From: an uncultured Bacilli bacterium | Lineage (GTDB): Bacteria; Bacillota_I; Bacilli_A; RF39; UBA660 | NCBI GenBank assembly: GCA_944358825.1 | Contig: CALVSA010000003.1 | Coordinates: 1-61,144, forward strand | DNA: 61,144 bases | Reading direction: 5' to 3' | In this document: positions 1 through 61,144 of the stretch, piece by piece | Position numbering within the stretch: position 1 is the first letter of the stretch | Layout of the letters: each line of letters begins with the position of its first letter | Program-made: the position numbers and the translations under genes | The notes under the pieces: model-generated | What the model was told of the DNA's origin: nothing | Database searches by the model: none | The model's input: only the letters and a program-made list of their open reading frames with translations

Positions 1-336
1 GGAAGTTATGTATATAATTTAAATTATGGTGATGGAATTTTTAAATATAGTGCATCAACAGCAAAATATATAGATACATATGCTTATGGAACATCATATA
101 CCGATCAAACAGCTTATAATAGAGCAAGATTAGGAGATGCAACCGGAGAAGTAGTTGTTAGTTCTGGTACAGCATGGAATAATGATTACGCGGGCTTCGT
201 CGACTCGTCTGTCCCGTGGTTCCTGCGCGGTGGCAGCTATAGCGATGGCTCTAGCGCGGGCGTGTTCGGCTTCAACGGGGACAATGGAATTTCTGACAGC
301 TACCTCTCGGCTCGTGCGGCTTTGCTTGCGCTGTAA
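1..336 (+). CDS. 3' end of a larger ORF (5' partial at the window edge); the C-terminus resembles a C-type-lectin-fold DGR variable region
   Basis: Frame 1 is open from base 1 to TAA at 334-336 (...GDATGEVVVSSGTAWNNDYAGFVDSSVPWFLRGGSYSDGSSAGVFGFNGDNGISDSYLSARAALLAL*). The scaffold RGG...AGVF...RAAL, with variable residues between, matches my recollection of DGR CLec variable regions. Composition switches sharply to GC-rich at about 188. The listed ORF 155..385 is in the wrong frame. Confidence 0.6.
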   Translation, partial: GSYVYNLNYGDGIFKYSASTAKYIDTYAYGTSYTDQTAYNRARLGDATGEVVVSSGTAWNNDYAGFVDSSVPWFLRGGSYSDGSSAGVFGFNGDNGISDSYLSARAALLAL

Positions 337-342
337 GACTTC

Positions 343-377
343 CGAGGGCTTGCCCTCGTCGAACCACGAAGTGGTTC
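343..377 (+). other. Two tandem GC-rich hairpins directly 3' of the stop codon (DGR target-site hairpin-like)
   Basis: CGAGGG-cttg-CCCTCG at 343-358 (6-bp stem, 4-nt loop). GAACCAC-gaa-GTGGTTC at 361-377 (7-bp stem, 3-nt loop). Both lie inside the GC-rich patch, which runs past the stop to about 385. Confidence 0.6.
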
Positions 378-487
378 CCTTGTGAAACTGTCATTGAATT
401 TCCCTCAAAATAAAGTTTGTTAGGGGCTAATATTAACATAGCGAATAAAATTAGGTTAATATATAAAAGTAACAACAAGAAGTTATA

Positions 488-506
488 GCAAACCTAAAGG
501 GTTTGC
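488..506 (+). terminator. Possible terminator hairpin downstream of the first ORF
   Basis: GCAAACC-taaag-GGTTTGC, a 7-bp stem. The downstream T-tract is weak (gttggttt). Confidence 0.3.
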
Positions 507-686
507 GTTGGTTTCGAGCGAAGCGAGAAAAAAATTTTGAAAAAAAGATAACTATTACATATAGTAATATATAACTTTATGTTATTAAGAGATTAGTATA
601 TAATTATTTAATTTAATTATATTAAACTACTTTCTTTTTTTTTTAATATTTGTTATAATTTATATGATAAGAGGATTGGTGATATT

Positions 687-1022
687 ATGTTAGATAATAA
701 GGGTCAAGCTTTAATTGAGTTTATTTTGATATTGCCAGTGTTACTTTTACTTTTATTTGTTATTGTGGATTTTGGTGTTATTTTTAGTGCTAAATCTAAT
801 TTAGAGAATGTTAGTAATGATATTATTTCTTTATATAAGGATGGTGATGATATTAATTCTATTAAATCTTTATATAGTGATTATGATATTTCTTTAGAGT
901 TAGATAATGATTATGATAAGTTTATTATTAGTTATTCTGTTGATTTGATTACTCCTGGTATGAATCGTATTTTATCTGATCCTTATGTTATTAAAGTAGA
1001 AAGGGTAATTAGTAATGCTTAA
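687..1022 (+). CDS. TadE-like Flp/Tad pilus assembly (pseudopilin-like) protein
   Basis: N-terminus MLDNKGQALIEFILILPVLLLLLFVIVDFG fits the TadE N-terminal hydrophobic signature. First gene of a tightly packed tad operon. Confidence 0.7.
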   Translation: MLDNKGQALIEFILILPVLLLLLFVIVDFGVIFSAKSNLENVSNDIISLYKDGDDINSIKSLYSDYDISLELDNDYDKFIISYSVDLITPGMNRILSDPYVIKVERVISNA

Positions 1023-1329
1023 TAATAGGGGTCAAGTATTAGTTTTATTTTTATTACTTATACCAATTATTTTAATTGTTTTGGTGTTAGTTATTGATAT
1101 TGGTAATGTTAGTAATGAGAAGCTTGCTTTAGAAAATATTTGTTCTTTGGCTAGTGATGAGGAGGATATTGATAAGTTTGTTTCTTTAAATGATAAGGAT
1201 ATTGATGTTAGTATTAAGGATAATAAAATTATATTAGAAAAAAGAGTTGATGGTCTTTTATCTCATATTATTGATTTAGATTTTTTTGATTTAAAGGTCA
1301 TTTGTGAAAAGGGTGAGGATAATGGTTAA
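1015..1329 (+). CDS. TadE/TadG-like pilus assembly protein
   Basis: N-terminus MLNNRGQVLVLFLLLIPIILIVLVLVIDIGN (Tad_N-like). Overlaps the previous gene by 8 nt. Confidence 0.6.
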   Translation: MLNNRGQVLVLFLLLIPIILIVLVLVIDIGNVSNEKLALENICSLASDEEDIDKFVSLNDKDIDVSIKDNKIILEKRVDGLLSHIIDLDFFDLKVICEKGEDNG

Positions 1330-2104
1330 TAAATCAGGTAAAATTATATGCGTTACTTCTGTTAAAGGTGGGGTAGGAAAAACTACTACTTTACTTAATT
1401 TAGCGGGTATTTATTCTTTAGAAAAATATAGGGTTTTAATTTTAGATCTAGATTTATTTGCGGGTGCAATTGCGGTTAATTTGGATATTAGAAATAAAAA
1501 AGATATTTTTATGCTTATTGATAGTATTAGTAATAATAGATTTACTACTTTAAGTGATTATGTTAGTGTTTATAATAAAAATATTGATGTTATTGCCTCT
1601 CCTAAAGATCCACGTCAAGCGCTTAAGATTGATGGAAAGTATTTGCCGGTTGTTTTTGATATTGCAAAGAGGGAATATGATGTTATATTAGTTGATACTA
1701 ATCATGTATTAGATGAGGTTAATTTAACTATTTTGGATTATTCTTATATGTCTTTATTTATTATTTCTAATGATATTGCGGATTTAAAAAATATGAAGAG
1801 TATTGTTAGTATTTTTAAGGATGCGGATAAGACTAATTATCTTATTTGTCTAAATAATTCTAAAGATAGTTCCAAGGTTTATATGTCTTTATTTGATATA
1901 AAAAATGTTATTAAGAAAAATGTTAGTTATGTTATTGATAAGAGTTTTTATATTAAAAATATTGATAAATTTGTTTTAAATGGTGAGATTCTTACTTTAA
2001 ATAAGTCTATTAATAGATTTCATAGTAGTGATATAAATAATTTAAAAAAGCTTGCGTTAGATTTAATTGATGATAAACATAGTAAGGAAGTGGATCATGA
2101 GTAA
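1322..2104 (+). CDS. TadZ/CpaE-like ParA/MinD-family ATPase of the Tad system
   Basis: Deviant Walker A motif VTSVKGGVGKTTT. I prefer ATG 1322 over the listed GTG 1304 because an SD-like aagggtgagg lies just upstream. Confidence 0.75.
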   Translation: MVNKSGKIICVTSVKGGVGKTTTLLNLAGIYSLEKYRVLILDLDLFAGAIAVNLDIRNKKDIFMLIDSISNNRFTTLSDYVSVYNKNIDVIASPKDPRQALKIDGKYLPVVFDIAKREYDVILVDTNHVLDEVNLTILDYSYMSLFIISNDIADLKNMKSIVSIFKDADKTNYLICLNNSKDSSKVYMSLFDIKNVIKKNVSYVIDKSFYIKNIDKFVLNGEILTLNKSINRFHSSDINNLKKLALDLIDDKHSKEVDHE

Positions 2105-3422
2105 AAAATTAGTAGAGGCTTTTGATGTTAAGCCTAAAAATGTTACTGTTCAAAATATAGCGGATTATGATATTTTTCCAGATAAGGCTTTACTTGATTC
2201 ACTACGTAGTAAGATTATTCAAGATTTAATTGATAATAATATACCAGATGATGTTGTATTAGAAAAATATATAAATGATGAGATTAATGAGAATTTAGTT
2301 GGTTATGATTTAGATTATTTAGAAAGAAATCATATATTTAACTTAATTCAAAATGAAGTTAATGGTTATGGTCCAATTACTGATTTATTAAAAGATAATG
2401 CAATTACTGAAATTATGGTTAATGGTACTAATGATATTTATGTAGAAATTGATGGTAAATTAATTAAAGATGAGACTGTTTCTTTTATTAATGAAGAACA
2501 TATTATTAGAACTATTCAAAGGATTGTTCAGCCTTTAGGTAGAACAATAGACGCTGCTAATCCGATGGTAGATGCAAGACTTCGTGATGGTTCTAGGTTG
2601 AATGCTATTATTCCGCCTTTATCTTTAAAAGGACCAGTCTTAACTATTAGAAAATTTGCTAAAGAGTTAGAAAATGTTGAAGATTTATTAGTTAAAGGAA
2701 CTTTAACAGCGGAAATGGCACGTTTTTTAGAGGCTTGTGTACAGGCAAAGCTTAACATTATTATATCTGGTGGTACTGGTACAGGTAAGACTACGCTTCT
2801 AAATATTTTAAGTAGTTTTATTGGTGAGGATGAGCGTATTATTACTATTGAAGATGCTGCAGAACTTAGATTACAACAAAGTCATGTTATATCACTAGAA
2901 ACAAGACTTGTTAATTATGAGGGAGAAGGAGAAGTTACAATTCGTGATTTAGTTAGAAATTCTCTTCGTATGCGACCTGATCGTATAATTGTAGGTGAGG
3001 TTAGAGGAAAAGAAGCTTTTGATATGTTGCAAGCAATGAATACTGGTCATGAAGGTTCTATTACAACACTCCATTCTAATAGTCCTGAAGATGCAGTAAG
3101 TCGCCTAGAGACTATGCTTCTTATGAATGATATGGAGCTTCCTGTTAGTGCTGTTCGTGGTTATATTGCTAATGCGATTGATATTATTATACAAATAGAT
3201 AGAATGAGTGATGGTAGAAGAAGAATTACTAGTATTTGTGAAGTAGTTGACTTAAAAGATTTAAAAGTCGAGATGAAAGAGATTTTTGCTTTTACTCAAA
3301 AGGGTATTGCAGATGATAATTCTGTTATTGGTGAATTTTCTTTTAGTAAAAAAGTTCCTTTGGTTTATGATAAAATTAAACGTAAAGGTATAAATACTAT
3401 TGATGATTTATTTAAGAAATAG
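2097..3422 (+). CDS. cpaF: CpaF/TadA secretion ATPase (VirB11-like)
   Basis: Walker [10 protein letters not shown], plus [22 protein letters not shown] and [13 protein letters not shown] motifs. ATG 2097 follows the SD aaggaag and overlaps the tadZ stop (ATGAGTAA). Confidence 0.9.
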
Positions 3423-3434
3423 AGGTGAAAAAAG

Positions 3435-4430
3435 ATGGGGTTATTAATTATTCAAATTATTATTGTAATTATATTATTAGTAATTATTATTTATATGATT
3501 AGGCAAAATATAGCTCTATCTTATGAGAAGAGAATTAGTAATTATAGTATTGATTCATTAAAGAGTAAAGAAATATCTTTATCTGATAAACTTTTTCTTA
3601 AGTATAAAAAACTTGTTATTAAATTTCGCCCCTTTATAAGTAAAGTTGGTTTGTTTAAGTTTTTATCTAAAAAATATGAAAAATATATTGTATATACAAA
3701 TGATAAGGATAATATATTAGCAATTGATTATGTTACTCATAAGTTGTTTATTGGTTTAGCTTTAGTATTACTTACTATATTTTCTTTAGTATTACAAACT
3801 AGACTTGCTACTTTATTTGAGTTAGTTATAAACTTTTTAATTGGGTTTTTTATTCTCGATATATATTTATGGTATAAAGATAGATTGTATAAAAAAAGAA
3901 TCGATAATGAATTATTACGAGCGGTTATTGTTATAAATAATGCTTTTAAATCAGGTAAGTCTACTATGCAATCACTTGAGGCTGCTTCTTATGATTTGCC
4001 GGAACCTATTAGAAGTGAGTTTTATAAGATGTATCAAGAGATGAAATATGGACTTGGTATTGAGACTGTTTTTGATAGATTTAGTAAAAGAATAGATTTA
4101 GAAGAGATAAAATATATATCTTCTTCGCTTGCTATTTTAAATAAGACTGGTGGTAATATTATTAAGGTTTTTGATTCGATAGAAAAGACTTTATTTGATA
4201 AGAAAAAGTTAAAAGAAGAACTTAAAAATATGACTGCTAGTTCTAATTTAGTTGTTAAGTTATTGATGGTTGTTCCACCTATTTTTGTTCTTGTTATATA
4301 TATATTAAATCCTAGTTATTTTGATCCTTTCTTTGAGACTAATTTAGGTTTAGTTTTATTAGGCTTAATTGTTATTATGTTTGCTATATATATATGGGTG
4401 TTACAAAAGATATTAAAGGTTAAGGTGTAA
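3435..4430 (+). CDS. tadB: TadB-like type II secretion system F-domain membrane protein
   Basis: Polytopic membrane protein directly after cpaF, with a T2SSF-like central soluble region (SGKSTMQSLEAAS...). Confidence 0.75.
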   Translation: MGLLIIQIIIVIILLVIIIYMIRQNIALSYEKRISNYSIDSLKSKEISLSDKLFLKYKKLVIKFRPFISKVGLFKFLSKKYEKYIVYTNDKDNILAIDYVTHKLFIGLALVLLTIFSLVLQTRLATLFELVINFLIGFFILDIYLWYKDRLYKKRIDNELLRAVIVINNAFKSGKSTMQSLEAASYDLPEPIRSEFYKMYQEMKYGLGIETVFDRFSKRIDLEEIKYISSSLAILNKTGGNIIKVFDSIEKTLFDKKKLKEELKNMTASSNLVVKLLMVVPPIFVLVIYILNPSYFDPFFETNLGLVLLGLIVIMFAIYIWVLQKILKVKV

Positions 4431-4432
4431 TT

Positions 4433-5134
4433 ATGTCAAAACGAAAAGATTTTAGTAGAAGAATTTTTAATCAAAATAAACTAGATAAATTAGATAATAA
4501 AATAAAGAAATTAGGTATTTATAATAAGATAGAAGCAACTAAATTTATGAGTTTGAGACTTTTTAGTTCTATTGTTATCTTTTTTGTTGTTTTATATATA
4601 TCTGATTTTGGTTATATAGTTGCACCGATAGTTACTCTTTTATATTATTATTTATTTGAGAGAGTTTTAATTGATGAGAGGATAAAGAAAAGGTGTTCTA
4701 AATTAGAACAAGAGGCAATGTATTTTTTTGAAGTTTTGACTTTATCTTTAGAAACAGGAAGAAATTTAGAAGAAGCAATTAAGGTTACGATTAAGAATGT
4801 TGATTCAGAATTATCTGATGAGTTTAAAAATGCAATTAGAGAAATTAAGTTTGGTAAGAGTCTAACAGAGAGTTTAAATGATATGCAAGCTAATATTCCG
4901 TCTGATTCTATTAATAATATAATTTTGACTTTAACACAGGCTGATTTGTATGGTAATAGCATTATTGAATCTTTGTATTCGCAAATAGATTATTTAAGGG
5001 AAAAGAAAAAACTAGAGATGAAAGCGGTTATTTCTAAAGTTCCAATTAAAGTTAGTGTTATTTCAGTTTTGTTTTTTGTACCGCTTGTTTTACTAATAAT
5101 ATTAGCACCTATTTTACTAAATTATTTAAATTAA
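4433..5134 (+). CDS. tadC: TadC-like type II secretion system F-domain membrane protein
   Basis: Second T2SSF-type protein (LSLETGRNLEEAI..., C-terminal TM segment), 2 nt after tadB. Confidence 0.7.
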   Translation: MSKRKDFSRRIFNQNKLDKLDNKIKKLGIYNKIEATKFMSLRLFSSIVIFFVVLYISDFGYIVAPIVTLLYYYLFERVLIDERIKKRCSKLEQEAMYFFEVLTLSLETGRNLEEAIKVTIKNVDSELSDEFKNAIREIKFGKSLTESLNDMQANIPSDSINNIILTLTQADLYGNSIIESLYSQIDYLREKKKLEMKAVISKVPIKVSVISVLFFVPLVLLIILAPILLNYLN

Positions 5135-5181
5135 TGTCTATTTTCTTTAATTTTATGATAAAATAAGAGTGAGGTGATTTT

Positions 5182-5901
5182 ATGTCAGGACATAGTAAAT
5201 GGTCAACTATAAAAAGAAAAAAAGGCGCGATAGACGCGGAACGTAGTAAAATTTTTCAAAAACTTGCTAAAGAAATATATGTAGCTGCTAAAAGTGGAGA
5301 TGCTGATCCTAATAATAATGCTGCTTTAAGAATGGTAATAGAAAAAGCTAAAGGGCAAAATATGCCAAAATCTAATATTCAAAGTGCAATTGATAAGGCA
5401 AAAAGTAAGAATGCTACTGATAGTTTTGATGCTATTATGTATGAGGGTTATGGCCCAAATGGGATTGCAATTATGATTGAGTGTCTTACTGATAATAAAA
5501 ATAGAACTGCTTCTTTTGTTCGTAGTACTTTAACTAAACGTGGTGGTAATTTAGGAACCGATGGTTCTGTTAGTTATTTATTTAAAAGAAAAGGTTTACT
5601 TGTTTTAGATAAAGAATATGAAGAAGATAAGTTAATGGAAGATATAATTGAGCTTAATGTAGAAGATTTTAATGTATTAGATGATAGTTATGAGATAATT
5701 GTTTTACCAAATGACTTTATTAGTGTTAAAGAAGCATTAGAGAATATGGGATATGATAAATTTAGTTTGTCTGAAGTTACTTATATTCCTGATAATTATA
5801 TTACTTTAGATGAGGAAGCAAAAGAGAAAGTTCTTAATTTAATTGATAGTTTGGAACAGTTAGATGATGTACAAAATGTTTATCATAATTTAGATATTTA
5901 G
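5182..5901 (+). CDS. yebC: YebC/PmpR-family DNA-binding transcriptional regulator
   Basis: Diagnostic N-terminus MSGHSKWSTIKRKKGAIDAERSKIF and the typical 239-aa length. Confidence 0.95.
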   Translation: MSGHSKWSTIKRKKGAIDAERSKIFQKLAKEIYVAAKSGDADPNNNAALRMVIEKAKGQNMPKSNIQSAIDKAKSKNATDSFDAIMYEGYGPNGIAIMIECLTDNKNRTASFVRSTLTKRGGNLGTDGSVSYLFKRKGLLVLDKEYEEDKLMEDIIELNVEDFNVLDDSYEIIVLPNDFISVKEALENMGYDKFSLSEVTYIPDNYITLDEEAKEKVLNLIDSLEQLDDVQNVYHNLDI

Positions 5902-5908
5902 GTGGTTT

Positions 5909-6592
5909 ATGAATCCAGATAAGATTGCAAAAATTATTAAAGATATAAGAGTTAAGAATAATTTAAGTCAGCAAAAATTTGCGGATAAATATGGTGTAAC
6001 ATATCAAGCTGTTAGTAAGTGGGAAAATGCGAAGAGTATTCCTGATTTAGCTATTTTGACAAAGATTTGTAATGATTATAATTTGAATTTAGATGAGGTT
6101 TTAGATAATAAGAAAAAAAAGAAAAAATTTATAATTATTTTAATTCCAGTTATTTTAGTAATTATATTGATACTTATTTTTTTACTATTAAATAAAAATA
6201 AAGATTTTGAGTTTAAGACTTTATCTACTACTTGTAATAATTTTTCTTTATATGGTAGTATTGCTTATAATTCTGATAAGATGGCTATTTATATACCTAA
6301 TATTACTTATTGTGGAGAAGAGAATAATGATAAATATGTTAAATTAGAATGTGTTTTGTATGAAAATCATGAATATAGTAAAATAGTTGTTAGTAATTAT
6401 AATTATGAGGGTAAAGAAATTACTTTAGATGAATTTTTAAAACAAGTTAATTTTAAGGTAGATGATTATGAGAAAGCTTGTAAGAGTTATAGGGAGAATG
6501 AACTATATTTAGAAATTAGAGCTACTGATAGTGATGATAATGTAACTTCTTATCAAATACCTTTAACTTTTGATGATGATTGTCTCAACTAA
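5909..6592 (+). CDS. XRE-family HTH protein with a single TM segment and an extracytoplasmic C-terminal domain
   Basis: HTH_3-like LSQQKFADKYGVTYQAVSKWENAKSIPDLAIL, followed by a KKKKKK stop-transfer stretch and a hydrophobic helix. Confidence 0.75.
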   Translation: MNPDKIAKIIKDIRVKNNLSQQKFADKYGVTYQAVSKWENAKSIPDLAILTKICNDYNLNLDEVLDNKKKKKKFIIILIPVILVIILILIFLLLNKNKDFEFKTLSTTCNNFSLYGSIAYNSDKMAIYIPNITYCGEENNDKYVKLECVLYENHEYSKIVVSNYNYEGKEITLDEFLKQVNFKVDDYEKACKSYRENELYLEIRATDSDDNVTSYQIPLTFDDDCLN

Positions 6593-6602
6593 TAGTTGAG
6601 AC
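6582..6602 (+). terminator. Intrinsic terminator overlapping the stop codon of the XRE gene
   Basis: GTCTCAACT-aat-AGTTGAGAC (9-bp stem), followed by TTTT. Confidence 0.6.
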
Positions 6603-6667
6603 TTTTCAACTATTAAGTTATTGTTTTTTTGATAGTTTTATTTTAAAATTAAGTTAAGGAGGAAGTT

Positions 6668-8629
6668 ATGAAGAAAAAAATTTTAATTATTATTTTGATT
6701 TTAGTTTTAATTGCACTTATTTTGCTATTTTTAAATAGTCGTTTAACTAATAATAAAGAGGTTAGTATAGTTAGTAGTATGATTGAAGAACAAGCAAAAA
6801 TAGAGCAAAAATTTAACAGTGAGGGGTATAAGATAGATGATCCTAAGGTTATTTTAAATCCTTATGGTAATTCACCACTTACAGCTTTGGTTATGTTTGA
6901 GACAGAAGATGAAGTGGAAGTAGAACTAACTATTAAAGGAAAAGATGAGTTATCTACTTTTAAACATAAGTTTTCAAGTGCTAAAGAGCATTATTTGCCT
7001 GTTTATGGATTATATGCTGATTATGAAAATGAAGTGGTTATTTCTTATTTAGAAAATGGAAAAGAGGTTAGTAAGACTTTAACTATAAAAACAGACAAGT
7101 TACCAGATGATATTGCTCTTCCTACATCTGTTTATGCTGATAAAGAAAATTTAGTTAATGATTTATATTTCTTTACTCCATCTAGTAGTGGTTATACACT
7201 TGCTTATGATGTAAATGGTGATATAAGATGGTATTTAACTAATTATGCTTTATGGAAGATTGATAGATTATCTAATGGGCATTTACTAGTTAGTAGTGAA
7301 CGTTTGATTTATAGTCCTTATTATATGAGTGGTTTATATGAGATGGATTTACTTGGTAAAATTTATGTGGAATATTCACTAAAGGGTGGATATCATCATG
7401 ATTATTATGAGATGGAAAATGGTAATTTATTAGTTTCATCAGATGATTTTAATAATGAAGATGGGACAGTTGAAGATTATATTGTAGAGCTTGATCGTAG
7501 TAGTGGCGATATTGTTAAAACTTGGGATTTAAAAGATATTTTGAATATGGAAGATGGAAAGAGTGAGAATTGGACTAGTTATGATTGGTTCCATAATAAT
7601 TCTGTTTGGTATGATAAAAATACTAATTCAATAACTTTATCTGGTCGTCATCAAGATGCTGTTATTAATATTGATTATGATAGTGGTAAGCTTAATTGGA
7701 TAGTCGGAGATCCAACTAATTGGAGTAGTGAATATCAAGAATATTTCTTTACTCCTGTAGGGGATGATTTTGAATGGCAATGGAGTCAACATGCGGCAAT
7801 GATTACTCCTGAAGGATATTTATTTTTACTTGATAATGGAAATAATAAATCGAAGATAAAAGAAGAATATGTTCCTGCTAGTGATAGTTATACTAGGGCA
7901 GTTATGTATAAATTAGATACAGAAAATATGACAATTGAGCAAGTATGGCAGTATGGTAAAGAGCGTGGTAGTGAGTTTTATTCACCATATATTTCTGATG
8001 TAGATTATATTGATAAAAATCATTATATTGCCCATTCTGGTGGTATAGTATATGTCGATGGTAAAAATTCTAATCAACCAGCAGGCTTTAGTGAGAATAC
8101 TACTTTAGTATCTGATACTGTTGAAATTATTAATGATAAAGTTGTATTTGAAATAAAACTACCTACTAATAATTATCGAGTTGAGAAGATGAGTTTATAT
8201 ACTGATAATGAGGAATATAGTAAAAAAACTGCTAGTAGGGTTGGTAGTTTAGGAAAAACCAAAATTGATAAGTCGAAACTTACTTTAAATTTAAGTTCTC
8301 AAGAAATTGATGATGAATATAAAAGTCATGAGATTACGATTGAAAAAGAAATTGATCGTTTAGTATTTAGTGGACGTTTCAAAAAGGAACAAAAAGTAAA
8401 TATTATCTTATATAGAAATTTGGCTGCTAATTATTATGAAGTTGATATAAGTAAAAAGCCTTATACAGCTTTATGTGTAGATATTTTAACTGATGAGGAG
8501 ACTGAAAATGGTATTATGGTTACTAAATATATAAATGATGTTGGTTTAGATGGAAAATATTCTATTTATGTTGAGATTGATGGGGTAATTTATAATACTA
8601 ATACGGTGGTTGATTTTGGTGAAAAATAA
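6668..8629 (+). CDS. Arylsulfotransferase (ASST)-family protein, membrane-anchored or secreted
   Basis: N-terminal TM/signal anchor. ASST-like motifs recognised by eye (GGYHHDYY, WFHNNSVWY, WQWSQHAA). 653 aa. Confidence 0.7.
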   Translation: MKKKILIIILILVLIALILLFLNSRLTNNKEVSIVSSMIEEQAKIEQKFNSEGYKIDDPKVILNPYGNSPLTALVMFETEDEVEVELTIKGKDELSTFKHKFSSAKEHYLPVYGLYADYENEVVISYLENGKEVSKTLTIKTDKLPDDIALPTSVYADKENLVNDLYFFTPSSSGYTLAYDVNGDIRWYLTNYALWKIDRLSNGHLLVSSERLIYSPYYMSGLYEMDLLGKIYVEYSLKGGYHHDYYEMENGNLLVSSDDFNNEDGTVEDYIVELDRSSGDIVKTWDLKDILNMEDGKSENWTSYDWFHNNSVWYDKNTNSITLSGRHQDAVINIDYDSGKLNWIVGDPTNWSSEYQEYFFTPVGDDFEWQWSQHAAMITPEGYLFLLDNGNNKSKIKEEYVPASDSYTRAVMYKLDTENMTIEQVWQYGKERGSEFYSPYISDVDYIDKNHYIAHSGGIVYVDGKNSNQPAGFSENTTLVSDTVEIINDKVVFEIKLPTNNYRVEKMSLYTDNEEYSKKTASRVGSLGKTKIDKSKLTLNLSSQEIDDEYKSHEITIEKEIDRLVFSGRFKKEQKVNIILYRNLAANYYEVDISKKPYTALCVDILTDEETENGIMVTKYINDVGLDGKYSIYVEIDGVIYNTNTVVDFGEK

Positions 8630-9161
8630 GAGTTTAACTCCGATTATAGTTTTTGGAATAGTTTTAGTATTTGTAATTGCAATTTCTTATAATATTAGTA
8701 GAATTAATAAAGAAAATACAATTGATAATGAAAATTCTAATCAATCTACTAATAATGATACTACTGGTGCAGATACTACTTCTATTAATAGAAATTCCAA
8801 TATTAGTGATATTGTAATTGATGAAGATAAGATTAATATTTACTTTTTCTATGGTGAGACTTGTCCTCATTGTGAAGAATTATTTGCATATTTTGAATCT
8901 ATTAATGATGAGTATTCTAAATATTATAATATTTATGCATTTGAAGTTTGGAATAATGATGAGAATGCAGAGTTTATGAATAAGTTTGGTAGTGTATTAG
9001 GAGATAATACTGAAAGTAGATCTGTTCCATATTATATTATTGGAGATAAGTCTTTTTCTGGTTATATTGAATCAATGAATGAAGAGATTGAAAATACTAT
9101 TATTAGTAAATATAATGATAGAGCTAATATTAATAGATTTAATGATATTATCAAACAATAA
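8610..9161 (+). CDS. Membrane-anchored thioredoxin-fold thiol-disulfide oxidoreductase (CPHC)
   Basis: N-terminal TM segment, Asn/Thr-rich linker, then the thioredoxin-type motif FFYGETCPHCEEL. The start is uncertain (TTG 8610 or GTG 8619). It overlaps the 3' end of the ASST gene. Confidence 0.65.
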   Translation: MILVKNKSLTPIIVFGIVLVFVIAISYNISRINKENTIDNENSNQSTNNDTTGADTTSINRNSNISDIVIDEDKINIYFFYGETCPHCEELFAYFESINDEYSKYYNIYAFEVWNNDENAEFMNKFGSVLGDNTESRSVPYYIIGDKSFSGYIESMNEEIENTIISKYNDRANINRFNDIIKQ

Positions 9162-9185
9162 GAATTTATAATTAATGAATAAAAG

Positions 9186-9206
9186 TGCACTTCTAAAGGA
9201 AGTGCA
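9186..9206. terminator. Bidirectional terminator between convergent genes
   Basis: TGCACTTC-taaag-GAAGTGCA, flanked by A/T runs on both sides. Confidence 0.6.
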
Positions 9207-9213
9207 TTTAATA

Positions 9214-9942
9214 TTATTTAGAGTTTTTATATAGTTTTTTTTTGATTTTATTATTAGCTATATCGCTAATTTCTTTTAAATCATTAAATTTTTCTAATTT
9301 AGTGTATATTGTTATGTTTTTAATTTTATTATTTTCTATATTTTGTATAATTGTGAAAGTTGCATTTTTAATTTGTATTTGATCTATAATACTTGATGTT
9401 TTATTATTTCTTTTATAGTTTTCTAGTTTAATTTTATTTATTATTTTGGTTTTTCCATCTGTTATTATTGTTGTTTTTATGTTTTTGTTTTTGTATATTC
9501 CATTTATTAGTGTATATGTATTATTTGGATTAGTGTGATATATGTTTAGTTTATTATCACTATAGTTTTCTAGTTTAATTGAAATAGCAACATTTTTTGC
9601 TATTTTCAAGATAGATATAAGTGCTTCATTACTTAATTTATCTTTATAATCTTCTAAATTTATATTTATATTGTAATTTAGATATATATTTTCGCTTTCA
9701 TTAGGATTTATAATAATATTATTAGTGTGTGTTTGTTCTAAATATAATCCGCTAGTTATATTTATATGTTTTTTGGTAGTTTTTATATCTTGAAATAATT
9801 CACGATATTCTTTATTTTTATAGTAGTAAAATAGCTTTTTGGTTAAATCTTCTTCATTAACTTTATAAATTCCATTTTTACATAATAATGATAGTAATAG
9901 ATTTGTAAAATCTTTTTCGTTGAATTTAGTTTCTTTTTCCAT
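9214..9942 (-). CDS. Hypothetical Asn/Lys/Ile-rich protein
   Basis: Long ORF. ATG 9942 is preferred because it follows the SD ggagg. No recognisable domain. Confidence 0.45.
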   Translation of the reverse strand: MEKETKFNEKDFTNLLLSLLCKNGIYKVNEEDLTKKLFYYYKNKEYRELFQDIKTTKKHINITSGLYLEQTHTNNIIINPNESENIYLNYNININLEDYKDKLSNEALISILKIAKNVAISIKLENYSDNKLNIYHTNPNNTYTLINGIYKNKNIKTTIITDGKTKIINKIKLENYKRNNKTSSIIDQIQIKNATFTIIQNIENNKIKNITIYTKLEKFNDLKEISDIANNKIKKKLYKNSK

Positions 9943-10052
9943 AATTACCTCCATCTATATTTTAACACATAAATGTGTAAAGTAAGAAAAAAAATCTTGA
10001 TTTTTATTATAAATTATTTTAGTATAGATATTGATTAAAGGGGGAAGATATA

Positions 10053-10499
10053 ATGAAAAATGAAATTGAAAATGAAAAAATAGTTGTAAAAGTATTTTCT
10101 AGTTATGCAAATTATCCAGTAGCGACACTTGATATTGATACTTTTGATTTTAGGCGTTTATTAAAACATTCTGATGTTAATGTTAGAAAGTTTGATTTTG
10201 TTATGATAGCTAAAGAAATTGAGTATTTTGATAATACTATTGTTAAACCAATAGTTGCTATTTATGATAAAAATAAATGGCAAGTTAAAAGAAAGATAGT
10301 TAAAGAAAAGAGTAGAAATATTGCTTTAAAAACTGAATATATGTCTAAAAATATGATTTTAGATTTATATGGTAGTGTTTCTAATGTTGCTTCAAATGGG
10401 CAAAAGGGGATTGTTAGTAGATTTTATACTGTATCTAAATTATTTAATTTGTCTAATAAAGTTGTGAATAAGTTAGTAAAAAAAAGAATTAGGAATTAA
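10053..10499 (+). CDS. Hypothetical protein
   Basis: 148-aa ORF with the SD gggggaag upstream. No recognisable motif. Confidence 0.45.
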   Translation: MKNEIENEKIVVKVFSSYANYPVATLDIDTFDFRRLLKHSDVNVRKFDFVMIAKEIEYFDNTIVKPIVAIYDKNKWQVKRKIVKEKSRNIALKTEYMSKNMILDLYGSVSNVASNGQKGIVSRFYTVSKLFNLSNKVVNKLVKKRIRN

Positions 10500-11155
10500 T
10501 TAAAATATAGATAATTGAATCCTAATTCTTTATATATTGCAGATGCTCGTGGTAATGATAATAATCTAGCAAATATTAGGTTATATAATTCATCAAATAA
10601 AAAGATGGCACAAAGAGTGTAACTTAAGATTAAGAATTTTTTCTTTGGCATTTTTCTAGCTATATTAAAACAAAAGGGAACAATTATGTATATTAATATT
10701 AGACTAAAAAATCCAAATATTAATACGCTTCTTAAGCAAACATAACCATTTATATTACCAAAGTTAAGTATTTCTTTGCTGTAATCCCAACATTTAACGT
10801 TTAAGATATTTTCCATAATAAATCCACCAATATATTCTAAAATACCAGTTGCTATTACGCTTACAATGAAGACAAATAGGGGATTTTTTCTTTTTTTATA
10901 AGTAAGAATATATACCAATATCGCGCCAATTGCATATATGTTTATCCATGGTAGGAAATTACCACCTCGCCAGTATATTGTTTTCATACCACTATTGAAA
11001 TAATAAAATATTACTTCGTATAAAAATCCACATATGCCTGTTATTACAATTATTAGGCAAAAGATACCTAGCATTGTACTTTTATCAAATTTATAATCTT
11101 TATTTATGTAATTTTTAAATGTTATTTTTTTACTTCTTTTACTACCTTTTTTCAT
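10496..11155 (-). CDS. Polytopic membrane protein (possibly putative ABC-transporter type IV / PF06541-like)
   Basis: About 6 TM helices. The segment FLYEVIFYYFNSG...YWRGGNFLPW resembles that family by recollection only. Confidence 0.45.
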   Translation of the reverse strand: MKKGSKRSKKITFKNYINKDYKFDKSTMLGIFCLIIVITGICGFLYEVIFYYFNSGMKTIYWRGGNFLPWINIYAIGAILVYILTYKKRKNPLFVFIVSVIATGILEYIGGFIMENILNVKCWDYSKEILNFGNINGYVCLRSVLIFGFFSLILIYIIVPFCFNIARKMPKKKFLILSYTLCAIFLFDELYNLIFARLLSLPRASAIYKELGFNYLYFN

Positions 11156-11326
11156 ACTACACCTACTATATATATTGTATCATAAATTTTATTAATTAAA
11201 AATATATTTTTAATTAATATATAGCTGTTCGCTTGTTTTTATTATATTCAATAATATACTTTTTATAGGAAATATCAGTTGTTGAGTGTCTACCTCTAAT
11301 CTTTATAGAGAGGAGGTTTGATAGTT

Positions 11327-11416
11327 ATGAAGAAAAAAGATTTACTAATCTCATTTCTGATACTAATTATCATTTTATTAATAGTTTCTTTAATGATTCT
11401 GTGTATAAAAAAATAG
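11327..11416 (+). CDS. 29-aa hydrophobic peptide (type I toxin-like small membrane peptide)
   Basis: Strong SD AGGAGG at 11311-11316, 10 nt before the ATG. Sequence MKKKDLLISFLILIIILLIVSLMILCIKK* is a single TM helix with Lys-rich ends. Not present in the supplied ORF track (too short). Confidence 0.4.
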   Translation: MKKKDLLISFLILIIILLIVSLMILCIKK

Positions 11417-11462
11417 TACTCAATCTGCAATAGATTAAGTACTGAACCAATTATTTAAGGTA

Positions 11463-11500
11463 AGTACTCAACTTGGCAAAGTTAAGTATTTCCCTTTTTT
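11463..11500 (+). terminator. Intrinsic terminator after the small peptide ORF
   Basis: AGTACTCAACTT-ggca-AAGTTAAGTATT stem, followed by tcccTTTTTTaTTTT. A paralogous hairpin at 11415-11443 overlaps the stop codon. Confidence 0.55.
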
Positions 11501-11753
11501 ATTTTATGCAAGTTTCCTCGACATATTCATAATAACATATTTATATAATTTTGTCAAAAGTCTATTTATATATCAAATTAGTAAACTTTTTTAAAATTTA
11601 TCTTATAATTTATCTATTATTGATTTTAATTTTTGACATGCTATCACATCCAATGTTTTTTATTGTAATATAATTACATGAAAAAACGAATCTTTATTTG
11701 GTTCACATCATTTCTTCATGGTGTCCTAAATGAACTTATCTCGAACCAATATA

Positions 11754-13049
11754 TTATTTTAAAATATAATATGTATTTTTACCATTTCCTTTTTTTACAA
11801 TAATATTTTCTTTTACCATTTCTGATAATATTTTCTTTGATCTAGCAGATGAAATATCAAATAAAACGTCGACAACCTCTCTTTTTATTTTATCGTTTTC
11901 TTTTAAATAATTAATTATTATATCTCTTTGTGATAAAAGATTAATTGATATATCTTGCTTTTCCTTTTTATAATTTACATTTGGTAATATAACTTTAAAA
12001 CTATTATCAGTTGTAATAAACTCAGGTTTTAAATTGAACTCTTTATAAACATCTATCATACGCCCAATACCTGTTCCATAGTTCTCTACATATTCTAATC
12101 TATAAAATATATTAGCCAAATTTTTATTTCTAGTTTGTGAAACTCCCGCTATTATATCATCAATAGATAAACCTGTCATTAAACCACCAAGCGATGTAAC
12201 CTCAATTCTATCATCAAAAACTGATACCAAAATACTACCAGAAAAATTATAATTTCGGTGTATTATAGCATTCAAAATAGTTTCTCTTAATGCAAATTCA
12301 GGATAATCTCTAATATCAACTCTTTTGTAATTTATAATTCTTCCACTAATTTTATTAATAATATTTAAATAATTTAAAACATCTTCAAGTTGTTTAACTA
12401 AAGAACCAGTAAATTCTTTTCTGTCTTTAAATGATAACTTATTATTGCCATTAAACACAGCACATTTTATTGTAAATGGACATTCATCAGATAATAGCAA
12501 ACCAAAATTTGTATATAGATTATCATTATTCATAATATTTAATAATTTATATTTAGTGTTATTTAGTTCTTTTTGTTTATCGGAAAATATACTATTCAAA
12601 TATATGAAATTTAAATTCTGATTTTGTGATACTTGATTTTCAAAAGTATCATGGTTTTCAAGTATTAATTTTCTTATTAATTCATCAGTTGCTGGTGCTG
12701 ATACATTGCCATGTCTAACAAATACACCAGATGGCTTTAAACCTTTATCGGCTAAATAATATGGCTTATTAGAACCTCTCATTATTTTTAAAATTATTAT
12801 TTTTTTGCCTTCTACATTTTCAATAATTATATTAGTATATAGTGTTAAATCAGATTTGATTCCCTCTCTAATCATGCCACTTAAAGCTTCTACATCTTTA
12901 TTGTAATCTTTGAGTCCAACTACTTTTCCTGTATCATCAATACCTATATAAATAGTACCACCTTTACTATTAGCAAAGGCAATTATTTCCTTTTTTATGT
13001 CTTTTGTTAATTCTCTTTTAAGTTCTACAAATTCATTTTCAGTGTACAT
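11754..13049 (-). CDS. AlbA_2 (Schlafen-like) plus HATPase_c_4 putative DNA-binding protein, often annotated as RecG-like or as a transcriptional regulator
   Basis: N-terminus YTENEFVELKRELTKDIKKEIIAFANSKGGTIYIGIDDTGKVVGL is typical of the AlbA_2 domain. There is a C-terminal winged-helix-like tail. ATG 13049 follows the SD gagaggtg. Confidence 0.7.
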   Translation of the reverse strand: MYTENEFVELKRELTKDIKKEIIAFANSKGGTIYIGIDDTGKVVGLKDYNKDVEALSGMIREGIKSDLTLYTNIIIENVEGKKIIILKIMRGSNKPYYLADKGLKPSGVFVRHGNVSAPATDELIRKLILENHDTFENQVSQNQNLNFIYLNSIFSDKQKELNNTKYKLLNIMNNDNLYTNFGLLLSDECPFTIKCAVFNGNNKLSFKDRKEFTGSLVKQLEDVLNYLNIINKISGRIINYKRVDIRDYPEFALRETILNAIIHRNYNFSGSILVSVFDDRIEVTSLGGLMTGLSIDDIIAGVSQTRNKNLANIFYRLEYVENYGTGIGRMIDVYKEFNLKPEFITTDNSFKVILPNVNYKKEKQDISINLLSQRDIIINYLKENDKIKREVVDVLFDISSARSKKILSEMVKENIIVKKGNGKNTYYILK

Positions 13050-13102
13050 AATTTTCACCTCTCTAATATATTATATACATTACATTTCAAATTATCAATC
13101 CT

Positions 13103-13135
13103 TTCGGCAACTTTTCGGCAACTTTTCGGCAACTA
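13103..13135. repeat. Three tandem copies of the 11-bp unit TTCGGCAACTT
   Basis: Seen directly: ttcggcaactt ttcggcaactt ttcggcaacta. Located about 55-85 bp upstream of the start of the minus-strand gene 11754..13049. Confidence 0.9.
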
Positions 13136-13197
13136 ATTTTAAATAATAAATTTAACTTTAAATGTAAAAATTTTCAAACGCAAAATATATAAATAAA

Positions 13198-13221
13198 ATG
13201 TAGAACCGTTTAATTCTACAT
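13198..13221 (-). terminator. Terminator downstream of the tRNA pair (minus strand)
   Basis: ATGTAGAA-ccgtttaa-TTCTACAT 8-bp stem. On the minus strand it is followed by a T-rich tract. Confidence 0.5.
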
Positions 13222-13266
13222 CTTAAAATATATAATAAAGCTCAAAAGTTCGAGCAAATTCTTCTC

Positions 13267-13350
13267 TGGTGCGGGTGAAGGGACTTGAACCCCCACGGAT
13301 AAACCGCTAGATCCTAAGTCTAGTGCGTCTGCCAATTCCGCCACACCCGC
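13267..13350 (-). tRNA. tRNA-Leu (anticodon TAG), long variable arm, encoded CCA
   Basis: Reverse complement: GCGGGTGTGGCGGAATTGGCAGACGCACTAGACTTAGGATCTAGCGGTTTATCCGTGGGGGTTCAAGTCCCTTCACCCGCACCA. The anticodon loop is CT-TAG-GA, with a GTTCAAGTC T-loop. Confidence 0.9.
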
Positions 13351-13355
13351 TTAAA

Positions 13356-13432
13356 TGGTGGACCCTGCAGGACTCGAACCTGCGACCGCCCGGTTATGAG
13401 CCGGATGCTCTGACCAACTGAGCTAAGGGTCC
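13356..13432 (-). tRNA. tRNA with CAT anticodon, most likely tRNA-Ile2 (lysidine) rather than elongator Met
   Basis: Reverse complement: GGACCCTTAGCTCAGTTGGTCAGAGCATCCGGCTCATAACCGGGCGGTCGCAGGTTCGAGTCCTGCAGGGTCCACCA. The acceptor stem GGACCCT and the GGCTCATAACC loop resemble Bacillus/E. coli tRNA-Ile(CAU) as I recall them. Confidence 0.85.
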
Positions 13433-13451
13433 ATTATTTGCTTGCTAATTA

Positions 13452-13480
13452 ATAATATCACATAATTTTAAAATTATCAA
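13452..13480 (-). promoter_or_regulatory. Sigma-A-type promoter for the tRNA pair
   Basis: On the minus strand: TTGATA, a 17-nt spacer, then TATTAT, about 20 nt upstream of the tRNA 5' end. Confidence 0.45.
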
Positions 13481-13552
13481 TAATTTAAATAAAAAAAATG
13501 AAAAAAATATTAAATTTGTGATATTTTGCCATATTATAAATAGGTGAAATTT

Positions 13553-14635
13553 ATGAATAATATTAAATATTATAATTTATTTATTTTAATATCTACTTTT
13601 GCAAGGAATATAATTGAACTATTTTCAATGATTATTTTATATAAAATGGGTTTTAGTCTTAAAGATATTATGTTATTTTATATAATATATTTTATTACTT
13701 GTGGAGTAGTTAGTACTATTAGTTTATTTATAAGTTCTAAGTTTAATTCTAAATATATTTTATTTTTTTCTTCTTTTTTATATGCATATTCTTTTTATTA
13801 TTTATCTAATTTATCTTGTAATTTAATTTCTTTAATTATTTTTGCTATTATTTTAGCAATTAGTAATTATACTTATCATCCTCTTCGGCATTATTATGCT
13901 ATTTTGGTTATTGATGATAATAAAAATAAGAAAATAGCTAGTATTTTGATTTTTAATTATTTAGCCATTATTCTTGCATCTTATTTGGGTCCTTATCTTA
14001 CTAATAATATGGGACTTGATATAATAGTTATTATTTTAGTTATTTCATCTTTAATTAGTATTATTCCTTTGTTTAAGTTAAAGAAAAATAAAATACAAAA
14101 AAAAGTTAAGTTATCTTTTAAAGAAATAAAAAAAGATAAATTGTTATTTTTTATCTTTGAACAAGGAAAAGTAATTTTTTTGTTATTACAAGCTTTATAT
14201 TTATACATTTATGTAAAAGAGGATGTTACTTATTTAGGATTATTTAATGTAATACTTGGAATAGCCGCGATTTTTACTATTTATTTTTTTGCTAGGAGTA
14301 ATAATTATAGATTTCGACTTATAAATAGTATTTTATGTATAATATTGATTTTAAAAATAAATATAGTTAATCCTATTTTTTTACTTATTTTGGCTTTTTT
14401 TGAAGGAATTGGTATTAAGATATTTGAAGTGGTTAGTACAAAAAATATTTATAATATTGATAAAGTTAATGTAATTGGTTATTTAATTGTGGTTGAGCTT
14501 ATTTTTTGTTTAGTTTCTAGTTTTATTTTTGTAATATTTTATTTTATAAATAATTTAAAGATTATGTTATATATATGTATTTTATTTATTTTTATATGTG
14601 GTTTGATCAATCCAAAAATTGACAAGAATAATTAA
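13553..14635 (+). CDS. Polytopic membrane protein (MFS-like, roughly 10-12 TM)
   Basis: Continuously hydrophobic, Ile/Phe/Leu-rich ORF. ATG 13553 is preferred over the listed GTG 13544. Confidence 0.5.
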   Translation: MNNIKYYNLFILISTFARNIIELFSMIILYKMGFSLKDIMLFYIIYFITCGVVSTISLFISSKFNSKYILFFSSFLYAYSFYYLSNLSCNLISLIIFAIILAISNYTYHPLRHYYAILVIDDNKNKKIASILIFNYLAIILASYLGPYLTNNMGLDIIVIILVISSLISIIPLFKLKKNKIQKKVKLSFKEIKKDKLLFFIFEQGKVIFLLLQALYLYIYVKEDVTYLGLFNVILGIAAIFTIYFFARSNNYRFRLINSILCIILILKINIVNPIFLLILAFFEGIGIKIFEVVSTKNIYNIDKVNVIGYLIVVELIFCLVSSFIFVIFYFINNLKIMLYICILFIFICGLINPKIDKNN

Positions 14636-14662
14636 ATAGAGTACAATTAAGTTGGTGATATT

Positions 14663-16039
14663 ATGAAGATAATTACTGTAGATGAGGCTGTTTCATTAAT
14701 AAAAGATAATGATCATGTGATGATTTCTAGTTTTGGTAATTTTTCAGTTTGTAAAAGTTTATTAATGGGGTTAAAAAGAAGTTATTTAGAAAATAAAAAA
14801 CCTAATAATTTAACGATTATAACTTCAGTTGGTTCTGGTAATTTAACTTATGAAGATGAAGGATTAAATATAATTGCGGAAGTTGGTTTAGTTAAGCATA
14901 TTGTTACTTCACATCTTGGTATGTGTAAGAAAATGGCAGAACTGGTTGGTAGTAATTATGTATCTAGTTATATGATACCACTTGGTGTTTATTTGGATTT
15001 GTTGGATTCGATGATTAGAAAAAAAGATGGTGTTATTAGTAAAATTGGTCTAAATACTTTTTGTGATCCAAGAATTAGTGATAATAAGTTTACAAAAGTA
15101 GTTGAAGTTGATAATCAAGAATATTTGTATTATAAAGGTTTTTCTGTTGATGTTTGTTTTGTTAAAGCAAAGTTTTGTGATAAGTTTGGAAATATTAGTA
15201 TTAAAAAAGATGAGATTATTAATGATATTTTAGAAGTTGTTATGGTTGGTAAGAGATATGGTGCGAAAGTTATTGTTGAAGTGGATGAGATTGTTGATAA
15301 AATAGAGGTTGATGATATATATATTCCTGCTATTTTAGTTGATTATGTTGTTATTAGTGAGTATAAAGAAAAAGTAATTATTAAAAATAGAGAAATAAAA
15401 GCTAGTAGATTAAAGTGTGCTACTAGGGCTTATATGGAAGTGAGTTATAATGATGTTATTAATATTGGAGTTGGGATGCCTGATATTATTAGTGATTTGA
15501 TAATTAAGGATAATAATAAGAAGAATTTAACTGTTACAGTTGAATCAGGAGTAATTGGTGGAAAAATTGGTTTAGGAGAGTATTTTGGTAGTTCATTTGG
15601 TTATGATTATAAAATTAGAATGAATGATATGTTAAAATTATATAATTCTAACTTTTTAGATGTTGCTTTTTTAGGAGCAGCGCAGATAGATAAATTTGGT
15701 AATGTTAATGTTTCTAAGTTTAAAAATAGAACGGTTGGAGCGGGTGGTTTTATTGATATTATTAGTAATGCTAAAAAGATTGTTTTTTTAACTACTTTGG
15801 TTACTAAAAATAATGAGGCAAAATTTGTTGATAAGGTAGAAGAAATCACATTTGCTAGTAAGAATGCTTTATTAAATAATCAAGATGTTTTATATATAAC
15901 TGATATTTGTGTATTTAAACTTACTAATAATGGTTTAGAATTAATTGAAGTAGATAATGATGTTGATATTAATAATGATATTTTAAAATATATAGAATTT
16001 GATGTTAAAGTTTCTAATTGTTTGAAAGGAGAGAAGTAA
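14663..16039 (+). CDS. Acyl-CoA:acetate/3-ketoacid CoA-transferase family protein (YdiF-like fused alpha/beta)
   Basis: N-terminus MKIITVDEAVSLIKDNDHVMISSFG..., the central ESGVIGG region and the GAAQIDKFGNVNVS motif are typical of family I CoA transferases. Confidence 0.7.
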   Translation: MKIITVDEAVSLIKDNDHVMISSFGNFSVCKSLLMGLKRSYLENKKPNNLTIITSVGSGNLTYEDEGLNIIAEVGLVKHIVTSHLGMCKKMAELVGSNYVSSYMIPLGVYLDLLDSMIRKKDGVISKIGLNTFCDPRISDNKFTKVVEVDNQEYLYYKGFSVDVCFVKAKFCDKFGNISIKKDEIINDILEVVMVGKRYGAKVIVEVDEIVDKIEVDDIYIPAILVDYVVISEYKEKVIIKNREIKASRLKCATRAYMEVSYNDVINIGVGMPDIISDLIIKDNNKKNLTVTVESGVIGGKIGLGEYFGSSFGYDYKIRMNDMLKLYNSNFLDVAFLGAAQIDKFGNVNVSKFKNRTVGAGGFIDIISNAKKIVFLTTLVTKNNEAKFVDKVEEITFASKNALLNNQDVLYITDICVFKLTNNGLELIEVDNDVDINNDILKYIEFDVKVSNCLKGEK

Positions 16040-17541
16040 TGAAAAAAGTAATTTTATGTATTATGGATGGAATTGGTATTAGTAATAATAAGTATAAGAA
16101 TGCTTTTTATAATGCTAATACTAAAAATTTAGATAAATTATTTAGTGAATATCCAAATACTTTACTTAGTGCTAGTGGTATAGATGTAGGACTTCCACCT
16201 AATCAGATGGGAAATAGTGAGGTTGGACATTCTAATATAGGAGCAGGTAGAGTTGTTTATCAGTCTTTAGAGTATATAAATAAAGAGATTGAAAATAAAG
16301 AGTTTTTTAATAATAAAGTTCTTCTAGATAGTGTTAAACACGCTAAAGATAATGGTAGTAATTTGCATATTATGGGACTTATTAGTGATGGTGGGATACA
16401 TTCGCATATTAATCATTTACTTAGTTTACTTGATTTTATTAAAAGTAAAAATTATTCTAATGTTTATCTTCATCTTTTTACTGATGGACGTGATACAAAA
16501 GTTGATTCAAGTATGTCTTATATTAGTATTTTGGAAGATAAAATAAAAAAAATAGGAATTGGAAAGATTGTAAGTGTTTCTGGACGATTTTATGCAATGG
16601 ATCGCGATAATAGGTATGAGAGAGTTTCAAAGTTTTATGAGGCTTGTGTAAATGCTAATGCTACTAATTATGAAAGATGTGATTTAGGAATAAAGGCTAA
16701 TTATGAGGCGGGAAATACTGATGAGTTTATTGAACCTTTTATAGTAGATGGTGGTAAGAAGATTATGGATAATGATAGTGTAATTATTTTTAATTTTCGT
16801 CCTGATAGGCTTAGAGAAATTATTTTGTCTTTAACAAATAATATTAATGAATTAAATACTCGTATTATTAATAATTTAAAGATTACTACTATGATGCCGG
16901 TGGTTGATAATAAATATTCTACTTCTATTTTTAGCCTTCCAAAGGTTAATAATAGTTTAGGTGTTTATTTATCTAGTTTATCTTATTCACAACTTCGAAT
17001 TGCGGAAACTGAAAAATATGCGCATGTTACTTATTTTTTTGATGGGGGAGATAATTATGATTTAAAAGGAGAAGATAAGATATTAATTAACTCACCTAAA
17101 GTTAAGACTTATGATATGAAACCAGAGATGTCAGCTTATGAGATTACTGATACTTTAATTGATAAGGTAAATAAGAATTCATATGATTTGGTTGTTTTAA
17201 ATTTTGCAAATGGGGATATGGTTGGACATACTGGCAATTATCTAGCGGCTATTAAGGCGGTGGAAGCGGTTGATGATTGTATTGGAAAGATAGTAGAAAA
17301 TATTGATTTAAGTAAATATACACTTATTATAACAGCTGATCATGGTAATTGTGAGGTTATGGAAAATAGTGATGGTAGTGTTAATACTAATCATACTACT
17401 AATAAAGTTCCTTTTATTATTTTAGATAAAAATATTACGCTAAAAGATGGAAAACTTGCAAATATTGCTCCAACTATTTTAGATATTATGAAAATAGAGA
17501 AGCCAATTGAAATGAACTCTGATTCATTAATCTTAAAATAA
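16039..17541 (+). CDS. gpmI: 2,3-bisphosphoglycerate-independent phosphoglycerate mutase
   Basis: MKKVILCIMDGIGIS..., NSEVGHSNIGAGR, LISDGGIHSH, FTDGRDT, NFANGDMVGHTG and ITADHGN motifs. The ATG overlaps the upstream stop codon. Confidence 0.95.
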   Translation: MKKVILCIMDGIGISNNKYKNAFYNANTKNLDKLFSEYPNTLLSASGIDVGLPPNQMGNSEVGHSNIGAGRVVYQSLEYINKEIENKEFFNNKVLLDSVKHAKDNGSNLHIMGLISDGGIHSHINHLLSLLDFIKSKNYSNVYLHLFTDGRDTKVDSSMSYISILEDKIKKIGIGKIVSVSGRFYAMDRDNRYERVSKFYEACVNANATNYERCDLGIKANYEAGNTDEFIEPFIVDGGKKIMDNDSVIIFNFRPDRLREIILSLTNNINELNTRIINNLKITTMMPVVDNKYSTSIFSLPKVNNSLGVYLSSLSYSQLRIAETEKYAHVTYFFDGGDNYDLKGEDKILINSPKVKTYDMKPEMSAYEITDTLIDKVNKNSYDLVVLNFANGDMVGHTGNYLAAIKAVEAVDDCIGKIVENIDLSKYTLIITADHGNCEVMENSDGSVNTNHTTNKVPFIILDKNITLKDGKLANIAPTILDIMKIEKPIEMNSDSLILK

Positions 17542-17619
17542 ACGGAAAAAATTTAAATTTTCTTTCTTTTTTCTCTATTTTATAGTATAATTATGTTGTA
17601 TCATTTAGGAGTTGGTATC

Positions 17620-18870
17620 ATGAGGAAAATATATACTAGTATCGATATCGGTTCTGATACGATAAAATTTGTTGTAGCAGAGCTTATAAGTAACCAAATG
17701 CATGTTCTTGCTTCTAATTGTATTAAGTCAAAAGGAGTAAGAAAAGGGTTGATATTCGATCCTAATTTAACTATAAATGCCATTAAGGATGGAATTAAAG
17801 AGATAAACGAAGATTTAGGAATTAATATAAAAAAAGTTATTGTTAATATTGCTAGTTATGAGGCTAAATTTATGCTTGTAAATGGTTCTGTTAGTATTAA
17901 AGATGTAAATGGAATTGTTAATTACGAGGATGTTAGTCATGTTATTAAGGAATCTGTTTATGCTAAATTAGATAGTGATTATGAGCTAGTAACTGTTTTA
18001 CCACTTGAGTTTATGGTTGATGATAAAGAAAGTGGTTTAAAACCAACAGGTTTAGTTGGTAAAAAACTTAGTGTTAAAGGAATAATGATATCAGTTCCAA
18101 AAAAAAATGTTTATTCAGTTTTAGATGTTGTTGAACAAGCTGGGTTAGAGGTAGTTGATATTACTTTATCAGGTTTAGGGGATTATTATGAGGTAAAAAA
18201 TGATAATTTAGATAAAAAAGTTGGTCTAATAATTAATTTAGGACACGAGACAACTACAGTATCTGTTATAAATAAAGGAGTTTTAATGAATACAGATGTT
18301 GTTAGTTTAGGTGGCTTGAATATTGATAAAGATTTATCTTATGTTTTTGGAATTAGTGTTTTTGATGGGCGCAATTTAAAGGAAAAGTTTGCTAGTTCTC
18401 ATAAGAGATTTTGTCAATTAAACGAGACTTATGAGATAAAAAATTCTTTGGGAGAACGACTTAAACTTAACCAATTAGAAGTATCAGAAGTAGTTATGAG
18501 TCGTATGCGTGAAATATTTGAATATGCAAGAAAAAAAGCTCTTTCTTTAACAAAACAAGAGATTAATTATATAATTATTACTGGAGGATTAACAGAAATT
18601 AAATCATTTAAAAATTTAGCCTTTGAATTTTTTGGAAAAGGTGTTATAATATATACTGAAAACACGTTGGGTGTGAGAGATAATAAATATACAAGTGCTC
18701 TTGGAATGTTAAAATATTTTCATAATAAGATGGATGAGCGAGGACATGATTATTCGATGTTAGATATGGAAGATGAACAGATATTGATTACACCTGATAC
18801 TAAAACCAAAAATAATACTATTATATCGAAATTTATAGAGAATTTTATTGCTAGTAAGGAGGAAAAATAA
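17620..18870 (+). CDS. ftsA: Cell division protein FtsA
   Basis: Actin-like N-terminus [27 protein letters not shown], and position directly upstream of ftsZ. Confidence 0.9.
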
Positions 18871-19952
18871 TGAACAATATGTTTGGTTTAGAAATGGATC
18901 AATTAGCAAAAATTAAAGTAATTGGTGTTGGGGGTGGAGGAAATAACGCGGTTAATCGGATGATCGAGTCTGGATTAAAAGGTGTTGAATTCATTGTTGC
19001 TAATACCGACTTACAAGTGTTAAATAATTCTTTAGCGCCAATTAAACTACAAATAGGTAGTGAACTTACTGATGGTTTAGGAGCGGGTGCTAATCCTGAA
19101 ATTGGTAGAGAAGCAGCATTAGAGAGTAAAAGCGATATTGAAGAAGCTTTAAGAGGCGCTGATATGGTCTTTGTTACTTGTGGTATGGGTGGCGGAACTG
19201 GAACTGGAGCGGCTCCTGTAATTGCTGAAATAGCTCAAGATTTAGGTGCTTTAACAGTTGGAATTGTTACTAAACCATTTAGTTTTGAAGGTAAAAAAAG
19301 AATGGAACAAGCTATATCTGGTTTGGATGAATTAAAAAAACATGTAGATACATTAATTGTTATTCCAAATGATAGATTAAGAGAATTAATAGATAAATCA
19401 ACACCTATGTTAGAAGCATTTAGAGAAGTAGATAGTGTCTTACATCGTGGTGTTCAATCAATTTCAGATTTAATTGCCGTTGCTGGTTTAGTTAACCTAG
19501 ATTTTGCTGATGTTAAGGCAGTTATGAAAGATCGTGGTAATGCTTTAATTGGTATTGGTGTAGGTTCTGGAGAAGATCGTGCAACTGAAGCAGCTAAACA
19601 AGCTGTATCTTCACCACTTCTTGAAACTTCAATAAATGGTGCTACTGATGCTATTATTAATGTTACTGGTGGTGCATCTTTAACTTTATTTGAAGTAGAA
19701 GAGGCTGCAGAGGTTATTAGAACAGCTGCTAATACTGATATTAATACTATATTTGGAGCAGTTATTAATGAAAATTTAAATGATGAGGTTATTGTAACAG
19801 TTATTGCTACTGGTTTTGAAAAACCAAGTGAACCTTTATATCATAGTTTTAATAATGCTAATCGTGAAGAAAGATATAAGAGTTTAAATAGTCAAAATAT
19901 TGATAATGATTTAGATATTCCACCATTTTTAAGGGATCGTGATAATTTTTAG
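18870..19952 (+). CDS. ftsZ: Cell division GTPase FtsZ
   Basis: [17 protein letters not shown], the tubulin signature [13 protein letters not shown], and NLDFADVK. Confidence 0.97.
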
Positions 19953-19972
19953 AAAATAACCTAGTTATTTTC
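19952..19972 (+). terminator. Intrinsic terminator after ftsZ
   Basis: GAAAATAAC-cta-GTTATTTTC 9-bp stem, followed by TTTTT. Confidence 0.65.
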
Positions 19973-20053
19973 TTTTTGTATATATTTAACTGGTATTTTA
20001 ACTGTTATTAATTTTGATAATTTATATATAATTATTGTGTTTAAGGAGTATAT

Positions 20054-20497
20054 ATGATTAATGGTCAAAAATTTATTTGTTTAGATGATAAGGCTTTTGA
20101 ACTTTATAATAGGGGATATAGTCTAGTTAATAAATTAGATGAATTTAATGAAGTTTATTTTAAAGAAATTAAAGCTAAGTGTAGTAATTTAAATGCTCTT
20201 CCTTTGATAGTTATTGAAATGATTAGGAAGCATAATTATGATAATTTAGTTGATATTTATGATAATTTGGAATTAGAAATAATTTATAATAATAAAAAAA
20301 GATATGAATTAGTTACTTTAGTTTCTATTCCTTTTAATGATTCTAAATATAAGGAAATTCCTTTAAATACAAAACTTGGACTTGCTATTTATAATAAGAA
20401 AATAGGTAGTAGTTTTTCTTATTATATTAATGATATGAAAGTTAGTGGTAAGATTAATAGAAAAATGGATAATAAAGTTAAAAGGTTAGTTAAATAA
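20054..20497 (+). CDS. Hypothetical protein with a possible GreA/GreB C-terminal-like domain
   Basis: The C-terminus IPLNTKLGLAIYNKKIGSSFSYYINDMKVSGKINRK loosely resembles the GreA C-terminal SPLGxALLGkkvGD pattern. Weak call. Confidence 0.35.
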   Translation: MINGQKFICLDDKAFELYNRGYSLVNKLDEFNEVYFKEIKAKCSNLNALPLIVIEMIRKHNYDNLVDIYDNLELEIIYNNKKRYELVTLVSIPFNDSKYKEIPLNTKLGLAIYNKKIGSSFSYYINDMKVSGKINRKMDNKVKRLVK

Positions 20498-20567
20498 AAT
20501 ACTTGTTGTTTATAATTTTTTATATTAAAACTATAAATTGTAACATAAAATGTTTTAAGGTGATGTT

Positions 20568-21821
20568 ATGTTTTCTAAAGCAATACATAAGCGTATTAAA
20601 ATAGTTTTATTAGTTATAATTTTTTTGTTTGTTTTAATTGTTTGTAAAGTTTTTTATATCCAAGTGATTGATTATGATAAATTAAATGACTTGGCTAATT
20701 CTTTATGGAGTAGGAATTTACCAATTGAAGCAGATCGTGGACGTATTTATACTAGTGATAGTAAAGTAGTTGCAGATAATTTAACAACTGTTAGTTTAGT
20801 GTTGATTCCTAATCAAATAAAAGATAAAGAAAAAGTAGCACAAGATATAGCTAGTATATTAGAAGTTGATGTAGAAGCGATTAATGAGCATATTTATAAG
20901 AAGTCTTCTATAGAAAGAGTTCATCCAGAAGGAAGAAGATTATCTTATGAAGTAGCAGATAAGATTAATGCTCTAAATTATGATGGGGTATATTTAGTTA
21001 AGGAAGCTAAAAGGTATTATCCTAATGATTTTTTACTTTCTCATGTTTTAGGATATGTTGGAATTGATAATCAAGGACTTAGTGGTTTGGAGTTACAATA
21101 TGATACATATTTAACTGGGGCAGCAGGGGCAATTAAATATTATTCGGATGCAAAGGGGCAACGATTACGTCTTGCTGAATCTTATGTTGAACCACAAAAT
21201 GGAATGGATATTTATTTAACTGTCAATTATGATATTCAAACTTCTATAGAAAGAGAACTTAGTAATGTTATGGAGAAATATAATGCCGATGGGGCATGGG
21301 CAATTGCAATGGAACCTTCGACGGGAAAGATTTTGGGTATGGCTTCTTATCCGTCTTTTAATCCTAATAATTATCAAGATTATAGTATTGAAGAGATTAA
21401 TCGTAATTTAGCTATTTGGGCTACTTATGAGCCTGGTAGTACTTTTAAGATTGTAACTTTGGCAAGTGCTCTAGAAGAAGATGTAATTAGTTTAGATGAT
21501 ACTTTTTATGATGGTGGTTCAGTTAGGGTTGAAAATGCTCGTATTAAATGTTGGAAGCATGGAGGTCATGGACAACAAACTTTTTTAGAAGTGGTCCAAA
21601 ATAGTTGTAATCCTGGTTTTGTTGAAATAGGACAGAGACTAGGAAAAGAAAATTTGTTTAAATATATTGAAAATTTTGGTTTTGGTGATAAGACTGGTAT
21701 TGATTTAAATGGAGAGGGGAAGGGAATATTATTTTCTCTTGATAAAGTAGGTCCAGTTGAACTTGCTACTTCTAGTTTTGGTCAGGGTGTATCAGTTACT
21801 GCAATTCAACAAGTTGTCTAA
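20568..21821 (+). CDS. spoVD: N-terminal fragment (415 host-encoded codons) of a split class B penicillin-binding protein, SpoVD/PBP2B-like
   Basis: TM anchor, the PBP dimerisation region (RGRIYTSD..., LGYVGIDNQGLSGLE), SxxK as STFK and SxN as SCN. The ORF ends ...GQGVSVTAIQQ followed by VV* read from the inserted DNA. The KTG motif is absent. Confidence 0.9.
   Translation: MFSKAIHKRIKIVLLVIIFLFVLIVCKVFYIQVIDYDKLNDLANSLWSRNLPIEADRGRIYTSDSKVVADNLTTVSLVLIPNQIKDKEKVAQDIASILEVDVEAINEHIYKKSSIERVHPEGRRLSYEVADKINALNYDGVYLVKEAKRYYPNDFLLSHVLGYVGIDNQGLSGLELQYDTYLTGAAGAIKYYSDAKGQRLRLAESYVEPQNGMDIYLTVNYDIQTSIERELSNVMEKYNADGAWAIAMEPSTGKILGMASYPSFNPNNYQDYSIEEINRNLAIWATYEPGSTFKIVTLASALEEDVISLDDTFYDGGSVRVENARIKCWKHGGHGQQTFLEVVQNSCNPGFVEIGQRLGKENLFKYIENFGFGDKTGIDLNGEGKGILFSLDKVGPVELATSSFGQGVSVTAIQQVV
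21796..21820 (+). other. attL of element 1
   Basis: Host half-site TTACTGCA (21796-21803), shared core CAACAA (21807-21812) and element-end inverted repeat GTTGTCTA (21813-21820). Confidence 0.7.
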
Positions 21822-22001
21822 TAAATGATACCCTTACTATAACAAGAGGATTAAATAGTAAATATACCAAAAAATATGATGTTGAGTATGAGTATAGGTG
21901 CTTGATAAATATATAAGTCTAAAATTGCTAAATGATTATAATTTAGTAATTTTTTTGTGGATGTTTAATTTTAAACATTTTAAATGATATAATAAATATT
22001 A

Positions 22002-22922
22002 TTGGAGTTGATTATTATTAATACATTATTATTTGAAGAACACACAGATATGTTGTTAGAAATACTTGAAAAAAGTAACATAGATAATAAAGAAAAAGAA
22101 TATCGAAAAAATGAATTATTAAAAGTTTATAGTAAGATGGTAGAAACTAGAAAAATTGATAATAAATATTATAATATTTCACATGAAATAAGAACTTTGG
22201 ATTTTCTTTCTAATTTTAATAATTTATATATTACACAAGATCATCTTAGTAAACCAGGATGTGATTTTAAAATATCTGACAAGTATGAGATAGAATGCGT
22301 TTGCAGTTCATCTGGAAATGAAAAATTAAATGGTCTAAATAAATTTCATGGAAGTGGTATGTTTGATTATAATAAAAAGGAACAAATTATATTAACTAGA
22401 TTAACTCAATCGATAAAAGAAAAAAAACAATTTTATATTGAACATATTAATAATGGAACTATATCAGTTAATATGCCTTATATTATATTTTTAGGACTTG
22501 GTAATTTATCATATGAAACATTTGCTGGAACTTTTGGTTTTTTATTAAATAAAATATTGTTTGGCGTTGGTCAAGAAGTTTTACTTATAAATAAGAAAAC
22601 TAATAAAGTTGAAAAAGTCGAGTATTCACATAATTTAAACATTAAAAAGCATAATGGAGTCGAAATAGATTGTAATATATTTTGTAATAGCGATTATGAT
22701 TGTGTAAGTGGAATACTTTTTTCTACAGCTAGCTTAGGTGAAAAATATAATAAAAATAATACATTTTTATTTATTAATCCCCATGCAAAAAATAAAATCA
22801 AAGCATATGATTTTCCAAATATTATATATTGGAAAGCAAAAAAAGAAAATAACAATTACATTTACTTACCAAGATATAGAGGAAAAAATTTAAATAATTA
22901 TTTAAAAAAACATTATTGGTAA
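22002..22922 (+). CDS. Hypothetical protein (306 aa)
   Basis: TTG start preceded by the SD ttggag. No confident domain. The segment GCDFKISDKYEIECV is only vaguely nuclease-like. Confidence 0.4.
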   Translation: MELIIINTLLFEEHTDMLLEILEKSNIDNKEKEYRKNELLKVYSKMVETRKIDNKYYNISHEIRTLDFLSNFNNLYITQDHLSKPGCDFKISDKYEIECVCSSSGNEKLNGLNKFHGSGMFDYNKKEQIILTRLTQSIKEKKQFYIEHINNGTISVNMPYIIFLGLGNLSYETFAGTFGFLLNKILFGVGQEVLLINKKTNKVEKVEYSHNLNIKKHNGVEIDCNIFCNSDYDCVSGILFSTASLGEKYNKNNTFLFINPHAKNKIKAYDFPNIIYWKAKKENNNYIYLPRYRGKNLNNYLKKHYW

Positions 22923-23022
22923 AAGATATTTAATTTTACACTTAATTGATAATTAATCTTAATAATATATTTTCAAACACGATTAAATATGATATAATTT
23001 AATCGTGAAAGGAAACAATAAT

Positions 23023-23610
23023 ATGGAATACAGAAATAAGATTTTAAATTTATTTAAAAATGATTACTTAACGACTAAAGATGTTAATAAAAATAATATT
23101 CCAAGATTTTATTTAACTAAACTTATTAAAGAAAATAAAATAGAAAGAGTAAGTCGTGGAGTATATATTAAGAAAAATGAACTAGTTGATGAGTTTGTGA
23201 TTTTGCAAAGCAAAAGTAAAAATGCTATTTACTCAAATACAACTGCTTTATATTTGCACGGCTTTTCTAATAGAATTCCTATTAAATATGATATTACTAT
23301 TAATAGTGGTTATAATGGTTCTCTTCAAAAGGAAAATAATGTTAATTTATTTTATACAAAAAGAGAATTATTAGAGTTAGGAGTAATTAACTATAAATTA
23401 GATTCTGGTAATATTATTAGAGTTTACGATTTAGATAAAACTATTTGCGACATTATTAAAAATAAAAAGAAAATAGATGCTGAAATTTTTAATAAGGCTA
23501 TTAGAGGATATTTTTATAGTAAAAAGAAAAATGCGTTAAAACTATATGAATATGCTAAAAAAATGAATATTTATAATAAAGTAATGGATACTTTCGAGCT
23601 GCTTGAATAA
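23023..23610 (+). CDS. AbiEi-like (type IV TA antitoxin family) DNA-binding protein, with no AbiEii partner
   Basis: MEYRNKILNLFKNDYLTTKDVNKNNIPRFYLTKLIKENKIERVSRGVYI... is the typical AbiEi_4 N-terminal wHTH. ATG 23023 follows the SD gaaagga. Confidence 0.65.
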   Translation: MEYRNKILNLFKNDYLTTKDVNKNNIPRFYLTKLIKENKIERVSRGVYIKKNELVDEFVILQSKSKNAIYSNTTALYLHGFSNRIPIKYDITINSGYNGSLQKENNVNLFYTKRELLELGVINYKLDSGNIIRVYDLDKTICDIIKNKKKIDAEIFNKAIRGYFYSKKKNALKLYEYAKKMNIYNKVMDTFELLE

Positions 23611-23651
23611 ATAAGAATACAAAAAACATAATTTAATAAATGAGGTTATAT

Positions 23652-24440
23652 ATGAAAAATGGATTTGAAATTTTATTAACTTATTGGTATGGCATACCTT
23701 CAATGCCAGAAAAACGTATTACAAAAATAAAGAATGCAGGATTTAAATATTTATCACTACATTGGTGTGATGAGTATGAATCTTCAAATGGCAAAAAAGA
23801 AGAAATTTTTAATAAGTGCAAATTAAATGGCTTACAAATATTGGTATTTCATTTGCCTTTTGAAAAAGCAAATGATTTATGGAAAAATGATGCTTCTGGC
23901 AGACAATTGTTTAGCATTTATAAGCAAAGCATATTAGATGCACATAATAATGATGTTGAGTATGTGGTTATGCATTTAAACTCTGATTCTAAAAAACTCG
24001 AAAATATCGAAATTGGTTTAAAAAGAATAGCTGCATTATTAAAATATGCCGAAGAACTTAATGTAAATATTGCTTTTGAAAATTTACAAACAGAAGATCA
24101 ATTAGATAAAATTGAAGACATGTTAAATAATTATTCAAGTGCATGTTTATGCTTTGATGTAGGTCATAACAATATTAAATATAGTGATTTTATTAATTTA
24201 CATAAAGAAAAAATCAAAATAATGCATATTCATGATAATTTAGGAAAAACTGATACTCATCAAACACCTTTTACTGGTACCGTGAATTGGAAAAAAGTAT
24301 ATAATTTAATTAAAGAAATAAATAATCATTGCTTATTTGTGTTTGAAGTGCAGAAGCAAGCGAATGAAGAAGAAACCCCTTTTTTAAAAAATGTATATCT
24401 TGCTTATGAAAAAATGAAAAAAGATTTAGAAAAAAATTAA
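23652..24440 (+). CDS. Xylose isomerase-like TIM-barrel protein (sugar phosphate isomerase/epimerase, inosose dehydratase-type fold)
   Basis: Pattern of VMHL, IAFENL, CFDVGH and MHIHDN metal-ligand-like motifs. Confidence 0.65.
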   Translation: MKNGFEILLTYWYGIPSMPEKRITKIKNAGFKYLSLHWCDEYESSNGKKEEIFNKCKLNGLQILVFHLPFEKANDLWKNDASGRQLFSIYKQSILDAHNNDVEYVVMHLNSDSKKLENIEIGLKRIAALLKYAEELNVNIAFENLQTEDQLDKIEDMLNNYSSACLCFDVGHNNIKYSDFINLHKEKIKIMHIHDNLGKTDTHQTPFTGTVNWKKVYNLIKEINNHCLFVFEVQKQANEEETPFLKNVYLAYEKMKKDLEKN

Positions 24441-24455
24441 AGGAGAGATATTTAT

Positions 24456-25685
24456 ATGGGTAAAAATATTACATTAGTTTTAAAAGAAGATTTGGGACAT
24501 ACAAATTTTGAAATTGTCGAAAGAAAAGGCCAAGGTCATCCAGATACTTTGAGTGATACTTTAGCTGAAAAATTATCAAATGCTTATTCTAAATATACTT
24601 TGAAACATTTCGGAGCCGTTTTACATCACAATTTTGATAAAGTAGGAATGATGGGAGGTAAGTGTGAGGTTGAATTTGGCCATGGGAAAATGATAGAACC
24701 TATAAGAGTTTTATTAAATGGTCGTGCATCTAGTAAATTTGGTAATACTATAATAAATGTAAAAGAGCTTCTTATTAATGAGACCAAAAAGTTTTTTAAC
24801 GATAACTTTCCAATGCTTAATTTTGAAAAAGATGTTAGAATCATATATGAAGTTAGTGAAGGAAGTAGTCCTGGTGGTGTAAAAGGACATGAAAGTAAAA
24901 GACATAGATGGTTTGAGCCAGAAACTTTAGATGACCTTAATGAATTAAAACATCTTAATTGTAATGATACTTCAATGGGATGTGCGTTTTATGGATATAG
25001 TATATTAGAAAACATGGTGTATAAATTGGAAAGAAAATTAAATTCAAAAGAATTTAAGAAAAATCATATATGGCTAGGTTCTGATATAAAAATTATGGGT
25101 TTTAGAGAGGATAATAAAGTGAGTATTACAATGTGCATACCTCAATTATGTACTTATGTAAGGAATGTTACAGAATATTTAAATAATAAAGCTCAAATAG
25201 CGGAATATATTAAAACCTTTATTCATAGTTTATATCCAAATGTACAATTGGAATTGTATATTAATACAAGAGACAAAATTGATGAAAACAACACTGATTT
25301 ATATTTAACATTTACTGGTTCATCAATTGAAATGGGTGATGAAGGATTTGTTGGACGTGGTAATAGGATGGGAGGATTAATAACTCCAAGAAGATTTTAT
25401 ACAATGGAAGGCATTTGCGGGAAAAACCCTATTTATCATACTGGGAAAATGTATTGTGTTGCCTCATATATAATTGCAAAAAAAATATATGAGAAATGTG
25501 GAGTTAATTGTTCAGTAGAAATGATTGGTCAAAGTGGGCAGCCTTTATCTGACCCATTTAAAATTACTATTTATACCGATAAAAAAATTGATTATGATGT
25601 TTGTGATAAAATTGCAAGTAATGTATTAAATGACTTTGGTAAAATATCAATGGAGATTTTAGATGAAAAATATCCAATGTGTTAA
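24456..25685 (+). CDS. Archaeal-type S-adenosylmethionine synthetase (methionine adenosyltransferase, PF01941-like)
   Basis: EIVERKGQGHPDTLSD, LHHNFDKV, NDTSMG, SDIKIMG, LTFTGSSIEMGDEGFVGRGNRMGGLITP and GKNPIYHTGKMY align convincingly with the Methanocaldococcus MAT sequence as I recall it. Confidence 0.85.
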   Translation: MGKNITLVLKEDLGHTNFEIVERKGQGHPDTLSDTLAEKLSNAYSKYTLKHFGAVLHHNFDKVGMMGGKCEVEFGHGKMIEPIRVLLNGRASSKFGNTIINVKELLINETKKFFNDNFPMLNFEKDVRIIYEVSEGSSPGGVKGHESKRHRWFEPETLDDLNELKHLNCNDTSMGCAFYGYSILENMVYKLERKLNSKEFKKNHIWLGSDIKIMGFREDNKVSITMCIPQLCTYVRNVTEYLNNKAQIAEYIKTFIHSLYPNVQLELYINTRDKIDENNTDLYLTFTGSSIEMGDEGFVGRGNRMGGLITPRRFYTMEGICGKNPIYHTGKMYCVASYIIAKKIYEKCGVNCSVEMIGQSGQPLSDPFKITIYTDKKIDYDVCDKIASNVLNDFGKISMEILDEKYPMC

Positions 25686-26610
25686 TATTCCAGATAAATA
25701 TGCTCCATATAGTATTGAAATTGAATTAACAAACTATTGTAATGCTCACTGTGTTTTTTGTCCTAATAATTGTTCAAAAAGGGAAAGAGGATTTATTGAT
25801 AAACAAAAATTATATGATTTTTTAGAAAAACAAAAAGCAATTAAAGTTAATAATTGGTTTAATAAAAAATTTAACACTTTAGATTTTCCAAAGATAGTAT
25901 ATGCAGGGTTAGGTGAACCACTTTTGCACCCAGATTTTTTAGAAATAGTTAAATACACTAAAGAACTAGGGTTTCAAGTAGAAATAGTAACTAATGGTTT
26001 ATTACTAAATAAAAAAATTGTAGATAAATTGATAGAATTAAAAGTTGATTCTCTAGCAATTAGTCTACATAGCATGAATAAAGAAATTTATAATAAAATT
26101 ACAGGACTGTCTTTAAATAATGTTTTACCAAACGTTACTTATGCTTTAGAACAATATAAAAAAACCAATGCAAAAATTCAACTATGGCGAATAAAGCCCC
26201 TTTCAAACATGAAACAAGAAACAAAAAAAGATGAGGAAATATATAAAGAATATGTAAAATCATATCCTAATGTTATTGTATTAGGACCATCAGAGCCTTG
26301 GGAACGAGACATGAATAATCCTACTTCTTGTAATTTAGTAAATGATGATCCAAGTAATGGAATATGGTGTAGAAAATTGTATTATACCTTAAATATTGCA
26401 TATACTGGAGAAATTGTAATGTGTTGTAATGATTTTAATAGAATTTCTGTTAATATGGGAAACATCTTTGAATCTGAAAATCTTTCGGAAACTATAAGAG
26501 AAAAGATTCTAAATAAACAATTTATTCCAGAAATATGCAAAAAATGTCGAAGATGGAAAGATAATGAATTAGAAGAAATATTTGAAAAATATGGTGATAA
26601 AAATGAATAA
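25663..26610 (+). CDS. Radical SAM enzyme with a Cys-rich C-terminal (SPASM/twitch-like) extension
   Basis: CxxxCxxC as LTNYCNAHCVFC. A GLGEPLL glycine-rich motif. C-terminal cysteines (WCRK, MCCND, CKKC). Overlaps the SAM synthetase gene by 23 nt. Confidence 0.85.
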   Translation: MKNIQCVNIPDKYAPYSIEIELTNYCNAHCVFCPNNCSKRERGFIDKQKLYDFLEKQKAIKVNNWFNKKFNTLDFPKIVYAGLGEPLLHPDFLEIVKYTKELGFQVEIVTNGLLLNKKIVDKLIELKVDSLAISLHSMNKEIYNKITGLSLNNVLPNVTYALEQYKKTNAKIQLWRIKPLSNMKQETKKDEEIYKEYVKSYPNVIVLGPSEPWERDMNNPTSCNLVNDDPSNGIWCRKLYYTLNIAYTGEIVMCCNDFNRISVNMGNIFESENLSETIREKILNKQFIPEICKKCRRWKDNELEEIFEKYGDKNE

Positions 26611-27331
26611 AAAGAGAATATTATTATTTTGTGCCCATCCAGATGATGCTGAATTATGTGCTGGTGGAACAATAAAAAAATTTGTAAGCAAAGGTTATAA
26701 AGTTAAAGTTGTAATTATGACTAATGGTGGTGTAGGAAATAACGATATGAACGTTTCTAAAACAGTAGATATTAGAAACGTAGAGATGCAAAATGCGGCA
26801 AGTTTTTTAAATTATGAAGTTAAAAATTTAAATATAAACGATGGTGAAGTGTTACCTACATTAGAATATAGAAAACTTGTTATTGATGAAATAAGAAAGT
26901 TTAAACCAGATATTATTATGACTCATAGAAGCAATGATTATCACCCAGATCATCGATACACAAGTATATTAGTTCAAGATTCATTAGTACTAATTTGTAC
27001 TGGAAATTATTGTCCAACATATAGTCCTTTAAATTATACCCCAATAACTTTATTTTTCTGGGATAGGTTTACGAAGCCAAATTCATTTAATGCTGATATT
27101 GTATATGATATAACAAATGAATTTGAAGATAAAGTAGAAGCTTTATCAAAACACAAATCACAATATAAAAGTATAGATGAATGTAGAAATGTTTTAATTG
27201 ATATTAATAATGAGTTGAAACAAAATATTGAATCAAGCTACAAATATATTGAAGCATTTGAAATTTGTGAGTATGCAAAAAAAGATGAATTAATAGCATT
27301 TTTAGAGTCAAAAAGCAAAATTTTTGGTTAG
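26603..27331 (+). CDS. PIG-L/LmbE-family N-deacetylase
   Basis: ILLFCAHPDDAELCAGG and DYHPDHRYTS motifs. Confidence 0.85.
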   Translation: MNKKRILLFCAHPDDAELCAGGTIKKFVSKGYKVKVVIMTNGGVGNNDMNVSKTVDIRNVEMQNAASFLNYEVKNLNINDGEVLPTLEYRKLVIDEIRKFKPDIIMTHRSNDYHPDHRYTSILVQDSLVLICTGNYCPTYSPLNYTPITLFFWDRFTKPNSFNADIVYDITNEFEDKVEALSKHKSQYKSIDECRNVLIDINNELKQNIESSYKYIEAFEICEYAKKDELIAFLESKSKIFG

Positions 27332-27342
27332 GAGTAGATAAA

Positions 27343-28551
27343 ATGAAAGTTTTGTTAATATCAAATTATAATATTGTCGAAGGTAGAGGCCCAATGTTTA
27401 GATTAATGAATATGATTCCATATTTAAATACAAAATGCAATATAGAATTGTGTTCATTAGGCAAGATTGATGACGTAGTAATAAAAATGGCATTAGAAAA
27501 CAAGATTAAATATTATGAAATCAGTTATAAAACAAAAGGGTGGTTTGTTAAAAATACTAAAGAAATAGCTAATAATATAATTGATATAGCAAACCAAGAT
27601 AATATAGATTTAATTGTTTTGACTTGGGAAATTTGGGATGTCGCAGTAGCTTTACAGAATAATATAAGTAAATGTAATGCAAAATTAGTAATAACTATGC
27701 ATTCTATCCCTTTTGTTGCTGCATCAATTAAGACAGGTAATTATGTAATAGATTATATAAAGAAAATTTTATTTGAACCACGATTTATGATTAAAAAATA
27801 TTTAGTTTGTCGCATTCCACAAGTAAATCATTATATGCATAAATTTAATATATTAACAATGACTAAAACGGTAGAATATAAATTAAATAAATACTTTAAA
27901 AATATTAATTTGTATTTAGCATATCCAGGGTATGCTACTAGTCTACCATTAATACCACAAAACATAAATTATCAATATGATTTTGTTTATATGGCGAAAT
28001 TTGAATATGGTAAAGGTATATATGAAATCATTAAAATAATGAAAGAAATAAAAAAAGTAAAACCCAATTTCAAATTAGCTTTAGTTGGTGATTTTACATT
28101 TAAAGATGAAGAAATCAAATTTTTTAATCGAATAAAAAAATTTGATTTAGAAAATAATATAAATTATTTAGGTTGGCTGGATGGTACAAAAAAATATGAA
28201 ACCATTATAAATAGCAAAATATTTTTATATCCTTCATTTGCAGGAGATACGTTTTCAATTTGTTTGTTAGAAGCACTTTCGTGTGGTAAACAAATTGTTT
28301 GTTACAATGTTCCTTTTGTAAGAGATAATTTTAATATTAAAACTGTACATAAAATTCCAGTATTTAAAAATAAGTTATTTGCCCAAAAAGCAATTGAACT
28401 TTTAAAAGAAAAAAATTACAATGTTAATGAATCAATTAATTTTGTAAAAAATAACTTTTCTTCATGGAATAAAGTGGCTAATGCAGAATATAATGCATAT
28501 AAAAATATTATGGATAATAAAAATGGACAAACAAATATTAAAAGATTATAA
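27343..28551 (+). CDS. GT-B fold glycosyltransferase (GT4/GT1-like)
   Basis: C-terminal FLYPSFAGDTFSICLLEALSCGKQIVCYNVPF (EX7E-type region). Confidence 0.75.
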   Translation: MKVLLISNYNIVEGRGPMFRLMNMIPYLNTKCNIELCSLGKIDDVVIKMALENKIKYYEISYKTKGWFVKNTKEIANNIIDIANQDNIDLIVLTWEIWDVAVALQNNISKCNAKLVITMHSIPFVAASIKTGNYVIDYIKKILFEPRFMIKKYLVCRIPQVNHYMHKFNILTMTKTVEYKLNKYFKNINLYLAYPGYATSLPLIPQNINYQYDFVYMAKFEYGKGIYEIIKIMKEIKKVKPNFKLALVGDFTFKDEEIKFFNRIKKFDLENNINYLGWLDGTKKYETIINSKIFLYPSFAGDTFSICLLEALSCGKQIVCYNVPFVRDNFNIKTVHKIPVFKNKLFAQKAIELLKEKNYNVNESINFVKNNFSSWNKVANAEYNAYKNIMDNKNGQTNIKRL

Positions 28552-29350
28552 TTTGAAAAACATTACATTAAAGTGTAAATCCAACTATGGCATTATATAT
28601 GAAGCTATTTCTGAAGATTATAATAAACTTATAGTAAAAATAAATTTTGACAAAAAAAATTATCATGATTCGTGCAAGTATTATACTTATTTTAAAAATA
28701 TGAAATTATGTAAAATGTATGAAAATGATGACAAAAATAATATTCAATTATTAGAATATATTAATGGCGATAATCTTTTTTGTATTTCTGATTTTAATAA
28801 AAGAATTAAAATAGGATATGATTACTTTTATAATTGGTCAACAAAAATAATAACCATAAATAATGATAATGACATATCTTTTGAAAACCAGGTTAATGTA
28901 ATGATTGATAACTTAAAAAATATGTCGCTATCTAGTAAAGTTATTAAATTAGTAACAGAATTTGAGAAAAAAGCAAAACACTTTTTTCAAACATATAATA
29001 ATTCATACTTGCTACATGGTGATTTACATCATTATAATATGCTATATGATGGCAAAACAGTTACAGCAATTGATTTATCACCACGGCAAGCTAGTTTTGC
29101 AATCGAAATAGCAAAGTTTATTGAAAATGAATTATTTAATAATATAGGTAATATATTTCAAATTTTAAATGCATTTTTATTAATATATAAATTTGAAATC
29201 ATAAGCTGTGATGAATTATTAGAGGGATTATTTATTGATTCATGTTACAGAACATTTGATACTTTCATTGAAAATAAAGATGTCAGTGAACTTGAAAAAG
29301 GAATATATATGAATTATGAAATCTTAAAATTTATGGAAAGTAGGGCATAA
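28523..29350 (+). CDS. APH/choline-kinase-family phosphotransferase
   Basis: Brenner-type motif LLHGDLHHYNMLYDG...AIDLSP. The start is uncertain (28481 or 28523). Confidence 0.65.
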   Translation: MDKQILKDYNLKNITLKCKSNYGIIYEAISEDYNKLIVKINFDKKNYHDSCKYYTYFKNMKLCKMYENDDKNNIQLLEYINGDNLFCISDFNKRIKIGYDYFYNWSTKIITINNDNDISFENQVNVMIDNLKNMSLSSKVIKLVTEFEKKAKHFFQTYNNSYLLHGDLHHYNMLYDGKTVTAIDLSPRQASFAIEIAKFIENELFNNIGNIFQILNAFLLIYKFEIISCDELLEGLFIDSCYRTFDTFIENKDVSELEKGIYMNYEILKFMESRA

Positions 29351-29352
29351 AA

Positions 29353-30489
29353 ATGAATTATAAGGAATTTGAACAAATAATAATAGGTTATATGCAAGCA
29401 AAAGGATGGACTTTATCTATTGCTGTTGATGGCTCGGAAAGACTTGCTTTAGAAAAAAATTATAATCCTAATTTTACCAATAAATCAAAAGATAAATTTT
29501 TGATAAATGATGATGAATTTTATGATAGATTAAAAAAGGGATTAGATAAATTAAATATTACATATAAAAATTTTAATTCCATTGATAATCCGTATACAGA
29601 TACCGATTTTATTGTTGCTGGATTACAAACCATAAATCCTATTATATATGGCAGTTCTGAAGTACAACTTGATAAATGGATTTCTTTTCAACCAGTTATT
29701 AGATTAATTGAAAAAGATAAATGCGGAGTGGAGGAAGGATATTTTTCTTCCTTTGTCAATGTTTGTGAAATTTCGACAAATACAAATTATGCTGACTATA
29801 TTCAAGATATTGAAAATTGGATTGATATTTTATCTATCTGTTCTCTACATTCAAGTGGTTTACAATTAATTTTAAAACCAACTACCACAGCATATAATGG
29901 AGTAGGATTAGAATTTAATTATAAAGGCTTGGAACTTGGTCAAGCAAATTTATATAATTTTAATATTAATGAACAAAATGTAATGATGTCTGACTTTGGA
30001 TTTGGCTATGAGAGAATTTTGTGGGCAATTAATGGCGGAAAAAATTTTTTTGCACCATTTGTATCTAAATATGATTATTTATTTGGCGATTTAAAGGAAG
30101 TTGATAGAATAAGAACACTTACTTTAATGGCAATGTCTGGTATTAAAGGTGGTTCATCTGGCAAATCAAAACACATGAGAAATTTAGTTAAAGAAGCTTT
30201 TGGGATTAATATTATTCCTAACATTAACGAACAAATAAAACAGTATTATGAATTTTATTCAAAATTTATTTCTTCATTGATTGAATTAAATGAAGTAAAT
30301 GGTATAATTAATAATGAAGTAGCATTGAATATAAAGAAAAAAATATTAAAACAAGCAGGCATTAGTAATTATTCATCTTTAAGCAGTGCAGATATTGAAA
30401 CTGTTTGTAAAACAATTTTTCTTGACAAAGTGCACAAAGAGAATAAATTTACAAAAATAAAGGAAATTAAAGGAGGTAAAAGAAAATGA
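29353..30489 (+). CDS. Stand-alone class IIc (AlaRS-like) aminoacyl-tRNA-synthetase catalytic-core homologue; candidate amino acid ligase
   Basis: The order of segments VAGLQTI / QPVIRL / YFSSFVNVCEIS / NYADYIQDIENWIDIL / LGQANLYNF / SDFGFGYERILWAINGG parallels AlaRS AGM..F / QKCIR / HHTFFEMLGNFS / DYFK..AI.WAW / EIWNLVF / DTGMGLERL. At 378 aa it has no room for the tRNA-binding or editing domains. Confidence 0.5.
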   Translation: MNYKEFEQIIIGYMQAKGWTLSIAVDGSERLALEKNYNPNFTNKSKDKFLINDDEFYDRLKKGLDKLNITYKNFNSIDNPYTDTDFIVAGLQTINPIIYGSSEVQLDKWISFQPVIRLIEKDKCGVEEGYFSSFVNVCEISTNTNYADYIQDIENWIDILSICSLHSSGLQLILKPTTTAYNGVGLEFNYKGLELGQANLYNFNINEQNVMMSDFGFGYERILWAINGGKNFFAPFVSKYDYLFGDLKEVDRIRTLTLMAMSGIKGGSSGKSKHMRNLVKEAFGINIIPNINEQIKQYYEFYSKFISSLIELNEVNGIINNEVALNIKKKILKQAGISNYSSLSSADIETVCKTIFLDKVHKENKFTKIKEIKGGKRK

Positions 30490-31100
30490 AATTATTATTA
30501 GCAGGTGGTGGAGAACCTGAACAAGTGAAACCACTAGACGAATATTTTGCAAATTACGTAAAAGAAGGTAAGGTTTTATATATTCCTGTTGCAATGTACA
30601 AAATTCCTTATGATGAATGTGAAAGTTGGTTTAGGGAAACATATGCAAAATATAATATATATAATATAGATGTATGTACAGATTTGAAAAAGGCTCCCAA
30701 TTTAAATGAATATAAAGCCGTATTTATAGGAGGAGGAAACACTTTTAAATTATTAAAAGAAATTAAAGAAAGTAATTTCGATTATGCTCTTACAGAATAT
30801 TTAAAAAATGGAGGCTTTGTTTATGGTGGTTCAGCTGGTGCTATTATTTTTGGAAAAACAATAAAAACTTCTAGCCATGCCGATAAAAATTTTGTTAATC
30901 TTAAAGATTTAAATGGTTTAAATTTAATAAAAGGATATGATGTTTGGTGTCATTATAATGAAAAAAAGGATTTAAATAATGTTTTAAAATTAGAAAATTC
31001 TACTGTTGTACTTTATGAAGAATCTGGTGTTTTATTTGATGGCGAAAAATTTATAACAGTTGGTAAAAATCATTTAATTTTTCCTGATGATTTTGAATAG
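30486..31100 (+). CDS. Peptidase S51 (dipeptidase E/cyanophycinase-like) family protein
   Basis: FIGGGNTFKLL and the nucleophile elbow YGGSAGAIIFG. Confidence 0.7.
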   Translation: MKLLLAGGGEPEQVKPLDEYFANYVKEGKVLYIPVAMYKIPYDECESWFRETYAKYNIYNIDVCTDLKKAPNLNEYKAVFIGGGNTFKLLKEIKESNFDYALTEYLKNGGFVYGGSAGAIIFGKTIKTSSHADKNFVNLKDLNGLNLIKGYDVWCHYNEKKDLNNVLKLENSTVVLYEESGVLFDGEKFITVGKNHLIFPDDFE

Positions 31101-31168
31101 ATATAAAAATTTATATTCAAAGAAAAATAGTTTAAATATACGTTTTAATCATAAAGGTGGTGTTTTAA

Positions 31169-32107
31169 ATTTTTAAAAGTGATGAACAAGAGCAAGAATA
31201 TATTTTAAAGTTAAATGAAATATTAAGTGCTTTTCTTAAATCTAATGAGAAAATAGTAGAAATAGAAAACACTTCTGGGGGTATTGCTAATAAAGTTATT
31301 AAACTTACTACTAACTTTAATCATAAATATATATTCAAAATTTATAAAAAGAAAAGGAATCAAATACTTCCATTTGAACTAATGGACTTTTTAGAAGAAA
31401 ATGATATAAATGTTGTAAAACCTAAAAATAAAAAACCAATTATCTTTGAAAACACGGATTGTTATTTATTTGATTATATAGAAAATGTTCCAACAATTTT
31501 TGATAATGCAACGGCATCTTATTTAATTAATCTTTTAAAGATAATTTCAAGATTTAAAACATCCATCAATAATGATGAATATTATTATAAAATAAAATGC
31601 GATAATGAATATAAACTTTTAAAGGAAAAGAAAAATTATATACTCGATGATGATATTGTTAATCGAGTTTTAAAAAGATATGATCAAATTAAAAATCTAC
31701 CTATAAATAATGAAAAGGAGATAGTTCATTCTGATATTAGTACATCAAACTTATTGACAGCAAAAGATGGATACTATTTAATTGATTTTGATGAAGTTAG
31801 ATTTACTTCTAAATTATATGATTTGGCAGTTATTTTGGTAAAATTTTTCTTCGATGGTAAAAATATTGATATAAAAAATGCTAAATCATTCGTTGATTTA
31901 TATTTGAAAAATTTTAGCGAATATGATTATAAAGACTGTTACAATGTTTTTGAATATTATGTTGTAAAACAATTATTAGAAAAATTTTCGGATTATGAAA
32001 TATATGGTATTGATTTATATTCAAAGCAACAGCAACAAGATGATTTTAGAAATTGGATTTATTATTTTGAACATTTAAATTTAATTAAACAAATTTTTGG
32101 TTTATAA
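31169..32107 (+). CDS. APH-family kinase with no canonical start codon for its N-lobe (possible ATT start)
   Basis: The frame is open from 31169. The N-lobe (NTSGGIANKVIKL..., YIFKIY) lies upstream of the first ATG at 31382. The catalytic motif is VHSDISTSNLL...LIDFDE. The SD aaaggtgg is at 31153-31160. Confidence 0.55.
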   Translation: MFKSDEQEQEYILKLNEILSAFLKSNEKIVEIENTSGGIANKVIKLTTNFNHKYIFKIYKKKRNQILPFELMDFLEENDINVVKPKNKKPIIFENTDCYLFDYIENVPTIFDNATASYLINLLKIISRFKTSINNDEYYYKIKCDNEYKLLKEKKNYILDDDIVNRVLKRYDQIKNLPINNEKEIVHSDISTSNLLTAKDGYYLIDFDEVRFTSKLYDLAVILVKFFFDGKNIDIKNAKSFVDLYLKNFSEYDYKDCYNVFEYYVVKQLLEKFSDYEIYGIDLYSKQQQQDDFRNWIYYFEHLNLIKQIFGL

Positions 32108-32179
32108 TTTATGTAAAATTTAAAAATTTAATCAACATAAAATAAGCACATTATGACATGAATTAGACATAAAATAAAC

Positions 32180-32207
32180 TTGACTCCGTTTTGTCAAGTG
32201 CTATAAT
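32180..32207 (+). promoter_or_regulatory. Near-consensus sigma-A promoter with extended -10, overlapping a 6-bp inverted repeat
   Basis: TTGACT (32180-32185), a 16-nt spacer, then TGcTATAAT (-10 at 32202-32207). CTTGAC...GTCAAG is a dyad across the spacer. Confidence 0.6.
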
Positions 32208-32233
32208 ATAGTAAAATATTAAGAAATTATGTG

Positions 32234-32261
32234 GAGAGGAACTAAATTCTTCTCTTTTTTT
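32234..32261 (+). terminator. Strong intrinsic terminator only about 30 nt downstream of that promoter
   Basis: GAGAGGAA-ctaaa-TTCTTCTC (8 bp including one G-U pair), followed by a T7 run. Confidence 0.65.
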
Positions 32262-32324
32262 CTTTGAAAGAAGGTGTTATATAAAATAAAATTAAAGGAA
32301 GCACATATTTTTGATGAATTAGTA

Positions 32325-32580
32325 ATAAGTGGTCACTATTTATAAAAATAGTAGCCACTTTTTTTGTTGGCATTACAAGAACATTTATATATGAGTAGCC
32401 ACTTCTACTTATAAAAGTAGTCATTTTTGCAAGTGCAAAAATAGTAGTGACACCACTATAATCCCTATATTTTATAAAAGGTAAATGAATATGTGGTGTC
32501 GTTCTTCTTATGCTCATTAAAAATATGCAGTATTTTTACTATAAAAAACACCCCCAAAATAGCAAAAGTGGCTACTCATA
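32325..32580. repeat. Iteron-like repeats of the (A/T)AGTAGCCACTT family, direct and inverted
   Basis: aatagtagccacttttt (about 32347), atgagtagccacttct (32391-32404), aaagtagtcattttt, aatagtagtgacaccact, the inverted copies aagtggtcactattt (about 32327) and aaaagtggctactcat (about 32565). Confidence 0.7.
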
Positions 32581-32603
32581 ATTTTAAGAAAGGAAAAATA
32601 AAT

Positions 32604-32921
32604 ATGATATTTAGAACAAATAAAATTACAAATTATACGAAGATTGATAATAGATATTTGGAAGATAAAAACATTTCTTTAAAGGCTAAAGGATTATTAA
32701 CTTTAATGTTATCTTTACCAGATAATTGGAAATTTAATGTTAATGGTTTATGTCTTTTATGTAAAGAAAGTAAAAATGCAGTTAATAGCGCAATAAAAGA
32801 ATTAAAGGAAAATAAATATTTAGAGGTAGAAAAAACTTATGATGAAAGTGGGAGATTTATTTATGAATATATCATTTATGAATATCCAGATGACCCAAAA
32901 GGACATCTCGATTTACCATAA
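32604..32921 (+). CDS. Winged-helix replication-initiator/DnaD-like N-terminal domain protein (short)
   Basis: MIFRTNKITNYTKIDNRYLEDKNISLKAKGLLTLMLSLPDNWKFNVNGL...AVNSAIKELKENKYLEV resembles Firmicute phage/plasmid replisome-organiser N-termini. ATG 32604 is preferred (SD aaaggaaaa). Confidence 0.5.
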   Translation: MIFRTNKITNYTKIDNRYLEDKNISLKAKGLLTLMLSLPDNWKFNVNGLCLLCKESKNAVNSAIKELKENKYLEVEKTYDESGRFIYEYIIYEYPDDPKGHLDLP

Positions 32922-33187
32922 CTGGATAATTAGATACTATTAATAACTAATATATTAATAAATTAAAAATAAATAGATAAAGTTGATAAAACAAAAATTT
33001 AATTTTTTAATAAAAACCTCTTGAAAATTCTATTTTTTTAAGTGATAAATATTAAAACAAAAAATTAGTTTATTGATACTTAATTTAACCTACAAGAGGT
33101 TTTAATATTGTTCATAATCAGTTATTAGTATAAAAATTTAAAGCCTCTTAAAATGGCTTAAATTAAAAATGAAAGGATGTGCTTAAT

Positions 33188-33613
33188 ATGTATTTAAAAA
33201 ATGCAACTAATGAGGTTAAAAAAATAACAGAGAAAATAATTGAACTGGATAAGGAAAATAAACTTAAATTTATCAGTTATGTTTTAAACTTATGGAATAA
33301 TAATCAAATTAATAGTTTAAATGAAACTAACCCTGATTTATTAGATGATAGTATTTGTATTGATATATTTAATCCAAGTAGTATTGATTACTATTATTTA
33401 GTAATTAAACTAAATGAATATTGGAATTATAAATATAAACTTTATCAGCTTTATCGAAAAGAATATAAAAGTGTAATAACTTTATTTGAAAAGTTATCTT
33501 TTAAAGAAAAGATAGATGTACTTGCAGAAATATTTTTAATTTTAGAACATGATAAATTACTACCAGATAATGTTGATGGCTATGAAATTGCTAGAATGAT
33601 TATAAAATATTAA
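33188..33613 (+). CDS. Hypothetical protein
   Basis: ORF with the SD aaaggatg. No recognisable domain. Confidence 0.4.
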   Translation: MYLKNATNEVKKITEKIIELDKENKLKFISYVLNLWNNNQINSLNETNPDLLDDSICIDIFNPSSIDYYYLVIKLNEYWNYKYKLYQLYRKEYKSVITLFEKLSFKEKIDVLAEIFLILEHDKLLPDNVDGYEIARMIIKY

Positions 33614-33636
33614 ATATTGAAAAACTAAATTGTTAT

Positions 33637-33704
33637 TTGAAAACTTAATATTTTCGGATAATAATTTAGTCTAATTTTGTCCTTATAAGGTATTAAGTTT
33701 TCAA
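33637..33704. repeat. 12-bp perfect inverted repeat enclosing a 10-bp palindrome, upstream of the recombinase operon
   Basis: TTGAAAACTTAA (33637-33648) pairs with TTAAGTTTTCAA (33693-33704). CCTTATAAGG at 33681-33690 lies between them. Confidence 0.8.
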
Positions 33705-33778
33705 TTTTTGTAGAACTTATTACCTTAAGTTCTTTTTTAGTTTTTATAAAAATAAACTTAAAAGAAAGGACAGAGTAT

Positions 33779-33985
33779 ATGGAAATTACAAATAAAATTC
33801 CATCTAGAATAATTGAATTAGAAACAAGTATCAAACTGCTTGAATACTTAAAAAGAAAAAATGTTATAGATGATGGAATGTATAACTTTTGTATTAATAA
33901 ATTAATGAATAAACTTACATTGGAAAAAAGTAAAATGAAAGATGATTATATAAATAATATTGATAATTACAAAATATTAACTTAG
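33779..33985 (+). CDS. Small hypothetical protein immediately upstream of recombinase 1 (candidate accessory factor/RDF)
   Basis: 68-aa ORF ending 10 nt before the recombinase ATG. No motif recognised. Confidence 0.35.
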   Translation: MEITNKIPSRIIELETSIKLLEYLKRKNVIDDGMYNFCINKLMNKLTLEKSKMKDDYINNIDNYKILT

Positions 33986-33995
33986 GAGGTAACTC

Positions 33996-35675
33996 ATGGA
34001 CTTATATACAGTTAGGAATAATATTATGAAAGGTATTCCCTTGCAAGAATTAAAGTTAAATGTTTGTTTTTATGCCAGAGTATCAACAGATAAAGATGAG
34101 CAGTTGCATTCCTTATCTGCTCAAGTATCTTTTTTTAATGATTATATAAGTAAAGTTCCTAACTGGCACTTTATAGGTTCCTATATTGATGAAGGTATTA
34201 GTGGAACATCAGTTAAAAAACGTGAAGAATTTTTAAGAATGATAGAAGATGCTAAAAAGCATAAGTTTGATTTAATATTAACGAAAGAAATATCCAGGTT
34301 TTCAAGAAGTACTTTGGATAGTATCAAATATACACAGGAGTTATTGCAAGATGGTGTTGGGGTCTATTTTTTAAATGATAATATTAATACTATCTTACCT
34401 GATTCCGAACTTAGACTTACAATAATGTCATCGATTGCTCAAGATGAGGTGCGAAAACTATCAGAAAGAGTATCTTTCGGTATGAAAAGAAGTATTGATA
34501 GTGGTACTGTGTTAGGTTGTTCCAATATTTATGGTTATGTAAAAGATAAAGGAAAACTTGTTATTGATGAAAAAGAGGCTAAAATGATTAAAATTATCTT
34601 CGATAGATATGCCAATACCACCGATGGTTTATCTAAAGTATCAAAGTATTTATATAGCTTAGGTTATAAAAATAAAAAGGGTAAAAGAATAGATACAACG
34701 ATACTAACTAGAATTATTGAAAATCCTAAATATAAAGGATATTATTGTGGTCATAAAACGAAAGTATTAGATTACCGTACTAAAAAGAAGAAAAAATTAA
34801 ATGAATCGGATTGGATTATTTATAAAGATAACGAAAATGTCCCACCAATCGTATCGGAAGAATTATGGAAAAGAGCTAACAAAAAATTAAAAGAAAGGCA
34901 AGATAGTTTTACTAATAGAGCAGTTAATAAAAAAGTATTTCAAAATAGATATACTTATTCAGGTAAAATTTATTGTGGATGTCATAATCTTACATATCAT
35001 AGATCATCTGCTGGTAAAAGAAAAAATAATCCTGTATGGGAATGCCAAGTATATAGAAAAGAAAGTTTAAAGGGTTGTTCTAATCCTAGAGTGTTTGAAT
35101 CTGAATTAGATATAATTTTTAAGGATATGCTTGGTAAATTATTGAAAAAAAGAAAGTATATTTTCGATGACATATTAAATGACTGTAAAAATTATTTAGA
35201 AACCAATAATAATGAATCTGAAATAAAAAATATAGAATCTAAAACTTTAATGTTTAATAATAAAAAAGATAAATTATTAGAACTTGTTATGGAAGAATAT
35301 ATATCTAAAGAAGATTATAAAAAACAAATAGATTTAATTAATGAAGAAATAATTACTAATCAAACAAAACTAAATGAATTACAAAATAATAAGCAAGATA
35401 AAAACTATATAGAAAATAAAATTAAGGAACTAAAAAAGATGTTAGATAATTGTTTAACTGATGATAAGTGTTTCAGTGATATATTTAATGAATTGATTGA
35501 TAGAATTTATGTTTATAAAGAAAAGGACAAAAAGATAAAACTAGATATTTATATAAAAACAGGAGAAAGTGTTAATACATTCTCTGATAATTTAGGTAGA
35601 AAGTTTCATTTAATAGACAACGTTACAACAAATAACTGCAGTAAGTGCAGCAATCAATGGAGGAACTTTGTATAA
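33996..35675 (+). CDS. Large serine recombinase (resolvase catalytic domain, recombinase domain, zinc ribbon, coiled coil)
   Basis: FYARVSTDKDEQLHSLSAQ catalytic Ser region, LTKEISRFSRS, IENPKYKGYY, Cys cluster CGCH...C...C, and a Lys/Glu-rich coiled coil. Strong SD taggaggt. The last 14 sense codons are read from host PBP DNA beyond attR. Confidence 0.92.
   Translation: MDLYTVRNNIMKGIPLQELKLNVCFYARVSTDKDEQLHSLSAQVSFFNDYISKVPNWHFIGSYIDEGISGTSVKKREEFLRMIEDAKKHKFDLILTKEISRFSRSTLDSIKYTQELLQDGVGVYFLNDNINTILPDSELRLTIMSSIAQDEVRKLSERVSFGMKRSIDSGTVLGCSNIYGYVKDKGKLVIDEKEAKMIKIIFDRYANTTDGLSKVSKYLYSLGYKNKKGKRIDTTILTRIIENPKYKGYYCGHKTKVLDYRTKKKKKLNESDWIIYKDNENVPPIVSEELWKRANKKLKERQDSFTNRAVNKKVFQNRYTYSGKIYCGCHNLTYHRSSAGKRKNNPVWECQVYRKESLKGCSNPRVFESELDIIFKDMLGKLLKKRKYIFDDILNDCKNYLETNNNESEIKNIESKTLMFNNKKDKLLELVMEEYISKEDYKKQIDLINEEIITNQTKLNELQNNKQDKNYIENKIKELKKMLDNCLTDDKCFSDIFNELIDRIYVYKEKDKKIKLDIYIKTGESVNTFSDNLGRKFHLIDNVTTNNCSKCSNQWRNFV
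35614..35644 (+). other. attR of element 1
   Basis: Element-end repeat TAGACAAC (35614-35621), core CAACAA (35626-35631) and host half-site TGCAGTAA (35637-35644). Confidence 0.7.
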
Positions 35676-36291
35676 ACCTTATATTGTTGATAGTATTGTA
35701 GAACCAGAAACTGGAGAAATTATTCAGAAATTTGAACCAACGAAAGTAAGAAGTGTTATTAGTAGTAATACTAGTGAAGAAGTTAGATTAATATTAGAGA
35801 AAGTAGTTGCTTATGGAACTGGTCGTAATGCTTTTATCGAAGATTATCGTGTCGGCGGTAAAACTGGAACAGCACAAAAGGTTAATAATGGTGCTTATAT
35901 GGTAGGAAATTATATTTTATCTTTTATTGGTTTTTTACCCGCTAATGATCCAAAGGTAATAGTATATGTTGCAGTTGATAATCCTAAAGGAATAACACAA
36001 TATGGAGGAACAGTATCTGCACCAATTGTTAAAGCTATTTTAACTGATGCTATTAGTGCTTTAGATATTGAAAAACCATCTGGAGGTTTAGAAAAAGAAT
36101 ATCAATGGTATGAAAAAGAATATATTAAGCTTCCTAATGTAGTTGGAATGACTTTGGATGAAGCAAAAAAAGTATTATCTGATTTTACTATTGAATATAC
36201 TGGTAGTGGAAAGGTAGTAAAATCGATGTCTCCATCTAGTGGAACTTCTGTGATGCTTGGAAGTAAAGTACGACTTATGTTAGGTAATTGA
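35632..36291 (+). CDS. spoVD: C-terminal fragment of the split SpoVD/PBP2B-like PBP (KTG motif plus one PASTA domain)
   Basis: The frame is open from 35632: ITAVSAAINGGTLYKPYIVDS..., GGKTGTAQK, and the PASTA-like LPNVVGMTLDEAKKVL...GSKVRLMLG. There is no start codon or SD of its own at the junction. Confidence 0.9.
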   Translation: MTAVSAAINGGTLYKPYIVDSIVEPETGEIIQKFEPTKVRSVISSNTSEEVRLILEKVVAYGTGRNAFIEDYRVGGKTGTAQKVNNGAYMVGNYILSFIGFLPANDPKVIVYVAVDNPKGITQYGGTVSAPIVKAILTDAISALDIEKPSGGLEKEYQWYEKEYIKLPNVVGMTLDEAKKVLSDFTIEYTGSGKVVKSMSPSSGTSVMLGSKVRLMLGN

Positions 36292-36375
36292 CAAATTCTT
36301 ATGTAAAATACCTTAAAATGAGACAAAAAGTTACAATAAGTATGTTATAATCTTATTAGAAATGGAAGTGAAATT

Positions 36376-37368
36376 ATGTTAACACTGACAAAATCACTGT
36401 TTGCATTAATGATTGGCTTTATTGTTACTATTGTTTTTGCCTTGATTATTATTCCATGGTTGAAAAAAATTAAAGTAGGTCAGCAGATAAATGTTTATGT
36501 TGATGCCCATCGCGCTAAACAGGGAACTCCTACTATGGGAGGTTTAATTTTCATTGTTCCAACATTTATAACGGTATTGCTGATGCTTTTTACTGATAGA
36601 ATAGAATTTTCAACGAATTTATTAATTGTTCTGTTTGTATTTATTTCTTATGCATTGATTGGATTTTTTGATGATTATATAAGTATTAAACGGAGGCGGA
36701 ATAAAGGACTTACACAATTTCAGAAACTGTTATTGCAATTTGTTGTAGCTTTGATATTTTACATTTTATTTTGTGAATATACTAGTGGTGATTCAGTTTT
36801 AGAAATAACTTTACTTAATATAGAATGGGATTTAAATTGGTTTTATGGTATATTTATTTTACTACTTTTAGTAGGTAGTTCTAATGCAGTTAATTTAACT
36901 GATGGACTAGATGGACTTGCAGGTGGATTATCAGTAATTGCTTTTTTGGCTTTCGGTCTTTTATCATGGGGAAGTTATTGGGTTGAAGGCTATCAAGATA
37001 TTGGTATATTTTGCTTCGTGTTAGTTGGTTCGATAATGGGATTTTTAGTATTTAATTCTCATCCTGCTAAAGTTTTTATGGGAGATACTGGGAGTCTTAC
37101 ATTAGGAGCAACATTAGCGACTATTGCAATACTTACTTCTCATGAATTATCACTAGCAGTTATTGGGGGCGTGTTTGTTATTGAGACTTTAACCGTTATT
37201 ATTCAAATATTTTCCGTTATGGTCTTTAAGAAAAAAGTATTTTTAATGACACCAATTCATCATCATTTTGAACGACTTGGATGGAGTGAAAATGATATTG
37301 TTAAGCTTTTTTGGATAGTTGGTTTTATCTTAAGTTTAATTGCGTTAGTTTATGGTGTTTGGCTATAG
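36376..37368 (+). CDS. mraY: Phospho-N-acetylmuramoyl-pentapeptide transferase MraY (intact)
   Basis: KQGTPTMGG, GFFDDY, NAVNLTDGLDGLA, MGDTGSL and TPIHHHFE motifs. 330 aa. Confidence 0.97.
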   Translation: MLTLTKSLFALMIGFIVTIVFALIIIPWLKKIKVGQQINVYVDAHRAKQGTPTMGGLIFIVPTFITVLLMLFTDRIEFSTNLLIVLFVFISYALIGFFDDYISIKRRRNKGLTQFQKLLLQFVVALIFYILFCEYTSGDSVLEITLLNIEWDLNWFYGIFILLLLVGSSNAVNLTDGLDGLAGGLSVIAFLAFGLLSWGSYWVEGYQDIGIFCFVLVGSIMGFLVFNSHPAKVFMGDTGSLTLGATLATIAILTSHELSLAVIGGVFVIETLTVIIQIFSVMVFKKKVFLMTPIHHHFERLGWSENDIVKLFWIVGFILSLIALVYGVWL

Positions 37369-37380
37369 AAAGAGGGGGTT

Positions 37381-38373
37381 ATGAAAAAGGTTGATTATAT
37401 ATTATTAATATTTGTGGTTTTAATTTCACTTTTTGGACTTTTGATGATTTATTCTTCTTCTTATGTATGGTCAGAGTATAAATTTAATGATCCATATAGG
37501 TTTTTAAAGTTGCAATCGATATTTTTAACAATTAGTTATATAGTAATGATTATAGTATCAAATATAGATTATAGGAAATATTTAAATAAAGCAAACATTA
37601 TTTTTGGTGTTTGTTTTATTTTATTGATTTTAGTTTTAATTCCAGGAATCGGAACTGTTAGAAATGGTTCTAGGAGTTGGTTTGGAATAGGTTCTTTTGG
37701 TATACAACCGAGTGAATTTACTAAACTGGCTATGATTATTTTTGTTTCTAAATATCTTACTAATAATGAGAGAATTTTAAAGAACATTAAAAGTGGAGTT
37801 TTGCCTATATTAGGAATATTAATGTTAATATTTTTATTAATTATGCTACAACCGGATTTTGGAACGGGCGTAGTAATAGTTATGACAATTGTTGTATTGC
37901 TTTTTGTAAGTGGAGTGAAAATGAACTTTTTTATAAAATTAGCATCTGTTGGCATTGTTGGAATAACTATATTAATTATGATGGCACCATATAGATTAAA
38001 AAGGATTTTATCGTTTTTAAATCCGTGGGAAGATCCACTAGGTAGTGGTTTTCAGATTATTCAGTCAATGTATGCGATTGGTCCAGGTGGCTTATTAGGT
38101 TTAGGATTAGGAAATTCTATTCAAAAACATTTTTATTTACCAGAACCACAGACAGATTTTATATTTTCTATTATAAGCGAAGAATTTGGTTTTATGGGTG
38201 TTTTGTTAGTAACAGTTTTATTTTTAACAATTATTTATCGCGGATTTAAAATTTCAATGAAATGTGAAGATAAATTTGGCAAATATTTAGCGTTTGGAAT
38301 AACATTTGGATTAGCTTTTCAAGCTTTACTTAATTTAATGGTTGTTGTTGGTTTGATTCCTGTTACTGGGTAA
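37381..38373 (+). CDS. spoVE: N-terminal 330 codons of a split SEDS protein (FtsW/SpoVE family)
   Basis: GSRSWFGIGSFGIQPSEFTKL, QPDFGT, and NPWEDPLGSGFQIIQS. The ORF ends ...GLIPVTG followed by a stop codon from the inserted DNA. The conserved C-terminal PFxSYGGSS is missing here. Confidence 0.9.
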   Translation: MKKVDYILLIFVVLISLFGLLMIYSSSYVWSEYKFNDPYRFLKLQSIFLTISYIVMIIVSNIDYRKYLNKANIIFGVCFILLILVLIPGIGTVRNGSRSWFGIGSFGIQPSEFTKLAMIIFVSKYLTNNERILKNIKSGVLPILGILMLIFLLIMLQPDFGTGVVIVMTIVVLLFVSGVKMNFFIKLASVGIVGITILIMMAPYRLKRILSFLNPWEDPLGSGFQIIQSMYAIGPGGLLGLGLGNSIQKHFYLPEPQTDFIFSIISEEFGFMGVLLVTVLFLTIIYRGFKISMKCEDKFGKYLAFGITFGLAFQALLNLMVVVGLIPVTG

Positions 38374-38409
38374 ACATTGCAAGGTAACTGATTACGACAA
38401 ACAAATTTT

Positions 38410-38428
38410 TCCCTTATTTTATAAGGGA
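38410..38428 (+). terminator. Hairpin just inside the left end of element 2 (possible read-through terminator)
   Basis: TCCCTTAT-ttt-ATAAGGGA 8-bp stem. The downstream T-tract is weak. Confidence 0.35.
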
Positions 38429-38661
38429 TTGGGAGTTTTTAATCTAATTTCCAAAGATAAAAAATATATAAAAAATGCTAAAATTTATAAAAAATCAAAA
38501 AAATTACAGATAAAAAATGAAGGTAACATTACCATTACTGCAAAGAAGTTGTTTTGGTAGTATAAAGAGTTTTGCATATAAGATTAAATAAAGATATTCA
38601 AATATATTGATTTATTTATTTTTTTTTGATAATATAAATAGCAGTAAATGAGGTGTTGTGT

Positions 38662-39885
38662 ATGTATGATGAGTTAGATGATTTTGTTCGTAAGGATTTG
38701 CCAATGCGATTTAACGAATTCGATTTGTTAAAGACGCAATTTTCAAGAATTATTAATTTATTTGAAGGTAAGATTTTGCCGCCATATGAAATTCTTATTC
38801 ATCCATCAAGTGTATGTAATTTGAATTGTGAATGGTGTATTGGAAGTTTTGTTGCTAATAAAAAGAGTTCAAATAAATTGTTAAAAAACAATTTGATGAA
38901 TTTAAATAATATGAAAAAAGTTGTAGACGGCATTATTTCTTATAGGAAGATGGGGATTAATTATTGGACAGGAAAAGAAGAAGAGTTTAAGGTTAATAAT
39001 GTTTCCTTTTCAGGTATAACAGGAGAGCCATTTATAGCAAAAGAATCTATTTTATATGCAATTAATAAATTATCAGAAAATGGAATAAGAGTGGGTGTCT
39101 TTACTAATGGTACTTTAATAGATAGAGATATGTATGATATAATATTAAAAATGGGGTATATATTAATTAGTCTTGATGCAGGTAACTCAATAACTTATTC
39201 TAAGTTAAAATGTTTAAATGATGACAAAAATATTTTTGAAAAAGTAATAAATACGATAAAAGAATTAAATATAAAGAAAAAAGAGTTAAATAGTTCTACA
39301 GATATAAATATAGGATATGTAATTAATCATTATAATTACAAAGAAATATATGATATTGCTCAAAAGTTAAAAAAAATAGGTGTTCATTATTTAAGATTCA
39401 AAACAGATATAGCCTCACTTATGAATATGACAGAAGAAGAAAGAACTTTCGCTAAATCTGAAATAACCCGTTCAAAAAAAGATTTAGAAGATGATAATTT
39501 TAAGATTGTAGAAATTCATAATGTATTAGATGATAGAAAAAAAACAAGAAGTTTTAAAAAGTGCTTTGTTCATTATTTGATTGGCAATATATCAGCGGAT
39601 GGAAATGTTTATCCATGCAATTATCATCCAAAACCGAATGGTTATTATTTTAACTCTGCAATAACTGAAGATTTTGGTCAAATTTGGGATGATATTCCTG
39701 AAAATATTATAGACAAAGATATTCCTAGTATATGTCCAGAAGTATGTGATCCTTTCAAAAATAGGGCTAATAAACTTTTAGAGATTACATATGAAATATA
39801 TCGAAACAAAGGAATTGAATATTTAAAAAAATGTATTGAACATACTTCATCTAAAATAAAAGAAACAGGGAACGTTAGAAAATAA
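38662..39885 (+). CDS. Radical SAM enzyme (about 407 aa) with a Cys-containing C-terminal region
   Basis: HPSSVCNLNCEWCIG (CxxxCxxC), FSGITGEPF, and later cysteines (KKCF, YPCNY, ICPEVCDPF). ATG 38662 follows the SD tgaggtg. Confidence 0.8.
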   Translation: MYDELDDFVRKDLPMRFNEFDLLKTQFSRIINLFEGKILPPYEILIHPSSVCNLNCEWCIGSFVANKKSSNKLLKNNLMNLNNMKKVVDGIISYRKMGINYWTGKEEEFKVNNVSFSGITGEPFIAKESILYAINKLSENGIRVGVFTNGTLIDRDMYDIILKMGYILISLDAGNSITYSKLKCLNDDKNIFEKVINTIKELNIKKKELNSSTDINIGYVINHYNYKEIYDIAQKLKKIGVHYLRFKTDIASLMNMTEEERTFAKSEITRSKKDLEDDNFKIVEIHNVLDDRKKTRSFKKCFVHYLIGNISADGNVYPCNYHPKPNGYYFNSAITEDFGQIWDDIPENIIDKDIPSICPEVCDPFKNRANKLLEITYEIYRNKGIEYLKKCIEHTSSKIKETGNVRK

Positions 39886-39897
39886 ATTATCTATTTT

Positions 39898-40878
39898 CTA
39901 ACGTTCCTTTAATATATCATCAATATAATTTTGAATTATGTAGGCATCTTTTAATGATGCTATATTGTGATTGTATTTTTTATCAAATATTAATTTATCT
40001 AATTCCTTGACTGCTTCTAGTCCCCATACTTTGGTTTTAGGAAAACTATACTTTTTTATGATTTTGTTATTTTTATTAAGAATATAAATAGTTGAATCTC
40101 TATTAATGGAAGTTTTAATATTTTTGTTATAGCATTTAATAAGAAGAATATCCTTATCAGACGTTGCATTTAAATCGAAATGCAATTTACAAGGAATATT
40201 TTGCATTTGGAATTCGGCGATAACATTACTTTCACAATTATGTTCTTTTTGCTCATATAAAACATTGCTTTTGATATTTTTAAATTCTCCAAAGATATAG
40301 TAGAGTACATCCAAAATGTGAGGTGAAATATCAAAAAAACGACCACCGCCAGAAATTTCTTTTTTATATATCCAACTATTTTGAATTAATTTTTGATCAT
40401 ATATACGCGAAAAATATCCTTCAATACTCAATATTTCACTGTATTTTTTTGACATTATTATTTTTTTAAGTTTTTTTATTTGAGGTGTTAATCTTTTATA
40501 ATGTGCAACAAAAACTTTAGTTGATTTCTTTTTATATAGATTAAGTATTGATTTCGCTTGTTTAGAGTTTAAAACAAAAGGTTTTTCAACATAGATTAGT
40601 TGTAGGTTATAATTTGCCAAAATTTTTAAATAGTCATAATGAAATTTTGGAGGAGTGCAAATATAAATTGCGTCAATAGACTCATTTTTTAGCATTCTAT
40701 ATACGTCATCATATTCATGACAATTTTTCAAATTGAGTTTGTGAATTGCGTTGATTGAATGTTCTAATTTAGTTGTACAAATAGCGGCAATTTCATTTTT
40801 ATTGTTGATAAAGGGAGATGTTTTATTTTTAAGTATTACCTTGCCACATCCAATTAATGCCCATTTTACTTTTTTCAT
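39898..40878 (-). CDS. Gfo/Idh/MocA-family NAD(P)-dependent oxidoreductase
   Basis: N-terminal Rossmann WALIGCGKV, AIYICTPPKFHYDY, and the YVEKPF motif. Confidence 0.8.
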   Translation of the reverse strand: MKKVKWALIGCGKVILKNKTSPFINNKNEIAAICTTKLEHSINAIHKLNLKNCHEYDDVYRMLKNESIDAIYICTPPKFHYDYLKILANYNLQLIYVEKPFVLNSKQAKSILNLYKKKSTKVFVAHYKRLTPQIKKLKKIIMSKKYSEILSIEGYFSRIYDQKLIQNSWIYKKEISGGGRFFDISPHILDVLYYIFGEFKNIKSNVLYEQKEHNCESNVIAEFQMQNIPCKLHFDLNATSDKDILLIKCYNKNIKTSINRDSTIYILNKNNKIIKKYSFPKTKVWGLEAVKELDKLIFDKKYNHNIASLKDAYIIQNYIDDILKER

Positions 40879-40983
40879 ATTTTCTCCTTTTGGATATTAT
40901 ATCATTTTTTTATAAAAATATAAATCTTTTTTGTTGAGATTATTTTATTAAAATAGTATAATTATATTGTAAAGGAGGACTTT

Positions 40984-41442
40984 ATGAGACAACCACATCA
41001 AATATTAGCTTTTCCATATAAGAAAGATAACGATGGAAATTATTTATATGGTATTTTTTGTAGAGCTGGAAAGACAGAAAGATGGCAAGGAATAGCTGGG
41101 GGAGTAGAAGAAGGAGAAAGCTTTTTAGAAGCATGCAAAAGGGAAGCAAATGAAGAGGCTGGTATAAGTTATGATGCATCAGTTGTTGAATTAAAATCTA
41201 TGTGTACAATGCCAGTTGTTAATGTAACTAAAGAATTTTTATGGGGAGAGAATGTTTATTTAATATATGAGCATTGTTTTGGTATTGATGCTACAAATGA
41301 GACCATAATATTATCACACGAGCATACAAAAATGGAATGGTTATTATTCGAGGATGCAAAGGCAAAACTTAAATGGGATAGTAATAAAAATGCCTTATGG
41401 GAGCTTAATTGGAAATTGATAAATAATAAACTTGATATATAA
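40984..41442 (+). CDS. Nudix hydrolase, NudB-like (copy A)
   Basis: Nudix box GGVEEGESFLEACKREANEEAG. The overall pattern (WQGIAGG..., KWDSNKNALWEL) resembles E. coli NudB as I recall it. Confidence 0.8.
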   Translation: MRQPHQILAFPYKKDNDGNYLYGIFCRAGKTERWQGIAGGVEEGESFLEACKREANEEAGISYDASVVELKSMCTMPVVNVTKEFLWGENVYLIYEHCFGIDATNETIILSHEHTKMEWLLFEDAKAKLKWDSNKNALWELNWKLINNKLDI

Positions 41443-41504
41443 TTTTTAATTGATTTTTCTTTATAAAAGCTTTATAATATACTGCGATAGCTGGTGGTGA
41501 GTAT

Positions 41505-42302
41505 ATGAAATATGATTTACATATTCATTCAACTATATCTGATGGAAAATTATCAAGAGAAGAAATAATAAAAATAGCGATTAAAAAAGAACTAGAGTTC
41601 ATTTCTTTTACCGAACATAATTCTTTTGAGTCTGTTTTATCACATGATGAAATTAATATAATTAATGGAATTGAATTTGATTCAATATTTAAAAGATCGT
41701 TCCATCTTTTATGTTATTTTCCTAATTATGATAGCGGTATTAGTTATCTTATAAATAAATATAGAGATAACACTAATGATTGTAGTAATATGTTGATAAA
41801 GAAAATAAACCAAGTTTTTAATATTTCTTTTTCGCTTGAAGAATTGATGCATTTTTTTAATAAACAATTTATAACAAAAAGGGATATAATAGATTGGCTT
41901 ATATTTAACAGATATGCAGAAAGTGTAAGCAAAGCTGCCGATATCTATACAAACAAAAAAGCACAGAGTTATGTTCCCAAATACTCTTTGCCTTTCCAAG
42001 AAGTGGCAAGTGTGATAAAAAATATTGGAGGTTATATGTTTCTTGCTCATCCTGTATCTTTAAATTATGATGATAGTGAACTTGAAGAATTTGTTTTACT
42101 TTTGAAAGAAAATGGCTTGGATGGTATAGAAATTGTTAATTCCTCAAAAATGTCTTTGATTGAAACAAAAAAATATAAAAAAATGGCACATAGATACGGG
42201 TTGTTAACGTGTGGTGGTAGTGATTTTCATGATTTCACCAAGCATGATATTGGTGTTGATGGAGATGAATCGGAAGTTTTAATTAGAAAGTTAAAGAAAT
42301 AA
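41505..42302 (+). CDS. PHP-domain phosphoesterase (TrpH/YciV-like), copy A
   Basis: YDLHIHSTISDG, FTEHNS, AHP and GGSDFH metal-ligand motifs. Confidence 0.8.
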   Translation: MKYDLHIHSTISDGKLSREEIIKIAIKKELEFISFTEHNSFESVLSHDEINIINGIEFDSIFKRSFHLLCYFPNYDSGISYLINKYRDNTNDCSNMLIKKINQVFNISFSLEELMHFFNKQFITKRDIIDWLIFNRYAESVSKAADIYTNKKAQSYVPKYSLPFQEVASVIKNIGGYMFLAHPVSLNYDDSELEEFVLLLKENGLDGIEIVNSSKMSLIETKKYKKMAHRYGLLTCGGSDFHDFTKHDIGVDGDESEVLIRKLKK

Positions 42303-42307
42303 ATCTT

Positions 42308-43255
42308 CTAATCTAGAGAATTTATTCTTATCTCGTTTAGTTGTTCTATCGAAAAAACTTTTTCGTTAAATAATAGACTATATTCATCAAATAAGGAATT
42401 TTCAAATATTAATTGATCATCTGTATTAATTGTAACTTTTAAACCATATTCATACATCTTTTTAATTGGGTGACTTTTTATATCTTCAACTCGACACAAT
42501 TTTAAGTTACTAATAGGGCATACGTTAAATTGGACATTTTTATTTTTGGCATATTTCATAATTTTTTCATCATTTATAATAGAAATACCATGTTGAACAA
42601 CATTTAAATGTAAAGTTTTGATTGCTTCATATACGTCATATGCAGTTCCAAATTCACCGACGTGTGCTTTTCTTTTTAAATTTCTTTTTTTGGCGTGTTT
42701 ATATATGTTTTTAAAAATATATATTGGTTTTGATAACTCATCGCCAAATATATCTATTCCATTAAAGATAGTACTATCTATTAATTCCATGATAATAGCA
42801 TCATGTTCTATTTTATAGGCATTTCTGCTAATTCCTAAATCATAGTGTATTTTAATTTTATCTTTATATTTTTCTTTTATTTTTATTAGGTCATGAATAT
42901 ATTTTTCTGATTGGTTATCATAAACTTCGTAAACCAATCTATAATCGACACTCATTTCTAGTATTGATATTCCATCATTAATTGCTGTTAATATTGTACA
43001 TTCAAATAATGTTAATTGACCTTGCTTTGTTGTAGAAATTTTTATAATATTATTTTTTATAAAATTTGTGAGAGAGGTTATGTCTTCATTTTGGGTGAAG
43101 TGTTCTAAATTAAATTGTGGAAACTTTAAGGAAAAAAAATTTCTGTTTGAACCTAAAAGAGCGTGATTATGTAAATCTCCTTTAGGTAAGTTATTAAAAA
43201 GTTCTTTATTGTTTTCTAATATAGAAGTTTTAAAAATATTAAAATCATTTTGCAT
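42308..43255 (-). CDS. Adenosine/AMP-deaminase-family amidohydrolase (short, 315 aa)
   Basis: GDLHNHA, AHVGEFG, VQHGI and TINTDDQLIF motifs. Confidence 0.7.
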   Translation of the reverse strand: MQNDFNIFKTSILENNKELFNNLPKGDLHNHALLGSNRNFFSLKFPQFNLEHFTQNEDITSLTNFIKNNIIKISTTKQGQLTLFECTILTAINDGISILEMSVDYRLVYEVYDNQSEKYIHDLIKIKEKYKDKIKIHYDLGISRNAYKIEHDAIIMELIDSTIFNGIDIFGDELSKPIYIFKNIYKHAKKRNLKRKAHVGEFGTAYDVYEAIKTLHLNVVQHGISIINDEKIMKYAKNKNVQFNVCPISNLKLCRVEDIKSHPIKKMYEYGLKVTINTDDQLIFENSLFDEYSLLFNEKVFSIEQLNEIRINSLD

Positions 43256-43382
43256 AATGAGTCCCTCTTTTATAAAGATTATAACATATTCTGTACATTA
43301 ATAAAACTACAAAATATAGCAAAGAGATTGCAAATTATAAAAAATAGTTGTAAAATAATAAAAAGTTAAGGGGGAATGTCAT

Positions 43383-44195
43383 GTGAATAGAATAAACCTT
43401 CATATTCATTCTGTTGCATCCGATGGTATTTTATCAGGAGTTGAGGTTGTCAAAAAAGCATCTTATGAGAAACTTAAATATATTTCCATAACTGACCATG
43501 ATTCTATTGGCGAAGTACAAAATGCCATTAATTATTCTAAATCAACAAATGTTATTGTAATCCCAGGAGTCGAACTGACGGCTGATTATCCAAATGGTAA
43601 ATGTCATATTTTAGGTTATGGCATTTCACTAGAAATAATTGAAAAGTTTTCCAAACGAATTAGGGAAAGTCGAATAAAAAAAGCAAGGAAGTTAATTGAA
43701 ATGTTAGTAAATAGTGGCTATGAAATAACCTATAATGAGGTGTTAGAAGTTTGTTTAAATGGAGTGATAGGCAGAAGAGATATAGCCAGAATATTATCAA
43801 AGCATGGATATTTTGATAACGAAGATGAAGCAATAAAATCATTGCTTTCTCGAGGTGGAAAATATTATATTGAAACCCCAAAAAATAAAATAGAAGATTG
43901 CATTTCAATAATAAAAGAGAGTGGAGGTATTTCGGTAATAGCACATCCATGGACGTTAAATTTGACGTTAGCAGAATTAAGGAAATTCCTTATTCTATAC
44001 AAGTTTGAAGGGATAGAAACATACAATCATAATATTTCGGAAAAATTATATGAGCAACTAAATAATCTTGCGGTTGAATTGAATCTTTATAAAACTTGCG
44101 GAACAGATTATCATGGTCAAAAAGGGTTAAATGAGTTTATTGTAAACAAAAATGTGGATTGCACTAGGATCCTGCGGAAGATATGTGGTGATTAA
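43383..44195 (+). CDS. PHP-domain phosphoesterase (TrpH/YciV-like), copy B
   Basis: INLHIHSVASDG, ITDHDS, IAHP and GTDYHG motifs. GTG start after the SD aaggggga. Confidence 0.8.
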   Translation: MNRINLHIHSVASDGILSGVEVVKKASYEKLKYISITDHDSIGEVQNAINYSKSTNVIVIPGVELTADYPNGKCHILGYGISLEIIEKFSKRIRESRIKKARKLIEMLVNSGYEITYNEVLEVCLNGVIGRRDIARILSKHGYFDNEDEAIKSLLSRGGKYYIETPKNKIEDCISIIKESGGISVIAHPWTLNLTLAELRKFLILYKFEGIETYNHNISEKLYEQLNNLAVELNLYKTCGTDYHGQKGLNEFIVNKNVDCTRILRKICGD

Positions 44196-44196
44196 A

Positions 44197-45075
44197 ATGA
44201 ATGAAACATTGGGACTAATTATAAAAAAACATGGTATTGCTGAACAGTTTGTTAACGCAAAACTAATGGACAAAGAAAATAGAATTTTTATGAGTGATAA
44301 TTATGTTATAAAAATTTATTATCCAAAGAAATTTCAATATTATTATAATGAATTAGAGGTATATCAAAAATTATTTGGAAAAGACTATTTGCCAAAATTA
44401 TACCAATATGGAGAAGAAGAATCATACAAATATATTATTATATCTAAATTATATGGGCGATCATTGTTTGATTGTTGGGATAGCTATTCATACAAAGATA
44501 GAATAAATTTTATAGAACAAATTTCAAGGGTTTTGAGAGATATTAATAATATTAAAAAAACACCTATAGATTTTAAGCCAATACTTGATGCAAAATTTCA
44601 AACTGCAATAAGTGGTGTAAATTTTTCTAAAGAATATAAAACTTTTTTGAAAGAAACATATAATTATTATGTAAATTACATACAGAAACAAGAATCTGGA
44701 AGCTTAATTCATGTAGATGTTCATTTTTATAACTTTTTTGTAAGTAACGGTAAAATATTTGCTTACGATTTTGAAAACACTATGATTGCTCCTCTTGATT
44801 ACCAATTGTTGCGTTGGTATAGGATGTGGAAATATCCTGAAACATTTTTTTATCCAAAAAACAGCTTAAATTCTATTCAAAAAAGAACTTATGAAATTAT
44901 AATGCCTTCAATGTTAAAATTTTATCCAGAATTATTTAGTTGTTCCAATTTTGAGGAACGAATGAAATTATATTTATTAGTGTATTTATTGGAAGAAGCA
45001 AAAAGATGTAATCTATCTGAGAAAAAGATAAGTGAATATATTTCTGAAAATAGAAGAGTAAGAATAAGAGGTTAA
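44197..45075 (+). CDS. APH-family phosphotransferase
   Basis: LIHVDVHFYNFFVSNGKIFAYDFE catalytic/Mg-binding motif. I prefer ATG 44197. Confidence 0.65.
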   Translation: MNETLGLIIKKHGIAEQFVNAKLMDKENRIFMSDNYVIKIYYPKKFQYYYNELEVYQKLFGKDYLPKLYQYGEEESYKYIIISKLYGRSLFDCWDSYSYKDRINFIEQISRVLRDINNIKKTPIDFKPILDAKFQTAISGVNFSKEYKTFLKETYNYYVNYIQKQESGSLIHVDVHFYNFFVSNGKIFAYDFENTMIAPLDYQLLRWYRMWKYPETFFYPKNSLNSIQKRTYEIIMPSMLKFYPELFSCSNFEERMKLYLLVYLLEEAKRCNLSEKKISEYISENRRVRIRG

Positions 45076-45077
45076 TT

Positions 45078-46055
45078 ATGGTTTATGAGTTGAATAATTT
45101 TTTTGTTAGTTTTTCCTTATTGTGGGATCAAGAAATAAACTTAACTCTTTTAAAAGAATATTTAGGAGAGTATGCAATAGTTGAAAGAGTTACTAATTTA
45201 TCAGGACAATATGACTTGGCTATTTGTTTCATAGATGAAAATAATAGTTTATTTGATACAAATATATACATGATTGATAAGCACAAAGCGAGATTTGTAA
45301 ATAATCAATTATTCATTGGAAGGAAAGAGGTAAATAGTGAAGAAATACTATTTACTAAACGATTATTGATAGATTTAATTAATAGATTTTTTGAACGTAA
45401 AGGAGGTGTTTTTTTACATTCTTCCTCGGTTGTCTCTGAAGGAAATACAGTTCTTTTTATAGGCGATAAGGGAACTGGAAAAACAACAAACATGTTATAT
45501 TTATTAAATAATTATAATTTAGCATATTCCTCTAATGAGAGAACAGGGTTAATATTGAGTAGTGATAAAATTGTCTCATATGGAAATCCTGCAAGGATAA
45601 ACGTTCGTGCGAACACATTAAAATTGAATAAATTGTTGAAAGATAAGTTATGGGATTGTATTGATAAAAGTAAATATCAACAGTTCATAACTACTAATTT
45701 ATCCAGGGATTGCAGCGAAAGATTAGTAATTAGTTTTAATGATTTAGCTAATAAATTAGGGGTTCAGATTGTTCCTAGTTCAAAGCTGAAAATAATATTT
45801 AATTTAATATATGAGCCCAATATTGTGTTTGATTTTGAAGAAGTTGAATACAAGGAAATGAAACATTTTATAGAAAGTTCTGTAATTGATGGCGTTTTTC
45901 CGCAAAGAGAAGTTTTAAACAAAATTTTTCCGATTCATGCGACAGATGTAAAAGATATTTTAGATAGTGATGAAATATGTTATTATAATATATATCAAGA
46001 TGGGACAAGAGATAATAGTTCAGAAGTCTATAAAATATTAAAAAGGAAAATGTAA
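45078..46055 (+). CDS. HPr-kinase-like P-loop protein (HprK-related kinase family)
   Basis: FLHSSSVVSEGNTVLFIGDKGTGKTT resembles the HprK catalytic-domain P-loop context. Confidence 0.5.
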   Translation: MVYELNNFFVSFSLLWDQEINLTLLKEYLGEYAIVERVTNLSGQYDLAICFIDENNSLFDTNIYMIDKHKARFVNNQLFIGRKEVNSEEILFTKRLLIDLINRFFERKGGVFLHSSSVVSEGNTVLFIGDKGTGKTTNMLYLLNNYNLAYSSNERTGLILSSDKIVSYGNPARINVRANTLKLNKLLKDKLWDCIDKSKYQQFITTNLSRDCSERLVISFNDLANKLGVQIVPSSKLKIIFNLIYEPNIVFDFEEVEYKEMKHFIESSVIDGVFPQREVLNKIFPIHATDVKDILDSDEICYYNIYQDGTRDNSSEVYKILKRKM

Positions 46056-46056
46056 T

Positions 46057-46989
46057 ATGGAACAAATTGATAATATAATGAAATCTTACAGTATAGATCT
46101 TACAAGTTATAAATCATTATCAAAGGGATATGCATCTAGGAAATGGATTATTGTTGATAAAAATAAGAATAGATACCTTCTTAAGGAAATAAAGAATCAA
46201 TCTATAAATAGATTGTGTAAAATATTGCAGGTTCAGTCTAAACTATATGATTTTTCTCCCAAAATAATTAAAACTAAAAATAATGAATTATATGTTAATT
46301 ATGAGTATAATAGTTACTATTTAAGTGAATTTATTGAAAGTGAAAGGTTGGATGTGATTTCTCATGTGCGGGATATTGGACTTTTTCTTGCTATGTTGCA
46401 TAAAAAAATGTTCGAGGTAAAAAATATTCATACTACTTTCTTAAAAGTGGAAAATAATTTAATTATATTAAATGAATATTTAAAATATCACAAATTACAT
46501 AATCATACTGAATATGTTGAAATAATTAAGTATAAGTTATCTATTTTGGGAAAATTAAAAATTACTGATATTAATTTTAATAATTTAACAAAACAGATTA
46601 TTCATGGTGATTTTTATGGTGATAATATTCTTTATACTAATTCCTCGTATAAAATTGTAGATTTTGATCAGTGTTGTGAGTTTTATAAAGAATATGAAGT
46701 ATTAAGGGGTATGTTTATGTTATTTAGTGATTCTTTATTGAGCAAAGAAGAATTATATCGAATGAAGGAATTTATTGATGGATATTATACTTTAGAAAAG
46801 ATAAAATCGCCAAAAGATGCATACAATTTGTATTTATATATTCAAGCAAATAGTTTATCTAGTATTAAACCTGATGATTATGGCAAGTATGAAAAAATGA
46901 GTTTTGCAAAAAAGAGATTTAGGATATTAAAATGTTTAGTAGAAAATAAAGAGAATGTAATGAAAATTTTAGAAGGAGATTATAGATGA
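46057..46989 (+). CDS. APH/homoserine-kinase-type-II-family phosphotransferase
   Basis: IIHGDFYGDNILY...KIVDFDQ motif. Confidence 0.7.
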   Translation: MEQIDNIMKSYSIDLTSYKSLSKGYASRKWIIVDKNKNRYLLKEIKNQSINRLCKILQVQSKLYDFSPKIIKTKNNELYVNYEYNSYYLSEFIESERLDVISHVRDIGLFLAMLHKKMFEVKNIHTTFLKVENNLIILNEYLKYHKLHNHTEYVEIIKYKLSILGKLKITDINFNNLTKQIIHGDFYGDNILYTNSSYKIVDFDQCCEFYKEYEVLRGMFMLFSDSLLSKEELYRMKEFIDGYYTLEKIKSPKDAYNLYLYIQANSLSSIKPDDYGKYEKMSFAKKRFRILKCLVENKENVMKILEGDYR

Positions 46990-47429
46990 GAAAGCCAATT
47001 CAAGTTTTAGTCTTGCCATATAGACATTACAAAAATGAGATTCAATTTGCTCTATTTAAAAGAGCTGATTTAAATGTGTGGCAAGGAATAGCTGGAGGAG
47101 TAGAAGAAGGAGAGAATATTTTTGAAGCATGCAAAAGGGAGGCAAATGAAGAAGCAGGCATTCCTTTTGATGCAAGCTTTATAAAATTGGATTCAAAATC
47201 AACTATACCAGTAAATTTTATTAATGGAGATTTTCTATGGGGAGAAAGAACGTTTAATGTTATTGAATATTGCTTTGGTGTTTGTGTTGATGATATTGAT
47301 ATAGTTTTGTCTGAAGAGCATAAAGAAGTATTTTGGACGGATTATGAGAAAGCATTTACTATGTTTAAATGGGACAGTAATAGAAATGCTTTATGGGAAT
47401 TAAACGAAAGAATCAAGCGCATGAAATAA
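46986..47429 (+). CDS. Nudix hydrolase, NudB-like (copy B)
   Basis: Nudix box GGVEEGENIFEACKREANEEAG and KWDSNRNALWEL. Overlaps the preceding kinase gene by 4 nt. Confidence 0.8.
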   Translation: MRKPIQVLVLPYRHYKNEIQFALFKRADLNVWQGIAGGVEEGENIFEACKREANEEAGIPFDASFIKLDSKSTIPVNFINGDFLWGERTFNVIEYCFGVCVDDIDIVLSEEHKEVFWTDYEKAFTMFKWDSNRNALWELNERIKRMK

Positions 47430-47557
47430 TTAGAAATGGCTAAAAGAGAAGTTTACTGAAAATTATTTTTTTAATACATTAGTGTACTAAGTTATATTAA
47501 TATTGAATAAAAAGTAAAAATATGGTAATATAATATCTGTTTTAAGGAGGCAGTAAT

Positions 47558-49756
47558 ATGAGTCAAGATATTTATAAAGAGGAAACTGAATATTTAGAAT
47601 ATGTAGAAAAATGTATTGCTAAAGAATTAGAAACAGCAATTGAGATGTTAGATAAACTTCGCAAGCAAAAAATAACATACGATGATGCAAAACGTGGTGA
47701 ACATTTCACAAAAGAAGCATTAATGGATTTATATGCATCCAGAATTAGAAGATTAAAACAAATAATAAATTCACCTTATTTTGGAAGAATGGATTTTACA
47801 CCAAAAGATACAAGAATATCTCAAAAATTATATGTGGGAAAAACAACTGTATCTAACCCGGATAATCAATTAGCGGTTATTGACTGGAGAAGTCCAATAT
47901 CTAGTATGTATTATGATAGTTTAGTTGGAAATGCTAAATACATTGCTCCAGAAGGTATAATTGAAGGATTTATTTCATTAAAACGGCAAATTATTATTGA
48001 AGATGCTATTATTAAATCTGTATTAGATACTGATTTAATAACGGATGATGAAATATTACAAAATTATTTAGATGTTCATGCAGATAATAAGATGAAAGAT
48101 ATTGTTGCATCAATTCAAAAAGAGCAGAATGACATTATCAGAAGACCTATAAACGAAAACGTAATAGTTCAGGGAGTTGCCGGTTCTGGAAAAACAAGTG
48201 TAGCTTTGCATAGGATTGCTTTTTTAATATATTTATTAAATAATAGTGGTAACAAAAAAATGGTTAATTCAGATCAATTTTTGATAATTGGACCCAATAA
48301 TTATTTTTTAGACTATATTTCAGGCGTTTTGCCTGATTTAGATGTTGAAATGGTAAATCAGACAACAATTCCAGCTTTACTTGCAGATTTAGTTAATGAA
48401 AAATTTACTGTGCAAGAATCTACCGAAGAACTCAAAGAATTTTATTCCAATGGTAGAATTAGTTATGAAAGTGCAATAAAAAATTCACCGCAATTTAAGG
48501 AAGCATTGGATAGATATATGCAAGATATTATTGAGTACTATAAAAATACTAATATTGTTTATTATGGTAAAGTGTTGTTTTCAAAGGAAGAAATCGCTGA
48601 GTTACTTAAAAACCTAACAGGTAGTTATAGAGCAAAAATCAATTTTATCCAAAAACGTTTAGTTAAAAAAATAAAAGATGATTATGACAAATATTATGAC
48701 TTGCTAACTGAAGACTTATATCGAGAAGCGCGTTCTTTGCCAAAGAATAGTGAAAGAAGAAGATTATTGTATGATGAAACCACATTACTTGGAAAAGAAG
48801 TGAAAACGGGGCTAACAAAAGTTATAAAAAAACATTTTGAACTCATAAACAAGAAATTATTATTATTGTATGCAGGTTTTATAAATAGTATTGATAGATA
48901 TATGAATATAGAGAATGTTGAAGAATTTAAAAAATTCACAACAAAAAGATTATCTAAGAAAATACTATCAAGGGATGATATCGCTCCAATTTTATATTTA
49001 AAATCACAGTTGGATGATGTAAAGGATTATAACGGTATTATTCATGTGATCGTGGATGAAGCTCAAGATTTGGGATTATTAGAATTTAAGATTTTAAAAA
49101 AATTAATACCAAATGCAACTTTTTCTATTTTTGGCGATTTAAATCAAGCTATCTTTTCTTATCGTTCGGTAAAAGATTGGAAATCTGTCAAAGACGTGGT
49201 TTTTGAAGGTAATGCTAATATTGTTATGATGGATCAATCATATAGAACAACTGATGAAATAATGAGTGAAGCAAATAAGATTTCAGAAATTTTAACTGGG
49301 ACTTATTCAAAGGATATAATTAGGCATGGAAAACCAGTTCAATATATTTCTTGCGATGGTGATTCAGAAGTGTTGTTTATTGCTGAAAAAGTAAAAGAAT
49401 ATCGAAAAAGCGGATACAAGTCAATTGCAATAATATGTAAAGCAGAAGAAGAAGCTATGAGTATAAATAAAAAACTATTGTATTATGGTATTGATGCGAG
49501 AAATATCACACCAAATGATAGAGAGTATCACGGTGGATTATGTACTATTACTTGCAGTTTAGCGAAAGGCTTAGAATTTGACGCTTCTATTTTAGCTAAT
49601 GTTGATTCTAATATGTACAATCCATCGCGTGATATTGATATGAAGTTATTGTACGTAGGTATGACAAGAGCATTACATGAAACCACCATTATTTCAACTG
49701 GAGAATTACCTTCAGTTTTAAAAAAAAGAGGGGAGTCTTTAGTTAGAAAAAAATGA
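47558..49756 (+). CDS. helD: HelD-like UvrD-family (helicase IV-type) ATPase
   Basis: N-terminal coiled-coil region, LAVIDWRSPISSMYYD, Walker A GVAGSGKTSVALHR, VDEAQD, SYRTT and YVGMTRALH. Confidence 0.8.
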   Translation: MSQDIYKEETEYLEYVEKCIAKELETAIEMLDKLRKQKITYDDAKRGEHFTKEALMDLYASRIRRLKQIINSPYFGRMDFTPKDTRISQKLYVGKTTVSNPDNQLAVIDWRSPISSMYYDSLVGNAKYIAPEGIIEGFISLKRQIIIEDAIIKSVLDTDLITDDEILQNYLDVHADNKMKDIVASIQKEQNDIIRRPINENVIVQGVAGSGKTSVALHRIAFLIYLLNNSGNKKMVNSDQFLIIGPNNYFLDYISGVLPDLDVEMVNQTTIPALLADLVNEKFTVQESTEELKEFYSNGRISYESAIKNSPQFKEALDRYMQDIIEYYKNTNIVYYGKVLFSKEEIAELLKNLTGSYRAKINFIQKRLVKKIKDDYDKYYDLLTEDLYREARSLPKNSERRRLLYDETTLLGKEVKTGLTKVIKKHFELINKKLLLLYAGFINSIDRYMNIENVEEFKKFTTKRLSKKILSRDDIAPILYLKSQLDDVKDYNGIIHVIVDEAQDLGLLEFKILKKLIPNATFSIFGDLNQAIFSYRSVKDWKSVKDVVFEGNANIVMMDQSYRTTDEIMSEANKISEILTGTYSKDIIRHGKPVQYISCDGDSEVLFIAEKVKEYRKSGYKSIAIICKAEEEAMSINKKLLYYGIDARNITPNDREYHGGLCTITCSLAKGLEFDASILANVDSNMYNPSRDIDMKLLYVGMTRALHETTIISTGELPSVLKKRGESLVRKK

Positions 49757-51003
49757 AACTTTTAGAAAAAATTAATTGTGAATTGCCTACAATAGCAATT
49801 TTGGGAACAGGTTATGTAGGCTTGCCACTTATAAATCTTTTGTCGCAGAAGGTTCCCGTAATCGCTTATGACATAGATGAGGAGAGAATTACAGAATTAT
49901 TAAAAAATAATAAAAATAACAATATTACATTTACGTATGATGAATCCTTGCTTAGGAAGGCAGATGTAATAATAGTTTGTGTTTCTACACCAATTGATGA
50001 GAATAATCAGCCAAACTTAAATTATATAAAGAATGCTTGTATTTCTATTGCTAAAAATATTAAAGATGGAGTGCTAATTATTTTTGAGACATCATACATG
50101 CCGACATGTACGGAAAATATATGTATACCCTTGATTGAAAAAAAATCTGGATTAAAAAATGATATTAATTTTTACGTTGGCTATTCTCCTGAGAGAATAA
50201 ATCCTGGTGATATTCAAAACACATTGTCTAACATTACCAAGTTAATCGCTTCTCCATCAAAAAAGGTTTTAAATGCTATGAAGTATATTTACTCAGATAT
50301 AGCCGGTATAAACGTTTACGAAGTGAATGATATTAAAATTGCAGAACTATCTAAATTGGTAGAGAATTGTCAAAGAGACTTAAATATTGCCTTTGTAAAT
50401 GAGTTATCTATACTTTGTCATAGATTAAACATTGATGTTCAAGAAGTTATTAATTCAGCAGGGACAAAATGGAATTTTACAAAATATTATCCAGGTCTAG
50501 TCGGTGGTGGATGTGTCGGGGTAAATTCATATTATTTGATGAATCTTGCAGAACAATATGGAGTCAGATTGAATAGTTTAGAGATTGCGAGAAAAATTAA
50601 TTTATCAATGACAACGTTTATCGTTGCAGAAATTAGTAGATTAATTGGAAATGCGAATAGAAATAAAATCAAAGTAGTAATTTATGGTTATTCTTATAAA
50701 GAAAATATTCCTGATACACGAAATACAAGGGTAGAAGATTTATATAGAAATTTAATCAATGAAGAATATAGTGTTTGTATTTGTGATTATAATGTTTCAT
50801 CTTGTCAGTATGTGAGTAAAGAAGATATAAGTGATGCTGATATTATTATTTTAGCTGTTGCTCATAGAAATTACATTAATTGGAATAATGAAGAGATTAG
50901 TAAAAAATTTAATCAGAAATCAAAGTATAAAATTTTTATGGATGTAAAGTCTGTTTATAAAGATAAGGTTATGCCTAAAACAATTACATATTGGCATTTG
51001 TAA
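49753..51003 (+). CDS. Nucleotide-sugar dehydrogenase (UDP-glucose/UDP-ManNAc/TviB family)
   Basis: IAILGTGYVGLP Rossmann motif, YSPERINPGD, and the catalytic-Cys region PGLVGGGCVGV. The ATG overlaps the helD stop by 4 nt. Confidence 0.8.
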   Translation: MKLLEKINCELPTIAILGTGYVGLPLINLLSQKVPVIAYDIDEERITELLKNNKNNNITFTYDESLLRKADVIIVCVSTPIDENNQPNLNYIKNACISIAKNIKDGVLIIFETSYMPTCTENICIPLIEKKSGLKNDINFYVGYSPERINPGDIQNTLSNITKLIASPSKKVLNAMKYIYSDIAGINVYEVNDIKIAELSKLVENCQRDLNIAFVNELSILCHRLNIDVQEVINSAGTKWNFTKYYPGLVGGGCVGVNSYYLMNLAEQYGVRLNSLEIARKINLSMTTFIVAEISRLIGNANRNKIKVVIYGYSYKENIPDTRNTRVEDLYRNLINEEYSVCICDYNVSSCQYVSKEDISDADIIILAVAHRNYINWNNEEISKKFNQKSKYKIFMDVKSVYKDKVMPKTITYWHL

Positions 51004-51009
51004 TAAAGT

Positions 51010-51032
51010 AAAGATGAGAAATACTCATCTTT
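51010..51032 (+). terminator. Intrinsic terminator ending the helD-dehydrogenase operon
   Basis: AAAGATGAG-aaata-CTCATCTTT stem, followed by TT(a)T. Confidence 0.6.
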
Positions 51033-51116
51033 TTATATGTAATAAAAAAGTAAGATTAATAATGTTATTCATTATTTTCTTTTAATTAGAATACTTTTTA
51101 TAGAGGTGGCTAATCT

Positions 51117-51251
51117 ATGAAAAGAATTGATAAAAACGGTAAAAGAAGGAAACTAAATATGGAATTTATTTATAAAAAAGATGGTACAAAATTAGAAGAA
51201 ATTATGAAGGAGGGATATTTGTGTTATTTAAGAAATTTAAAAGCCAAATGA
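51117..51251 (+). CDS. Small basic hypothetical protein (44 aa) upstream of recombinase 2
   Basis: SD agaggtgg 7 nt upstream. Sequence MKRIDKNGKRRKLNMEFIYKKDGTKLEEIMKEGYLCYLRNLKAK*. Not in the ORF track. Confidence 0.3.
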   Translation: MKRIDKNGKRRKLNMEFIYKKDGTKLEEIMKEGYLCYLRNLKAK

Positions 51252-51333
51252 TTTGCTTTTTTGAAGTTTTGATGGTAACATGGCATTGTGAGGTCTTGGT
51301 ATTGCAAAATAATAGATTGGAGGGAATAAATTA

Positions 51334-52908
51334 ATGCAATACCTATGTGCTGGTTATAATAGATTATCAGATGCTGATAATAAAAACGATGAAAGTTCTT
51401 CTATTCAAAGTCAAAAAATGATAATTGATTCTTTTGCTAAATTTAATAATTTTCAAATTGTTAAACATTATGTAGATGATGGATATTCTGGAGGTAATTT
51501 TGATAGACCTGGGTTTAAAGAAATGATCGAGGATATTGAAAAAGGAAAAATTAATTGTGTCATTACAAAGGACTTATCTAGACTTGGTCGTGAAATGTAT
51601 AAAACTGGTAACTATATTGAAGAATACTTTAGAGAACACGGTGTTAGGTATATTGCTATTAATGATTCCTATGATTCTACTGTTGGTGATTCAATGTTAG
51701 GAATTAGATTAAGTGTTAATGATTTATATTTAAGAGATGTATCTAAAAAAGTTAAAACGTCTCTTAAAGCAAAACAAACTAAAGGCGATTATATTGGCTC
51801 TTTTCCTAGATATGGATATAAAAAAGATCCAAATGATAAACATAAATTAATTGTTGATGAAGAAGTCAGATATGTTGTTGAACTCATTTATGATTTAGCA
51901 CTTGAGGGAAAAAGCCCTAGAAAAATAGCAGAAATATTAACCTTAAAAAAGATTCCTATTCCAATAGTTTATAAGGGTGAGCCTAGAGGTAAAAATATTA
52001 CAGAAAATGATGGCTTTGGAATTTGGAAAAGGCAAACTGTTAAAGATATACTAACAAGTGAAATGTATATTGGAAATATGGTACAAAATACCTTTAATAA
52101 AGTCAGTTATAATTCTAAAAAATTAAGAAAGACTGATACTAGTGAATACATTGTCGTACCAAATACTCATGAGGCAATTATATCGAAAGAAACATTTGAT
52201 AAAGTTCAAGATTTACTAAATTCTAGGACAAAAGACAAAAAAACTGATAGTCAATTAGAATATTTACTTGGAGGACTTCTTTATTGTAAAGAGTGTGGAA
52301 GAAGTATTAGAATTAGTAAAGATGTTTTAAAAACTACTGTAAGACACTATACACAATGTAATCTATATACGAGAAAAGGCAAATTTGGTGTTTGTTCATC
52401 TCATAGGATTAATTATGATTGGTTAGAAGAAGATATTATAGAATATTTACAAAATATATGCGAAGAATTTTGCAAGTATTATGACTTTAACGAACTAGAA
52501 GATAATTCAGAAGAAATAGTGATTAAAAATTTAAGGGAAATTAATAAGAAAATTGAAAAGATTGATAATGAAATAAATTCTCATAAGAATATGCTCGATA
52601 GTTTATATATGGATAAAGTTAGTGGACTTGTTGATGAAGATATGTATAAAAGAATTTATGATAAAACTAAAACAGAAATAAAGAAATTAGAAATTGAATT
52701 AGAGGAATTAATGAGAAAAAAAGATAATAATAAGAGTGTTCAAAATACTTCTTCATTTAATCGGTGCAAAAAATCTGTTTTAGATTATATGTCGCTTAAA
52801 AATCCTACTAAAAATCAAATTATGAGACTTATTGATCGAATAGAAATTGATAAAGATAAGAAAATTTATGTTCATTTGAAATTTCCAGAATTAATTATTA
52901 ATGATTAA
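51334..52908 (+). CDS. Large serine recombinase
   Basis: YNRLSDAD...SSSIQSQ catalytic region, ITKDLSRLGRE, zinc ribbon CKECGR...C...C, and a C-terminal coiled coil (EIELEELMRKK). SD ttggaggg. Confidence 0.9.
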   Translation: MQYLCAGYNRLSDADNKNDESSSIQSQKMIIDSFAKFNNFQIVKHYVDDGYSGGNFDRPGFKEMIEDIEKGKINCVITKDLSRLGREMYKTGNYIEEYFREHGVRYIAINDSYDSTVGDSMLGIRLSVNDLYLRDVSKKVKTSLKAKQTKGDYIGSFPRYGYKKDPNDKHKLIVDEEVRYVVELIYDLALEGKSPRKIAEILTLKKIPIPIVYKGEPRGKNITENDGFGIWKRQTVKDILTSEMYIGNMVQNTFNKVSYNSKKLRKTDTSEYIVVPNTHEAIISKETFDKVQDLLNSRTKDKKTDSQLEYLLGGLLYCKECGRSIRISKDVLKTTVRHYTQCNLYTRKGKFGVCSSHRINYDWLEEDIIEYLQNICEEFCKYYDFNELEDNSEEIVIKNLREINKKIEKIDNEINSHKNMLDSLYMDKVSGLVDEDMYKRIYDKTKTEIKKLEIELEELMRKKDNNKSVQNTSSFNRCKKSVLDYMSLKNPTKNQIMRLIDRIEIDKDKKIYVHLKFPELIIND

Positions 52909-53000
52909 AAAACAGTTATAAAGCAATGTTATATTTATTTTTCAGTAATATAGATAGTGTAACCTATACAAAATAAGTTGCACAAGAAAGATTTAGGGGG

Positions 53001-53096
53001 GTAACTTTGCCTTTCTTAAGTTATGGAGGTAGTAGTTTAATTATTACTATGATTGGTATAGGTATTTTACTAAATATTTCAAGGTCAGAAAAATAA
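53001..53096 (+). CDS. spoVE: C-terminal 31 codons of the split SEDS protein (FtsW/SpoVE)
   Basis: Reads [31 protein letters not shown], the conserved SEDS C-terminal motif. It has no start codon of its own. Not in the ORF track. Confidence 0.85.
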
Positions 53097-53109
53097 AAAG
53101 TATTTGGAA

Positions 53110-55280
<2,171 letters not shown>

Positions 55281-55431
55281 TCTTAACCATCCTTTCATTA
55301 TTAATTTATGCATTAACCTTCTTAAAAGTAATAGTAAAAGCATAAAAAATGTGAAATATCCAGTTTTTAAATGTTATATTTTGAATTTCTAATAATATAA
55401 TTAATTAGAAATTTGGAAAAGAGGGATATAT

Positions 55432-55962
55432 ATGATAAATAAGAAGAATTTGTGGTTTTTAACTTTATTTAGTATGGTTTTAGTTTTAAGTGTTTATTAT
55501 GTTACGATGCCTAATGAATTATTGATTACTAATAATGGTGATACGAATATTGATAATCAGACAACACCTACATCAGTTGATGGTGATGATAATAGTAGTA
55601 AAGTTAGTATTGAAGATAGTGATATAATTTCGGCTTTAAAAGTTGAAGATGATAATCAAGTCTTGGAAGAAATTACTAATTTAAAGAAGACTCTTACTGA
55701 TGTAAACATTAGTGCTGATGAGAAGAATAAAGCTTTTGAAGAACTTAAAAGTATTAATCAAAATAATAGTATAGAAGAAAAAATTGAAACTAAATTAAAA
55801 AATAAATATAATAAAGAATGTTTTGTTAAAATAGATAATGATCAAATAAGAGTAGTAATAGGTAGTAGTGATCATTCAACAGAACTTGCTAATGAAATTA
55901 TGCGTTTAGTGCAAGAAGAGTTTGATAAAAAGATGTATATTTCTGTTCAATTTCAAAATTAA
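55432..55962 (+). CDS. SpoIIIAH-like sporulation protein
   Basis: The N-terminus KKNLWFLTLFSMVLVLSVYYV closely mirrors B. subtilis SpoIIIAH (KKQTVWLLTMLSLVVVLSVYY). There is an acidic linker and a C-terminal YscJ-like part. Confidence 0.7.
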   Translation: MINKKNLWFLTLFSMVLVLSVYYVTMPNELLITNNGDTNIDNQTTPTSVDGDDNSSKVSIEDSDIISALKVEDDNQVLEEITNLKKTLTDVNISADEKNKAFEELKSINQNNSIEEKIETKLKNKYNKECFVKIDNDQIRVVIGSSDHSTELANEIMRLVQEEFDKKMYISVQFQN

Positions 55963-56046
55963 TAAATAATAGTACTCACTTTCTTTTTAAAAGCACATAC
56001 AATATTATGAATAAGCATAGCCACCCTTTAGGGAAGTGAGGTATTT

Positions 56047-56253
56047 ATGAACAAAAGTATTTTAACAAAAAGAGAAAAAGAAGTCTTCTTATTACTTGTT
56101 GCAAATAAGACTACCAAAGAAATTGCTGATATGTTAAGTATAAGTGAAAAAACTGTTAGGAACCATGTTTCTAATGTTATGCAAAAACTTGGGGTGAAAG
56201 GTCGAGCACAAGCAGTTGTCGAATTAATTAGATTAAAAGAAATCAAAATATAG
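56047..56253 (+). CDS. gerE: GerE-type LuxR-family HTH regulator (68 aa)
   Basis: LTKREKEVFLLLVANKTTKEIADMLSISEKTVRNHVSNVMQKLGVKGRAQAV; the size is typical of GerE. Confidence 0.85.
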   Translation: MNKSILTKREKEVFLLLVANKTTKEIADMLSISEKTVRNHVSNVMQKLGVKGRAQAVVELIRLKEIKI

Positions 56254-56315
56254 CCACTTTAAGTGGTTTTTGTTATAAAAAAATATAATTTTCATATATT
56301 TTATTAGGTGATTAT

Positions 56316-57284
56316 ATGTTAAAGAAAATGTCAATGCGTAAATTAATGGTAGCTACATTAACTTTATTTATTTTGATGATTTTATATTTAATGCCTGATT
56401 CTCTTATGGAAAAAAAGTTAGATCTTACTCATGATAATGTTGAGTATGTTTATTCTAATAGTTTAGATGTTATTTATCTTTTGGATAGTAATGATTATGT
56501 TGCTAGAACAAAAATTAATTCTATTAATAATAGTGATGTTATTGCAAAAGCTAAAGATTTGATAGAAGGTTTGATAATCGGTGGTAGTAAAAGTAATATT
56601 ATTCCTAATGGATTTCGTTCTATAATACCAAGTGGTACAACTGTTTTAGATATTAGTTTTGAAAGCGATACAGTAACAGTTAATTTTTCAGATGAATTAC
56701 TTGATATTAATGAAAAATATGAGGAAAAAATGATTGAAGCTATAGTTTATACTTTAACTTCTTTAGATAGTGTTGATAAAGTTATTATTAAAGTTAATGG
56801 AGAAGTTTTAACTAAACTTCCTAATAGTGGAAAAAACTTACCTAGTGTTTTAGATAAGAGTTTTGGTATAAATAAAGTATATGATATATCTTCTGTTCAT
56901 AATATTGATTCATTTACTGTGTATTATGTAAATAGTTATAATGATAATAGTTATTATGTTCCTGTTACTAAATATATTAATAATGATAATCAAGATAAAA
57001 TAAAAGTAATTATTGAGCAGTTGAGTAGTGCTCCTATTTATGAGAGTAATTTAATGAGTTTTTTAGATGTTAGTGCTAAACTTCTTGATTATTCTTTGGA
57101 ACAAGAAGTAATTAAACTTAATTTTAATAATGCAATTTTATCTGATGTTACGAATAGTAATATATTAGAAGAAGTAGTATATACAATTAGTTTATCGATG
57201 AATGATAATTATGGGGTAGAAGAAGTGATTTTTTGTGTTGATAATGAAGAAATTTATAAAAGTTTATTAAAAGATATTGAATAA
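56316..57284 (+). CDS. gerM: GerM-like (GerMN domain) sporulation/germination protein
   Basis: N-terminal anchor and two repeated GerMN-like modules (...VLDISFESDTVTVNFSDEL..., ...LLDYSLEQEVIKLNFNNAI...). Confidence 0.6.
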   Translation: MLKKMSMRKLMVATLTLFILMILYLMPDSLMEKKLDLTHDNVEYVYSNSLDVIYLLDSNDYVARTKINSINNSDVIAKAKDLIEGLIIGGSKSNIIPNGFRSIIPSGTTVLDISFESDTVTVNFSDELLDINEKYEEKMIEAIVYTLTSLDSVDKVIIKVNGEVLTKLPNSGKNLPSVLDKSFGINKVYDISSVHNIDSFTVYYVNSYNDNSYYVPVTKYINNDNQDKIKVIIEQLSSAPIYESNLMSFLDVSAKLLDYSLEQEVIKLNFNNAILSDVTNSNILEEVVYTISLSMNDNYGVEEVIFCVDNEEIYKSLLKDIE

Positions 57285-57325
57285 TTAGAAATATTGTGTT
57301 ATAATCATATACGTGGTTTGGAGAT

Positions 57326-57402
57326 GTCCTCATAGCTCAGCTGGATAGAGCACACGCCTTCTAAGCGTGCGGTCAAAGGTTCGAATCCTTTTGGGGACGC
57401 CA
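57326..57402 (+). tRNA. tRNA-Arg (anticodon TCT), encoded CCA
   Basis: GTCCTCATAGCTCAGCTGGATAGAGCACACGCCTTCTAAGCGTGCGGTCAAAGGTTCGAATCCTTTTGGGGACGCCA. The anticodon loop is CT-TCT-AA. Confidence 0.9.
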
Positions 57403-57477
57403 CTTATGATTATAATTTTTGTATATAGATTATGGGTAGGCATCGAGATGCTTATCCTTTTGTTTTAGGAGGGTAAT

Positions 57478-58770
57478 ATGTATTATTTTATTGGTATTAA
57501 AGGGGCTGGTATGAGCTCACTTGCATCTATTATGCATGATTTAGGTTATAAGGTTATGGGAAGTGATGTTGATAAGCATTTTTTTACAGAACAGAGTTTA
57601 GATGAGAGAAATATTAAATATTTAGCTTATAATAAAGATAATATAAAAAAAGATATGATAATTATTAAAGGAGCTTCTATTAAAGAAGATCATGAAGAAG
57701 TAATTAAAGCCAAAGAATTAGGTTTAGAAATAATTACTTATGAGCAGATGGTTGGAAGATTAACTGAAGAGTTTAAAACTATTTGTGTATGTGGTTGTCA
57801 TGGAAAAACTACTACTACTTCTTTAATGGCTTGTGCTATTGATAATATTAATTATTTAATTGGTGATGGGAGAGGCTATGCAAGTATTGATAATGATTTA
57901 TTTGCATTAGAATCTTGTGAGTATCGTCGTCATTTTCTAAATTATTTACCTTATTATACGGTTATTACTAATATCGATTTAGATCATGTTGACTATTTTA
58001 AGGATATTAATGATATTATTGATGCGTTTAGTCAATTTGCTAGTAAGACTATAAAAAAGGTAGTTGCATATGGGGAAGATGAGAATATTAGAAAGATTAA
58101 AGTAGATAGAGATTTTGTTTATTTTGGCTTGAAAGAAAATGATGATATATATGCAACTAATATTATATATAAGGAAGATGGAATATCTTTTGATGTTTAT
58201 GCTTATTATAAATATTTAGATCATTTTGATTTACCTTTATACGGAGAACATCAGTTATTAGATGTACTTGCAGTTATTAGTGTATGTTATTTAGAAAATA
58301 TTGATATGAATAAAGTGAAAGAAAATTTATCAAAATTTAGAGGAGCAAGAAGAAGATTTAGTGAAACAGTAGTGGGTAGTAGTGTTATTATAGATGATTA
58401 TGCTCATCATCCTAATGAGGTTAAAGCAGTAATTTCATCTGTTAAACAAAAATATCCTGATAAAAAAATAGTTTGTATTTTACAACCTCATACTTTTAGT
58501 AGAACTAAAGAGTTTGCTAATGATTTTATTAAAATATTAAATACTGTTGATGCTTCTTATGTTCTAGATATTCATCCTGCTAGGGAAAGGCAAGAAGATT
58601 ATCCAGATATTACTTCTGATATAATTATTAATGGGTTAAAAAATGGTTATCATATTACTAAAGATGATGCTAGTATATTATTAAAGCACAAGGGAAGTGT
58701 TTATATATTTATGGATCCTAATGATATTTCTAGTTTGGAGAAAGATTTGGAAGATAAATTAAAAAAATAA
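57478..58770 (+). CDS. murC: UDP-N-acetylmuramate--L-alanine ligase MurC
   Basis: YYFIGIKGAGMSSLA, GCHGKTTTTS, the DLDHVDYF region, and DDYAHHPNE. Confidence 0.93.
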   Translation: MYYFIGIKGAGMSSLASIMHDLGYKVMGSDVDKHFFTEQSLDERNIKYLAYNKDNIKKDMIIIKGASIKEDHEEVIKAKELGLEIITYEQMVGRLTEEFKTICVCGCHGKTTTTSLMACAIDNINYLIGDGRGYASIDNDLFALESCEYRRHFLNYLPYYTVITNIDLDHVDYFKDINDIIDAFSQFASKTIKKVVAYGEDENIRKIKVDRDFVYFGLKENDDIYATNIIYKEDGISFDVYAYYKYLDHFDLPLYGEHQLLDVLAVISVCYLENIDMNKVKENLSKFRGARRRFSETVVGSSVIIDDYAHHPNEVKAVISSVKQKYPDKKIVCILQPHTFSRTKEFANDFIKILNTVDASYVLDIHPARERQEDYPDITSDIIINGLKNGYHITKDDASILLKHKGSVYIFMDPNDISSLEKDLEDKLKK

Positions 58771-58793
58771 AAACAAATGTTTGACATTTGTTT
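58771..58793. terminator. Bidirectional terminator between murC and the RNase J gene
   Basis: AAACAAATG-tttga-CATTTGTTT stem, flanked by A- and T-runs. Confidence 0.65.
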
Positions 58794-58795
58794 TT

Positions 58796-60478
58796 TTACT
58801 GTGTAATTTTTTCTTCTTTTATATCCATAATAATTGGTAATATAATTGGTATTCTACCGATTTTTTCTGATAAAATTGGAATTAATTCGGTAATGATGTC
58901 ATTTTTTATATCATTAAAGTTTACTTTTTTATCTTTTAGTTTTTTGTTTATAATAATTTCTATTTTCTTTTGAATATCTTTTAATAATTCTTCGTTTTCA
59001 TTTACTAAAATATATCCTCTAGTTGTAATATTTGGAAGGCTTAATAGTTTTTTATTATGGGTATCAATATTGGCAATAATTGCTAATATACCATTATTGG
59101 CCATTAGTTTTCTATCTTTAATGATAACGTTTCCTACATCACCAATTCTAGATCCATCAACAAATATATCTCCTGCTTGTATTTTTGATGTTTTTCTAAT
59201 TGTTTTTTTATTTATTGATAAAACATCACCATTTTCTAATATAAAAGTATTAGTTTTAGGAACACCACATTCTATTGCTAGATCAGCATGATTTTTTAAC
59301 ATACGATATTCGCCATGATATGGGGCAAAATATTCTGGTTTAAATAGTCTAATCATCCATTTTAATTCTTCTTGATTAGCATGTCCAGATGAGTGTATTT
59401 CACTCATTGAATTTGTAAATACTTTTACTCCTTTTAAATAAAGTTGATTAATTGTTTTTGATACAGAAGTTGCATTACCAGGAATTGGAGATGATGAGAA
59501 TATTACTATGTCATTTGGCATTAATTTTATTTGTCTGTGTGATCCGTTTGCTATTCTAGATAAGGCTGCAAGTGGTTCACCTTGGCTTCCAGTACATAGT
59601 AGGCATACATCTTTTGGTTTTAATTGATTAGCTTCTTCTGCGCTTATTATGATACTTTTATCTTTTATATATCCGCATTTTGCTGCTATTTCTACGGATG
59701 TTTCCATACTTCTTCCAAATAGAGCAACTTTTCTTTTATGCTTTTTGCATGTTTCAATTATATGTTTTAGACGATATATATTTGATGCGAATGTTGCGAT
59801 TATTAAGCGATTAGAATTGTAAGTATCAAATATTTCTCCTAAATTTTCATCGACTAAAGATTCACTCACTGAAGTTCCTTCTACTAATGCATTAGTAGAA
59901 TCACTCATAAGTAATCTAACTTTTTTACTACCAATTTTCGCCATTTTATGAATATCAGTCATGGGACCAATTGGTGTTAAGTCAAATTTAAAGTCTCCAG
60001 TCATTACTATTGTTCCATTTGGACTGGTAATAGATAGTCCGTGTGAATCAGGAATCGAGTGGGTTGTTCTAAAAAATTCAATATTAAAATATTTTGTTTT
60101 AACGATTGTATTTTCATTGTAAATTATCATATTTTTATATTTAATATTTTTTTCTTCTAATTTTTTTTCTATTAACTCTTTGGCTTGGGCTGGTGCATAA
60201 ATTTTTGGAATTTTTACTGTTTGTAATAAAAAAGGTATTCCTCCAATATGGTCTTCATGCCCGTGAGTTATAAATAAAGCTTTAATTTTATCTTCGTTTT
60301 CTTTTAAAAATGTAAAATCTGGAATAACATAATCGATTCCTAAAAGTCCATCTTCAGGAAACATTACTCCAGCGTCTATTATTATTATTTCGTTATGATG
60401 CATAACGCAATACATGTTTTTACCAACTTCTCCTAAACCTCCTAGGGCGAAGACTTTGGTTTCATTATTTTCTTTCAT
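58796..60478 (-). CDS. rnj: Ribonuclease J (metallo-beta-lactamase/beta-CASP)
   Basis: FALGGLGEVGKNMY, ITHGHEDHIGG, DSTN, SGHA and YHGEYRM motifs. 560 aa. Confidence 0.93.
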   Translation of the reverse strand: MKENNETKVFALGGLGEVGKNMYCVMHHNEIIIIDAGVMFPEDGLLGIDYVIPDFTFLKENEDKIKALFITHGHEDHIGGIPFLLQTVKIPKIYAPAQAKELIEKKLEEKNIKYKNMIIYNENTIVKTKYFNIEFFRTTHSIPDSHGLSITSPNGTIVMTGDFKFDLTPIGPMTDIHKMAKIGSKKVRLLMSDSTNALVEGTSVSESLVDENLGEIFDTYNSNRLIIATFASNIYRLKHIIETCKKHKRKVALFGRSMETSVEIAAKCGYIKDKSIIISAEEANQLKPKDVCLLCTGSQGEPLAALSRIANGSHRQIKLMPNDIVIFSSSPIPGNATSVSKTINQLYLKGVKVFTNSMSEIHSSGHANQEELKWMIRLFKPEYFAPYHGEYRMLKNHADLAIECGVPKTNTFILENGDVLSINKKTIRKTSKIQAGDIFVDGSRIGDVGNVIIKDRKLMANNGILAIIANIDTHNKKLLSLPNITTRGYILVNENEELLKDIQKKIEIIINKKLKDKKVNFNDIKNDIITELIPILSEKIGRIPIILPIIMDIKEEKITQ

Positions 60479-60650
60479 ATAACTTCCTTTCTATAATTTT
60501 TGACCGTTAATTAAAAAAATAATATTAAATTTAATAGACTAATCCTCGATGAGATAATTATAGCAAAAAATTATGATTTTTTCAAGTATAAACTTGATAT
60601 CAATTAAATTATGTGTTACAATTGCATTATAGGTAAGGAGAGTGGTTAAT

Positions 60651-60737
60651 ATGTTAAAAGAGCGAAGCTTAAGTATAAAAAAGTTAGTAAATAACAAGTT
60701 AACTACAAGTAAATACGGGGGTCAAATTTATTATTAA
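60651..60737 (+). CDS. Possible 28-aa small ORF
   Basis: SD aaggagag at about 60635-60642. Sequence MLKERSLSIKKLVNNKLTTSKYGGQIYY*. There is no other support. Confidence 0.2.
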   Translation: MLKERSLSIKKLVNNKLTTSKYGGQIYY

Positions 60738-60824
60738 ATGATATAAAAAATGTATGTGAAATACAAGGAGATGTTCTATATAAATAGAATAATTTTCTTG
60801 TATTTTTTTCGTGTGGAGGAAAAG

Positions 60825-61144
60825 ATGAAGAAGAAAATATTAATAATTAGTCTAATTATAATAACTTTAATATCATGTATTTTATATTATACTTATGCAA
60901 TAGATATAACGATGGAAGAAACTTCAAGTAGTGAAGCTGATTTAGCTTATAATATAAATATAAATGATACAGATGGTAGAAGTATAATAGTAAATAGTAA
61001 TACTACTAAAGTATTTGATATATTTTTAACTAATTCTAATGGTGGAACTATTAGCTATGGTTTTGCATACAAAGAAACAACAAGTAGTGGTATTGAAGTA
61101 AAAATGTTAAATACATCAACAGATAAAGTAGAAGGTACAATAAA
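60825..61144 (+). CDS. 5' part of a secreted/membrane-anchored hypothetical protein (3' partial at the window edge)
   Basis: SD ggagga, then MKKKILIISLIIITLISCILYY (signal/anchor). The frame is open to the end of the window. Confidence 0.6.
   Translation, partial: MKKKILIISLIIITLISCILYYTYAIDITMEETSSSEADLAYNININDTDGRSIIVNSNTTKVFDIFLTNSNGGTISYGFAYKETTSSGIEVKMLNTSTDKVEGTI

What the first reader, a model, noticed from the sequence alone, without database searches (positions are those of the whole stretch)
29353..30489. Stand-alone AlaRS-like catalytic core lacking tRNA-binding and editing domains
The 378-aa ORF shows, in the correct order, degenerate counterparts of the class IIc AlaRS core segments, ending in FGFGYERILWAINGG (compare DTGMGLERL..VLQG). 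It is far too short to hold the tRNA-recognition, editing or C-Ala domains.

It sits between a kinase and an S51 peptidase in the cargo operon.

Truncated aaRS paralogues are known to act as amino acid:small-molecule or amino acid:carrier ligases. Examples include MshC and the AsnA-type and SerRS-like amino acid:carrier protein ligases. That role would fit here.
Basis: inference. Interest (0 to 1): 0.6.

Follow-up and report, generated by a model that had tools for sequence, protein, structure and literature searches.

The report
Truncated AlaRS-like small-molecule aminoacylating enzyme
This gene encodes a shortened relative of the enzyme that loads alanine onto tRNA; it sits in a mobile sugar-building operon of a gut bacterium and belongs to a widespread, unstudied gene module, so it most likely attaches a small amino acid (probably serine) to a sugar- or nucleoside-type metabolite rather than serving protein synthesis.

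Summary
The ORF at 29353-30489 is real. Its AlphaFold model matches archaeal AlaRS far better than any other class II synthetase (Z 26 against about 13). A profile of 104 relatives hits A. fulgidus AlaRS at E 2e-29.

It keeps the catalytic core and the first, helical part of the tRNA-recognition domain. It lacks the Mid2 barrel, the editing domain and C-Ala. The host has a normal AlaRS elsewhere.

The adenylate-pocket residues (R117, F134, E194, D214, E220, R221) are near-universal in the family. The alanine-selecting Val is replaced (N199 here).

The family has at least 361 cluster representatives, all unnamed. It travels with an S51 Ser-His-Glu hydrolase, an archaeal-type SAM synthetase and, repeatedly and independently, a SerRS. 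Lineage-specific neighbours make amines: PIG-L, DegT, carbamoyltransferase.

In this window the gene order PIG-L, GT4, kinase, AlaRS-like, S51 mirrors the BshA/BshB and MshA/MshB/MshC logic.

Best reading: an amide-forming aminoacylase, probably serine-specific, acting on a small-molecule amine. I favour ATP-driven activation; Ser-tRNA-driven transfer, as in AcmF of ascamycin, is the close rival.

The scan has noted this module before on other DNA (at least 8 genomes). No biochemistry exists for it.

The parts
29353..30489 (+). AlaRS-like ORF (P0001, 378 aa plus stop)
   Evidence: ORF and translation. AF2 model with pLDDT 84.8. AlaRS fold at Z 26. Family profile against archaeal AlaRS at E 2e-29.
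29353..29502 (+). N-terminal extension (residues 1-50) of the archaeal AlaRS type. The Zn-ribbon cysteines present in most family members are lost here.
   Evidence: VIA ranges start at residue 1 only for archaeal AlaRS and at about 50 for bacterial and human AlaRS. The family consensus CxxC...C..C aligns to A. fulgidus KRCPKCGK...CGDPPC.
29689..29703 (+). Motif 2 strand QPVIR. R117 corresponds to E. coli AlaRS R69.
   Evidence: hhalign and HMM alignments. R117 is present in 104 of 104 members and P114 in 104 of 104.
29752..29754 (+). F134, the counterpart of the adenine-stacking Phe of AlaRS motif 2
   Evidence: Aligned to LTLF-EM of 2ztg. Present in 103 of 104 members. Role taken from PMC12143591.
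29932..29949 (+). Pocket strand E194-L-G-Q197-A-N199. It corresponds to AlaRS E209-I-W-N212-I-V214 and to the E216..Q219 pattern of AcmF.
   Evidence: HMM alignment to 2ztg GLEVATLVF. Position 199 is variable in the family (N/G/S/V/I/A). AcmF residues come from PMC12945691.
29992..30015 (+). Motif 3, DFGFGYER. D214 corresponds to E. coli D235, G216 to G237, and R221 is the motif 3 Arg.
   Evidence: hhalign at 84% probability. D214 in 102 of 104 members, E220 in 104 of 104, R221 in 102 of 104.
30043..30360 (+). Helical Mid1-like subdomain (residues 231-336) carrying the DRIRT...G..R motif
   Evidence: VIA alignment runs to model residue 336 against chain residue 429. HMM domain 2 aligns to 2ztg 335-422. 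hhalign aligns it to E. coli ADHIRS...RGYVLRRIIRRA.
30361..30486 (+). Low-confidence C-terminal helix and basic tail KGGKRK. The tail is encoded by the Shine-Dalgarno AGGAGG (30471-30476) of the next gene.
   Evidence: pLDDT falls to 42-74. Sequence read directly.
30486..31100 (+). S51 (PepE-like) serine hydrolase, translationally coupled by an ATGA overlap
   Evidence: Pfam Peptidase_S51 at E 1e-25. GxS116AG, H156 and E178 are conserved in the partner alignment A4. Immediately downstream of the AlaRS-like gene in 51 of 79 loci. Nearest PDB entries are Lmo0363 and PepE.
28481..29350 (+). RIO/APH-like small kinase directly upstream
   Evidence: Pfam RIO1 at 26 bits. Homologues lie directly beside the AlaRS-like gene in L001, L003, L005, L006 and L066 (upstream) and L067 (downstream).
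27343..28551 (+). GT4 glycosyltransferase, BshA-like
   Evidence: Pfam Glycos_transf_1. NCBIfam BshA, weak. The only PDB sequence hit is BshA 5d00.
26582..27331 (+). PIG-L/LmbE de-N-acetylase, BshB1-like. It would expose a sugar amine.
   Evidence: Pfam PIG-L at E 2e-28. NCBIfam BshB1 at 116 bits, below its cut-off. PDB hits: diacetylchitobiose deacetylase, 2ixd and BshB1 6p2t.
25663..26610 (+). Radical SAM/SPASM enzyme
   Evidence: Pfam Radical_SAM plus SPASM. The best PDB hit is BtrN 4m7s at E 4e-7, which is weak.
24456..25685 (+). Archaeal-type SAM synthetase (MAT), a core partner of the family
   Evidence: Pfam AdoMet_Synthase at 347 bits. 253 bits to S. solfataricus MAT 4hpv with all motifs kept. 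It is the only MAT found in the genome. Within four genes of the AlaRS-like gene in 49 of 90 loci.
23640..24440 (+). Xylose-isomerase-like TIM barrel (AP_endonuc_2)
   Evidence: Pfam at E 4e-21. Recurs in L005, L006, L066 and L067, and an AP_endonuc_2 gene also lies about 3.5 kb from the AlaRS-like gene in L042.
31382..32107 (+). Second APH-like kinase at the end of the operon
   Evidence: Pfam APH at 24 bits. Conserved in L044-L046.

Best explanation
P0001 is a stand-alone enzyme derived from archaeal-type AlaRS. It keeps the class II aminoacyl-adenylate pocket but has lost everything that makes AlaRS a tRNA(Ala)-specific, proofreading synthetase.

Proposed action (inferred):
- It binds a small alpha-amino acid and ATP and forms the aminoacyl-adenylate. 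The amino acid is most likely serine, judged from the recurrent SerRS partner and the replaced alanine-selecting Val.
- It passes the aminoacyl group to an amine on the pathway intermediate, making an amide.
- In this window the acceptor is most likely the 2-amino group of a GlcN-glycoside made by the GT4 and the PIG-L deacetylase encoded just upstream. The aglycone is a cyclitol- or nucleoside-type unit worked on by the TIM-barrel and radical SAM enzymes. This is the step that MshC or BshC performs in mycothiol or bacillithiol synthesis.
- The S51 hydrolase encoded on the overlapping downstream gene is proposed to remove that aminoacyl group again, for self-protection, proofreading or pro-drug handling. 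The APH-like kinases are proposed to mask or activate hydroxyls.

Shown: the fold, the homology, which residues are retained or replaced, and the gene-neighbourhood conservation.
Inferred: the substrate, the ATP dependence, the acceptor and the role of S51.
For: Fold and homology: Z 26 to archaeal AlaRS; profile E 2e-29.

Adenylate pocket is kept:
- R117 104/104, F134 103/104, E194 75/104 (plus Q/D), D214 102/104, E220 104/104, R221 102/104.
- In AlaRS these residues hold the alpha-phosphate, stack the adenine and bind the alpha-amino group (PMC12143591).

Alanine selector is not kept: position 199, equivalent to Val214/Val204, is N here and A/S/G/N/V/I across the family. V204A raises Ser activation in AlaRS.

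It is not the housekeeping enzyme: a 913-aa AlaRS lies on contig C16.

tRNA(Ala)-specific parts are missing: Mid2, editing and C-Ala. The G3:U70-reading Asn position is Ser268.

Amine-making enzymes recur next to family members:
- PIG-L (window, L003).
- DegT with or without GFO/IDH (L084, L117, L178, L179), and a class III aminotransferase with GFO/IDH (L043).
- Carbamoyltransferase, translationally coupled (L090, L041).

Window gene order is PIG-L, GT4, kinase, AlaRS-like, S51. The GT4 hits only BshA in the PDB, and the PIG-L hits BshB1/LmbE.

The S51 catalytic triad is intact and the gene is adjacent in 51 of 79 loci.

The island and many cassettes lack a SerRS, so the enzyme must work without a dedicated aa-tRNA supplier.
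Against: - No biochemistry exists for any member of the family.
- The only characterised truncated AlaRS-like enzyme, AcmF, is aa-tRNA-dependent, yet it keeps its counterparts of R117, F134 and E194 and even the E-x-x-Q pattern seen in P0001. Retained pocket residues therefore do not prove ATP use; they could hold an adenosine-type acceptor.
- SerRS was recruited next to the family several times, sometimes translationally coupled. This fits a Ser-tRNA supplier at least as well as a resistant target.
- The helical Mid1 subdomain, which contacts the acceptor stem in AlaRS, is retained.
- Serine is inferred from gene neighbours only, and this window has no SerRS in the island.
- The four-gene core cassettes have no GT4 or PIG-L, so the acceptor proposed here cannot be the family's general acceptor.
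- The role of the always-present SAM synthetase is unexplained by this model, except as a supply for radical SAM enzymes.
Confidence: 0.42

Rival explanations
1. AcmF-type aminoacyl-tRNA-dependent transferase. The pocket holds an adenosine- or sugar-type acceptor instead of ATP. The aminoacyl group comes from Ser-tRNA(Ser) or another aa-tRNA, made by the cluster's SerRS where present and by the host's SerRS in this window. S51 plays the part of the hydrolase AcmE.
For: - AcmF is a truncated AlaRS-like protein (aminoacylation plus tRNA-recognition domains). It transfers Ala, Gly or Ser from charged tRNA to a sulfamate NH2. A cluster aaRS (AcmD) acts as supplier and resistant copy, and a hydrolase (AcmE) reverses the step (PMC12945691).
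- P0001 shares AcmF's E-x-x-Q pattern (E194..Q197 against E216..Q219).
- SerRS lies within four genes in 15 of 28 well-covered loci. It lies directly beside the AlaRS-like gene, with a gap of at most one base, in L041 (upstream) and in L115 and L133 (downstream).
- Cassette SerRSs need at least 4 separate origins on the tree. One locus (L084) carries a methanogen-type SerRS instead. Any SerRS can supply Ser-tRNA at once, whereas resistance must be evolved.
- tRNA-Ser genes lie beside four loci.
- The Mid1 helical subdomain is retained.
- Carbamoyltransferase-coupled members (L041, L090) would offer a carbamate NH2, the carbon isostere of AcmF's sulfamate NH2.
Against: - AcmF has Glu in place of the alpha-amino-binding Asp and is reported to lack most ATP/Ala-activation residues. 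This family keeps Asp (102/104) and an intact motif 3 GxGxER.
- The family lacks Mid2, and in P0001 the G3:U70-reading Asn position is Ser.
- The window's island, and L001/L002 within the stretches held, have no SerRS.
- The tRNA-Ser enrichment is not significant (5 of 26 tRNA genes).
- Kinship with AcmF could not be tested because its sequence was not to hand.
Confidence: 0.3
2. The enzyme binds SAM, made by the partner synthetase, in the adenylate pocket as an aminoacyl-adenylate look-alike. It then either N-acylates SAM's alpha-amine, giving a seryl-SAM-type SerRS inhibitor, or transfers part of SAM to an acceptor.
For: - An archaeal-type SAM synthetase lies within four genes in 20 of 28 well-covered loci and in the minimal four-gene cassettes that have no radical SAM enzyme.
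- SAM carries adenosine plus an alpha-amino acid at about the spacing of an aminoacyl-adenylate (chemical reasoning).
- The residues that hold adenine, the anionic group and the alpha-amine are the most conserved ones.
- An albomycin-like precedent exists: a seryl amide on an amino-acid nucleoside that inhibits SerRS, with a resistant SerRS in the cluster (PMC9032320, listed; its chemistry is from my own knowledge).
Against: - This is pure inference; no class II aaRS fold is known to use SAM.
- The window's MAT keeps all normal MAT motifs, so it may simply feed the radical SAM enzyme.
- It does not explain the GT4, PIG-L and DegT neighbours.
Confidence: 0.1
3. It is still a tRNA synthetase of a sort: a minimal, editing-free AlaRS or SerRS-like paralogue that charges or mischarges a tRNA. 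It might act as a drug-resistant spare or as a toxin.
For: The catalytic residues and the Mid1 subdomain are retained. The element is mobile and carries an AbiEi-type gene.
Against: - It lacks Mid2 and the Asp/Asn readers. E. coli AlaRS fragments shorter than about 461 residues do not charge tRNA efficiently (from memory). The model aligns only up to about E. coli residue 402.
- The alanine pocket is altered.
- It is always embedded in biosynthetic-type operons.
- It has no PADLOC match.
Confidence: 0.05
4. It is a catalytically dead scaffold or regulator, like HisZ or the Pol gamma accessory subunit.
For: Several aaRS paralogues are non-catalytic (general knowledge).
Against: The residues conserved across members only 20-25% identical are exactly the catalytic ones: R117, F134, D214, E220 and R221.
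Confidence: 0.03

Closest known systems
AcmF, with AcmD and AcmE, of ascamycin biosynthesis (Streptomyces sp. 80H647; PMC12945691; Zheng et al., ACS Catal 2024, 14:3533)
   Same: - A truncated AlaRS-like protein used to put a small amino acid in amide linkage on a small molecule.
- It is accompanied by a full-length aaRS copy and a hydrolase that reverses the step.
- The E-x-x-Q pocket pattern is shared with P0001.
   Different: - AcmF is aa-tRNA-dependent. It has Glu for the amino-binding Asp and is said to lack most ATP/Ala-activation residues.
- Its partner aaRS is AlaRS, not SerRS.
- Its hydrolase is an alpha/beta-hydrolase, not S51.
- Its acceptor is a nucleoside sulfamate.
- There is no SAM synthetase in that module.
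- Sequence kinship with AcmF was not tested.
Archaeal alanyl-tRNA synthetase, N-terminal 430 residues (A. fulgidus 2ZTG/3WQY, P. horikoshii 2ZZE)
   Same: - Same fold over residues 1-336 (Z 26).
- Shared N-terminal extension, motifs 2 and 3, and the Mid1 helices.
- Significant profile homology (E 2e-29).
   Different: - No Mid2, editing or C-Ala domains.
- Shorter motif 2 loop, with Gly129 where AlaRS has Arg.
- Shorter hairpin before motif 3.
- Val to Asn and Thr/Asn to Gln in the amino-acid pocket.
- Only 13-14% identity.
MshA/MshB/MshC (mycothiol) and BshA/BshB/BshC (bacillithiol) pathways
   Same: A GT4 GlcNAc transferase is followed by a PIG-L de-N-acetylase and then an enzyme that adds an amino acid to the freed GlcN amine. 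The window's GT4 and PIG-L are nearest to BshA and BshB1. Ino1 occurs in sister clusters (L067, L178, L179).
   Different: - The amino-acid-adding enzyme here has a class II AlaRS fold, not the class I CysRS fold (MshC) or the BshC fold.
- The amino acid is probably Ser, not Cys.
- Extra radical SAM, SAM synthetase, kinases and S51 are present.
- Both NCBIfam scores fall below the equivalog cut-offs.
SerRS-like amino acid:carrier-protein ligases, AsnA, and PoxA/EpmA (class II aaRS paralogues with non-tRNA acceptors)
   Same: A stand-alone class II catalytic core that activates an amino acid with ATP and passes it to a non-tRNA acceptor.
   Different: They derive from a different class II subclass (SerRS, AspRS or LysRS). 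No carrier protein or EF-P link was seen in the loci examined.
Albomycin cluster resistance gene abmK/serS2 (PMC9032320)
   Same: An extra SerRS sits inside a gene cluster whose product carries a seryl amide.
   Different: There is no AlaRS-like enzyme in that pathway as far as I know. Whether the SerRS copies here are resistant is untested.

Membership tests
Canonical alanyl-tRNA synthetase (class IIc) | Class II catalytic fold with AlaRS motifs 2 and 3 | tested here: met
   Z 26.1 to 2ztg. Profile E 2e-29. R117, F134, D214, E220 and R221 are conserved.
Canonical alanyl-tRNA synthetase (class IIc) | Complete tRNA-recognition domain (Mid1 plus Mid2) with the Asn/Asp pair that reads G3:U70 | tested here: not met
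   The alignment stops at 2ztg residue 429, i.e. Mid1 only. The Asn position is Ser268 in P0001 (N in 33 of 104 members). No sequence is left to form Mid2.
Canonical alanyl-tRNA synthetase (class IIc) | Editing domain and C-Ala domain | tested here: not met
   The protein is 378 aa with no Pfam domain hit at all. The host's real AlaRS is 913 aa.
Canonical alanyl-tRNA synthetase (class IIc) | Alanine-selecting pocket (E. coli N212 and V214) | tested here: not met
   Q197 and N199 occupy the aligned positions.
AcmF-type AlaRS-like aminoacyl-tRNA-dependent transferase | Truncated AlaRS with the aminoacylation domain plus (part of) the tRNA-recognition domain | tested here: met
   AcmF is described in PMC12945691.
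AcmF-type AlaRS-like aminoacyl-tRNA-dependent transferase | Asp to Glu (E232) and Asn to Gln (Q219) changes, with loss of most ATP/Ala-activation residues | tested here: inconclusive
   Q197 matches Q219, but D214 is kept (102 of 104) and motif 3 is intact. Only P0047 and P0106 have Glu.
AcmF-type AlaRS-like aminoacyl-tRNA-dependent transferase | A full aaRS and a de-aminoacylating hydrolase in the same cluster | tested here: inconclusive
   The hydrolase (S51) is present in the window. SerRS is absent from this island but present in sister loci L003, L006 and L067 and in many others.
AcmF-type AlaRS-like aminoacyl-tRNA-dependent transferase | Use of aminoacyl-tRNA as donor; sequence kinship with AcmF | not testable with these tools
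   This needs an enzyme assay.
MshC/BshC-type step (amino acid added to a GlcN amine) - functional class, not homology | Preceding GT4 GlcNAc transferase and PIG-L deacetylase in the same operon | tested here: met
   Both NCBIfam scores are below the equivalog cut-offs.
MshC/BshC-type step (amino acid added to a GlcN amine) - functional class, not homology | Class I CysRS-like (MshC) or BshC fold | tested here: not met
   The fold is class II AlaRS.
Amino acid:carrier-protein ligase | Adjacent phosphopantetheine carrier protein | tested here: not met
   There is no PP-binding family in any of the Pfam-annotated loci. None was found among the window's neighbours.
AlaRS-like / S51 / archaeal-type MAT / SerRS module (undescribed; seen before by this scan) | AlaRS-like gene followed by an S51 hydrolase, with an archaeal-type SAM synthetase nearby | tested here: met
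   Window: S51 overlaps the stop codon and the MAT lies 3.7 kb upstream in the same operon.
AlaRS-like / S51 / archaeal-type MAT / SerRS module (undescribed; seen before by this scan) | SerRS gene in the module | tested here: not met
   No SerRS lies in 22002-35675. The genome's single SerRS is on contig C40.

The most novel reading that the evidence does not exclude
The module makes a new kind of aminoacyl-adenylate mimic from SAM itself. The partner synthetase supplies SAM, which sits in the AlaRS-derived pocket as an adenylate look-alike. The enzyme serylates it, from Ser-AMP or Ser-tRNA, to give a seryl-SAM-type inhibitor of SerRS. The co-located SerRS is then the protected target and S51 the antidote. 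In gut Firmicutes this core has been elaborated with sugar and cyclitol chemistry and spreads on sporulation-gene-splitting mobile elements.
Probability: 0.1. Interest if true: 0.85.

Novelty: new variant of a known kind. Interest (0 to 1): 0.62.

Why it matters
Very few aaRS-derived enzymes are known to build natural products, and AcmF was described only in 2024.

This family is much larger:
- At least 361 clusters at 50% identity.
- It occurs in gut Bacilli, Clostridia and Alphaproteobacteria, in a Candidatus Gracilibacteria MAG, and in many unnamed groundwater and sediment metagenome contigs.
- It is entirely unnamed.
- It has a fixed set of partners: an S51 hydrolase, a SAM synthetase and often a SerRS.

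That partner set points to an unexplored class of aminoacylated metabolites, possibly translation or aaRS inhibitors made by gut and ultra-small bacteria.

Here the pathway rides on a serine-recombinase element that splits a sporulation PBP gene. It may therefore be a transmissible trait in animal gut communities.

The hypothesis is directly testable with a soluble 378-aa protein and a 9-gene operon.

Tried and rejected
- Complex prediction of the AlaRS-like protein (A1) with its S51 neighbour (A4) scored 0.00, i.e. no verdict. It is not used as evidence either way.
- hhalign in global mode gave a meaningless alignment. Local mode was used instead.
- The search for related loci with the 104-member alignment failed for lack of a conserved stretch. 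A1 and the GFGLER subset A3 were used instead.
- A dedicated tRNA was sought. tRNA-Ser genes flank L041, L049, L068 and L070, but Ser is only 5 of 26 tRNA genes in 811 kb and Leu is 7. The enrichment is not significant.
- Rfam at gathering threshold found only tRNAs. No T-box or riboswitch lies in the window or in four sister loci.
- Anti-phage defence reading: PADLOC matches only the AbiEi gene and, weakly, the radical SAM core. Nothing matches the AlaRS-like protein, S51 or the kinases.
- Expression: two chicken-gut metatranscriptome runs hold only about 200-nt contigs inside the upstream kinase gene and none on the ORF itself. DNA carry-over cannot be excluded.
- A sample of 399 genomes of the same class held no other true member; the other hits were the ordinary AlaRS. 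Host relatives therefore gave no comparative data.
- The upstream 306-aa ORF (22002-22922) is not related to the conserved 308-312-aa APH-like protein of sister clusters. It is absent from the BLAST maps of L044-L046, so it is not counted as part of the pathway.
- The idea that S51 is a glutamine amidotransferase subunit was dropped. The nucleophile is an invariant Ser in GxSAG with His and Glu partners, as in PepE.
Full report
**Observation**

The ORF 29353-30489 (+) is open and encodes 378 aa (P0001).

- The upstream ORF (28481-29350) is a weak RIO/APH-like kinase. It stops 2 nt before the ATG.
- The downstream ORF (30486-31100) is an S51 peptidase whose ATG overlaps the TGA stop.
- The AGGAGG Shine-Dalgarno sequence of the S51 gene lies inside the last codons of P0001 and encodes its basic tail KGGKRK. 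That tail should not be read as a nucleic-acid-binding feature.

**Is it AlaRS-like?**

P0001 alone hits nothing in Pfam, NCBIfam or PDB sequences. Three other lines settle the question.

- An AlphaFold2 model built on 18 relatives (pLDDT 84.8, pTM 0.84) has AlaRS as every top Foldseek match (E 3e-11).
- VIA-align gives Z 26.1 (rmsd 3.4, 326 residues) to A. fulgidus AlaRS, with model residues 1-336 aligned to chain residues 1-429. Bacterial and human AlaRS fragments follow at Z 23-25. GlyRS-alpha, SerRS and HisRS reach only about Z 13.
- An exhaustive profile search found 361 cluster representatives (291 at E<=1e-10), mostly 350-420 aa. A profile of 104 of them hits A. fulgidus AlaRS at E 2.2e-29 and P. 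horikoshii AlaRS at 3e-25, against about 1e-11 for bacterial AlaRS.

The family therefore descends from the archaeal type of AlaRS. Only archaeal structures align from residue 1. Most members keep the N-terminal CxxC...C..C ribbon of archaeal AlaRS, which P0001 has lost.

Residues about 231-336 are the helical Mid1 half of the tRNA-recognition domain. They include DRIRT...SGKSKHMR, which is homologous to DHIR...PSNxGRGYVLRR. The Mid2 barrel, the editing domain and C-Ala are absent. The genome has an ordinary 913-aa AlaRS on another contig.

**Active site**

Profile and hhalign alignments map the residues as follows:

| P0001 | E. coli AlaRS |
|---|---|
| R117 | R69 |
| F134 | the adenine-stacking Phe |
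| E194-L-G-Q197-A-N199 | E209-I-W-N212-I-V214 |
| D214 | D235 |
| G216 | G237 |
| E220-R221 | the motif 3 Glu-Arg |

In AlaRS these residues have known roles (PMC12143591):
- The motif 2 Arg binds the alpha-phosphate.
- The Phe and the motif 3 Arg sandwich the adenine.
- The Asp holds the alpha-amino group, and also a seryl hydroxyl.
- The Val touches the alanine methyl. Changing it to Ala raises serine activation.

Conservation across 104 members that are only 20-50% identical to P0001:
- R117 104/104, F134 103/104, D214 102/104, E220 104/104, R221 102/104.
- The Val position is N/G/S/V/I, and mostly Ala in the large environmental clade.
- The Arg of the AlaRS motif 2 loop is an invariant-type Gly (G129).

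So the adenylate and alpha-amine pocket is under strong selection, while the alanine selector is not.

**The gene belongs to a module**

The neighbourhoods of 90 loci from metagenomes and MAGs were labelled with custom HMMs.

- The S51 hydrolase is immediately downstream in 51 of 79 loci that have a downstream gene.
- In the 28 loci with at least three genes on each side, S51 occurs within four genes in 20, an archaeal-type SAM synthetase in 20 and a SerRS in 15.
- Kin are not independent. Collapsing the AlaRS-like proteins at 50% identity gives 29 groups, with S51 in at least 16, MAT in at least 14 and SerRS in at least 10. These are floors, because many contigs are short.
- A bare four-gene cassette (AlaRS-like, S51, MAT, SerRS) is the commonest form in groundwater and sediment metagenomes.
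- The S51 partners keep GGGNT, GxS116AG, H156 and E178, the PepE-type Ser-His-Glu triad. They are nearest to Lmo0363 and PepE in the PDB.
- The window's MAT keeps all archaeal MAT motifs (253 bits to 4hpv). It is the only MAT detected in this 91%-complete genome.

**SerRS link**

- On a maximum-likelihood tree of 29 cassette SerRSs and 21 SerRSs of the host's relatives, the cassette label needs 4-5 changes.
- The gut-type cassette SerRSs (L003, L006, L067) nest among ordinary Bacilli SerRSs of genomes that lack the AlaRS-like gene. The environmental ones form other clades.
- L084 carries a methanogen-type SerRS (tRNA_bind_4 plus tRNA-synt_2b) beside its MAT.
- In L041 the SerRS ends 1 nt before the AlaRS-like start codon. 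In L115 and L133 it follows directly.
- Repeated, independent recruitment argues for a functional tie to serine or SerRS.
- This window's island has no SerRS. The genome's single SerRS is on contig C40. P0001 nevertheless shares the pocket signature (Q197, A198, N199) with its SerRS-linked sisters L003, L006 and L067.

**What the acceptor may be**

Enzymes that create a nucleophilic nitrogen on a small molecule recur next to family members:
- PIG-L de-N-acetylase (window, L003).
- DegT aminotransferase with or without a GFO/IDH oxidoreductase (L084, L117, L178, L179), and a class III aminotransferase with GFO/IDH (L043).
- NodU/TobZ-type carbamoyltransferase, translationally coupled to the AlaRS-like gene (L090) or one gene away (L041).

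Other recurrent neighbours:
- Sugar and cyclitol enzymes: GT4, myo-inositol-1-phosphate synthase (L067, L178, L179), an AP_endonuc_2 TIM barrel, and an Stf0 sulfotransferase.
- Nucleotide-type enzymes: RelA/SpoT homologue, MazG, His-phosphatase, and deoxynucleoside kinase.
- Radical SAM enzymes.

In the window the operon reads: TIM barrel, MAT, radical SAM/SPASM, PIG-L, GT4, kinase, AlaRS-like, S51, kinase.
- The GT4's only PDB sequence hit is BshA.
- The PIG-L is nearest to chitobiose deacetylase, LmbE and BshB1.
- The radical SAM enzyme's best, weak PDB hit is BtrN, the aminocyclitol dehydrogenase of butirosin.

This is the MshA/MshB/MshC or BshA/BshB/BshC logic, and also the logic of the paromamine steps of aminoglycoside pathways (from general knowledge). 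The AlaRS-like enzyme sits where the amino acid is added to the freed amine. No carrier protein was seen in any annotated locus.

**Mechanism**

The only characterised truncated AlaRS-like enzyme is AcmF of ascamycin (PMC12945691).
- It takes Ala, Gly or Ser from charged tRNA and acylates a sulfamate NH2.
- AcmD, an extra AlaRS, supplies the aa-tRNA and resists the product.
- AcmE hydrolyses the product.

The parallel with AlaRS-like, SerRS and S51 is close, and P0001 even shares AcmF's E-x-x-Q pattern. There are differences, though. AcmF has Glu for the amino-binding Asp and is reported to lack most activation residues. This family keeps Asp and a perfect motif 3, lacks Mid2, and many cassettes, including this island, have no SerRS.

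I therefore favour ATP-driven self-activation followed by amide formation (0.42). The AcmF-type aa-tRNA route is the close rival (0.30). The retained pocket could equally hold an adenosine-type acceptor, so sequence alone cannot decide.

A bolder reading is that SAM itself sits in the pocket as an adenylate look-alike and is serylated. It would explain the constant MAT partner but rests on inference only (0.10). A residual tRNA-charging role and a dead scaffold are unlikely.

**Context and spread**

- The operon is cargo of a roughly 13.8-kb element bounded by a large serine recombinase (33996-35675). The element splits a class B PBP gene; the N-terminal part is at 20568-21821 and the C-terminal part at 35668-36291.
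- Near-identical copies occur in uncultured Bacilli MAGs (L044-L046) and in chicken-gut and other gut metagenomes of 12 studies.
- More distant versions occur in Clostridiales, in Candidatus Enterousia and another alphaproteobacterium, in a Candidatus Gracilibacteria MAG and in many unnamed environmental metagenome contigs.
- Only 1 of 399 sampled genomes of the host's class carries the family. This fits sporadic, horizontal spread.
- Every database name found for members is 'hypothetical protein'.

**Relation to earlier notes of this scan**

After I had found the module and AcmF, a look-up showed that the scan had already described the same AlaRS-like/S51/MAT/SerRS module on at least 8 other genomes, with the same nearest precedent. 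Those notes agree with this report but are not independent evidence.

New in this report:
- The gut-Bacilli version on a sporulation-gene-splitting element with BshA/BshB-like genes.
- The tree showing repeated SerRS recruitment, including a methanogen-type SerRS.
- The carbamoyltransferase-coupled and Ino1/DegT-coupled variants.
- The residue map to AcmF.

**Verdict**

The protein is a new, uncharacterised variant of a known kind, namely aaRS-derived small-molecule aminoacylating enzymes. Interest 0.62.

Noticed in passing
window 20568-21821 and 35668-36291, with 33996-35675: A class B PBP gene is split. PBP_dimer plus the first half of the transpeptidase domain lie upstream. The second half plus PASTA lie downstream. 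The insert of about 13.8 kb ends in a large serine recombinase, so the AlaRS-like operon is cargo of an intervening element.
   Followed up: partly
whole genome G000; window 24456-25685: No bacterial-type MetK was found in this 91%-complete genome. The island's archaeal-type SAM synthetase is the only MAT detected. Four of six same-genus genomes have a MetK match, each with one internal TAA.
   Followed up: partly
window 22002-23610: A full-length AbiEi antitoxin-type gene (PADLOC, 212 bits) has no recognisable AbiEii partner. The 306-aa ORF before it has no family hit. It is unrelated to the 308-aa APH-like protein of sister cluster L003 and absent from the BLAST maps of L044-L046.
   Followed up: partly
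window 30471-30489: The Shine-Dalgarno sequence AGGAGG of the S51 gene lies inside the AlaRS-like ORF. It dictates the ORF's conserved C-terminal KGGKRK tail, and the start and stop codons overlap as ATGA.
   Followed up: yes
L084:4739-6274: A methanogen-type SerRS (tRNA_bind_4 plus tRNA-synt_2b) sits beside the MAT in a GT4/DegT/GFO-IDH/AlaRS-like cluster from an environmental metagenome.
   Followed up: partly
L147-L171 (SerRS of the host's relatives): Related small-genome Bacilli carry one of two SerRS types that are only about 30% identical to each other. One genome (G020) has both. The host's own SerRS is of the type unlike the gut cassette SerRSs.
   Followed up: partly
L035-L038 (G014, G007, G012, G011): In four relatives the AlaRS match covers only Pfam positions 2-436, and the open frame is 583-613 aa instead of about 900. 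These genomes may have a naturally shortened housekeeping AlaRS.
   Followed up: no
L047:9459-12030: A decayed copy of the module. A RelA/SpoT fragment abuts an AlaRS-like gene that lacks its N-terminal half (209 aa). Two S51 genes follow.
   Followed up: no
L049:9626-9719; L041:1026-1117; L070:8111-8322; L068:6644-6728: tRNA-Ser genes lie next to four otherwise unrelated versions of the module; in L049 the gene is 276 nt upstream of the AlaRS-like gene. The pattern is suggestive given the SerRS link but not statistically significant.
   Followed up: partly
L001, L003, L067 (480-aa HD + RelA_SpoT + TGS genes): A short RelA/SpoT homologue opens the gut-type clusters that lack or precede the sugar genes. 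Its role in the pathway is unexplained.
   Followed up: no
window 28854-29092: Two chicken-gut metatranscriptome runs contain about 200-nt contigs identical to part of the kinase gene directly upstream of the AlaRS-like ORF. This is a weak hint that the operon is transcribed.
   Followed up: partly

What the first reader, a model, noticed from the sequence alone, without database searches (positions are those of the whole stretch)
37381..53096. SEDS (SpoVE/FtsW) gene split by a second, unrelated 14.6-kb serine-recombinase element
**The two fragments.**
- ORF 37381..38373 is a SEDS protein that stops at ...VVGLIPVTG*. It lacks the conserved C-terminal PFxSYGGSS motif.
- At 53001..53096, outside any listed ORF, the same strand encodes [31 protein letters not shown].

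**The junctions.**
- The junctions lie in G-runs: ACTGGG|TAAAC at 38365-38375 and TAGGGGG|GTAACT at 52994-53006.
- Removing 38371..53000 (14,630 bp, with a 3-bp ambiguity) gives ...CCT GTT ACT GGG GTA ACT TTG CCT..., a 361-aa SEDS protein.
- The rebuilt attB has the dyad GTTAC-TGGG-GTAAC.

**The recombinase.** A second large serine recombinase (51334..52908) lies at the right end of the insert. Its sequence clearly differs from that of recombinase 1.
Basis: partly seen in the sequence, partly recalled or inferred. Interest (0 to 1): 0.88.

Follow-up and report, generated by a model that had tools for sequence, protein, structure and literature searches.

The report
Mobile island splitting sporulation gene spoVE
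A 14.6-kb non-viral mobile DNA island carrying its own serine recombinase sits exactly inside spoVE, a spore-cortex gene of an uncultured gut bacterium; it is a new target gene for a known trick in which such islands are cut out to rebuild a sporulation gene.

Summary
Removing 38371..53000 joins ORF 37381..38373 to 53001..53096. The result is a 361-aa SEDS protein that passes NCBI's SpoVE model. A public metagenome contig (99.2% identical flanks) carries exactly this uninterrupted gene, so a natural empty site exists.

The insert is an integrative island with no phage or conjugation genes. Its large serine recombinase (51334..52908) lies at the right edge, preceded by a conserved 44-aa ORF (51117..51251), a candidate directionality factor. 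The crossover is the GG of the Gly330 codon, inside the dyad that encodes V-T-G-V-T.

Recombinases 53-99% identical sit at the same codon in at least ten other loci, with unrelated cargo (2.9 kb to more than 10 kb; some carry a relaxase and a coupling protein). The 1.9-kb recombination module is 95-96% identical across hosts whose spoVE is only 71-75% identical. It therefore moves horizontally.

The neighbouring partner gene spoVD is split by a second, unrelated element.

Excision during sporulation is inferred by analogy (skin, SPβ, gin), not shown. This copy's attR also has one G more than five orthologous elements, which may impair excision.

Verdict: real; a new member of a known kind.

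The parts
37381..38373 (+). spoVE 5' fragment: codons 1-330, ending in a TAA stop supplied by the first bases of the element
   Evidence: The joined protein hits TIGR02615 spoVE at 457.6 bits (cut-off 448.8) and Pfam PF01098 at E = 6.6e-120.
38360..38390 (+). attL: B arm CCTGTTACT, crossover GG (38368-38369), P' arm GTAAACATTGCAAGGTAACTG
   Evidence: Three-way comparison with empty site L001. The P' arm, with its invariant TAACTG, is conserved in 7 elements.
38371..53000 (+). The inserted element, 14,630 bp, 26.5% G+C (same as the host's 26.4%)
38371..38652 (+). Conserved non-coding left end of the element. It includes a terminator-like hairpin CCCTTAT-N-ATAAGGG at 38411-38427.
   Evidence: 77-84% identical to the left ends of five orthologous elements whose cargo differs.
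38653..39885 (+). Cargo: radical SAM / SPASM enzyme
   Evidence: Pfam PF04055 and PF13186. Only weak, sub-threshold resemblance to viperin models.
39898..40878 (-). Cargo: Gfo/Idh/MocA oxidoreductase
40984..41442 (+). Cargo: NUDIX hydrolase (paralogue of 46986-47429, 50% identical)
41505..42302 (+). Cargo: PHP-domain phosphoesterase
42308..43255 (-). Cargo: adenosine-deaminase-family protein
   Evidence: Pfam PF00962 at E = 8.8e-35. NCBIfam adenosine deaminase models hit below cut-off.
43383..44195 (+). Cargo: second PHP-domain protein
44152..46989 (+). Cargo: APH-like kinase (44152-45075), P-loop protein (45078-46055), APH-like kinase (46057-46989)
   Evidence: Weak Pfam APH and P-loop hits.
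46986..47429 (+). Cargo: NUDIX hydrolase
47558..49756 (+). Cargo: HelD-like RNA-polymerase recycling motor (UvrD-type helicase fold)
   Evidence: NCBIfam NF041464 HelD_BACSU at 421 bits (cut-off 419). Pfam UvrD domains.
49753..51003 (+). Cargo: nucleotide-sugar dehydrogenase, followed by an intrinsic terminator at 51010-51032
   Evidence: TIGR03026 at 294 bits. Terminator scan.
51117..51251 (+). Conserved 44-aa ORF (MKRIDKNGKRRKLNMEFIYKKDGTKLEEIMKEGYLCYLRNLKAK), a candidate recombination directionality factor. A conserved AT-rich block (CATTATTT...GAATA) lies just upstream.
   Evidence: Present directly upstream of the recombinase in every family member, including the 2.9-kb minimal elements. 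pN 0.10-0.19 versus pS 0.43-0.78. No Pfam or PHROG match.
51334..52908 (+). Large serine recombinase 2 (524 aa): Resolvase, Recombinase and Zn-ribbon domains; nucleophile Ser12 in the R-L-S motif
   Evidence: PHROG integrase phrog_95 at E = 5.5e-104. Closest solved relatives are TnpX (2mhc, 6e-28) and SprA/YokA (9dxh, 1.4e-16).
52950..53020 (+). attR: the P arm (...AAAATAAGTTGCACAAGAAAGATTTAG), a run of six G (52996-53001) and the B' arm GTAACTTTGCC. The in-frame crossover GG is 52998-52999. Five orthologous elements have one G fewer.
53001..53096 (+). spoVE 3' fragment: codons 331-361, carrying the PFLSYGGSS motif and the last membrane helix
   Evidence: 100% identical to the tail of empty-site contig L001.
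20568..36291 (+). Context: the partner gene spoVD, split into 20568-21812 and 35632-36291 by element 1 (21813-35631, 13,819 bp, shared core CAACAA). Element 1 carries recombinase 1 (33996-35675) and a 68-aa ORF (33779-33985).
   Evidence: TIGR02214 spoVD_pbp covers profile positions 3-414 and 426-636 on the two halves. Join mapped with intact orthologues. Recombinase domains.

Best explanation
**What it is.** Window 38371..53000 is an integrative genomic island of a family that specifically targets spoVE. It has no phage genes and no conjugation genes.

**Shown.**
- Its large serine recombinase (51334..52908) belongs to a subfamily whose members all sit at the same position, 53-99% identical.
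- That position is the GG of the Gly330 codon, inside the V-T-G-V-T-encoding dyad GTNAC-N-GG-N-GTNAC.
- The integrated state truncates SpoVE at residue 330, with a stop codon supplied by the element. The truncated protein lacks the PFLSYGGSS motif and the last membrane helix.
- Conservative recombination between attL and attR at the GG restores exactly the 361-aa gene seen in an element-free relative.

**Inferred.** This follows skin/sigK, SPβ/spsM, vfbin/spoVFB, vrin/spoVR, gin/gerE and yin/yabG.
- In the terminally differentiating mother cell, the recombinase and the conserved 44-aa protein encoded just upstream (a candidate directionality factor, like the 42-aa GirX) excise the element as a circle.
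- Intact SpoVE is then made for cortex peptidoglycan synthesis.
- The forespore chromosome keeps the element, so it is inherited.
- Its partner SpoVD would be rebuilt in the same way by the unrelated element 1.

**Evolution.**
- The conserved ends are a roughly 0.28-kb left end and a 1.9-kb right module (44-aa ORF, recombinase, attP arm).
- The right module moves between species and carries exchangeable cargo, here a nucleotide/sugar-modifying gene set with a HelD-like protein.
For: **The insertion is precise.**
- The join is in frame and matches the full Pfam profile.
- A 100% identical intact protein exists, on an empty-site contig with 99.2% identical flanks.
- A second empty site occurs in a relative whose protein is 91% identical.

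**The gene is a sporulation gene, judged by the best available models.**
- TIGR02615 spoVE scores 457.6 bits against a cut-off of 448.8, above ftsW at 419.
- The partner PBP halves match spoVD.
- SpoIIIAH-like, Germane-domain and collagen-like (BclA-type) genes lie in the right flank.
- Named relatives are placed in order RF39 (PMC8035907). RF39 is predicted to form spores (PMC10868615).

**The recombinase is intact.** It has all three domains and the Ser nucleophile.

**The same site recurs.**
- Loci L003, L005-7, L058, L089, L090 and L137-139 have a recombinase orthologue followed by the spoVE tail. L030 has the family-type attL, but its contig ends before a recombinase.
- Both gene halves are open wherever they are on the contig. 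The tails show pN 0.15-0.30 against pS 0.45-0.91.
- An unrelated recombinase (24% identity) lies in L041 behind a spoVE cut at the same codon; L080 has a very similar left end.

**The 44-aa ORF is a conserved gene.** It is under purifying selection and is retained even in the 2.9-kb minimal elements.

**The module moves horizontally.** It is 96% and 95% identical to L089 and L090, whose spoVE 5' parts are 74% and 71% identical.

**No phage or transfer genes.**

**Precedent for non-phage intervening elements with a small directionality factor.** PMC5595907.
Against: - There is no direct evidence of excision. The predicted attP junction was absent from the JGI metagenome contigs, both as the exact sequence and as a family consensus.
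- The empty-site contig differs at 22 positions, so it is another strain, not this chromosome after excision.
- This copy's attR has six G where L089, L090, L003, L005 and L058 have the equivalent of five. A 1-bp shift between the P arm and the crossover could reduce or abolish recombination. If cleavage followed the P arm, the product would be frameshifted.
- The same six-G allele occurs in L091-L093, where L091 and L092 carry an intact spoVE next to the module. This fits a non-excising variant.
- No sporulation-sigma promoter could be validated. The upstream conserved block is only loosely σE-like, and the σ70 scan is not enriched.
- The SpoVE assignment exceeds its cut-off by only 9 bits. 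I could not census SEDS paralogues in the genome.
- In C. difficile, SpoVD and SpoVE also act at asymmetric division (PMC10693644). Mother-cell-only excision could not serve that role.
Confidence: 0.58

Rival explanations
1. Safe-harbour integration with no developmental role. The recombinase targets spoVE only because the V-T-G-V-T coding dyad is invariant across species and the gene is dispensable for vegetative growth. Carriers either cannot complete sporulation, or the element excises only for horizontal transfer. Gene restoration would be a by-product, not a programmed step.
For: - The attB core is invariant at all non-wobble positions in 80 species.
- The module is clearly horizontally mobile.
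- Distant family members are ICE/IME-like, with relaxase and coupling-protein genes.
- Only 4 of 80 species representatives are split.
- Sporulation has been lost repeatedly in these orders (PMC10868615).
- No attP junction was found.
Against: - Both halves of spoVE are intact in every split locus that shows them, and the tails look selected.
- The same operon holds a second element in the partner gene spoVD. This is hard to reconcile with a host that still needs spores, unless both elements excise.
- Every experimentally studied element of this architecture in a mother-cell gene does excise during sporulation (PMC4191935, PMC5595907).
Confidence: 0.28
2. This particular copy is a locked-in, no longer excisable derivative. 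The extra G in attR offsets the P half-site from the crossover. spoVE would then be permanently broken in this strain, even if the family as a whole is excisable.
For: - The window has six G. Five orthologous elements, including the two closest that interrupt spoVE (L089, L090), have the equivalent of five.
- The six-G allele is real rather than a read error. It recurs in three independent assemblies (L091-L093), and two of them (L091, L092) carry an intact spoVE copy beside the module.
Against: - The recombinase, the 44-aa ORF and both spoVE halves show no damage.
- Whether a serine recombinase tolerates a 1-bp shift next to the central dinucleotide was not tested here.
Confidence: 0.12
3. 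Assembly chimera or prophage. Either the insert is an artefact of metagenome assembly, or it is a (defective) prophage.
For: The window may be a metagenome-assembled contig. Some related contigs (L089, L091) have odd tail duplications.
Against: - The same junction architecture recurs in more than ten independent contigs from different studies.
- No phage structural, lysis or packaging gene was found by Pfam or PHROGs.
- The closest recombinases are at most 39% identical in IMG/VR and about 41% in GenBank phages.
Confidence: 0.02

Closest known systems
gin element in gerE of Bacillus cereus ATCC 10987 (GirC recombinase and 42-aa GirX; PMC5595907)
   Same: It is a non-phage island inside a mother-cell sporulation gene. 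A large serine recombinase and a very small accessory protein (42 aa there, 44 aa here) act on it. A short common core allows in-frame restoration.
   Different: The target gene differs (gerE versus spoVE). gin has three recombinase genes and a 9-bp overlap. GirC/GirX excision was shown in vivo and in vitro, whereas nothing has been shown here.
skin element in sigK (SpoIVCA) of Bacillus subtilis, Clostridioides difficile and others
   Same: The recombinase gene sits at the element's edge, immediately upstream of the 3' gene fragment. Cargo is not conserved between species, and sizes range from 2.6 to 48 kb (bioRxiv 10.1101/2022.02.25.481979). The range here is comparable, from 2.9 kb to 14.6 kb or more.
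   Different: skin splits a sigma-factor gene and is prophage-derived. Here the target is a peptidoglycan polymerase gene, and the relatives are ICE/IME-like rather than phage-like.
SPβ prophage in spsM (SprA integrase and SprB directionality factor)
   Same: SprA (YokA) is the best full-length solved relative of recombinase 2 (9dxh, E = 1.4e-16). The logic is the same: integrase plus a small directionality factor.
   Different: SPβ is an active phage. The sequence relationship is distant.
TnpX/TndX-type recombinases of clostridial mobilisable and conjugative transposons (Tn4451, Tn5397)
   Same: TnpX has the closest solved catalytic domain (2mhc, E = 6e-28). Family members at 53-62% identity lie at the edge of elements with relaxase and T4SS coupling-protein genes.
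   Different: Those transposons are not known (from my own knowledge) to target spoVE. The window's element has no transfer genes.
Heterocyst-specific fdxN element of Anabaena (XisF)
   Same: It is developmentally excised by a large serine recombinase in a terminally differentiated cell. The NCBIfam XisF model gives a weak hit (97 bits).
   Different: The hit is far below the family cut-off of 375, and the phylum and developmental programme are different.

Membership tests
Sporulation-gene intervening elements (skin, SPβ, vfbin, vrin, gin, yin) | Inserted inside the coding sequence of a sporulation gene expressed in the mother cell | tested here: met
   The joined gene passes TIGR02615 spoVE (457.6 against a cut-off of 448.8). 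Mother-cell expression itself is assumed from the B. subtilis paradigm, not tested.
Sporulation-gene intervening elements (skin, SPβ, vfbin, vrin, gin, yin) | Element-encoded site-specific recombinase, usually at the element's edge | tested here: met
   Large serine recombinase at 51334-52908, ending 92 nt before the spoVE 3' fragment.
Sporulation-gene intervening elements (skin, SPβ, vfbin, vrin, gin, yin) | Precise deletion between short shared cores restores the intact reading frame | tested here: met
   The in-silico join equals a natural intact allele (P0001 on L001).
Sporulation-gene intervening elements (skin, SPβ, vfbin, vrin, gin, yin) | Excision occurs during sporulation, in the mother cell only | not testable with these tools
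   This needs reads, PCR or culture. The attP junction search in assembled JGI contigs was negative, which is uninformative.
Sporulation-gene intervening elements (skin, SPβ, vfbin, vrin, gin, yin) | Directionality factor, or a recombinase under a sporulation sigma factor | tested here: inconclusive
   A conserved 44-aa ORF under purifying selection is a candidate. The upstream block is conserved, but no promoter assignment could be validated.
Large serine recombinases | N-terminal resolvase catalytic domain with a Ser nucleophile, plus recombinase domain and zinc ribbon | tested here: met
   PF00239, PF07508 and PF13408 all pass their cut-offs. Ser12 aligns with the TnpX catalytic region.
Large serine recombinases | Crossover at a 2-bp central dinucleotide within imperfect dyads, with little attB/attP homology | tested here: met
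   Only one register (the GG of Gly330) restores the frame in L003, L005 and L058. attB is the dyad GTNAC-N-GG-N-GTNAC. In attP, CAGTT/AAGTT and TAACTG are placed symmetrically. Cleavage chemistry was not tested.
SEDS protein, SpoVE subtype | Full-length FTSW_RODA_SPOVE fold including the C-terminal PFxSYGGS motif | tested here: met
   Met only after the join: profile positions 4-354 of 356. The 330-aa fragment lacks the motif.
SEDS protein, SpoVE subtype | Sporulation-specific paralogue, distinct from the vegetative FtsW and RodA of the same genome | not tested
   Only 61 kb of this genome is available. The model margin over ftsW is 38 bits. In C. difficile the dcw-encoded pair is sporulation-specific (PMC10693644).
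Prophage | Virion, packaging or lysis genes | tested here: not met
   None found by Pfam or PHROGs.
Integrative conjugative or mobilisable element | Relaxase, coupling protein or T4SS genes | tested here: not met
   None in the window's element. They are present in the more distant relatives L137-L139.
Known anti-phage defence systems (PADLOC) | A complete set of system proteins above model thresholds | tested here: not met
   Only isolated weak hits: pVip at 53.6 bits, the deaminase part of a CARF-ADA model, and GajB-like helicase hits explained by HelD.

The most novel reading that the evidence does not exclude
In this uncultured RF39-type gut lineage, both halves of the cortex peptidoglycan synthase are gated. 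The SEDS polymerase SpoVE and its class B PBP partner SpoVD are each interrupted by an independent serine-recombinase excision. Cortex synthesis would then need two separate DNA rearrangements in the mother cell, a two-key gate.

The spoVE-targeting recombination module (left end, 44-aa factor, recombinase) would also act as a horizontally spreading docking platform. It descends from conjugative elements and swaps nucleotide-modifying cargo between species.

One corollary follows: sporulation genes reported as missing from such genomes (for example spoVD in RF39) are partly split genes, not lost ones.
Probability: 0.4. Interest if true: 0.72.

Novelty: new member of a known kind. Interest (0 to 1): 0.6.

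Why it matters
- **New target genes.** It adds spoVE, and with its neighbour spoVD, to the short list of sporulation genes known to be split by excisable elements (sigK, spsM, spoVFB, spoVR, gerE, yabG). Full-text searches found no report of either gene being split.
- **First case in the cortex synthase.** As far as those searches show, this would be the first case that touches the peptidoglycan-synthesising machinery itself. Both partners are hit in one operon.
- **New host lineage.** It extends the phenomenon to an uncultured, reduced-genome gut lineage related to the Mollicutes.
- **Annotation consequence.** Split genes are called truncated or absent. This can bias predictions of sporulation capacity from metagenome-assembled genomes.
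- **A defined recombinase system.** The family offers a compact large serine recombinase with defined attB and attP, a GG crossover, a candidate 44-aa directionality factor, and natural evidence that it works across hosts.

Tried and rejected
- **attP circle junction.** I searched the JGI metagenome contigs for the exact predicted junction and for a family consensus. Both gave zero hits. This is uninformative, because circles are rarely assembled and most carriers come from ENA samples.
- **Phage origin.** The best recombinase relatives are 36-39% identical in IMG/VR, about 41% in GenBank phages and 42% in plasmids.
- **Defence-system reading of the cargo.** No complete system was found. The viperin-like hit on the radical SAM protein is far below cut-off, and the protein has a SPASM domain.
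- **Tail travelling with the module.** A BLAST block ran to 53077, which suggested that the spoVE tail moves with the recombination module. I rejected this: the L089 and L090 tails are only 70% and 61% identical to the window's.
- **Extra G as a sequencing error.** Rejected as the sole explanation, because the same allele occurs in three other assemblies.
- **Host order.** I first recalled the lineage as order RFN20. That was wrong: the named relatives are placed in RF39, family CAG-822 (PMC8035907).
- **Promoters.** σ70-type promoter hits in 50900-53200 are no more frequent than in shuffled sequence.
- **Same-strain check of the G-run.** I tried to check the six-G run in an independent assembly of the same strain. 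The 99%-identical recombinases turned out to lie in a different host species.

Full report
**1.
- ORF 37381..38373 encodes 330 residues of a SEDS protein ending ...GLIPVTG, followed by TAA.
- On the same strand, 53001..53096 encodes [31 protein letters not shown] and a stop.
- Joining 38370 to 53001 gives an open 361-codon frame. The cut can slide over the shared G's without changing the product.
- The product matches Pfam FTSW_RODA_SPOVE over positions 4-354 of 356 (E = 6.6e-120).
- The insert is 14,630 bp and has the same G+C content as the window (26.5% against 26.4%).

**2. A natural empty site exists.**
- A search of about 5.8 billion proteins returned a 361-aa protein 100% identical to the in-silico join (P0001).
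- Its 2,784-bp contig (L001) is 99.2% identical to window 35748..38380. It then continues without interruption at 52998..53161 (99.4%).
- Aligning attL, attR and this attB shows the following:
  - attB = CCTGTTACT-GG-GGTAACTTTGCC;
  - attL takes the left half and attR the right half;
  - the only shared bases are G's.
- L001 differs from the window at 22 positions. It is therefore a sister strain without the element, not this chromosome after excision.
- A second relative (L002, protein 91% identical) also has an uninterrupted gene, followed by the same downstream glycosyltransferase gene as in the window.

**3. What the split gene is.**
- The joined protein scores 457.6 bits on NCBIfam TIGR02615 (spoVE; cut-off 448.8). 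This is above ftsW (419.2) and rodA (334.8).
- The gene follows mraY. Upstream lie ftsA, ftsZ and a class B PBP whose two pieces (20568..21821 and 35668..36291) match spoVD_pbp profile positions 3-414 and 426-636.
- Intact orthologues place that join at 21812|35632, with the shared core CAACAA. Element 1 is therefore 13,819 bp, with recombinase 1 (33996..35675) at its right edge.
- Recombinases 1 and 2 are about 25% identical.
- The right flank holds a SpoIIIAH-like protein, a Germane-domain protein and a collagen-repeat protein of the exosporium type.
- So the host looks like a spore former, and both partners of the cortex SEDS-bPBP pair are split.

**4. The host lineage.**
- Relatives of the gene are almost all uncultured gut 'Bacilli bacterium' MAGs. 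They include Candidatus Fimihabitans and Candidatus Coprosoma.
- Their describers placed those two genera in GTDB order RF39, family CAG-822 (PMC8035907).
- Part of that apparent absence may come from split genes. This is my inference.

**5. What the insert is.**
- Its thirteen genes encode:
  - a radical SAM/SPASM enzyme;
  - a Gfo/Idh/MocA oxidoreductase;
  - two paralogous NUDIX hydrolases;
  - two PHP phosphoesterases;
  - an adenosine-deaminase-family protein;
  - two APH-like kinases and a P-loop protein;
  - a HelD-like RNA-polymerase recycling motor (NF041464, 421 bits against a cut-off of 419);
  - a nucleotide-sugar dehydrogenase;
  - the recombinase.
- There is no virion, lysis, packaging, relaxase or secretion gene, and no complete known defence system.
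- Recombinase 2 has the Resolvase, Recombinase and zinc-ribbon domains. Ser12 in an R-L-S motif aligns with the catalytic region of TnpX (2mhc, E = 6e-28). SprA of SPβ is the best full-length solved relative (9dxh, E = 1.4e-16).
- No annotated phage, plasmid or IMG/VR contig has a relative above about 42% identity.

**6. It belongs to a family that targets this codon.**
- Recombinase 2 has many orthologues at 53-99% identity.
- In every orthologue context I retrieved, the recombinase gene is followed within about 100 nt by an orphan spoVE tail ([13 protein letters not shown]...). In L008, L091 and L092 an intact spoVE also lies upstream (point 9).
- Where the contig reaches far enough, spoVE upstream is cut after codon 330.
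- The elements differ widely in size and cargo:

| Locus | Size | Cargo |
|---|---|---|
| L058 | 2.9 kb | only the small ORF and the recombinase |
| L090 | 2.9 kb | RelB |
| L003 | 3.3 kb | a queuosine-salvage protein |
| L089 | 5.8 kb | GT2, APH, NUDIX |
| L005 | about 9 kb | WYL regulator, PRTase, NUDIX, radical SAM, dNK, aminotransferase, Vut_1 |
| window | 14.6 kb | see point 5 |

- The 62% and 53% identical orthologues (L137-L139) sit at the edge of elements with relaxase and T4SS coupling-protein genes. They too are followed by the spoVE tail.
- The family therefore probably descends from conjugative or mobilisable elements.
- Among 80 GTDB species representatives with this gene, four are split at codon 330 (L030, L041, L058, L080). 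In L041 the nearby recombinase is unrelated (24% identity), and L080 has a very similar left end.

**7. The crossover.**
- In L003, L005 and L058 only one register restores the frame: B-left ...GTNACN, then [GG], then N-GTNAC....
- The crossover dinucleotide is therefore the invariant GG of the Gly330 codon.
- It lies at the centre of a dyad that exists because the peptide V-T-G-V-T is itself palindromic at the codon level. 75 of 80 species have GTNAC-N-GG-N-GTNAC, and every non-wobble base is invariant.
- This explains the broad host range.
- On the element side, the P arm (AAAAT[A/C]AGTT-N13-TTAG) and the P' arm (GTA...TAACTG) are conserved. CAGTT/AAGTT and TAACTG sit roughly symmetrically about the centre.

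**8. A conserved module with swapped cargo.**
- Window 51067..53000 is 96.0% identical to L089 and 95.1% identical to L090. The spoVE 5' parts of those hosts are only 74% and 71% identical to the window's.
- The non-coding left end (38371..38652) is 84% identical, and 77-79% identical to the more distant elements. It contains a terminator-like hairpin just inside attL.
- Everything between the two ends is unrelated.
- Directly upstream of the recombinase, every member has a roughly 44-aa ORF (51117..51251 in the window) with a Shine-Dalgarno sequence.
  - pN is 0.10-0.19 against pS 0.43-0.78.
  - It is called as a gene in 41 protein clusters. No Pfam, PHROG or source name is attached to it.
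- Its size, position and retention in the minimal elements make it the obvious candidate for a recombination directionality factor, like the 42-aa GirX of the gin element (PMC5595907). This is inference.
- A conserved AT-rich block (CATTATTT-N11-12-GAATA) precedes it. It loosely resembles a σE-type promoter, but I could not validate that. σ70-like sites are not enriched.

**9.
- The window's attR reads TTTAGGGGGGTAAC, with six G. L089, L090, L003, L005 and L058 read TTTAG-GG-N-GTNAC, one base fewer.
- The six-G allele is real. It recurs in L091, L092 and L093.
- In L091 and L092 the module lies behind an intact spoVE and is flanked by a 179-bp direct repeat of the tail region.
- For the window, an in-frame product needs cleavage in the register set by the B' arm. 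The register set by the P arm would give five G's and a frameshift.
- Whether the enzyme tolerates this 1-bp offset is unknown. This copy may therefore excise poorly or not at all.
- Duplicated tails also occur in L008, L020 and L089. I have no explanation for them.

**10. Mechanism and its rivals.**
- *Best-supported reading (0.58).* This is a sporulation-gene intervening element. The integrated state truncates SpoVE. In the mother cell, the recombinase and its small partner excise the island and restore the gene. The forespore keeps the island.
- *Support.*
  - The architecture is identical to the proven cases (PMC4191935, PMC5595907).
  - Both gene halves are intact in all split loci that show them.
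  - Two recombinase lineages target this codon.
  - A second element sits in the partner gene.
- *Against.*
  - There is no junction evidence.
  - The attR has an extra G.
  - The SpoVE call has a thin margin.
  - In C. difficile the dcw-encoded SpoVD and SpoVE also serve asymmetric division (PMC10693644). A mother-cell-only excision could not supply that role.
- *Main rival (0.28).* spoVE is simply a conserved, vegetatively dispensable docking site.
- *Sub-rival (0.12).* This copy is locked in.
- *Chimera or prophage.* Effectively excluded (0.02).

**11. Novelty.**
- Split sporulation genes restored by large serine recombinases are well known for sigK, spsM, spoVFB, spoVR, gerE and yabG.
- Full-text searches found no report of spoVE or spoVD being split.
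- I rate this a new member of a known kind. The notable features are:
  - both partners of the SEDS-bPBP pair are split;
  - the recombination module is horizontally mobile and swaps cargo, and it has ICE-like relatives;
  - the host is an uncultured, reduced-genome lineage.

Noticed in passing
window 20568-36291: The partner gene spoVD is split by a separate 13.8-kb element (21813-35631, core CAACAA). Its own recombinase lies at 33996-35675, with a conserved 68-aa ORF just upstream (33779-33985). Cargo includes an archaeal-type SAM synthetase, a radical SAM enzyme, a GT1 glycosyltransferase, kinases and an AbiEi-like regulator. Orthologues of recombinase 1 (82-93% identical) occur upstream of spoVE in L003, L017, L022, L040, L051 and L059, and 42-44% identical relatives in L019, L027 and L035.
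   Followed up: partly
window 35626-35675: The reading frame of recombinase 1 runs across attR1 into host spoVD sequence. Its last 14 or so codons are host-encoded and would change after excision.
   Followed up: no
window 52996-53001; L091 11658, L092 5199, L093 3550: The attR G-run has six G here and in three other assemblies. Five orthologous elements have the equivalent of five. This may be a non-excising allele.
   Followed up: partly
L091 7063-11850, L092 604-5400, L089 11664-13602, L008 6996-11754, L020 10997-11802: The spoVE tail is duplicated. In L091, L092 and L008 an intact spoVE is followed by a recombinase module and then a second tail copy. The direct repeat is 179 bp in L091. 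L089 has two identical tails 1.8 kb apart, and L020 has a second tail with no recombinase. The origin is unexplained.
   Followed up: partly
L041 6597-11681; L080 5724-6719: spoVE is cut at the same codon 330, but the element left ends are different and similar to each other. In L041 the nearby recombinase is only 24% identical to recombinase 2. This looks like convergent use of the same site.
   Followed up: partly
L137 1-11760; L138 and L139 1-11790: Recombinase orthologues at 62% and 53% identity lie at the edge of elements with relaxase, a TraG/VirD4-type coupling protein and an N6/N4 methylase. They are followed by the spoVE tail. This suggests an ICE/IME ancestry for the family.
   Followed up: partly
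window 38653-51003: The cargo has a nucleotide/nucleoside theme: radical SAM, adenosine-deaminase-like protein, 2 NUDIX, 2 PHP, 2 APH-like kinases, a nucleotide-sugar dehydrogenase and a HelD-like RNA-polymerase recycling motor. Distantly related NUDIX genes recur in the cargo of L005 and L089. The function is unknown; one guess is synthesis of a modified nucleoside plus self-protection.
   Followed up: partly
window 53110-55343 (- strand): A GT2-TPR glycosyltransferase lies next to a 381-aa collagen-repeat (GxT) protein, reminiscent of exosporium BclA-type glycoproteins. The repeat region produces several spurious overlapping ORFs.
   Followed up: no
window 687-5134: A Tad/Flp-type pilus gene set: TadE-like small proteins, a CpaE-like ATPase, a CpaF-type ATPase and TadB/C-like membrane proteins. 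This was judged from the translations only.
   Followed up: no
literature (PMC10868615) versus window 20568-36291: The reported 'reduced presence or absence of spoVD' in order RF39 may partly be an annotation artefact of split genes like this one.
   Followed up: no

Follow-up and report, generated by a model that had tools for sequence, protein, structure and literature searches.

What would a block of 12 genes be for that combines a radical SAM enzyme with Nudix, PHP, phosphotransferase, deaminase and sugar-nucleotide enzymes and with an RNA polymerase motor? In the window, i.e. the whole stretch of 61,144 nucleotides analysed here, this block (the cassette) is the cargo of a serine-recombinase element, Element 2. 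The original prediction had read it as a gene set for production of, or immunity to, a modified nucleoside or nucleotide. All 12 ORFs are present at the positions listed in Table 1, and the predicted families all hold at superfamily level. Curated equivalog cut-offs are passed by HelD and, for a generic subfamily, by the dehydrogenase; all other hits fall far under them.

Table 1. Features of the cassette and of the element carrying it, in window positions.
Feature	Position	Strand	Characteristics
spoVE, 5' part	37381-38370	+	330 codons, ends ...GLIPVTG, then element-borne TAA
attL and left end of Element 2	38368-38430	+	GGGTAAACATTGCAAGGTAACTGATTACGA...; GGGTAA common with attR
Radical SAM enzyme	38662 (or GTG 38653)-39885	+	Radical_SAM E 4.5e-11; weak SPASM match
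Hairpin, terminator-like	39869-39907		18-bp stem; between convergent radical SAM and Gfo genes
Gfo/Idh/MocA NAD(P) sugar oxidoreductase	39898-40878	-	Fills the slot of the DegT aminotransferase in other lineages
NudB-like Nudix pyrophosphohydrolase 1	40984-41442	+	Best NCBIfam match NudB, 60 bits
PHP-family phosphoesterase 1, TrpH/YciV-like	41505-42302	+	HIHSxxSDG motif; best match RNase RNM/TrpH
Adenosine-deaminase-family enzyme (ADA)	42308-43255	-	A_deaminase E 8.8e-35
PHP-family phosphoesterase 2	43383-44195	+	Closest to 3',5'-nucleoside bisphosphate phosphatase, 145 bits, below cut-off
APH-fold phosphotransferase 1	44152-45075	+	HxDxxxxN and DFE motifs
PEPCK/HprK-fold P-loop protein, ScmC-like	45078-46055	+	Walker A GDKGTGKTT
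APH-fold phosphotransferase 2	46057-46989	+	Belongs, with the radical SAM enzyme, to the core found across phyla
NudB-like Nudix pyrophosphohydrolase 2	46986-47429	+	Best NCBIfam match NudB, 57 bits; ~50% identical to Nudix 1
HelD (UvrD/HelD), RNA-polymerase recycling motor, class I, Bacillus type	47558-49756	+	
Nucleotide-sugar 6-dehydrogenase	49753-51003	+	TviB / UDP-ManNAc dehydrogenase branch closest; catalytic Cys in GGGC
Terminator-like hairpin at cargo end	51010-51032		
44-aa ORF	51117-51251	+	Conserved upstream of recombinase; called in L001, L002, L005, L008
Large serine recombinase of Element 2	51334-52908	+	Resolvase, Recombinase and Zn_ribbon_recom; CcrB/CcrC- and XisF-like
attR and spoVE 3' part	52996-53096	+	attR = GGGGGGTAAC

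Co-occurrence across genomes, on which the original prediction had been made to depend, is strong. The cassette genes are found, with their order unchanged, in independent loci at 41-78% protein identity and, thus, their grouping is not due to chance. Order and strands are both kept in loci at 61%, 48% and 41% P-loop identity. Four proteins make up the core that recurs across phyla: radical SAM enzyme, NudB-like Nudix enzyme, APH-fold kinase and PEPCK/HprK-fold P-loop protein. Two more usually accompany them, a sugar aminotransferase resembling PseC/ArnB and a nucleotide-sugar dehydrogenase resembling TviB. Of 53 non-redundant loci, the Nudix gene is present in 35, the P-loop gene in 26, an APH2-type kinase gene in 24 and the dehydrogenase gene in 13; the remaining loci are in many cases contigs under 3 kb. 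In Listeria monocytogenes, Pectobacterium versatile, Burkholderia plantarii and Bacillus toyonensis plasmids, dehydrogenase, radical SAM, Nudix, DegT aminotransferase and APH genes share one neighbourhood; the radical SAM gene immediately adjoins the Nudix gene in three of these four loci, and tblastn located a P-loop homologue in the first three species. Homologous loci mostly lie at ordinary chromosomal sites, the window copy being mobile-element cargo, and more variants were found in an 80-locus metagenome sample. Homology searches place the genes in neither ordinary salvage nor folate housekeeping. The 12-gene set is a real, co-conserved, uncharacterised pathway, the most likely role of which is the remodelling of a nucleotide-linked sugar.

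On what would the radical SAM enzyme act? Its cluster motif reads CNLNCEWC, and four C-terminal cysteines are invariant, indicating a possible auxiliary cluster. Its AF2 model (pLDDT 93) was compared using Foldseek, with DesII at the top (E 9e-14, TMq 0.59-0.65) followed by SkfB, SuiB, BlsE, anSME, viperin and MoaA; the fold match is moderate (TM about 0.6), with peptide-modifying SPASM enzymes scoring nearly as well. The partner genes point to sugars. The dehydrogenase passes TIGR03026 (294 versus 190 bits), the cassette aminotransferases of other lineages are closest to PseC, ArnB, LegC and DesI, and more distant radical SAM homologues adjoin RmlD- or GDP-mannose-dehydratase-like SDRs. The aminotransferase version of the cassette was found in 18 loci, and no aminotransferase is present in the window. 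The two versions are mutually exclusive: DegT is present in none of the seven Gfo/SDR-type cassettes and Gfo in none of the 18 DegT-type cassettes. The best PDB match of the Gfo/Idh/MocA enzyme is DgpA, a C-glycoside 3-oxidoreductase (E 4e-17), and in locus L017 a GalE-like SDR stands in place of the aminotransferase. The best reading is that, in the gut-Clostridia variant, the Gfo/Idh/MocA enzyme has replaced the aminotransferase. Since sugar-nucleotide partners accompany an enzyme with a DesII/BlsE-like model, chemistry on a nucleotide-linked hexose is more likely than chemistry on a base or free nucleoside.

The three consecutive "kinases" had been taken as what is needed to convert a nucleoside to its triphosphate. 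This route is unsupported, since family assignment of the 12 ORFs found no dNK, NMP-kinase or NDK family in the cassette. Nearest to both APH-fold proteins are amicoumacin kinase, type II homoserine kinase, CotS/YtaA and N-acetylhexosamine kinase (NahK), which are also the matches of the APH2 profile. Foldseek matches the P-loop protein, modelled with AF2 at pLDDT 92, to PEP carboxykinase (PEPCK, E 1e-8) and HPr kinase/phosphorylase (HprK/P), and the protein is weakly tagged PF27840 ScmC. The cassette "kinases" have the folds of phosphotransferases of the small-molecule or protein type and are not nucleotide kinases. APH-fold phosphotransferase 1 occurs only in Clostridia variants of the cassette. 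Nudix 1 has an intact Nudix box, and the family profile matches 3SON (E 3e-54) and the E. coli NudB/dATP pyrophosphohydrolase 2O1C (E 3e-17) in the PDB. NudB-like enzymes are of the type that hydrolyses purine NTP-like substrates; an NTP would fit at least as well as a sugar nucleotide.

The adenosine-deaminase-family enzyme retains its catalytic motifs (HNH, HVGE, HG, TDD) and, in the PDB, is best matched by adenosine deaminases from Plasmodium (E 2.6e-21). The same subfamily is also fused to Nudix (P0249) and found in other rSAM/HelD cassettes. A uridine-sugar model leaves this enzyme without an obvious substrate except the by-product 5'-deoxyadenosine. HelD is genuine, as predicted: it passes the NCBIfam HelD_BACSU equivalog cut-off (421 versus 419 bits) and its residues 56-717 align with B. 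subtilis HelD (6WVK_H, E 1.4e-83). ADA and HelD are both present in the window, L009, L012, L014, L031 and L017, are both missing from L018, L034 and L032, and reappear together in L120, an unrelated rSAM cassette. They were gained jointly in the gut-Clostridia variant, in keeping with a layer of protection or sanitising for a product that resembles a nucleotide. HelR-type relatives of HelD shield RNA polymerase from rifamycins, and a self-protection role for HelD is plausible, its place in the pathway resting on linkage; HelD may also be an ordinary housekeeping gene linked by happenstance. The proposed nucleoside/nucleotide production or immunity is supported in part, by co-conservation, by the genuine HelD and by the joint gain of ADA and HelD; the three-kinase route is unsupported, and chemistry on a base or free nucleoside is the less likely.

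We tentatively favour an orphan pathway for a small molecule, mobile by horizontal transfer, in which a DesII/BlsE-like radical SAM enzyme would be central and act on the sugar of a nucleotide-linked sugar; each step is assigned from family or fold. Less in keeping with such a pathway, the window cassette is devoid of glycosyltransferase, transporter and regulator. The TviB-like dehydrogenase would oxidise C6 of a UDP-HexNAc-type sugar nucleotide, from which the radical SAM enzyme would abstract a ring hydrogen to yield a keto, deoxy or decarboxylated sugar nucleotide. In most lineages, the PseC/ArnB-like aminotransferase would then aminate the ketone; in the window's lineage the Gfo/Idh/MocA oxidoreductase (in L017 the GalE-like SDR) would instead reduce or epimerise it. 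The NudB-like Nudix enzymes would cut the pyrophosphate, releasing nucleoside monophosphate. Phosphate might be put on or taken off the released product by the PHP phosphatases together with the two kinds of phosphotransferase (APH-fold and PEPCK/HprK-fold), either for activation or for a phosphorylated inactive storage form as in amicoumacin/streptomycin self-resistance. Finally, the deaminase may clear 5'-deoxyadenosine or deaminate an adenine-containing intermediate, and HelD may keep RNA polymerase going should a nucleotide-like product or by-product stall it.

How is the cassette carried? Element 2 cuts spoVE at codon 330, the 5' part covering profile positions 4-324 of 356 of Pfam FTSW_RODA_SPOVE. 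Related strains have the empty site, an intact 361-aa spoVE with the junction exactly as predicted, after ...PVTG. In L118, an element with different cargo but a homologous left end is inserted at the same codon. The 44-aa ORF upstream of the recombinase has no family match and is a candidate directionality factor. Element 2 is of the skin/gin type and, by analogy with characterised elements of this type, would be excised in the sporulating mother cell. Element 1 is inserted in spoVD, and spoVD and spoVE flank mraY. The proximity to mraY, noted earlier as a possible link to nucleoside antibiotics, is thereby explained away as a by-product of the two insertions.

Unlikely, in our view, but with a validated precedent, is modification of the ribose of a purine nucleotide in the manner of puromycin or 3'-amino-3'-deoxyguanosine (ADG), the form in which the original prediction is easiest to defend. 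Starting from ATP or dATP, the radical SAM enzyme and/or Gfo would make a keto or deoxy nucleotide, Nudix would strip pyrophosphate from the toxic triphosphate, PHP would dephosphorylate it, ADA would tailor or detoxify the adenine analogue and HelD would rescue RNA polymerase stalled by a chain terminator. Beyond the Pur10/Pur4/Pur7/Pur3 (AdgB-E) precedent (PMC9239236, PMC11641026), this agrees with the NudB/dATP pyrophosphohydrolase affinity of Nudix, the conserved ADA residues, the ADA-Nudix fusion, the joint gain of ADA and HelD, the NTP-acting viperin and MoaA among the structural matches, and the Ham1/ITPase, PNP, pyrophosphatase, His_Phos and CYTH neighbours in related loci. However, a bona fide nucleotide-sugar 6-dehydrogenase finds no C6 on ribose, the GalE-/RmlD-like and PseC/ArnB-like partners indicate NDP-hexoses, and the window has neither an aminotransferase nor a nucleoside or nucleotide kinase.

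Anti-phage or anti-plasmid defence, in which a modified nucleotide is made or adenine nucleotides are depleted or deaminated on infection, as by viperin, RADAR or Cad1, is likewise unlikely. Sanitising of the pool would fall to Nudix and PHP, with the HelD/UvrD-type motor as effector or sensor. The distribution is rare and patchy, as defence would suggest: the P-loop marker is present in only 5 of 185,579 species genomes, and 1.84 billion proteins include only 19 representatives of it at E<=1e-30. Carriage on a mobile element, other cargo at this insertion site including an Apyc1-like MBL, alternative rSAM/ADA/HelD cassettes at one hypervariable chromosomal locus, and a solitary ADA homologue amid toxin-antitoxin, integrase and reverse-transcriptase genes point the same way. 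Some ADA or toolkit relatives adjoin restriction-modification, GmrSD or toxin-antitoxin genes, in one related toolkit cassette restriction-modification and GmrSD, an observation that sits less well with a sugar pathway. But the weak PADLOC matches (pVip, at 53.6 bits, CARF-ADA, GajB) reflect generic domain similarity and fit no known system architecture; the flanks of 14 aminotransferase-type loci contain only scattered defence HMM matches (1-3 of 60 ORFs each); and viral contigs yielded no close homologue of the radical SAM enzyme, the best match reaching 31% identity over most of its length. In addition, L009 and L012 hold the cassette at a syntenic chromosomal site despite ~50% divergence, and twelve biosynthetic-type enzymes with sugar aminotransferase, dehydrogenase and epimerase partners are atypical of defence.

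It is improbable that the cassette has an ordinary precursor role, supplying a glycan of the cell envelope or spore surface with an unusual sugar. TviB-like dehydrogenase, Gfo (WbpB-type), DegT and GalE-like enzymes are typical of surface-polysaccharide precursors, APH2 weakly matches CotS-family spore-coat kinases, and the host is a spore former with the element among sporulation genes. Yet neither cassettes nor, consistently, their flanks contain a glycosyltransferase, flippase or polymerase. Moreover, Nudix cleavage would destroy the activated donor, the kinases, PHP, ADA and HelD have no place in precursor synthesis, and excision in the mother cell, if as in skin/gin-type elements, would remove the cargo from the cell that builds the spore surface. 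RiPP maturation, with a SPASM-type radical SAM enzyme and a ScmC/HprK-like kinase modifying a small precursor peptide, is highly improbable: the weak SPASM and PF27840 matches, peptide maturases among the best NCBIfam matches and SkfB, SuiB and CteB among the top structural matches are outweighed by invariant nucleotide and sugar partners, by an AT-rich spacer holding only unconserved 24-43-aa ORFs, with no conserved small ORF beside the radical SAM gene, and by the absence of a peptidase, RiPP recognition element or exporter from the cassette.

How do cassette and element compare with known systems? Element 2 resembles skin/gin-type elements in its large serine recombinase at one end, its split sporulation gene and the precise junction of the intact allele in related strains; the gin element of B. 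cereus also carries non-phage cargo (PMC5595907). It differs in that its cargo is a complete enzyme pathway and that alternative cargo occupies the same site in L118; neither spoVE nor spoVD is mentioned as a skin/gin-type target in the literature searched. Thuringiensin (beta-exotoxin) of Bacillus thuringiensis, in which an adenine nucleoside is linked to a sugar and to a phosphorylated sugar acid, is an ATP competitor at RNA polymerase; making it takes an enzyme of the UDP-glucose-dehydrogenase type as well as a kinase (PMC4147579). The two are comparable in concept only: radical SAM, Nudix, PHP, ADA and HelD genes are all missing from the thu cluster (thuA-G, thu1-4), and the related Bacillus toyonensis plasmid locus is a different locus from thu. 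The cassette motor is a full-length class I HelD, scoring 150-154 bits against HelR models, far below their cut-offs of 750-1100. pVip is a nucleotide-acting radical SAM enzyme, often kinase-linked, the products of which terminate RNA chains. The predicted likeness to viperin proved generic: the cassette enzyme scores 53 bits against a family cut-off of 180, is longer, has extra conserved cysteines and is found with sugar-type partners and no nucleotide kinase.

Pur10, with the aminotransferase Pur4, the Nudix enzyme Pur7 and the phosphatase Pur3, yields 3'-aminonucleosides, and AdgB-E in E. coli yields 3'-amino-3'-deoxyguanosine, the triphosphate of which interrupts transcription (PMC9239236, PMC11641026). 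This triphosphate is formed in the target cell and terminates RNA chains (PMC9239236), and Pur7 is counted as one of the enzymes that mediate resistance in the puromycin cluster (PMC11641026, PMC9239236). By enzyme type, the cassette resembles this puromycin/A201A/3'-amino-3'-deoxyguanosine module in its oxidoreductase, Nudix NTP pyrophosphohydrolase and phosphatase, with the aminotransferase present in sister cassettes. The module, however, lacks the radical SAM enzyme, the nucleotide-sugar dehydrogenase, the kinases, ADA and HelD, and its phosphatase is a monophosphatase whereas those of the cassette are PHP enzymes.

DesII (desosamine) and BlsE (blasticidin S) rank first and fourteenth among the structural matches of the cassette radical SAM enzyme. 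The cassette enzyme is only 12-14% identical to them, its four C-terminal cysteines suggest an auxiliary cluster, it is paired with NudB-like Nudix and two phosphotransferases absent from the DesII/BlsE pathways and, unlike them, the window variant has no aminotransferase. Both DesII and BlsE act on a nucleotide- or nucleoside-linked hexose, with a DegT-type aminotransferase next. In most lineages, the cassette radical SAM gene likewise adjoins a nucleotide-sugar 6-dehydrogenase and a PseC/ArnB-like aminotransferase, mirroring the blasticidin pathway, which runs from UDP-GlcA through BlsE to BlsH.

The cargo of Element 2, the element carried in spoVE, comprises twelve ORFs, and every family label of the original prediction was upheld with Pfam and NCBIfam. 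Almost all of the cargo scores lie far under curated equivalog cut-offs, the exceptions being HelD and, with a generic subfamily model, the nucleotide-sugar dehydrogenase; because of this, the cargo proteins are not ordinary housekeeping orthologues. The Nudix pair reached 60 and 57 bits with the NudB equivalog NF006961 (cut-off 103), and the Nudix profile makes the family-level kinship clear (PDB 3SON, E 3e-54; E. coli NudB, 2O1C, E 3e-17). The PHP proteins, in which the metal-binding motif HxHSxxSDG is present, scored 88 and 145 bits with NF041577 (cut-off 400) and 93 and 133 bits with NF047791 (cut-off 375). The deaminase scored 131.5 bits with TIGR01430 (cut-off 216.6) and 249 bits with NF006856 (cut-off 510); it aligns over its full length with Plasmodium adenosine deaminases (ADA), its HNH, HVGE, HG and TDD motifs matching catalytic residues.

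Features of the window and of related loci (positions are those of the window unless a locus is named)
Feature	Position	Number or source	Content or basis of assignment
Radical SAM enzyme	38662-39885		Pfam/NCBIfam; SPASM match weak
Gfo/Idh/MocA protein		1 ORF in cargo	Pfam/NCBIfam
Nudix proteins		2 ORFs in cargo	best model NudB for both
PHP proteins		2 ORFs in cargo	best models RNase RNM/TrpH and 3',5'-nucleoside bisphosphate phosphatase
Adenosine-deaminase-family protein		1 ORF in cargo	Pfam/NCBIfam
APH-like proteins		2 ORFs in cargo	Pfam/NCBIfam
P-loop protein		1 ORF in cargo	Pfam match not significant
UvrD/HelD-like protein		1 ORF in cargo	Pfam/NCBIfam
UDPG/MGDP-type dehydrogenase	49753-51003		Pfam/NCBIfam
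44-aa basic ORF	51117-51251		a short distance upstream of the recombinase of Element 2
Large serine recombinase	51334-52908		just before the spoVE 3' part
spoVE 3' part	53001-53096		31 codons (...SRSEK*)
Collagen triple-helix repeat ORF	54198-55343 (-)		lies in a 1-kb stretch of 52% GC
Element 1 cargo (a)	~21816-35640		AbiEi-like, xylose-isomerase-like TIM barrel, archaeal-type AdoMet synthetase, PIG-L deacetylase
Element 1 cargo (b)	~21816-35640		GT1, RIO-like, Peptidase_S51, APH-like
L118 cargo	L118:1826-7153		LysR, HAD hydrolase, thymidylate-kinase-like protein, Apyc1-like metallo-beta-lactamase (MBL)
L120 cargo (a)	L120:1-18954	rumen contig	acetyltransferase-ASCH-Nudix fusion, separate Nudix, ABC-F, HelD, three radical SAM genes
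L120 cargo (b)	L120:1-18954	rumen contig	same ADA subfamily, HprK-like P-loop protein, two further Nudix genes
L120 cargo (c)	L120:1-18954	rumen contig	pyrophosphatase, PNP, Ham1/ITPase, Metallophos, His_Phos
L121 cargo (a)	L121:2253-18948		PHP, rSAM/SPASM, GT2, ScmC/HprK-like protein, shikimate-dehydrogenase-like protein
L121 cargo (b)	L121:2253-18948		Apyc1-like MBL, ADA, small P-loop kinase, APH
Cassette type A, aminotransferase		18 non-redundant loci	radical SAM, Nudix, APH, P-loop, DegT; with or without dehydrogenase and Amidohydro_1 protein
Cassette type B, SDR			radical SAM and GalE/RmlD/GDP-mannose-dehydratase-like SDRs; with or without Nudix
Cassette type C, that of the window		gut and rumen Clostridia-like contigs	Gfo/Idh/MocA instead of DegT (GalE-like SDR in L017)

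We place high confidence, on comparative grounds, in the cassette being a real, co-evolving functional unit. Its P-loop protein is rare: 23 clusters were found in an index of 5.8 billion proteins, a search of 1.84 billion proteins yielded 19 representatives at E<=1e-30, and a survey of 185,579 species genomes gave five loci, each of them in a MAG. Cassettes with P-loop homologues at 61%, 48% and 41% identity keep the same gene order and strands, so that the set proposed to belong together is indeed co-conserved. These cassettes sit in ordinary chromosomal contexts outside recombinase elements, indicating that the window's cargo is an autonomous unit captured by the spoVE element. Every close relative comes from a metagenome contig, a MAG or an assembly of raw reads. 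Two related loci, L009 and L012, have downstream AMP-binding and histidine-kinase genes in common, which points to vertical inheritance of the locus in these two. Conservation is strongest for the radical SAM enzyme (59-78% identity), and its homologues at 40-46% identity are found in Listeria monocytogenes, Pectobacterium versatile, Burkholderia plantarii, Xenorhabdus, Elusimicrobia and Patescibacteria, as well as on Bacillus toyonensis megaplasmids. The neighbourhoods read in Listeria, Pectobacterium, Burkholderia and B. toyonensis all contain a nucleotide-sugar dehydrogenase, a NudB-like Nudix protein, a DegT aminotransferase and an APH-like kinase, and in the first three tblastn also located a P-loop homologue.

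A further 80 metagenome loci were sampled and all their ORFs scored with HMMs built from the cargo. DegT and Gfo proved mutually exclusive, Gfo occurring in 0/18 aminotransferase-type and DegT in 0/7 window-type loci; no DegT-family ORF is present anywhere in the window. The DegT aminotransferases of the other cassettes are nearest PseC, ArnB, LegC and DesI. Type C also has PHP enzymes and one more copy each of APH and Nudix, and six of the seven loci of window-type (Gfo/SDR) cassettes have both ADA and HelD. Two loci, L018 and L034, are intermediates, with two APH, two Nudix, a PHP and DegT, and lack ADA and HelD. The aminotransferase-type core is also found in a cultured Bacillus, on a 285-kb plasmid of B. 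toyonensis (NZ_CP087104.1, 5690-30790), near genes for an adenylate-forming enzyme, a decarboxylase, a carrier protein, an acyl-CoA dehydrogenase, a HAD hydrolase and a nucleotidyltransferase, together with citrate-synthase-like and PEP-mutase-family genes; this is a tractable strain for a product search.

The window (GC ~25%) has a Clostridium-type sporulation and cell-wall neighbourhood, with spoVD, mraY, spoVE, SpoIIIAH, RNase J, a Germane-domain protein and a collagen-repeat protein. spoVE is cut after codon 330 (...GLIPVTG). In strains with an MraY in the same 90% cluster as that of the window (L115, L116 and L119), spoVE is intact at 361 aa, with the exact junction and then, directly downstream, the same GT2-TPR gene. 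Thus, Element 2 spans ~38371-53000 and is a skin/gin-type sporulation gene-intervening element, with a split gene, a serine recombinase at one end and a precise junction. The spoVE of strain L118 is interrupted at this codon too, by an element whose left end is homologous but whose cargo is different, which makes the spoVE site a hot spot for exchangeable cargo. The 44-aa ORF beside the recombinase is conserved in several samples, had no family match and could be a recombination directionality factor. Element 1 splits spoVD likewise (window 20568-36291; junction ...SFGQGVSVTAIQQ / ITAVSAAINGG...), also with a serine recombinase. Its cargo is another sugar-type toolkit, whose radical SAM/SPASM protein scores 147 bits with the HMM of the Element 2 enzyme. 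The link drawn originally between the islands and mraY, the target of uridyl nucleoside antibiotics, dissolves here, since both islands flank mraY only because it lies between two interruption-tolerant sporulation genes, spoVD and spoVE. A promoter scan of the 26% GC DNA was uninformative (110 sites vs 113.6 expected), and only two hairpins were noteworthy. The collagen-repeat ORF, whose length differs by strain (325-422 aa in L002, L115 and L117), probably encodes a BclA-like exosporium filament protein.

When the radical SAM, P-loop and APH2 proteins were searched against the PDB as single sequences, the matches were only marginal, and profiles or models were needed; structure prediction drew on a 20-sequence alignment (A1). 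The top match of the radical SAM model (pLDDT 93) was DesII (E 9e-14, TMq as high as 0.65), followed by SkfB, SuiB, CteB, BlsE, anSME, viperin and MoaA. Four C-terminal Cys are unchanged in 42/42 sequences, which suggests an auxiliary cluster. The dehydrogenase has all three UDPG/MGDP Pfam domains and the GGGC motif with the catalytic Cys, and at 294 bits it exceeds the TIGR03026 cut-off of 190, as expected of a nucleotide-sugar 6-dehydrogenase; it is nearest TviB and UDP-ManNAc dehydrogenases and misses the substrate-level equivalog (TviB, 243 vs 592 bits). The nearest match of the Gfo protein is the sugar 3-oxidoreductase DgpA. The P-loop protein model (pLDDT 92) matches the folds of PEP carboxykinase and HPr kinase/phosphorylase. 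Both APH-fold proteins are nearest amicoumacin, homoserine, CotS and NahK kinases, the APH2 profile retrieving amicoumacin kinase, type II homoserine kinase, YtaA/CotS, N-acetylhexosamine kinase (NahK) and spectinomycin phosphotransferase. The argument that three kinases in a row would take a nucleoside to its triphosphate fails because the three phosphotransferases (APH, APH and PEPCK/HprK folds) all fall outside the nucleoside and nucleotide kinase families; Pfam and NCBIfam gave no dNK, NMPK or NDK match among the cargo ORFs.

Together, the recurring partners and the modelled radical SAM fold point to radical SAM chemistry on a nucleotide-linked sugar. In such a pathway, the dehydrogenase would oxidise C6 of the nucleotide-linked sugar, after which a radical dehydration, decarboxylation or oxidation would yield a ketone. 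The ketone would be aminated in most lineages and reduced or epimerised in that of the window, the Nudix enzyme would then cleave the pyrophosphate, and the released product may finally gain and lose phosphate. We infer every step from comparative evidence, and our confidence in the scheme as a whole is moderate to low.

The main rival to this pathway is one that would yield a ribose-modified purine nucleotide. The large ATPase is, by sequence, a true HelD of the Bacillus type, as labelled originally: it passes the NF041464 equivalog (421 vs 419 bits) and aligns full length by phmmer with B. subtilis HelD (6WVK_H, E 1.4e-83), its residues 56-717 pairing with 85-758 of the latter, so that the part preceding the helicase core is covered as well. 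ADA and HelD were acquired jointly, and they are together again in L120, a rumen contig with an unrelated radical SAM cassette at a syntenic locus, beside ABC-F, Ham1/ITPase, PNP, pyrophosphatase and His_Phos. This contig carries the downstream AMP-binding gene common to L009 and L012. A natural fusion of ADA to a Nudix domain is also known: the 456-aa metagenome protein P0249 joins an ADA of the same subfamily (48% identity) to a domain from another Nudix family. Finally, Pur10/Pur4/Pur7/Pur3 (AdgB-E) offer a precedent, in which an oxidoreductase, an aminotransferase, a Nudix enzyme and a phosphatase give a nucleoside whose triphosphate ends RNA chains (PMC9239236, PMC11641026). A ribose-modified purine nucleotide is therefore kept as the main rival, and on these grounds the proposal of nucleoside or nucleotide modification with self-protection stands in part, shorn of its triphosphate kinase argument.

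Taken furthest, the cassette would make an RNA-polymerase-targeting nucleotide-mimic toxin with layered self-protection, spread by swappable-cargo elements, a reading that we regard as unlikely in its entirety. As its product one would expect a nucleoside with a phosphorylated sugar-acid or a deoxy/amino-sugar, in concept like thuringiensin or 3'-aminonucleoside triphosphates. HelD would protect the target, the adenosine deaminase, Nudix and PHP enzymes would serve in sanitation, and the APH-type kinases would hold a phospho-inactivated form. Through sporulation-gene-intervening elements, gut Clostridia would pass such cassettes, for toxins or for defence, among themselves; the elements would keep the cassettes in the germ line (the spore) and delete them in the mother cell, if they are excised there like their relatives.

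That the cassette is instead a defence system would suit its patchy distribution, the hypervariable locus and the mobile cargo, as well as a solitary ADA homologue inside a toxin-antitoxin and integrase island. A related toolkit cassette, L121, directly adjoins a restriction-modification system and GmrSD genes; its archaeal-type AdoMet synthetase is 34.5% identical to that of Element 1. However, PADLOC matches are generic only, defence matches in the flanks are scattered, no close radical SAM homologue was found on viral contigs, and the enzyme set has a biosynthetic look. Membership of the viperins (pVip), whose products the original prediction had named as a conceptual parallel, is rejected on score (NF038283, 53.4 bits vs cut-off 180; PADLOC pVip, 53.6 bits), viperin also being placed under DesII, SkfB, SuiB, BlsE and anSME in the fold search; a RiPP radical SAM/SPASM maturase is rejected for lack of a precursor peptide, no conserved small ORF having been found adjoining the radical SAM gene, and for its conserved nucleotide and sugar enzyme neighbours; and a phage-borne cassette is rejected because viral contigs hold only radical SAM relatives at <=31% identity along most of the query sequence and a single short fragment.

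Should the core (radical SAM enzyme, NudB-like Nudix, APH-fold kinase and HprK-fold protein, the aminotransferase and dehydrogenase being optional) form a separate pathway, it would be an unstudied natural-product route, sparsely spread over Firmicutes, Proteobacteria and candidate phyla, whose radical SAM chemistry on a nucleotide-linked sugar is without a characterised representative. Full-text literature searches found no description of the gene combination. That the gut-Clostridia variant gained ADA jointly with a dedicated HelD provides a concrete, testable idea, namely that RNA-polymerase rescue of the HelD type may act in self-protection beyond the rifamycin/HelR case. The carrier matters too, as it shows sporulation-gene-intervening elements to be able to target spoVE and spoVD and to swap whole enzyme pathways as cargo.

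Among known nucleotide-toxin systems, the thuringiensin cluster, considered because of the B. toyonensis plasmid locus, has unrelated gene content, its thu genes including no radical SAM, Nudix, PHP or ADA, and the parallel is conceptual only. Compared with the puromycin/ADG aminonucleoside module, the window lacks a Pur4-type (DegT) aminotransferase and its phosphatases are PHP enzymes and not of the monophosphatase type, which places the cassette outside that module. The cassette fits best as a new variant among the radical-SAM-dependent pathways that tailor sugar nucleotides or nucleosides, and its carrier as a new form of sporulation-gene-intervening element.
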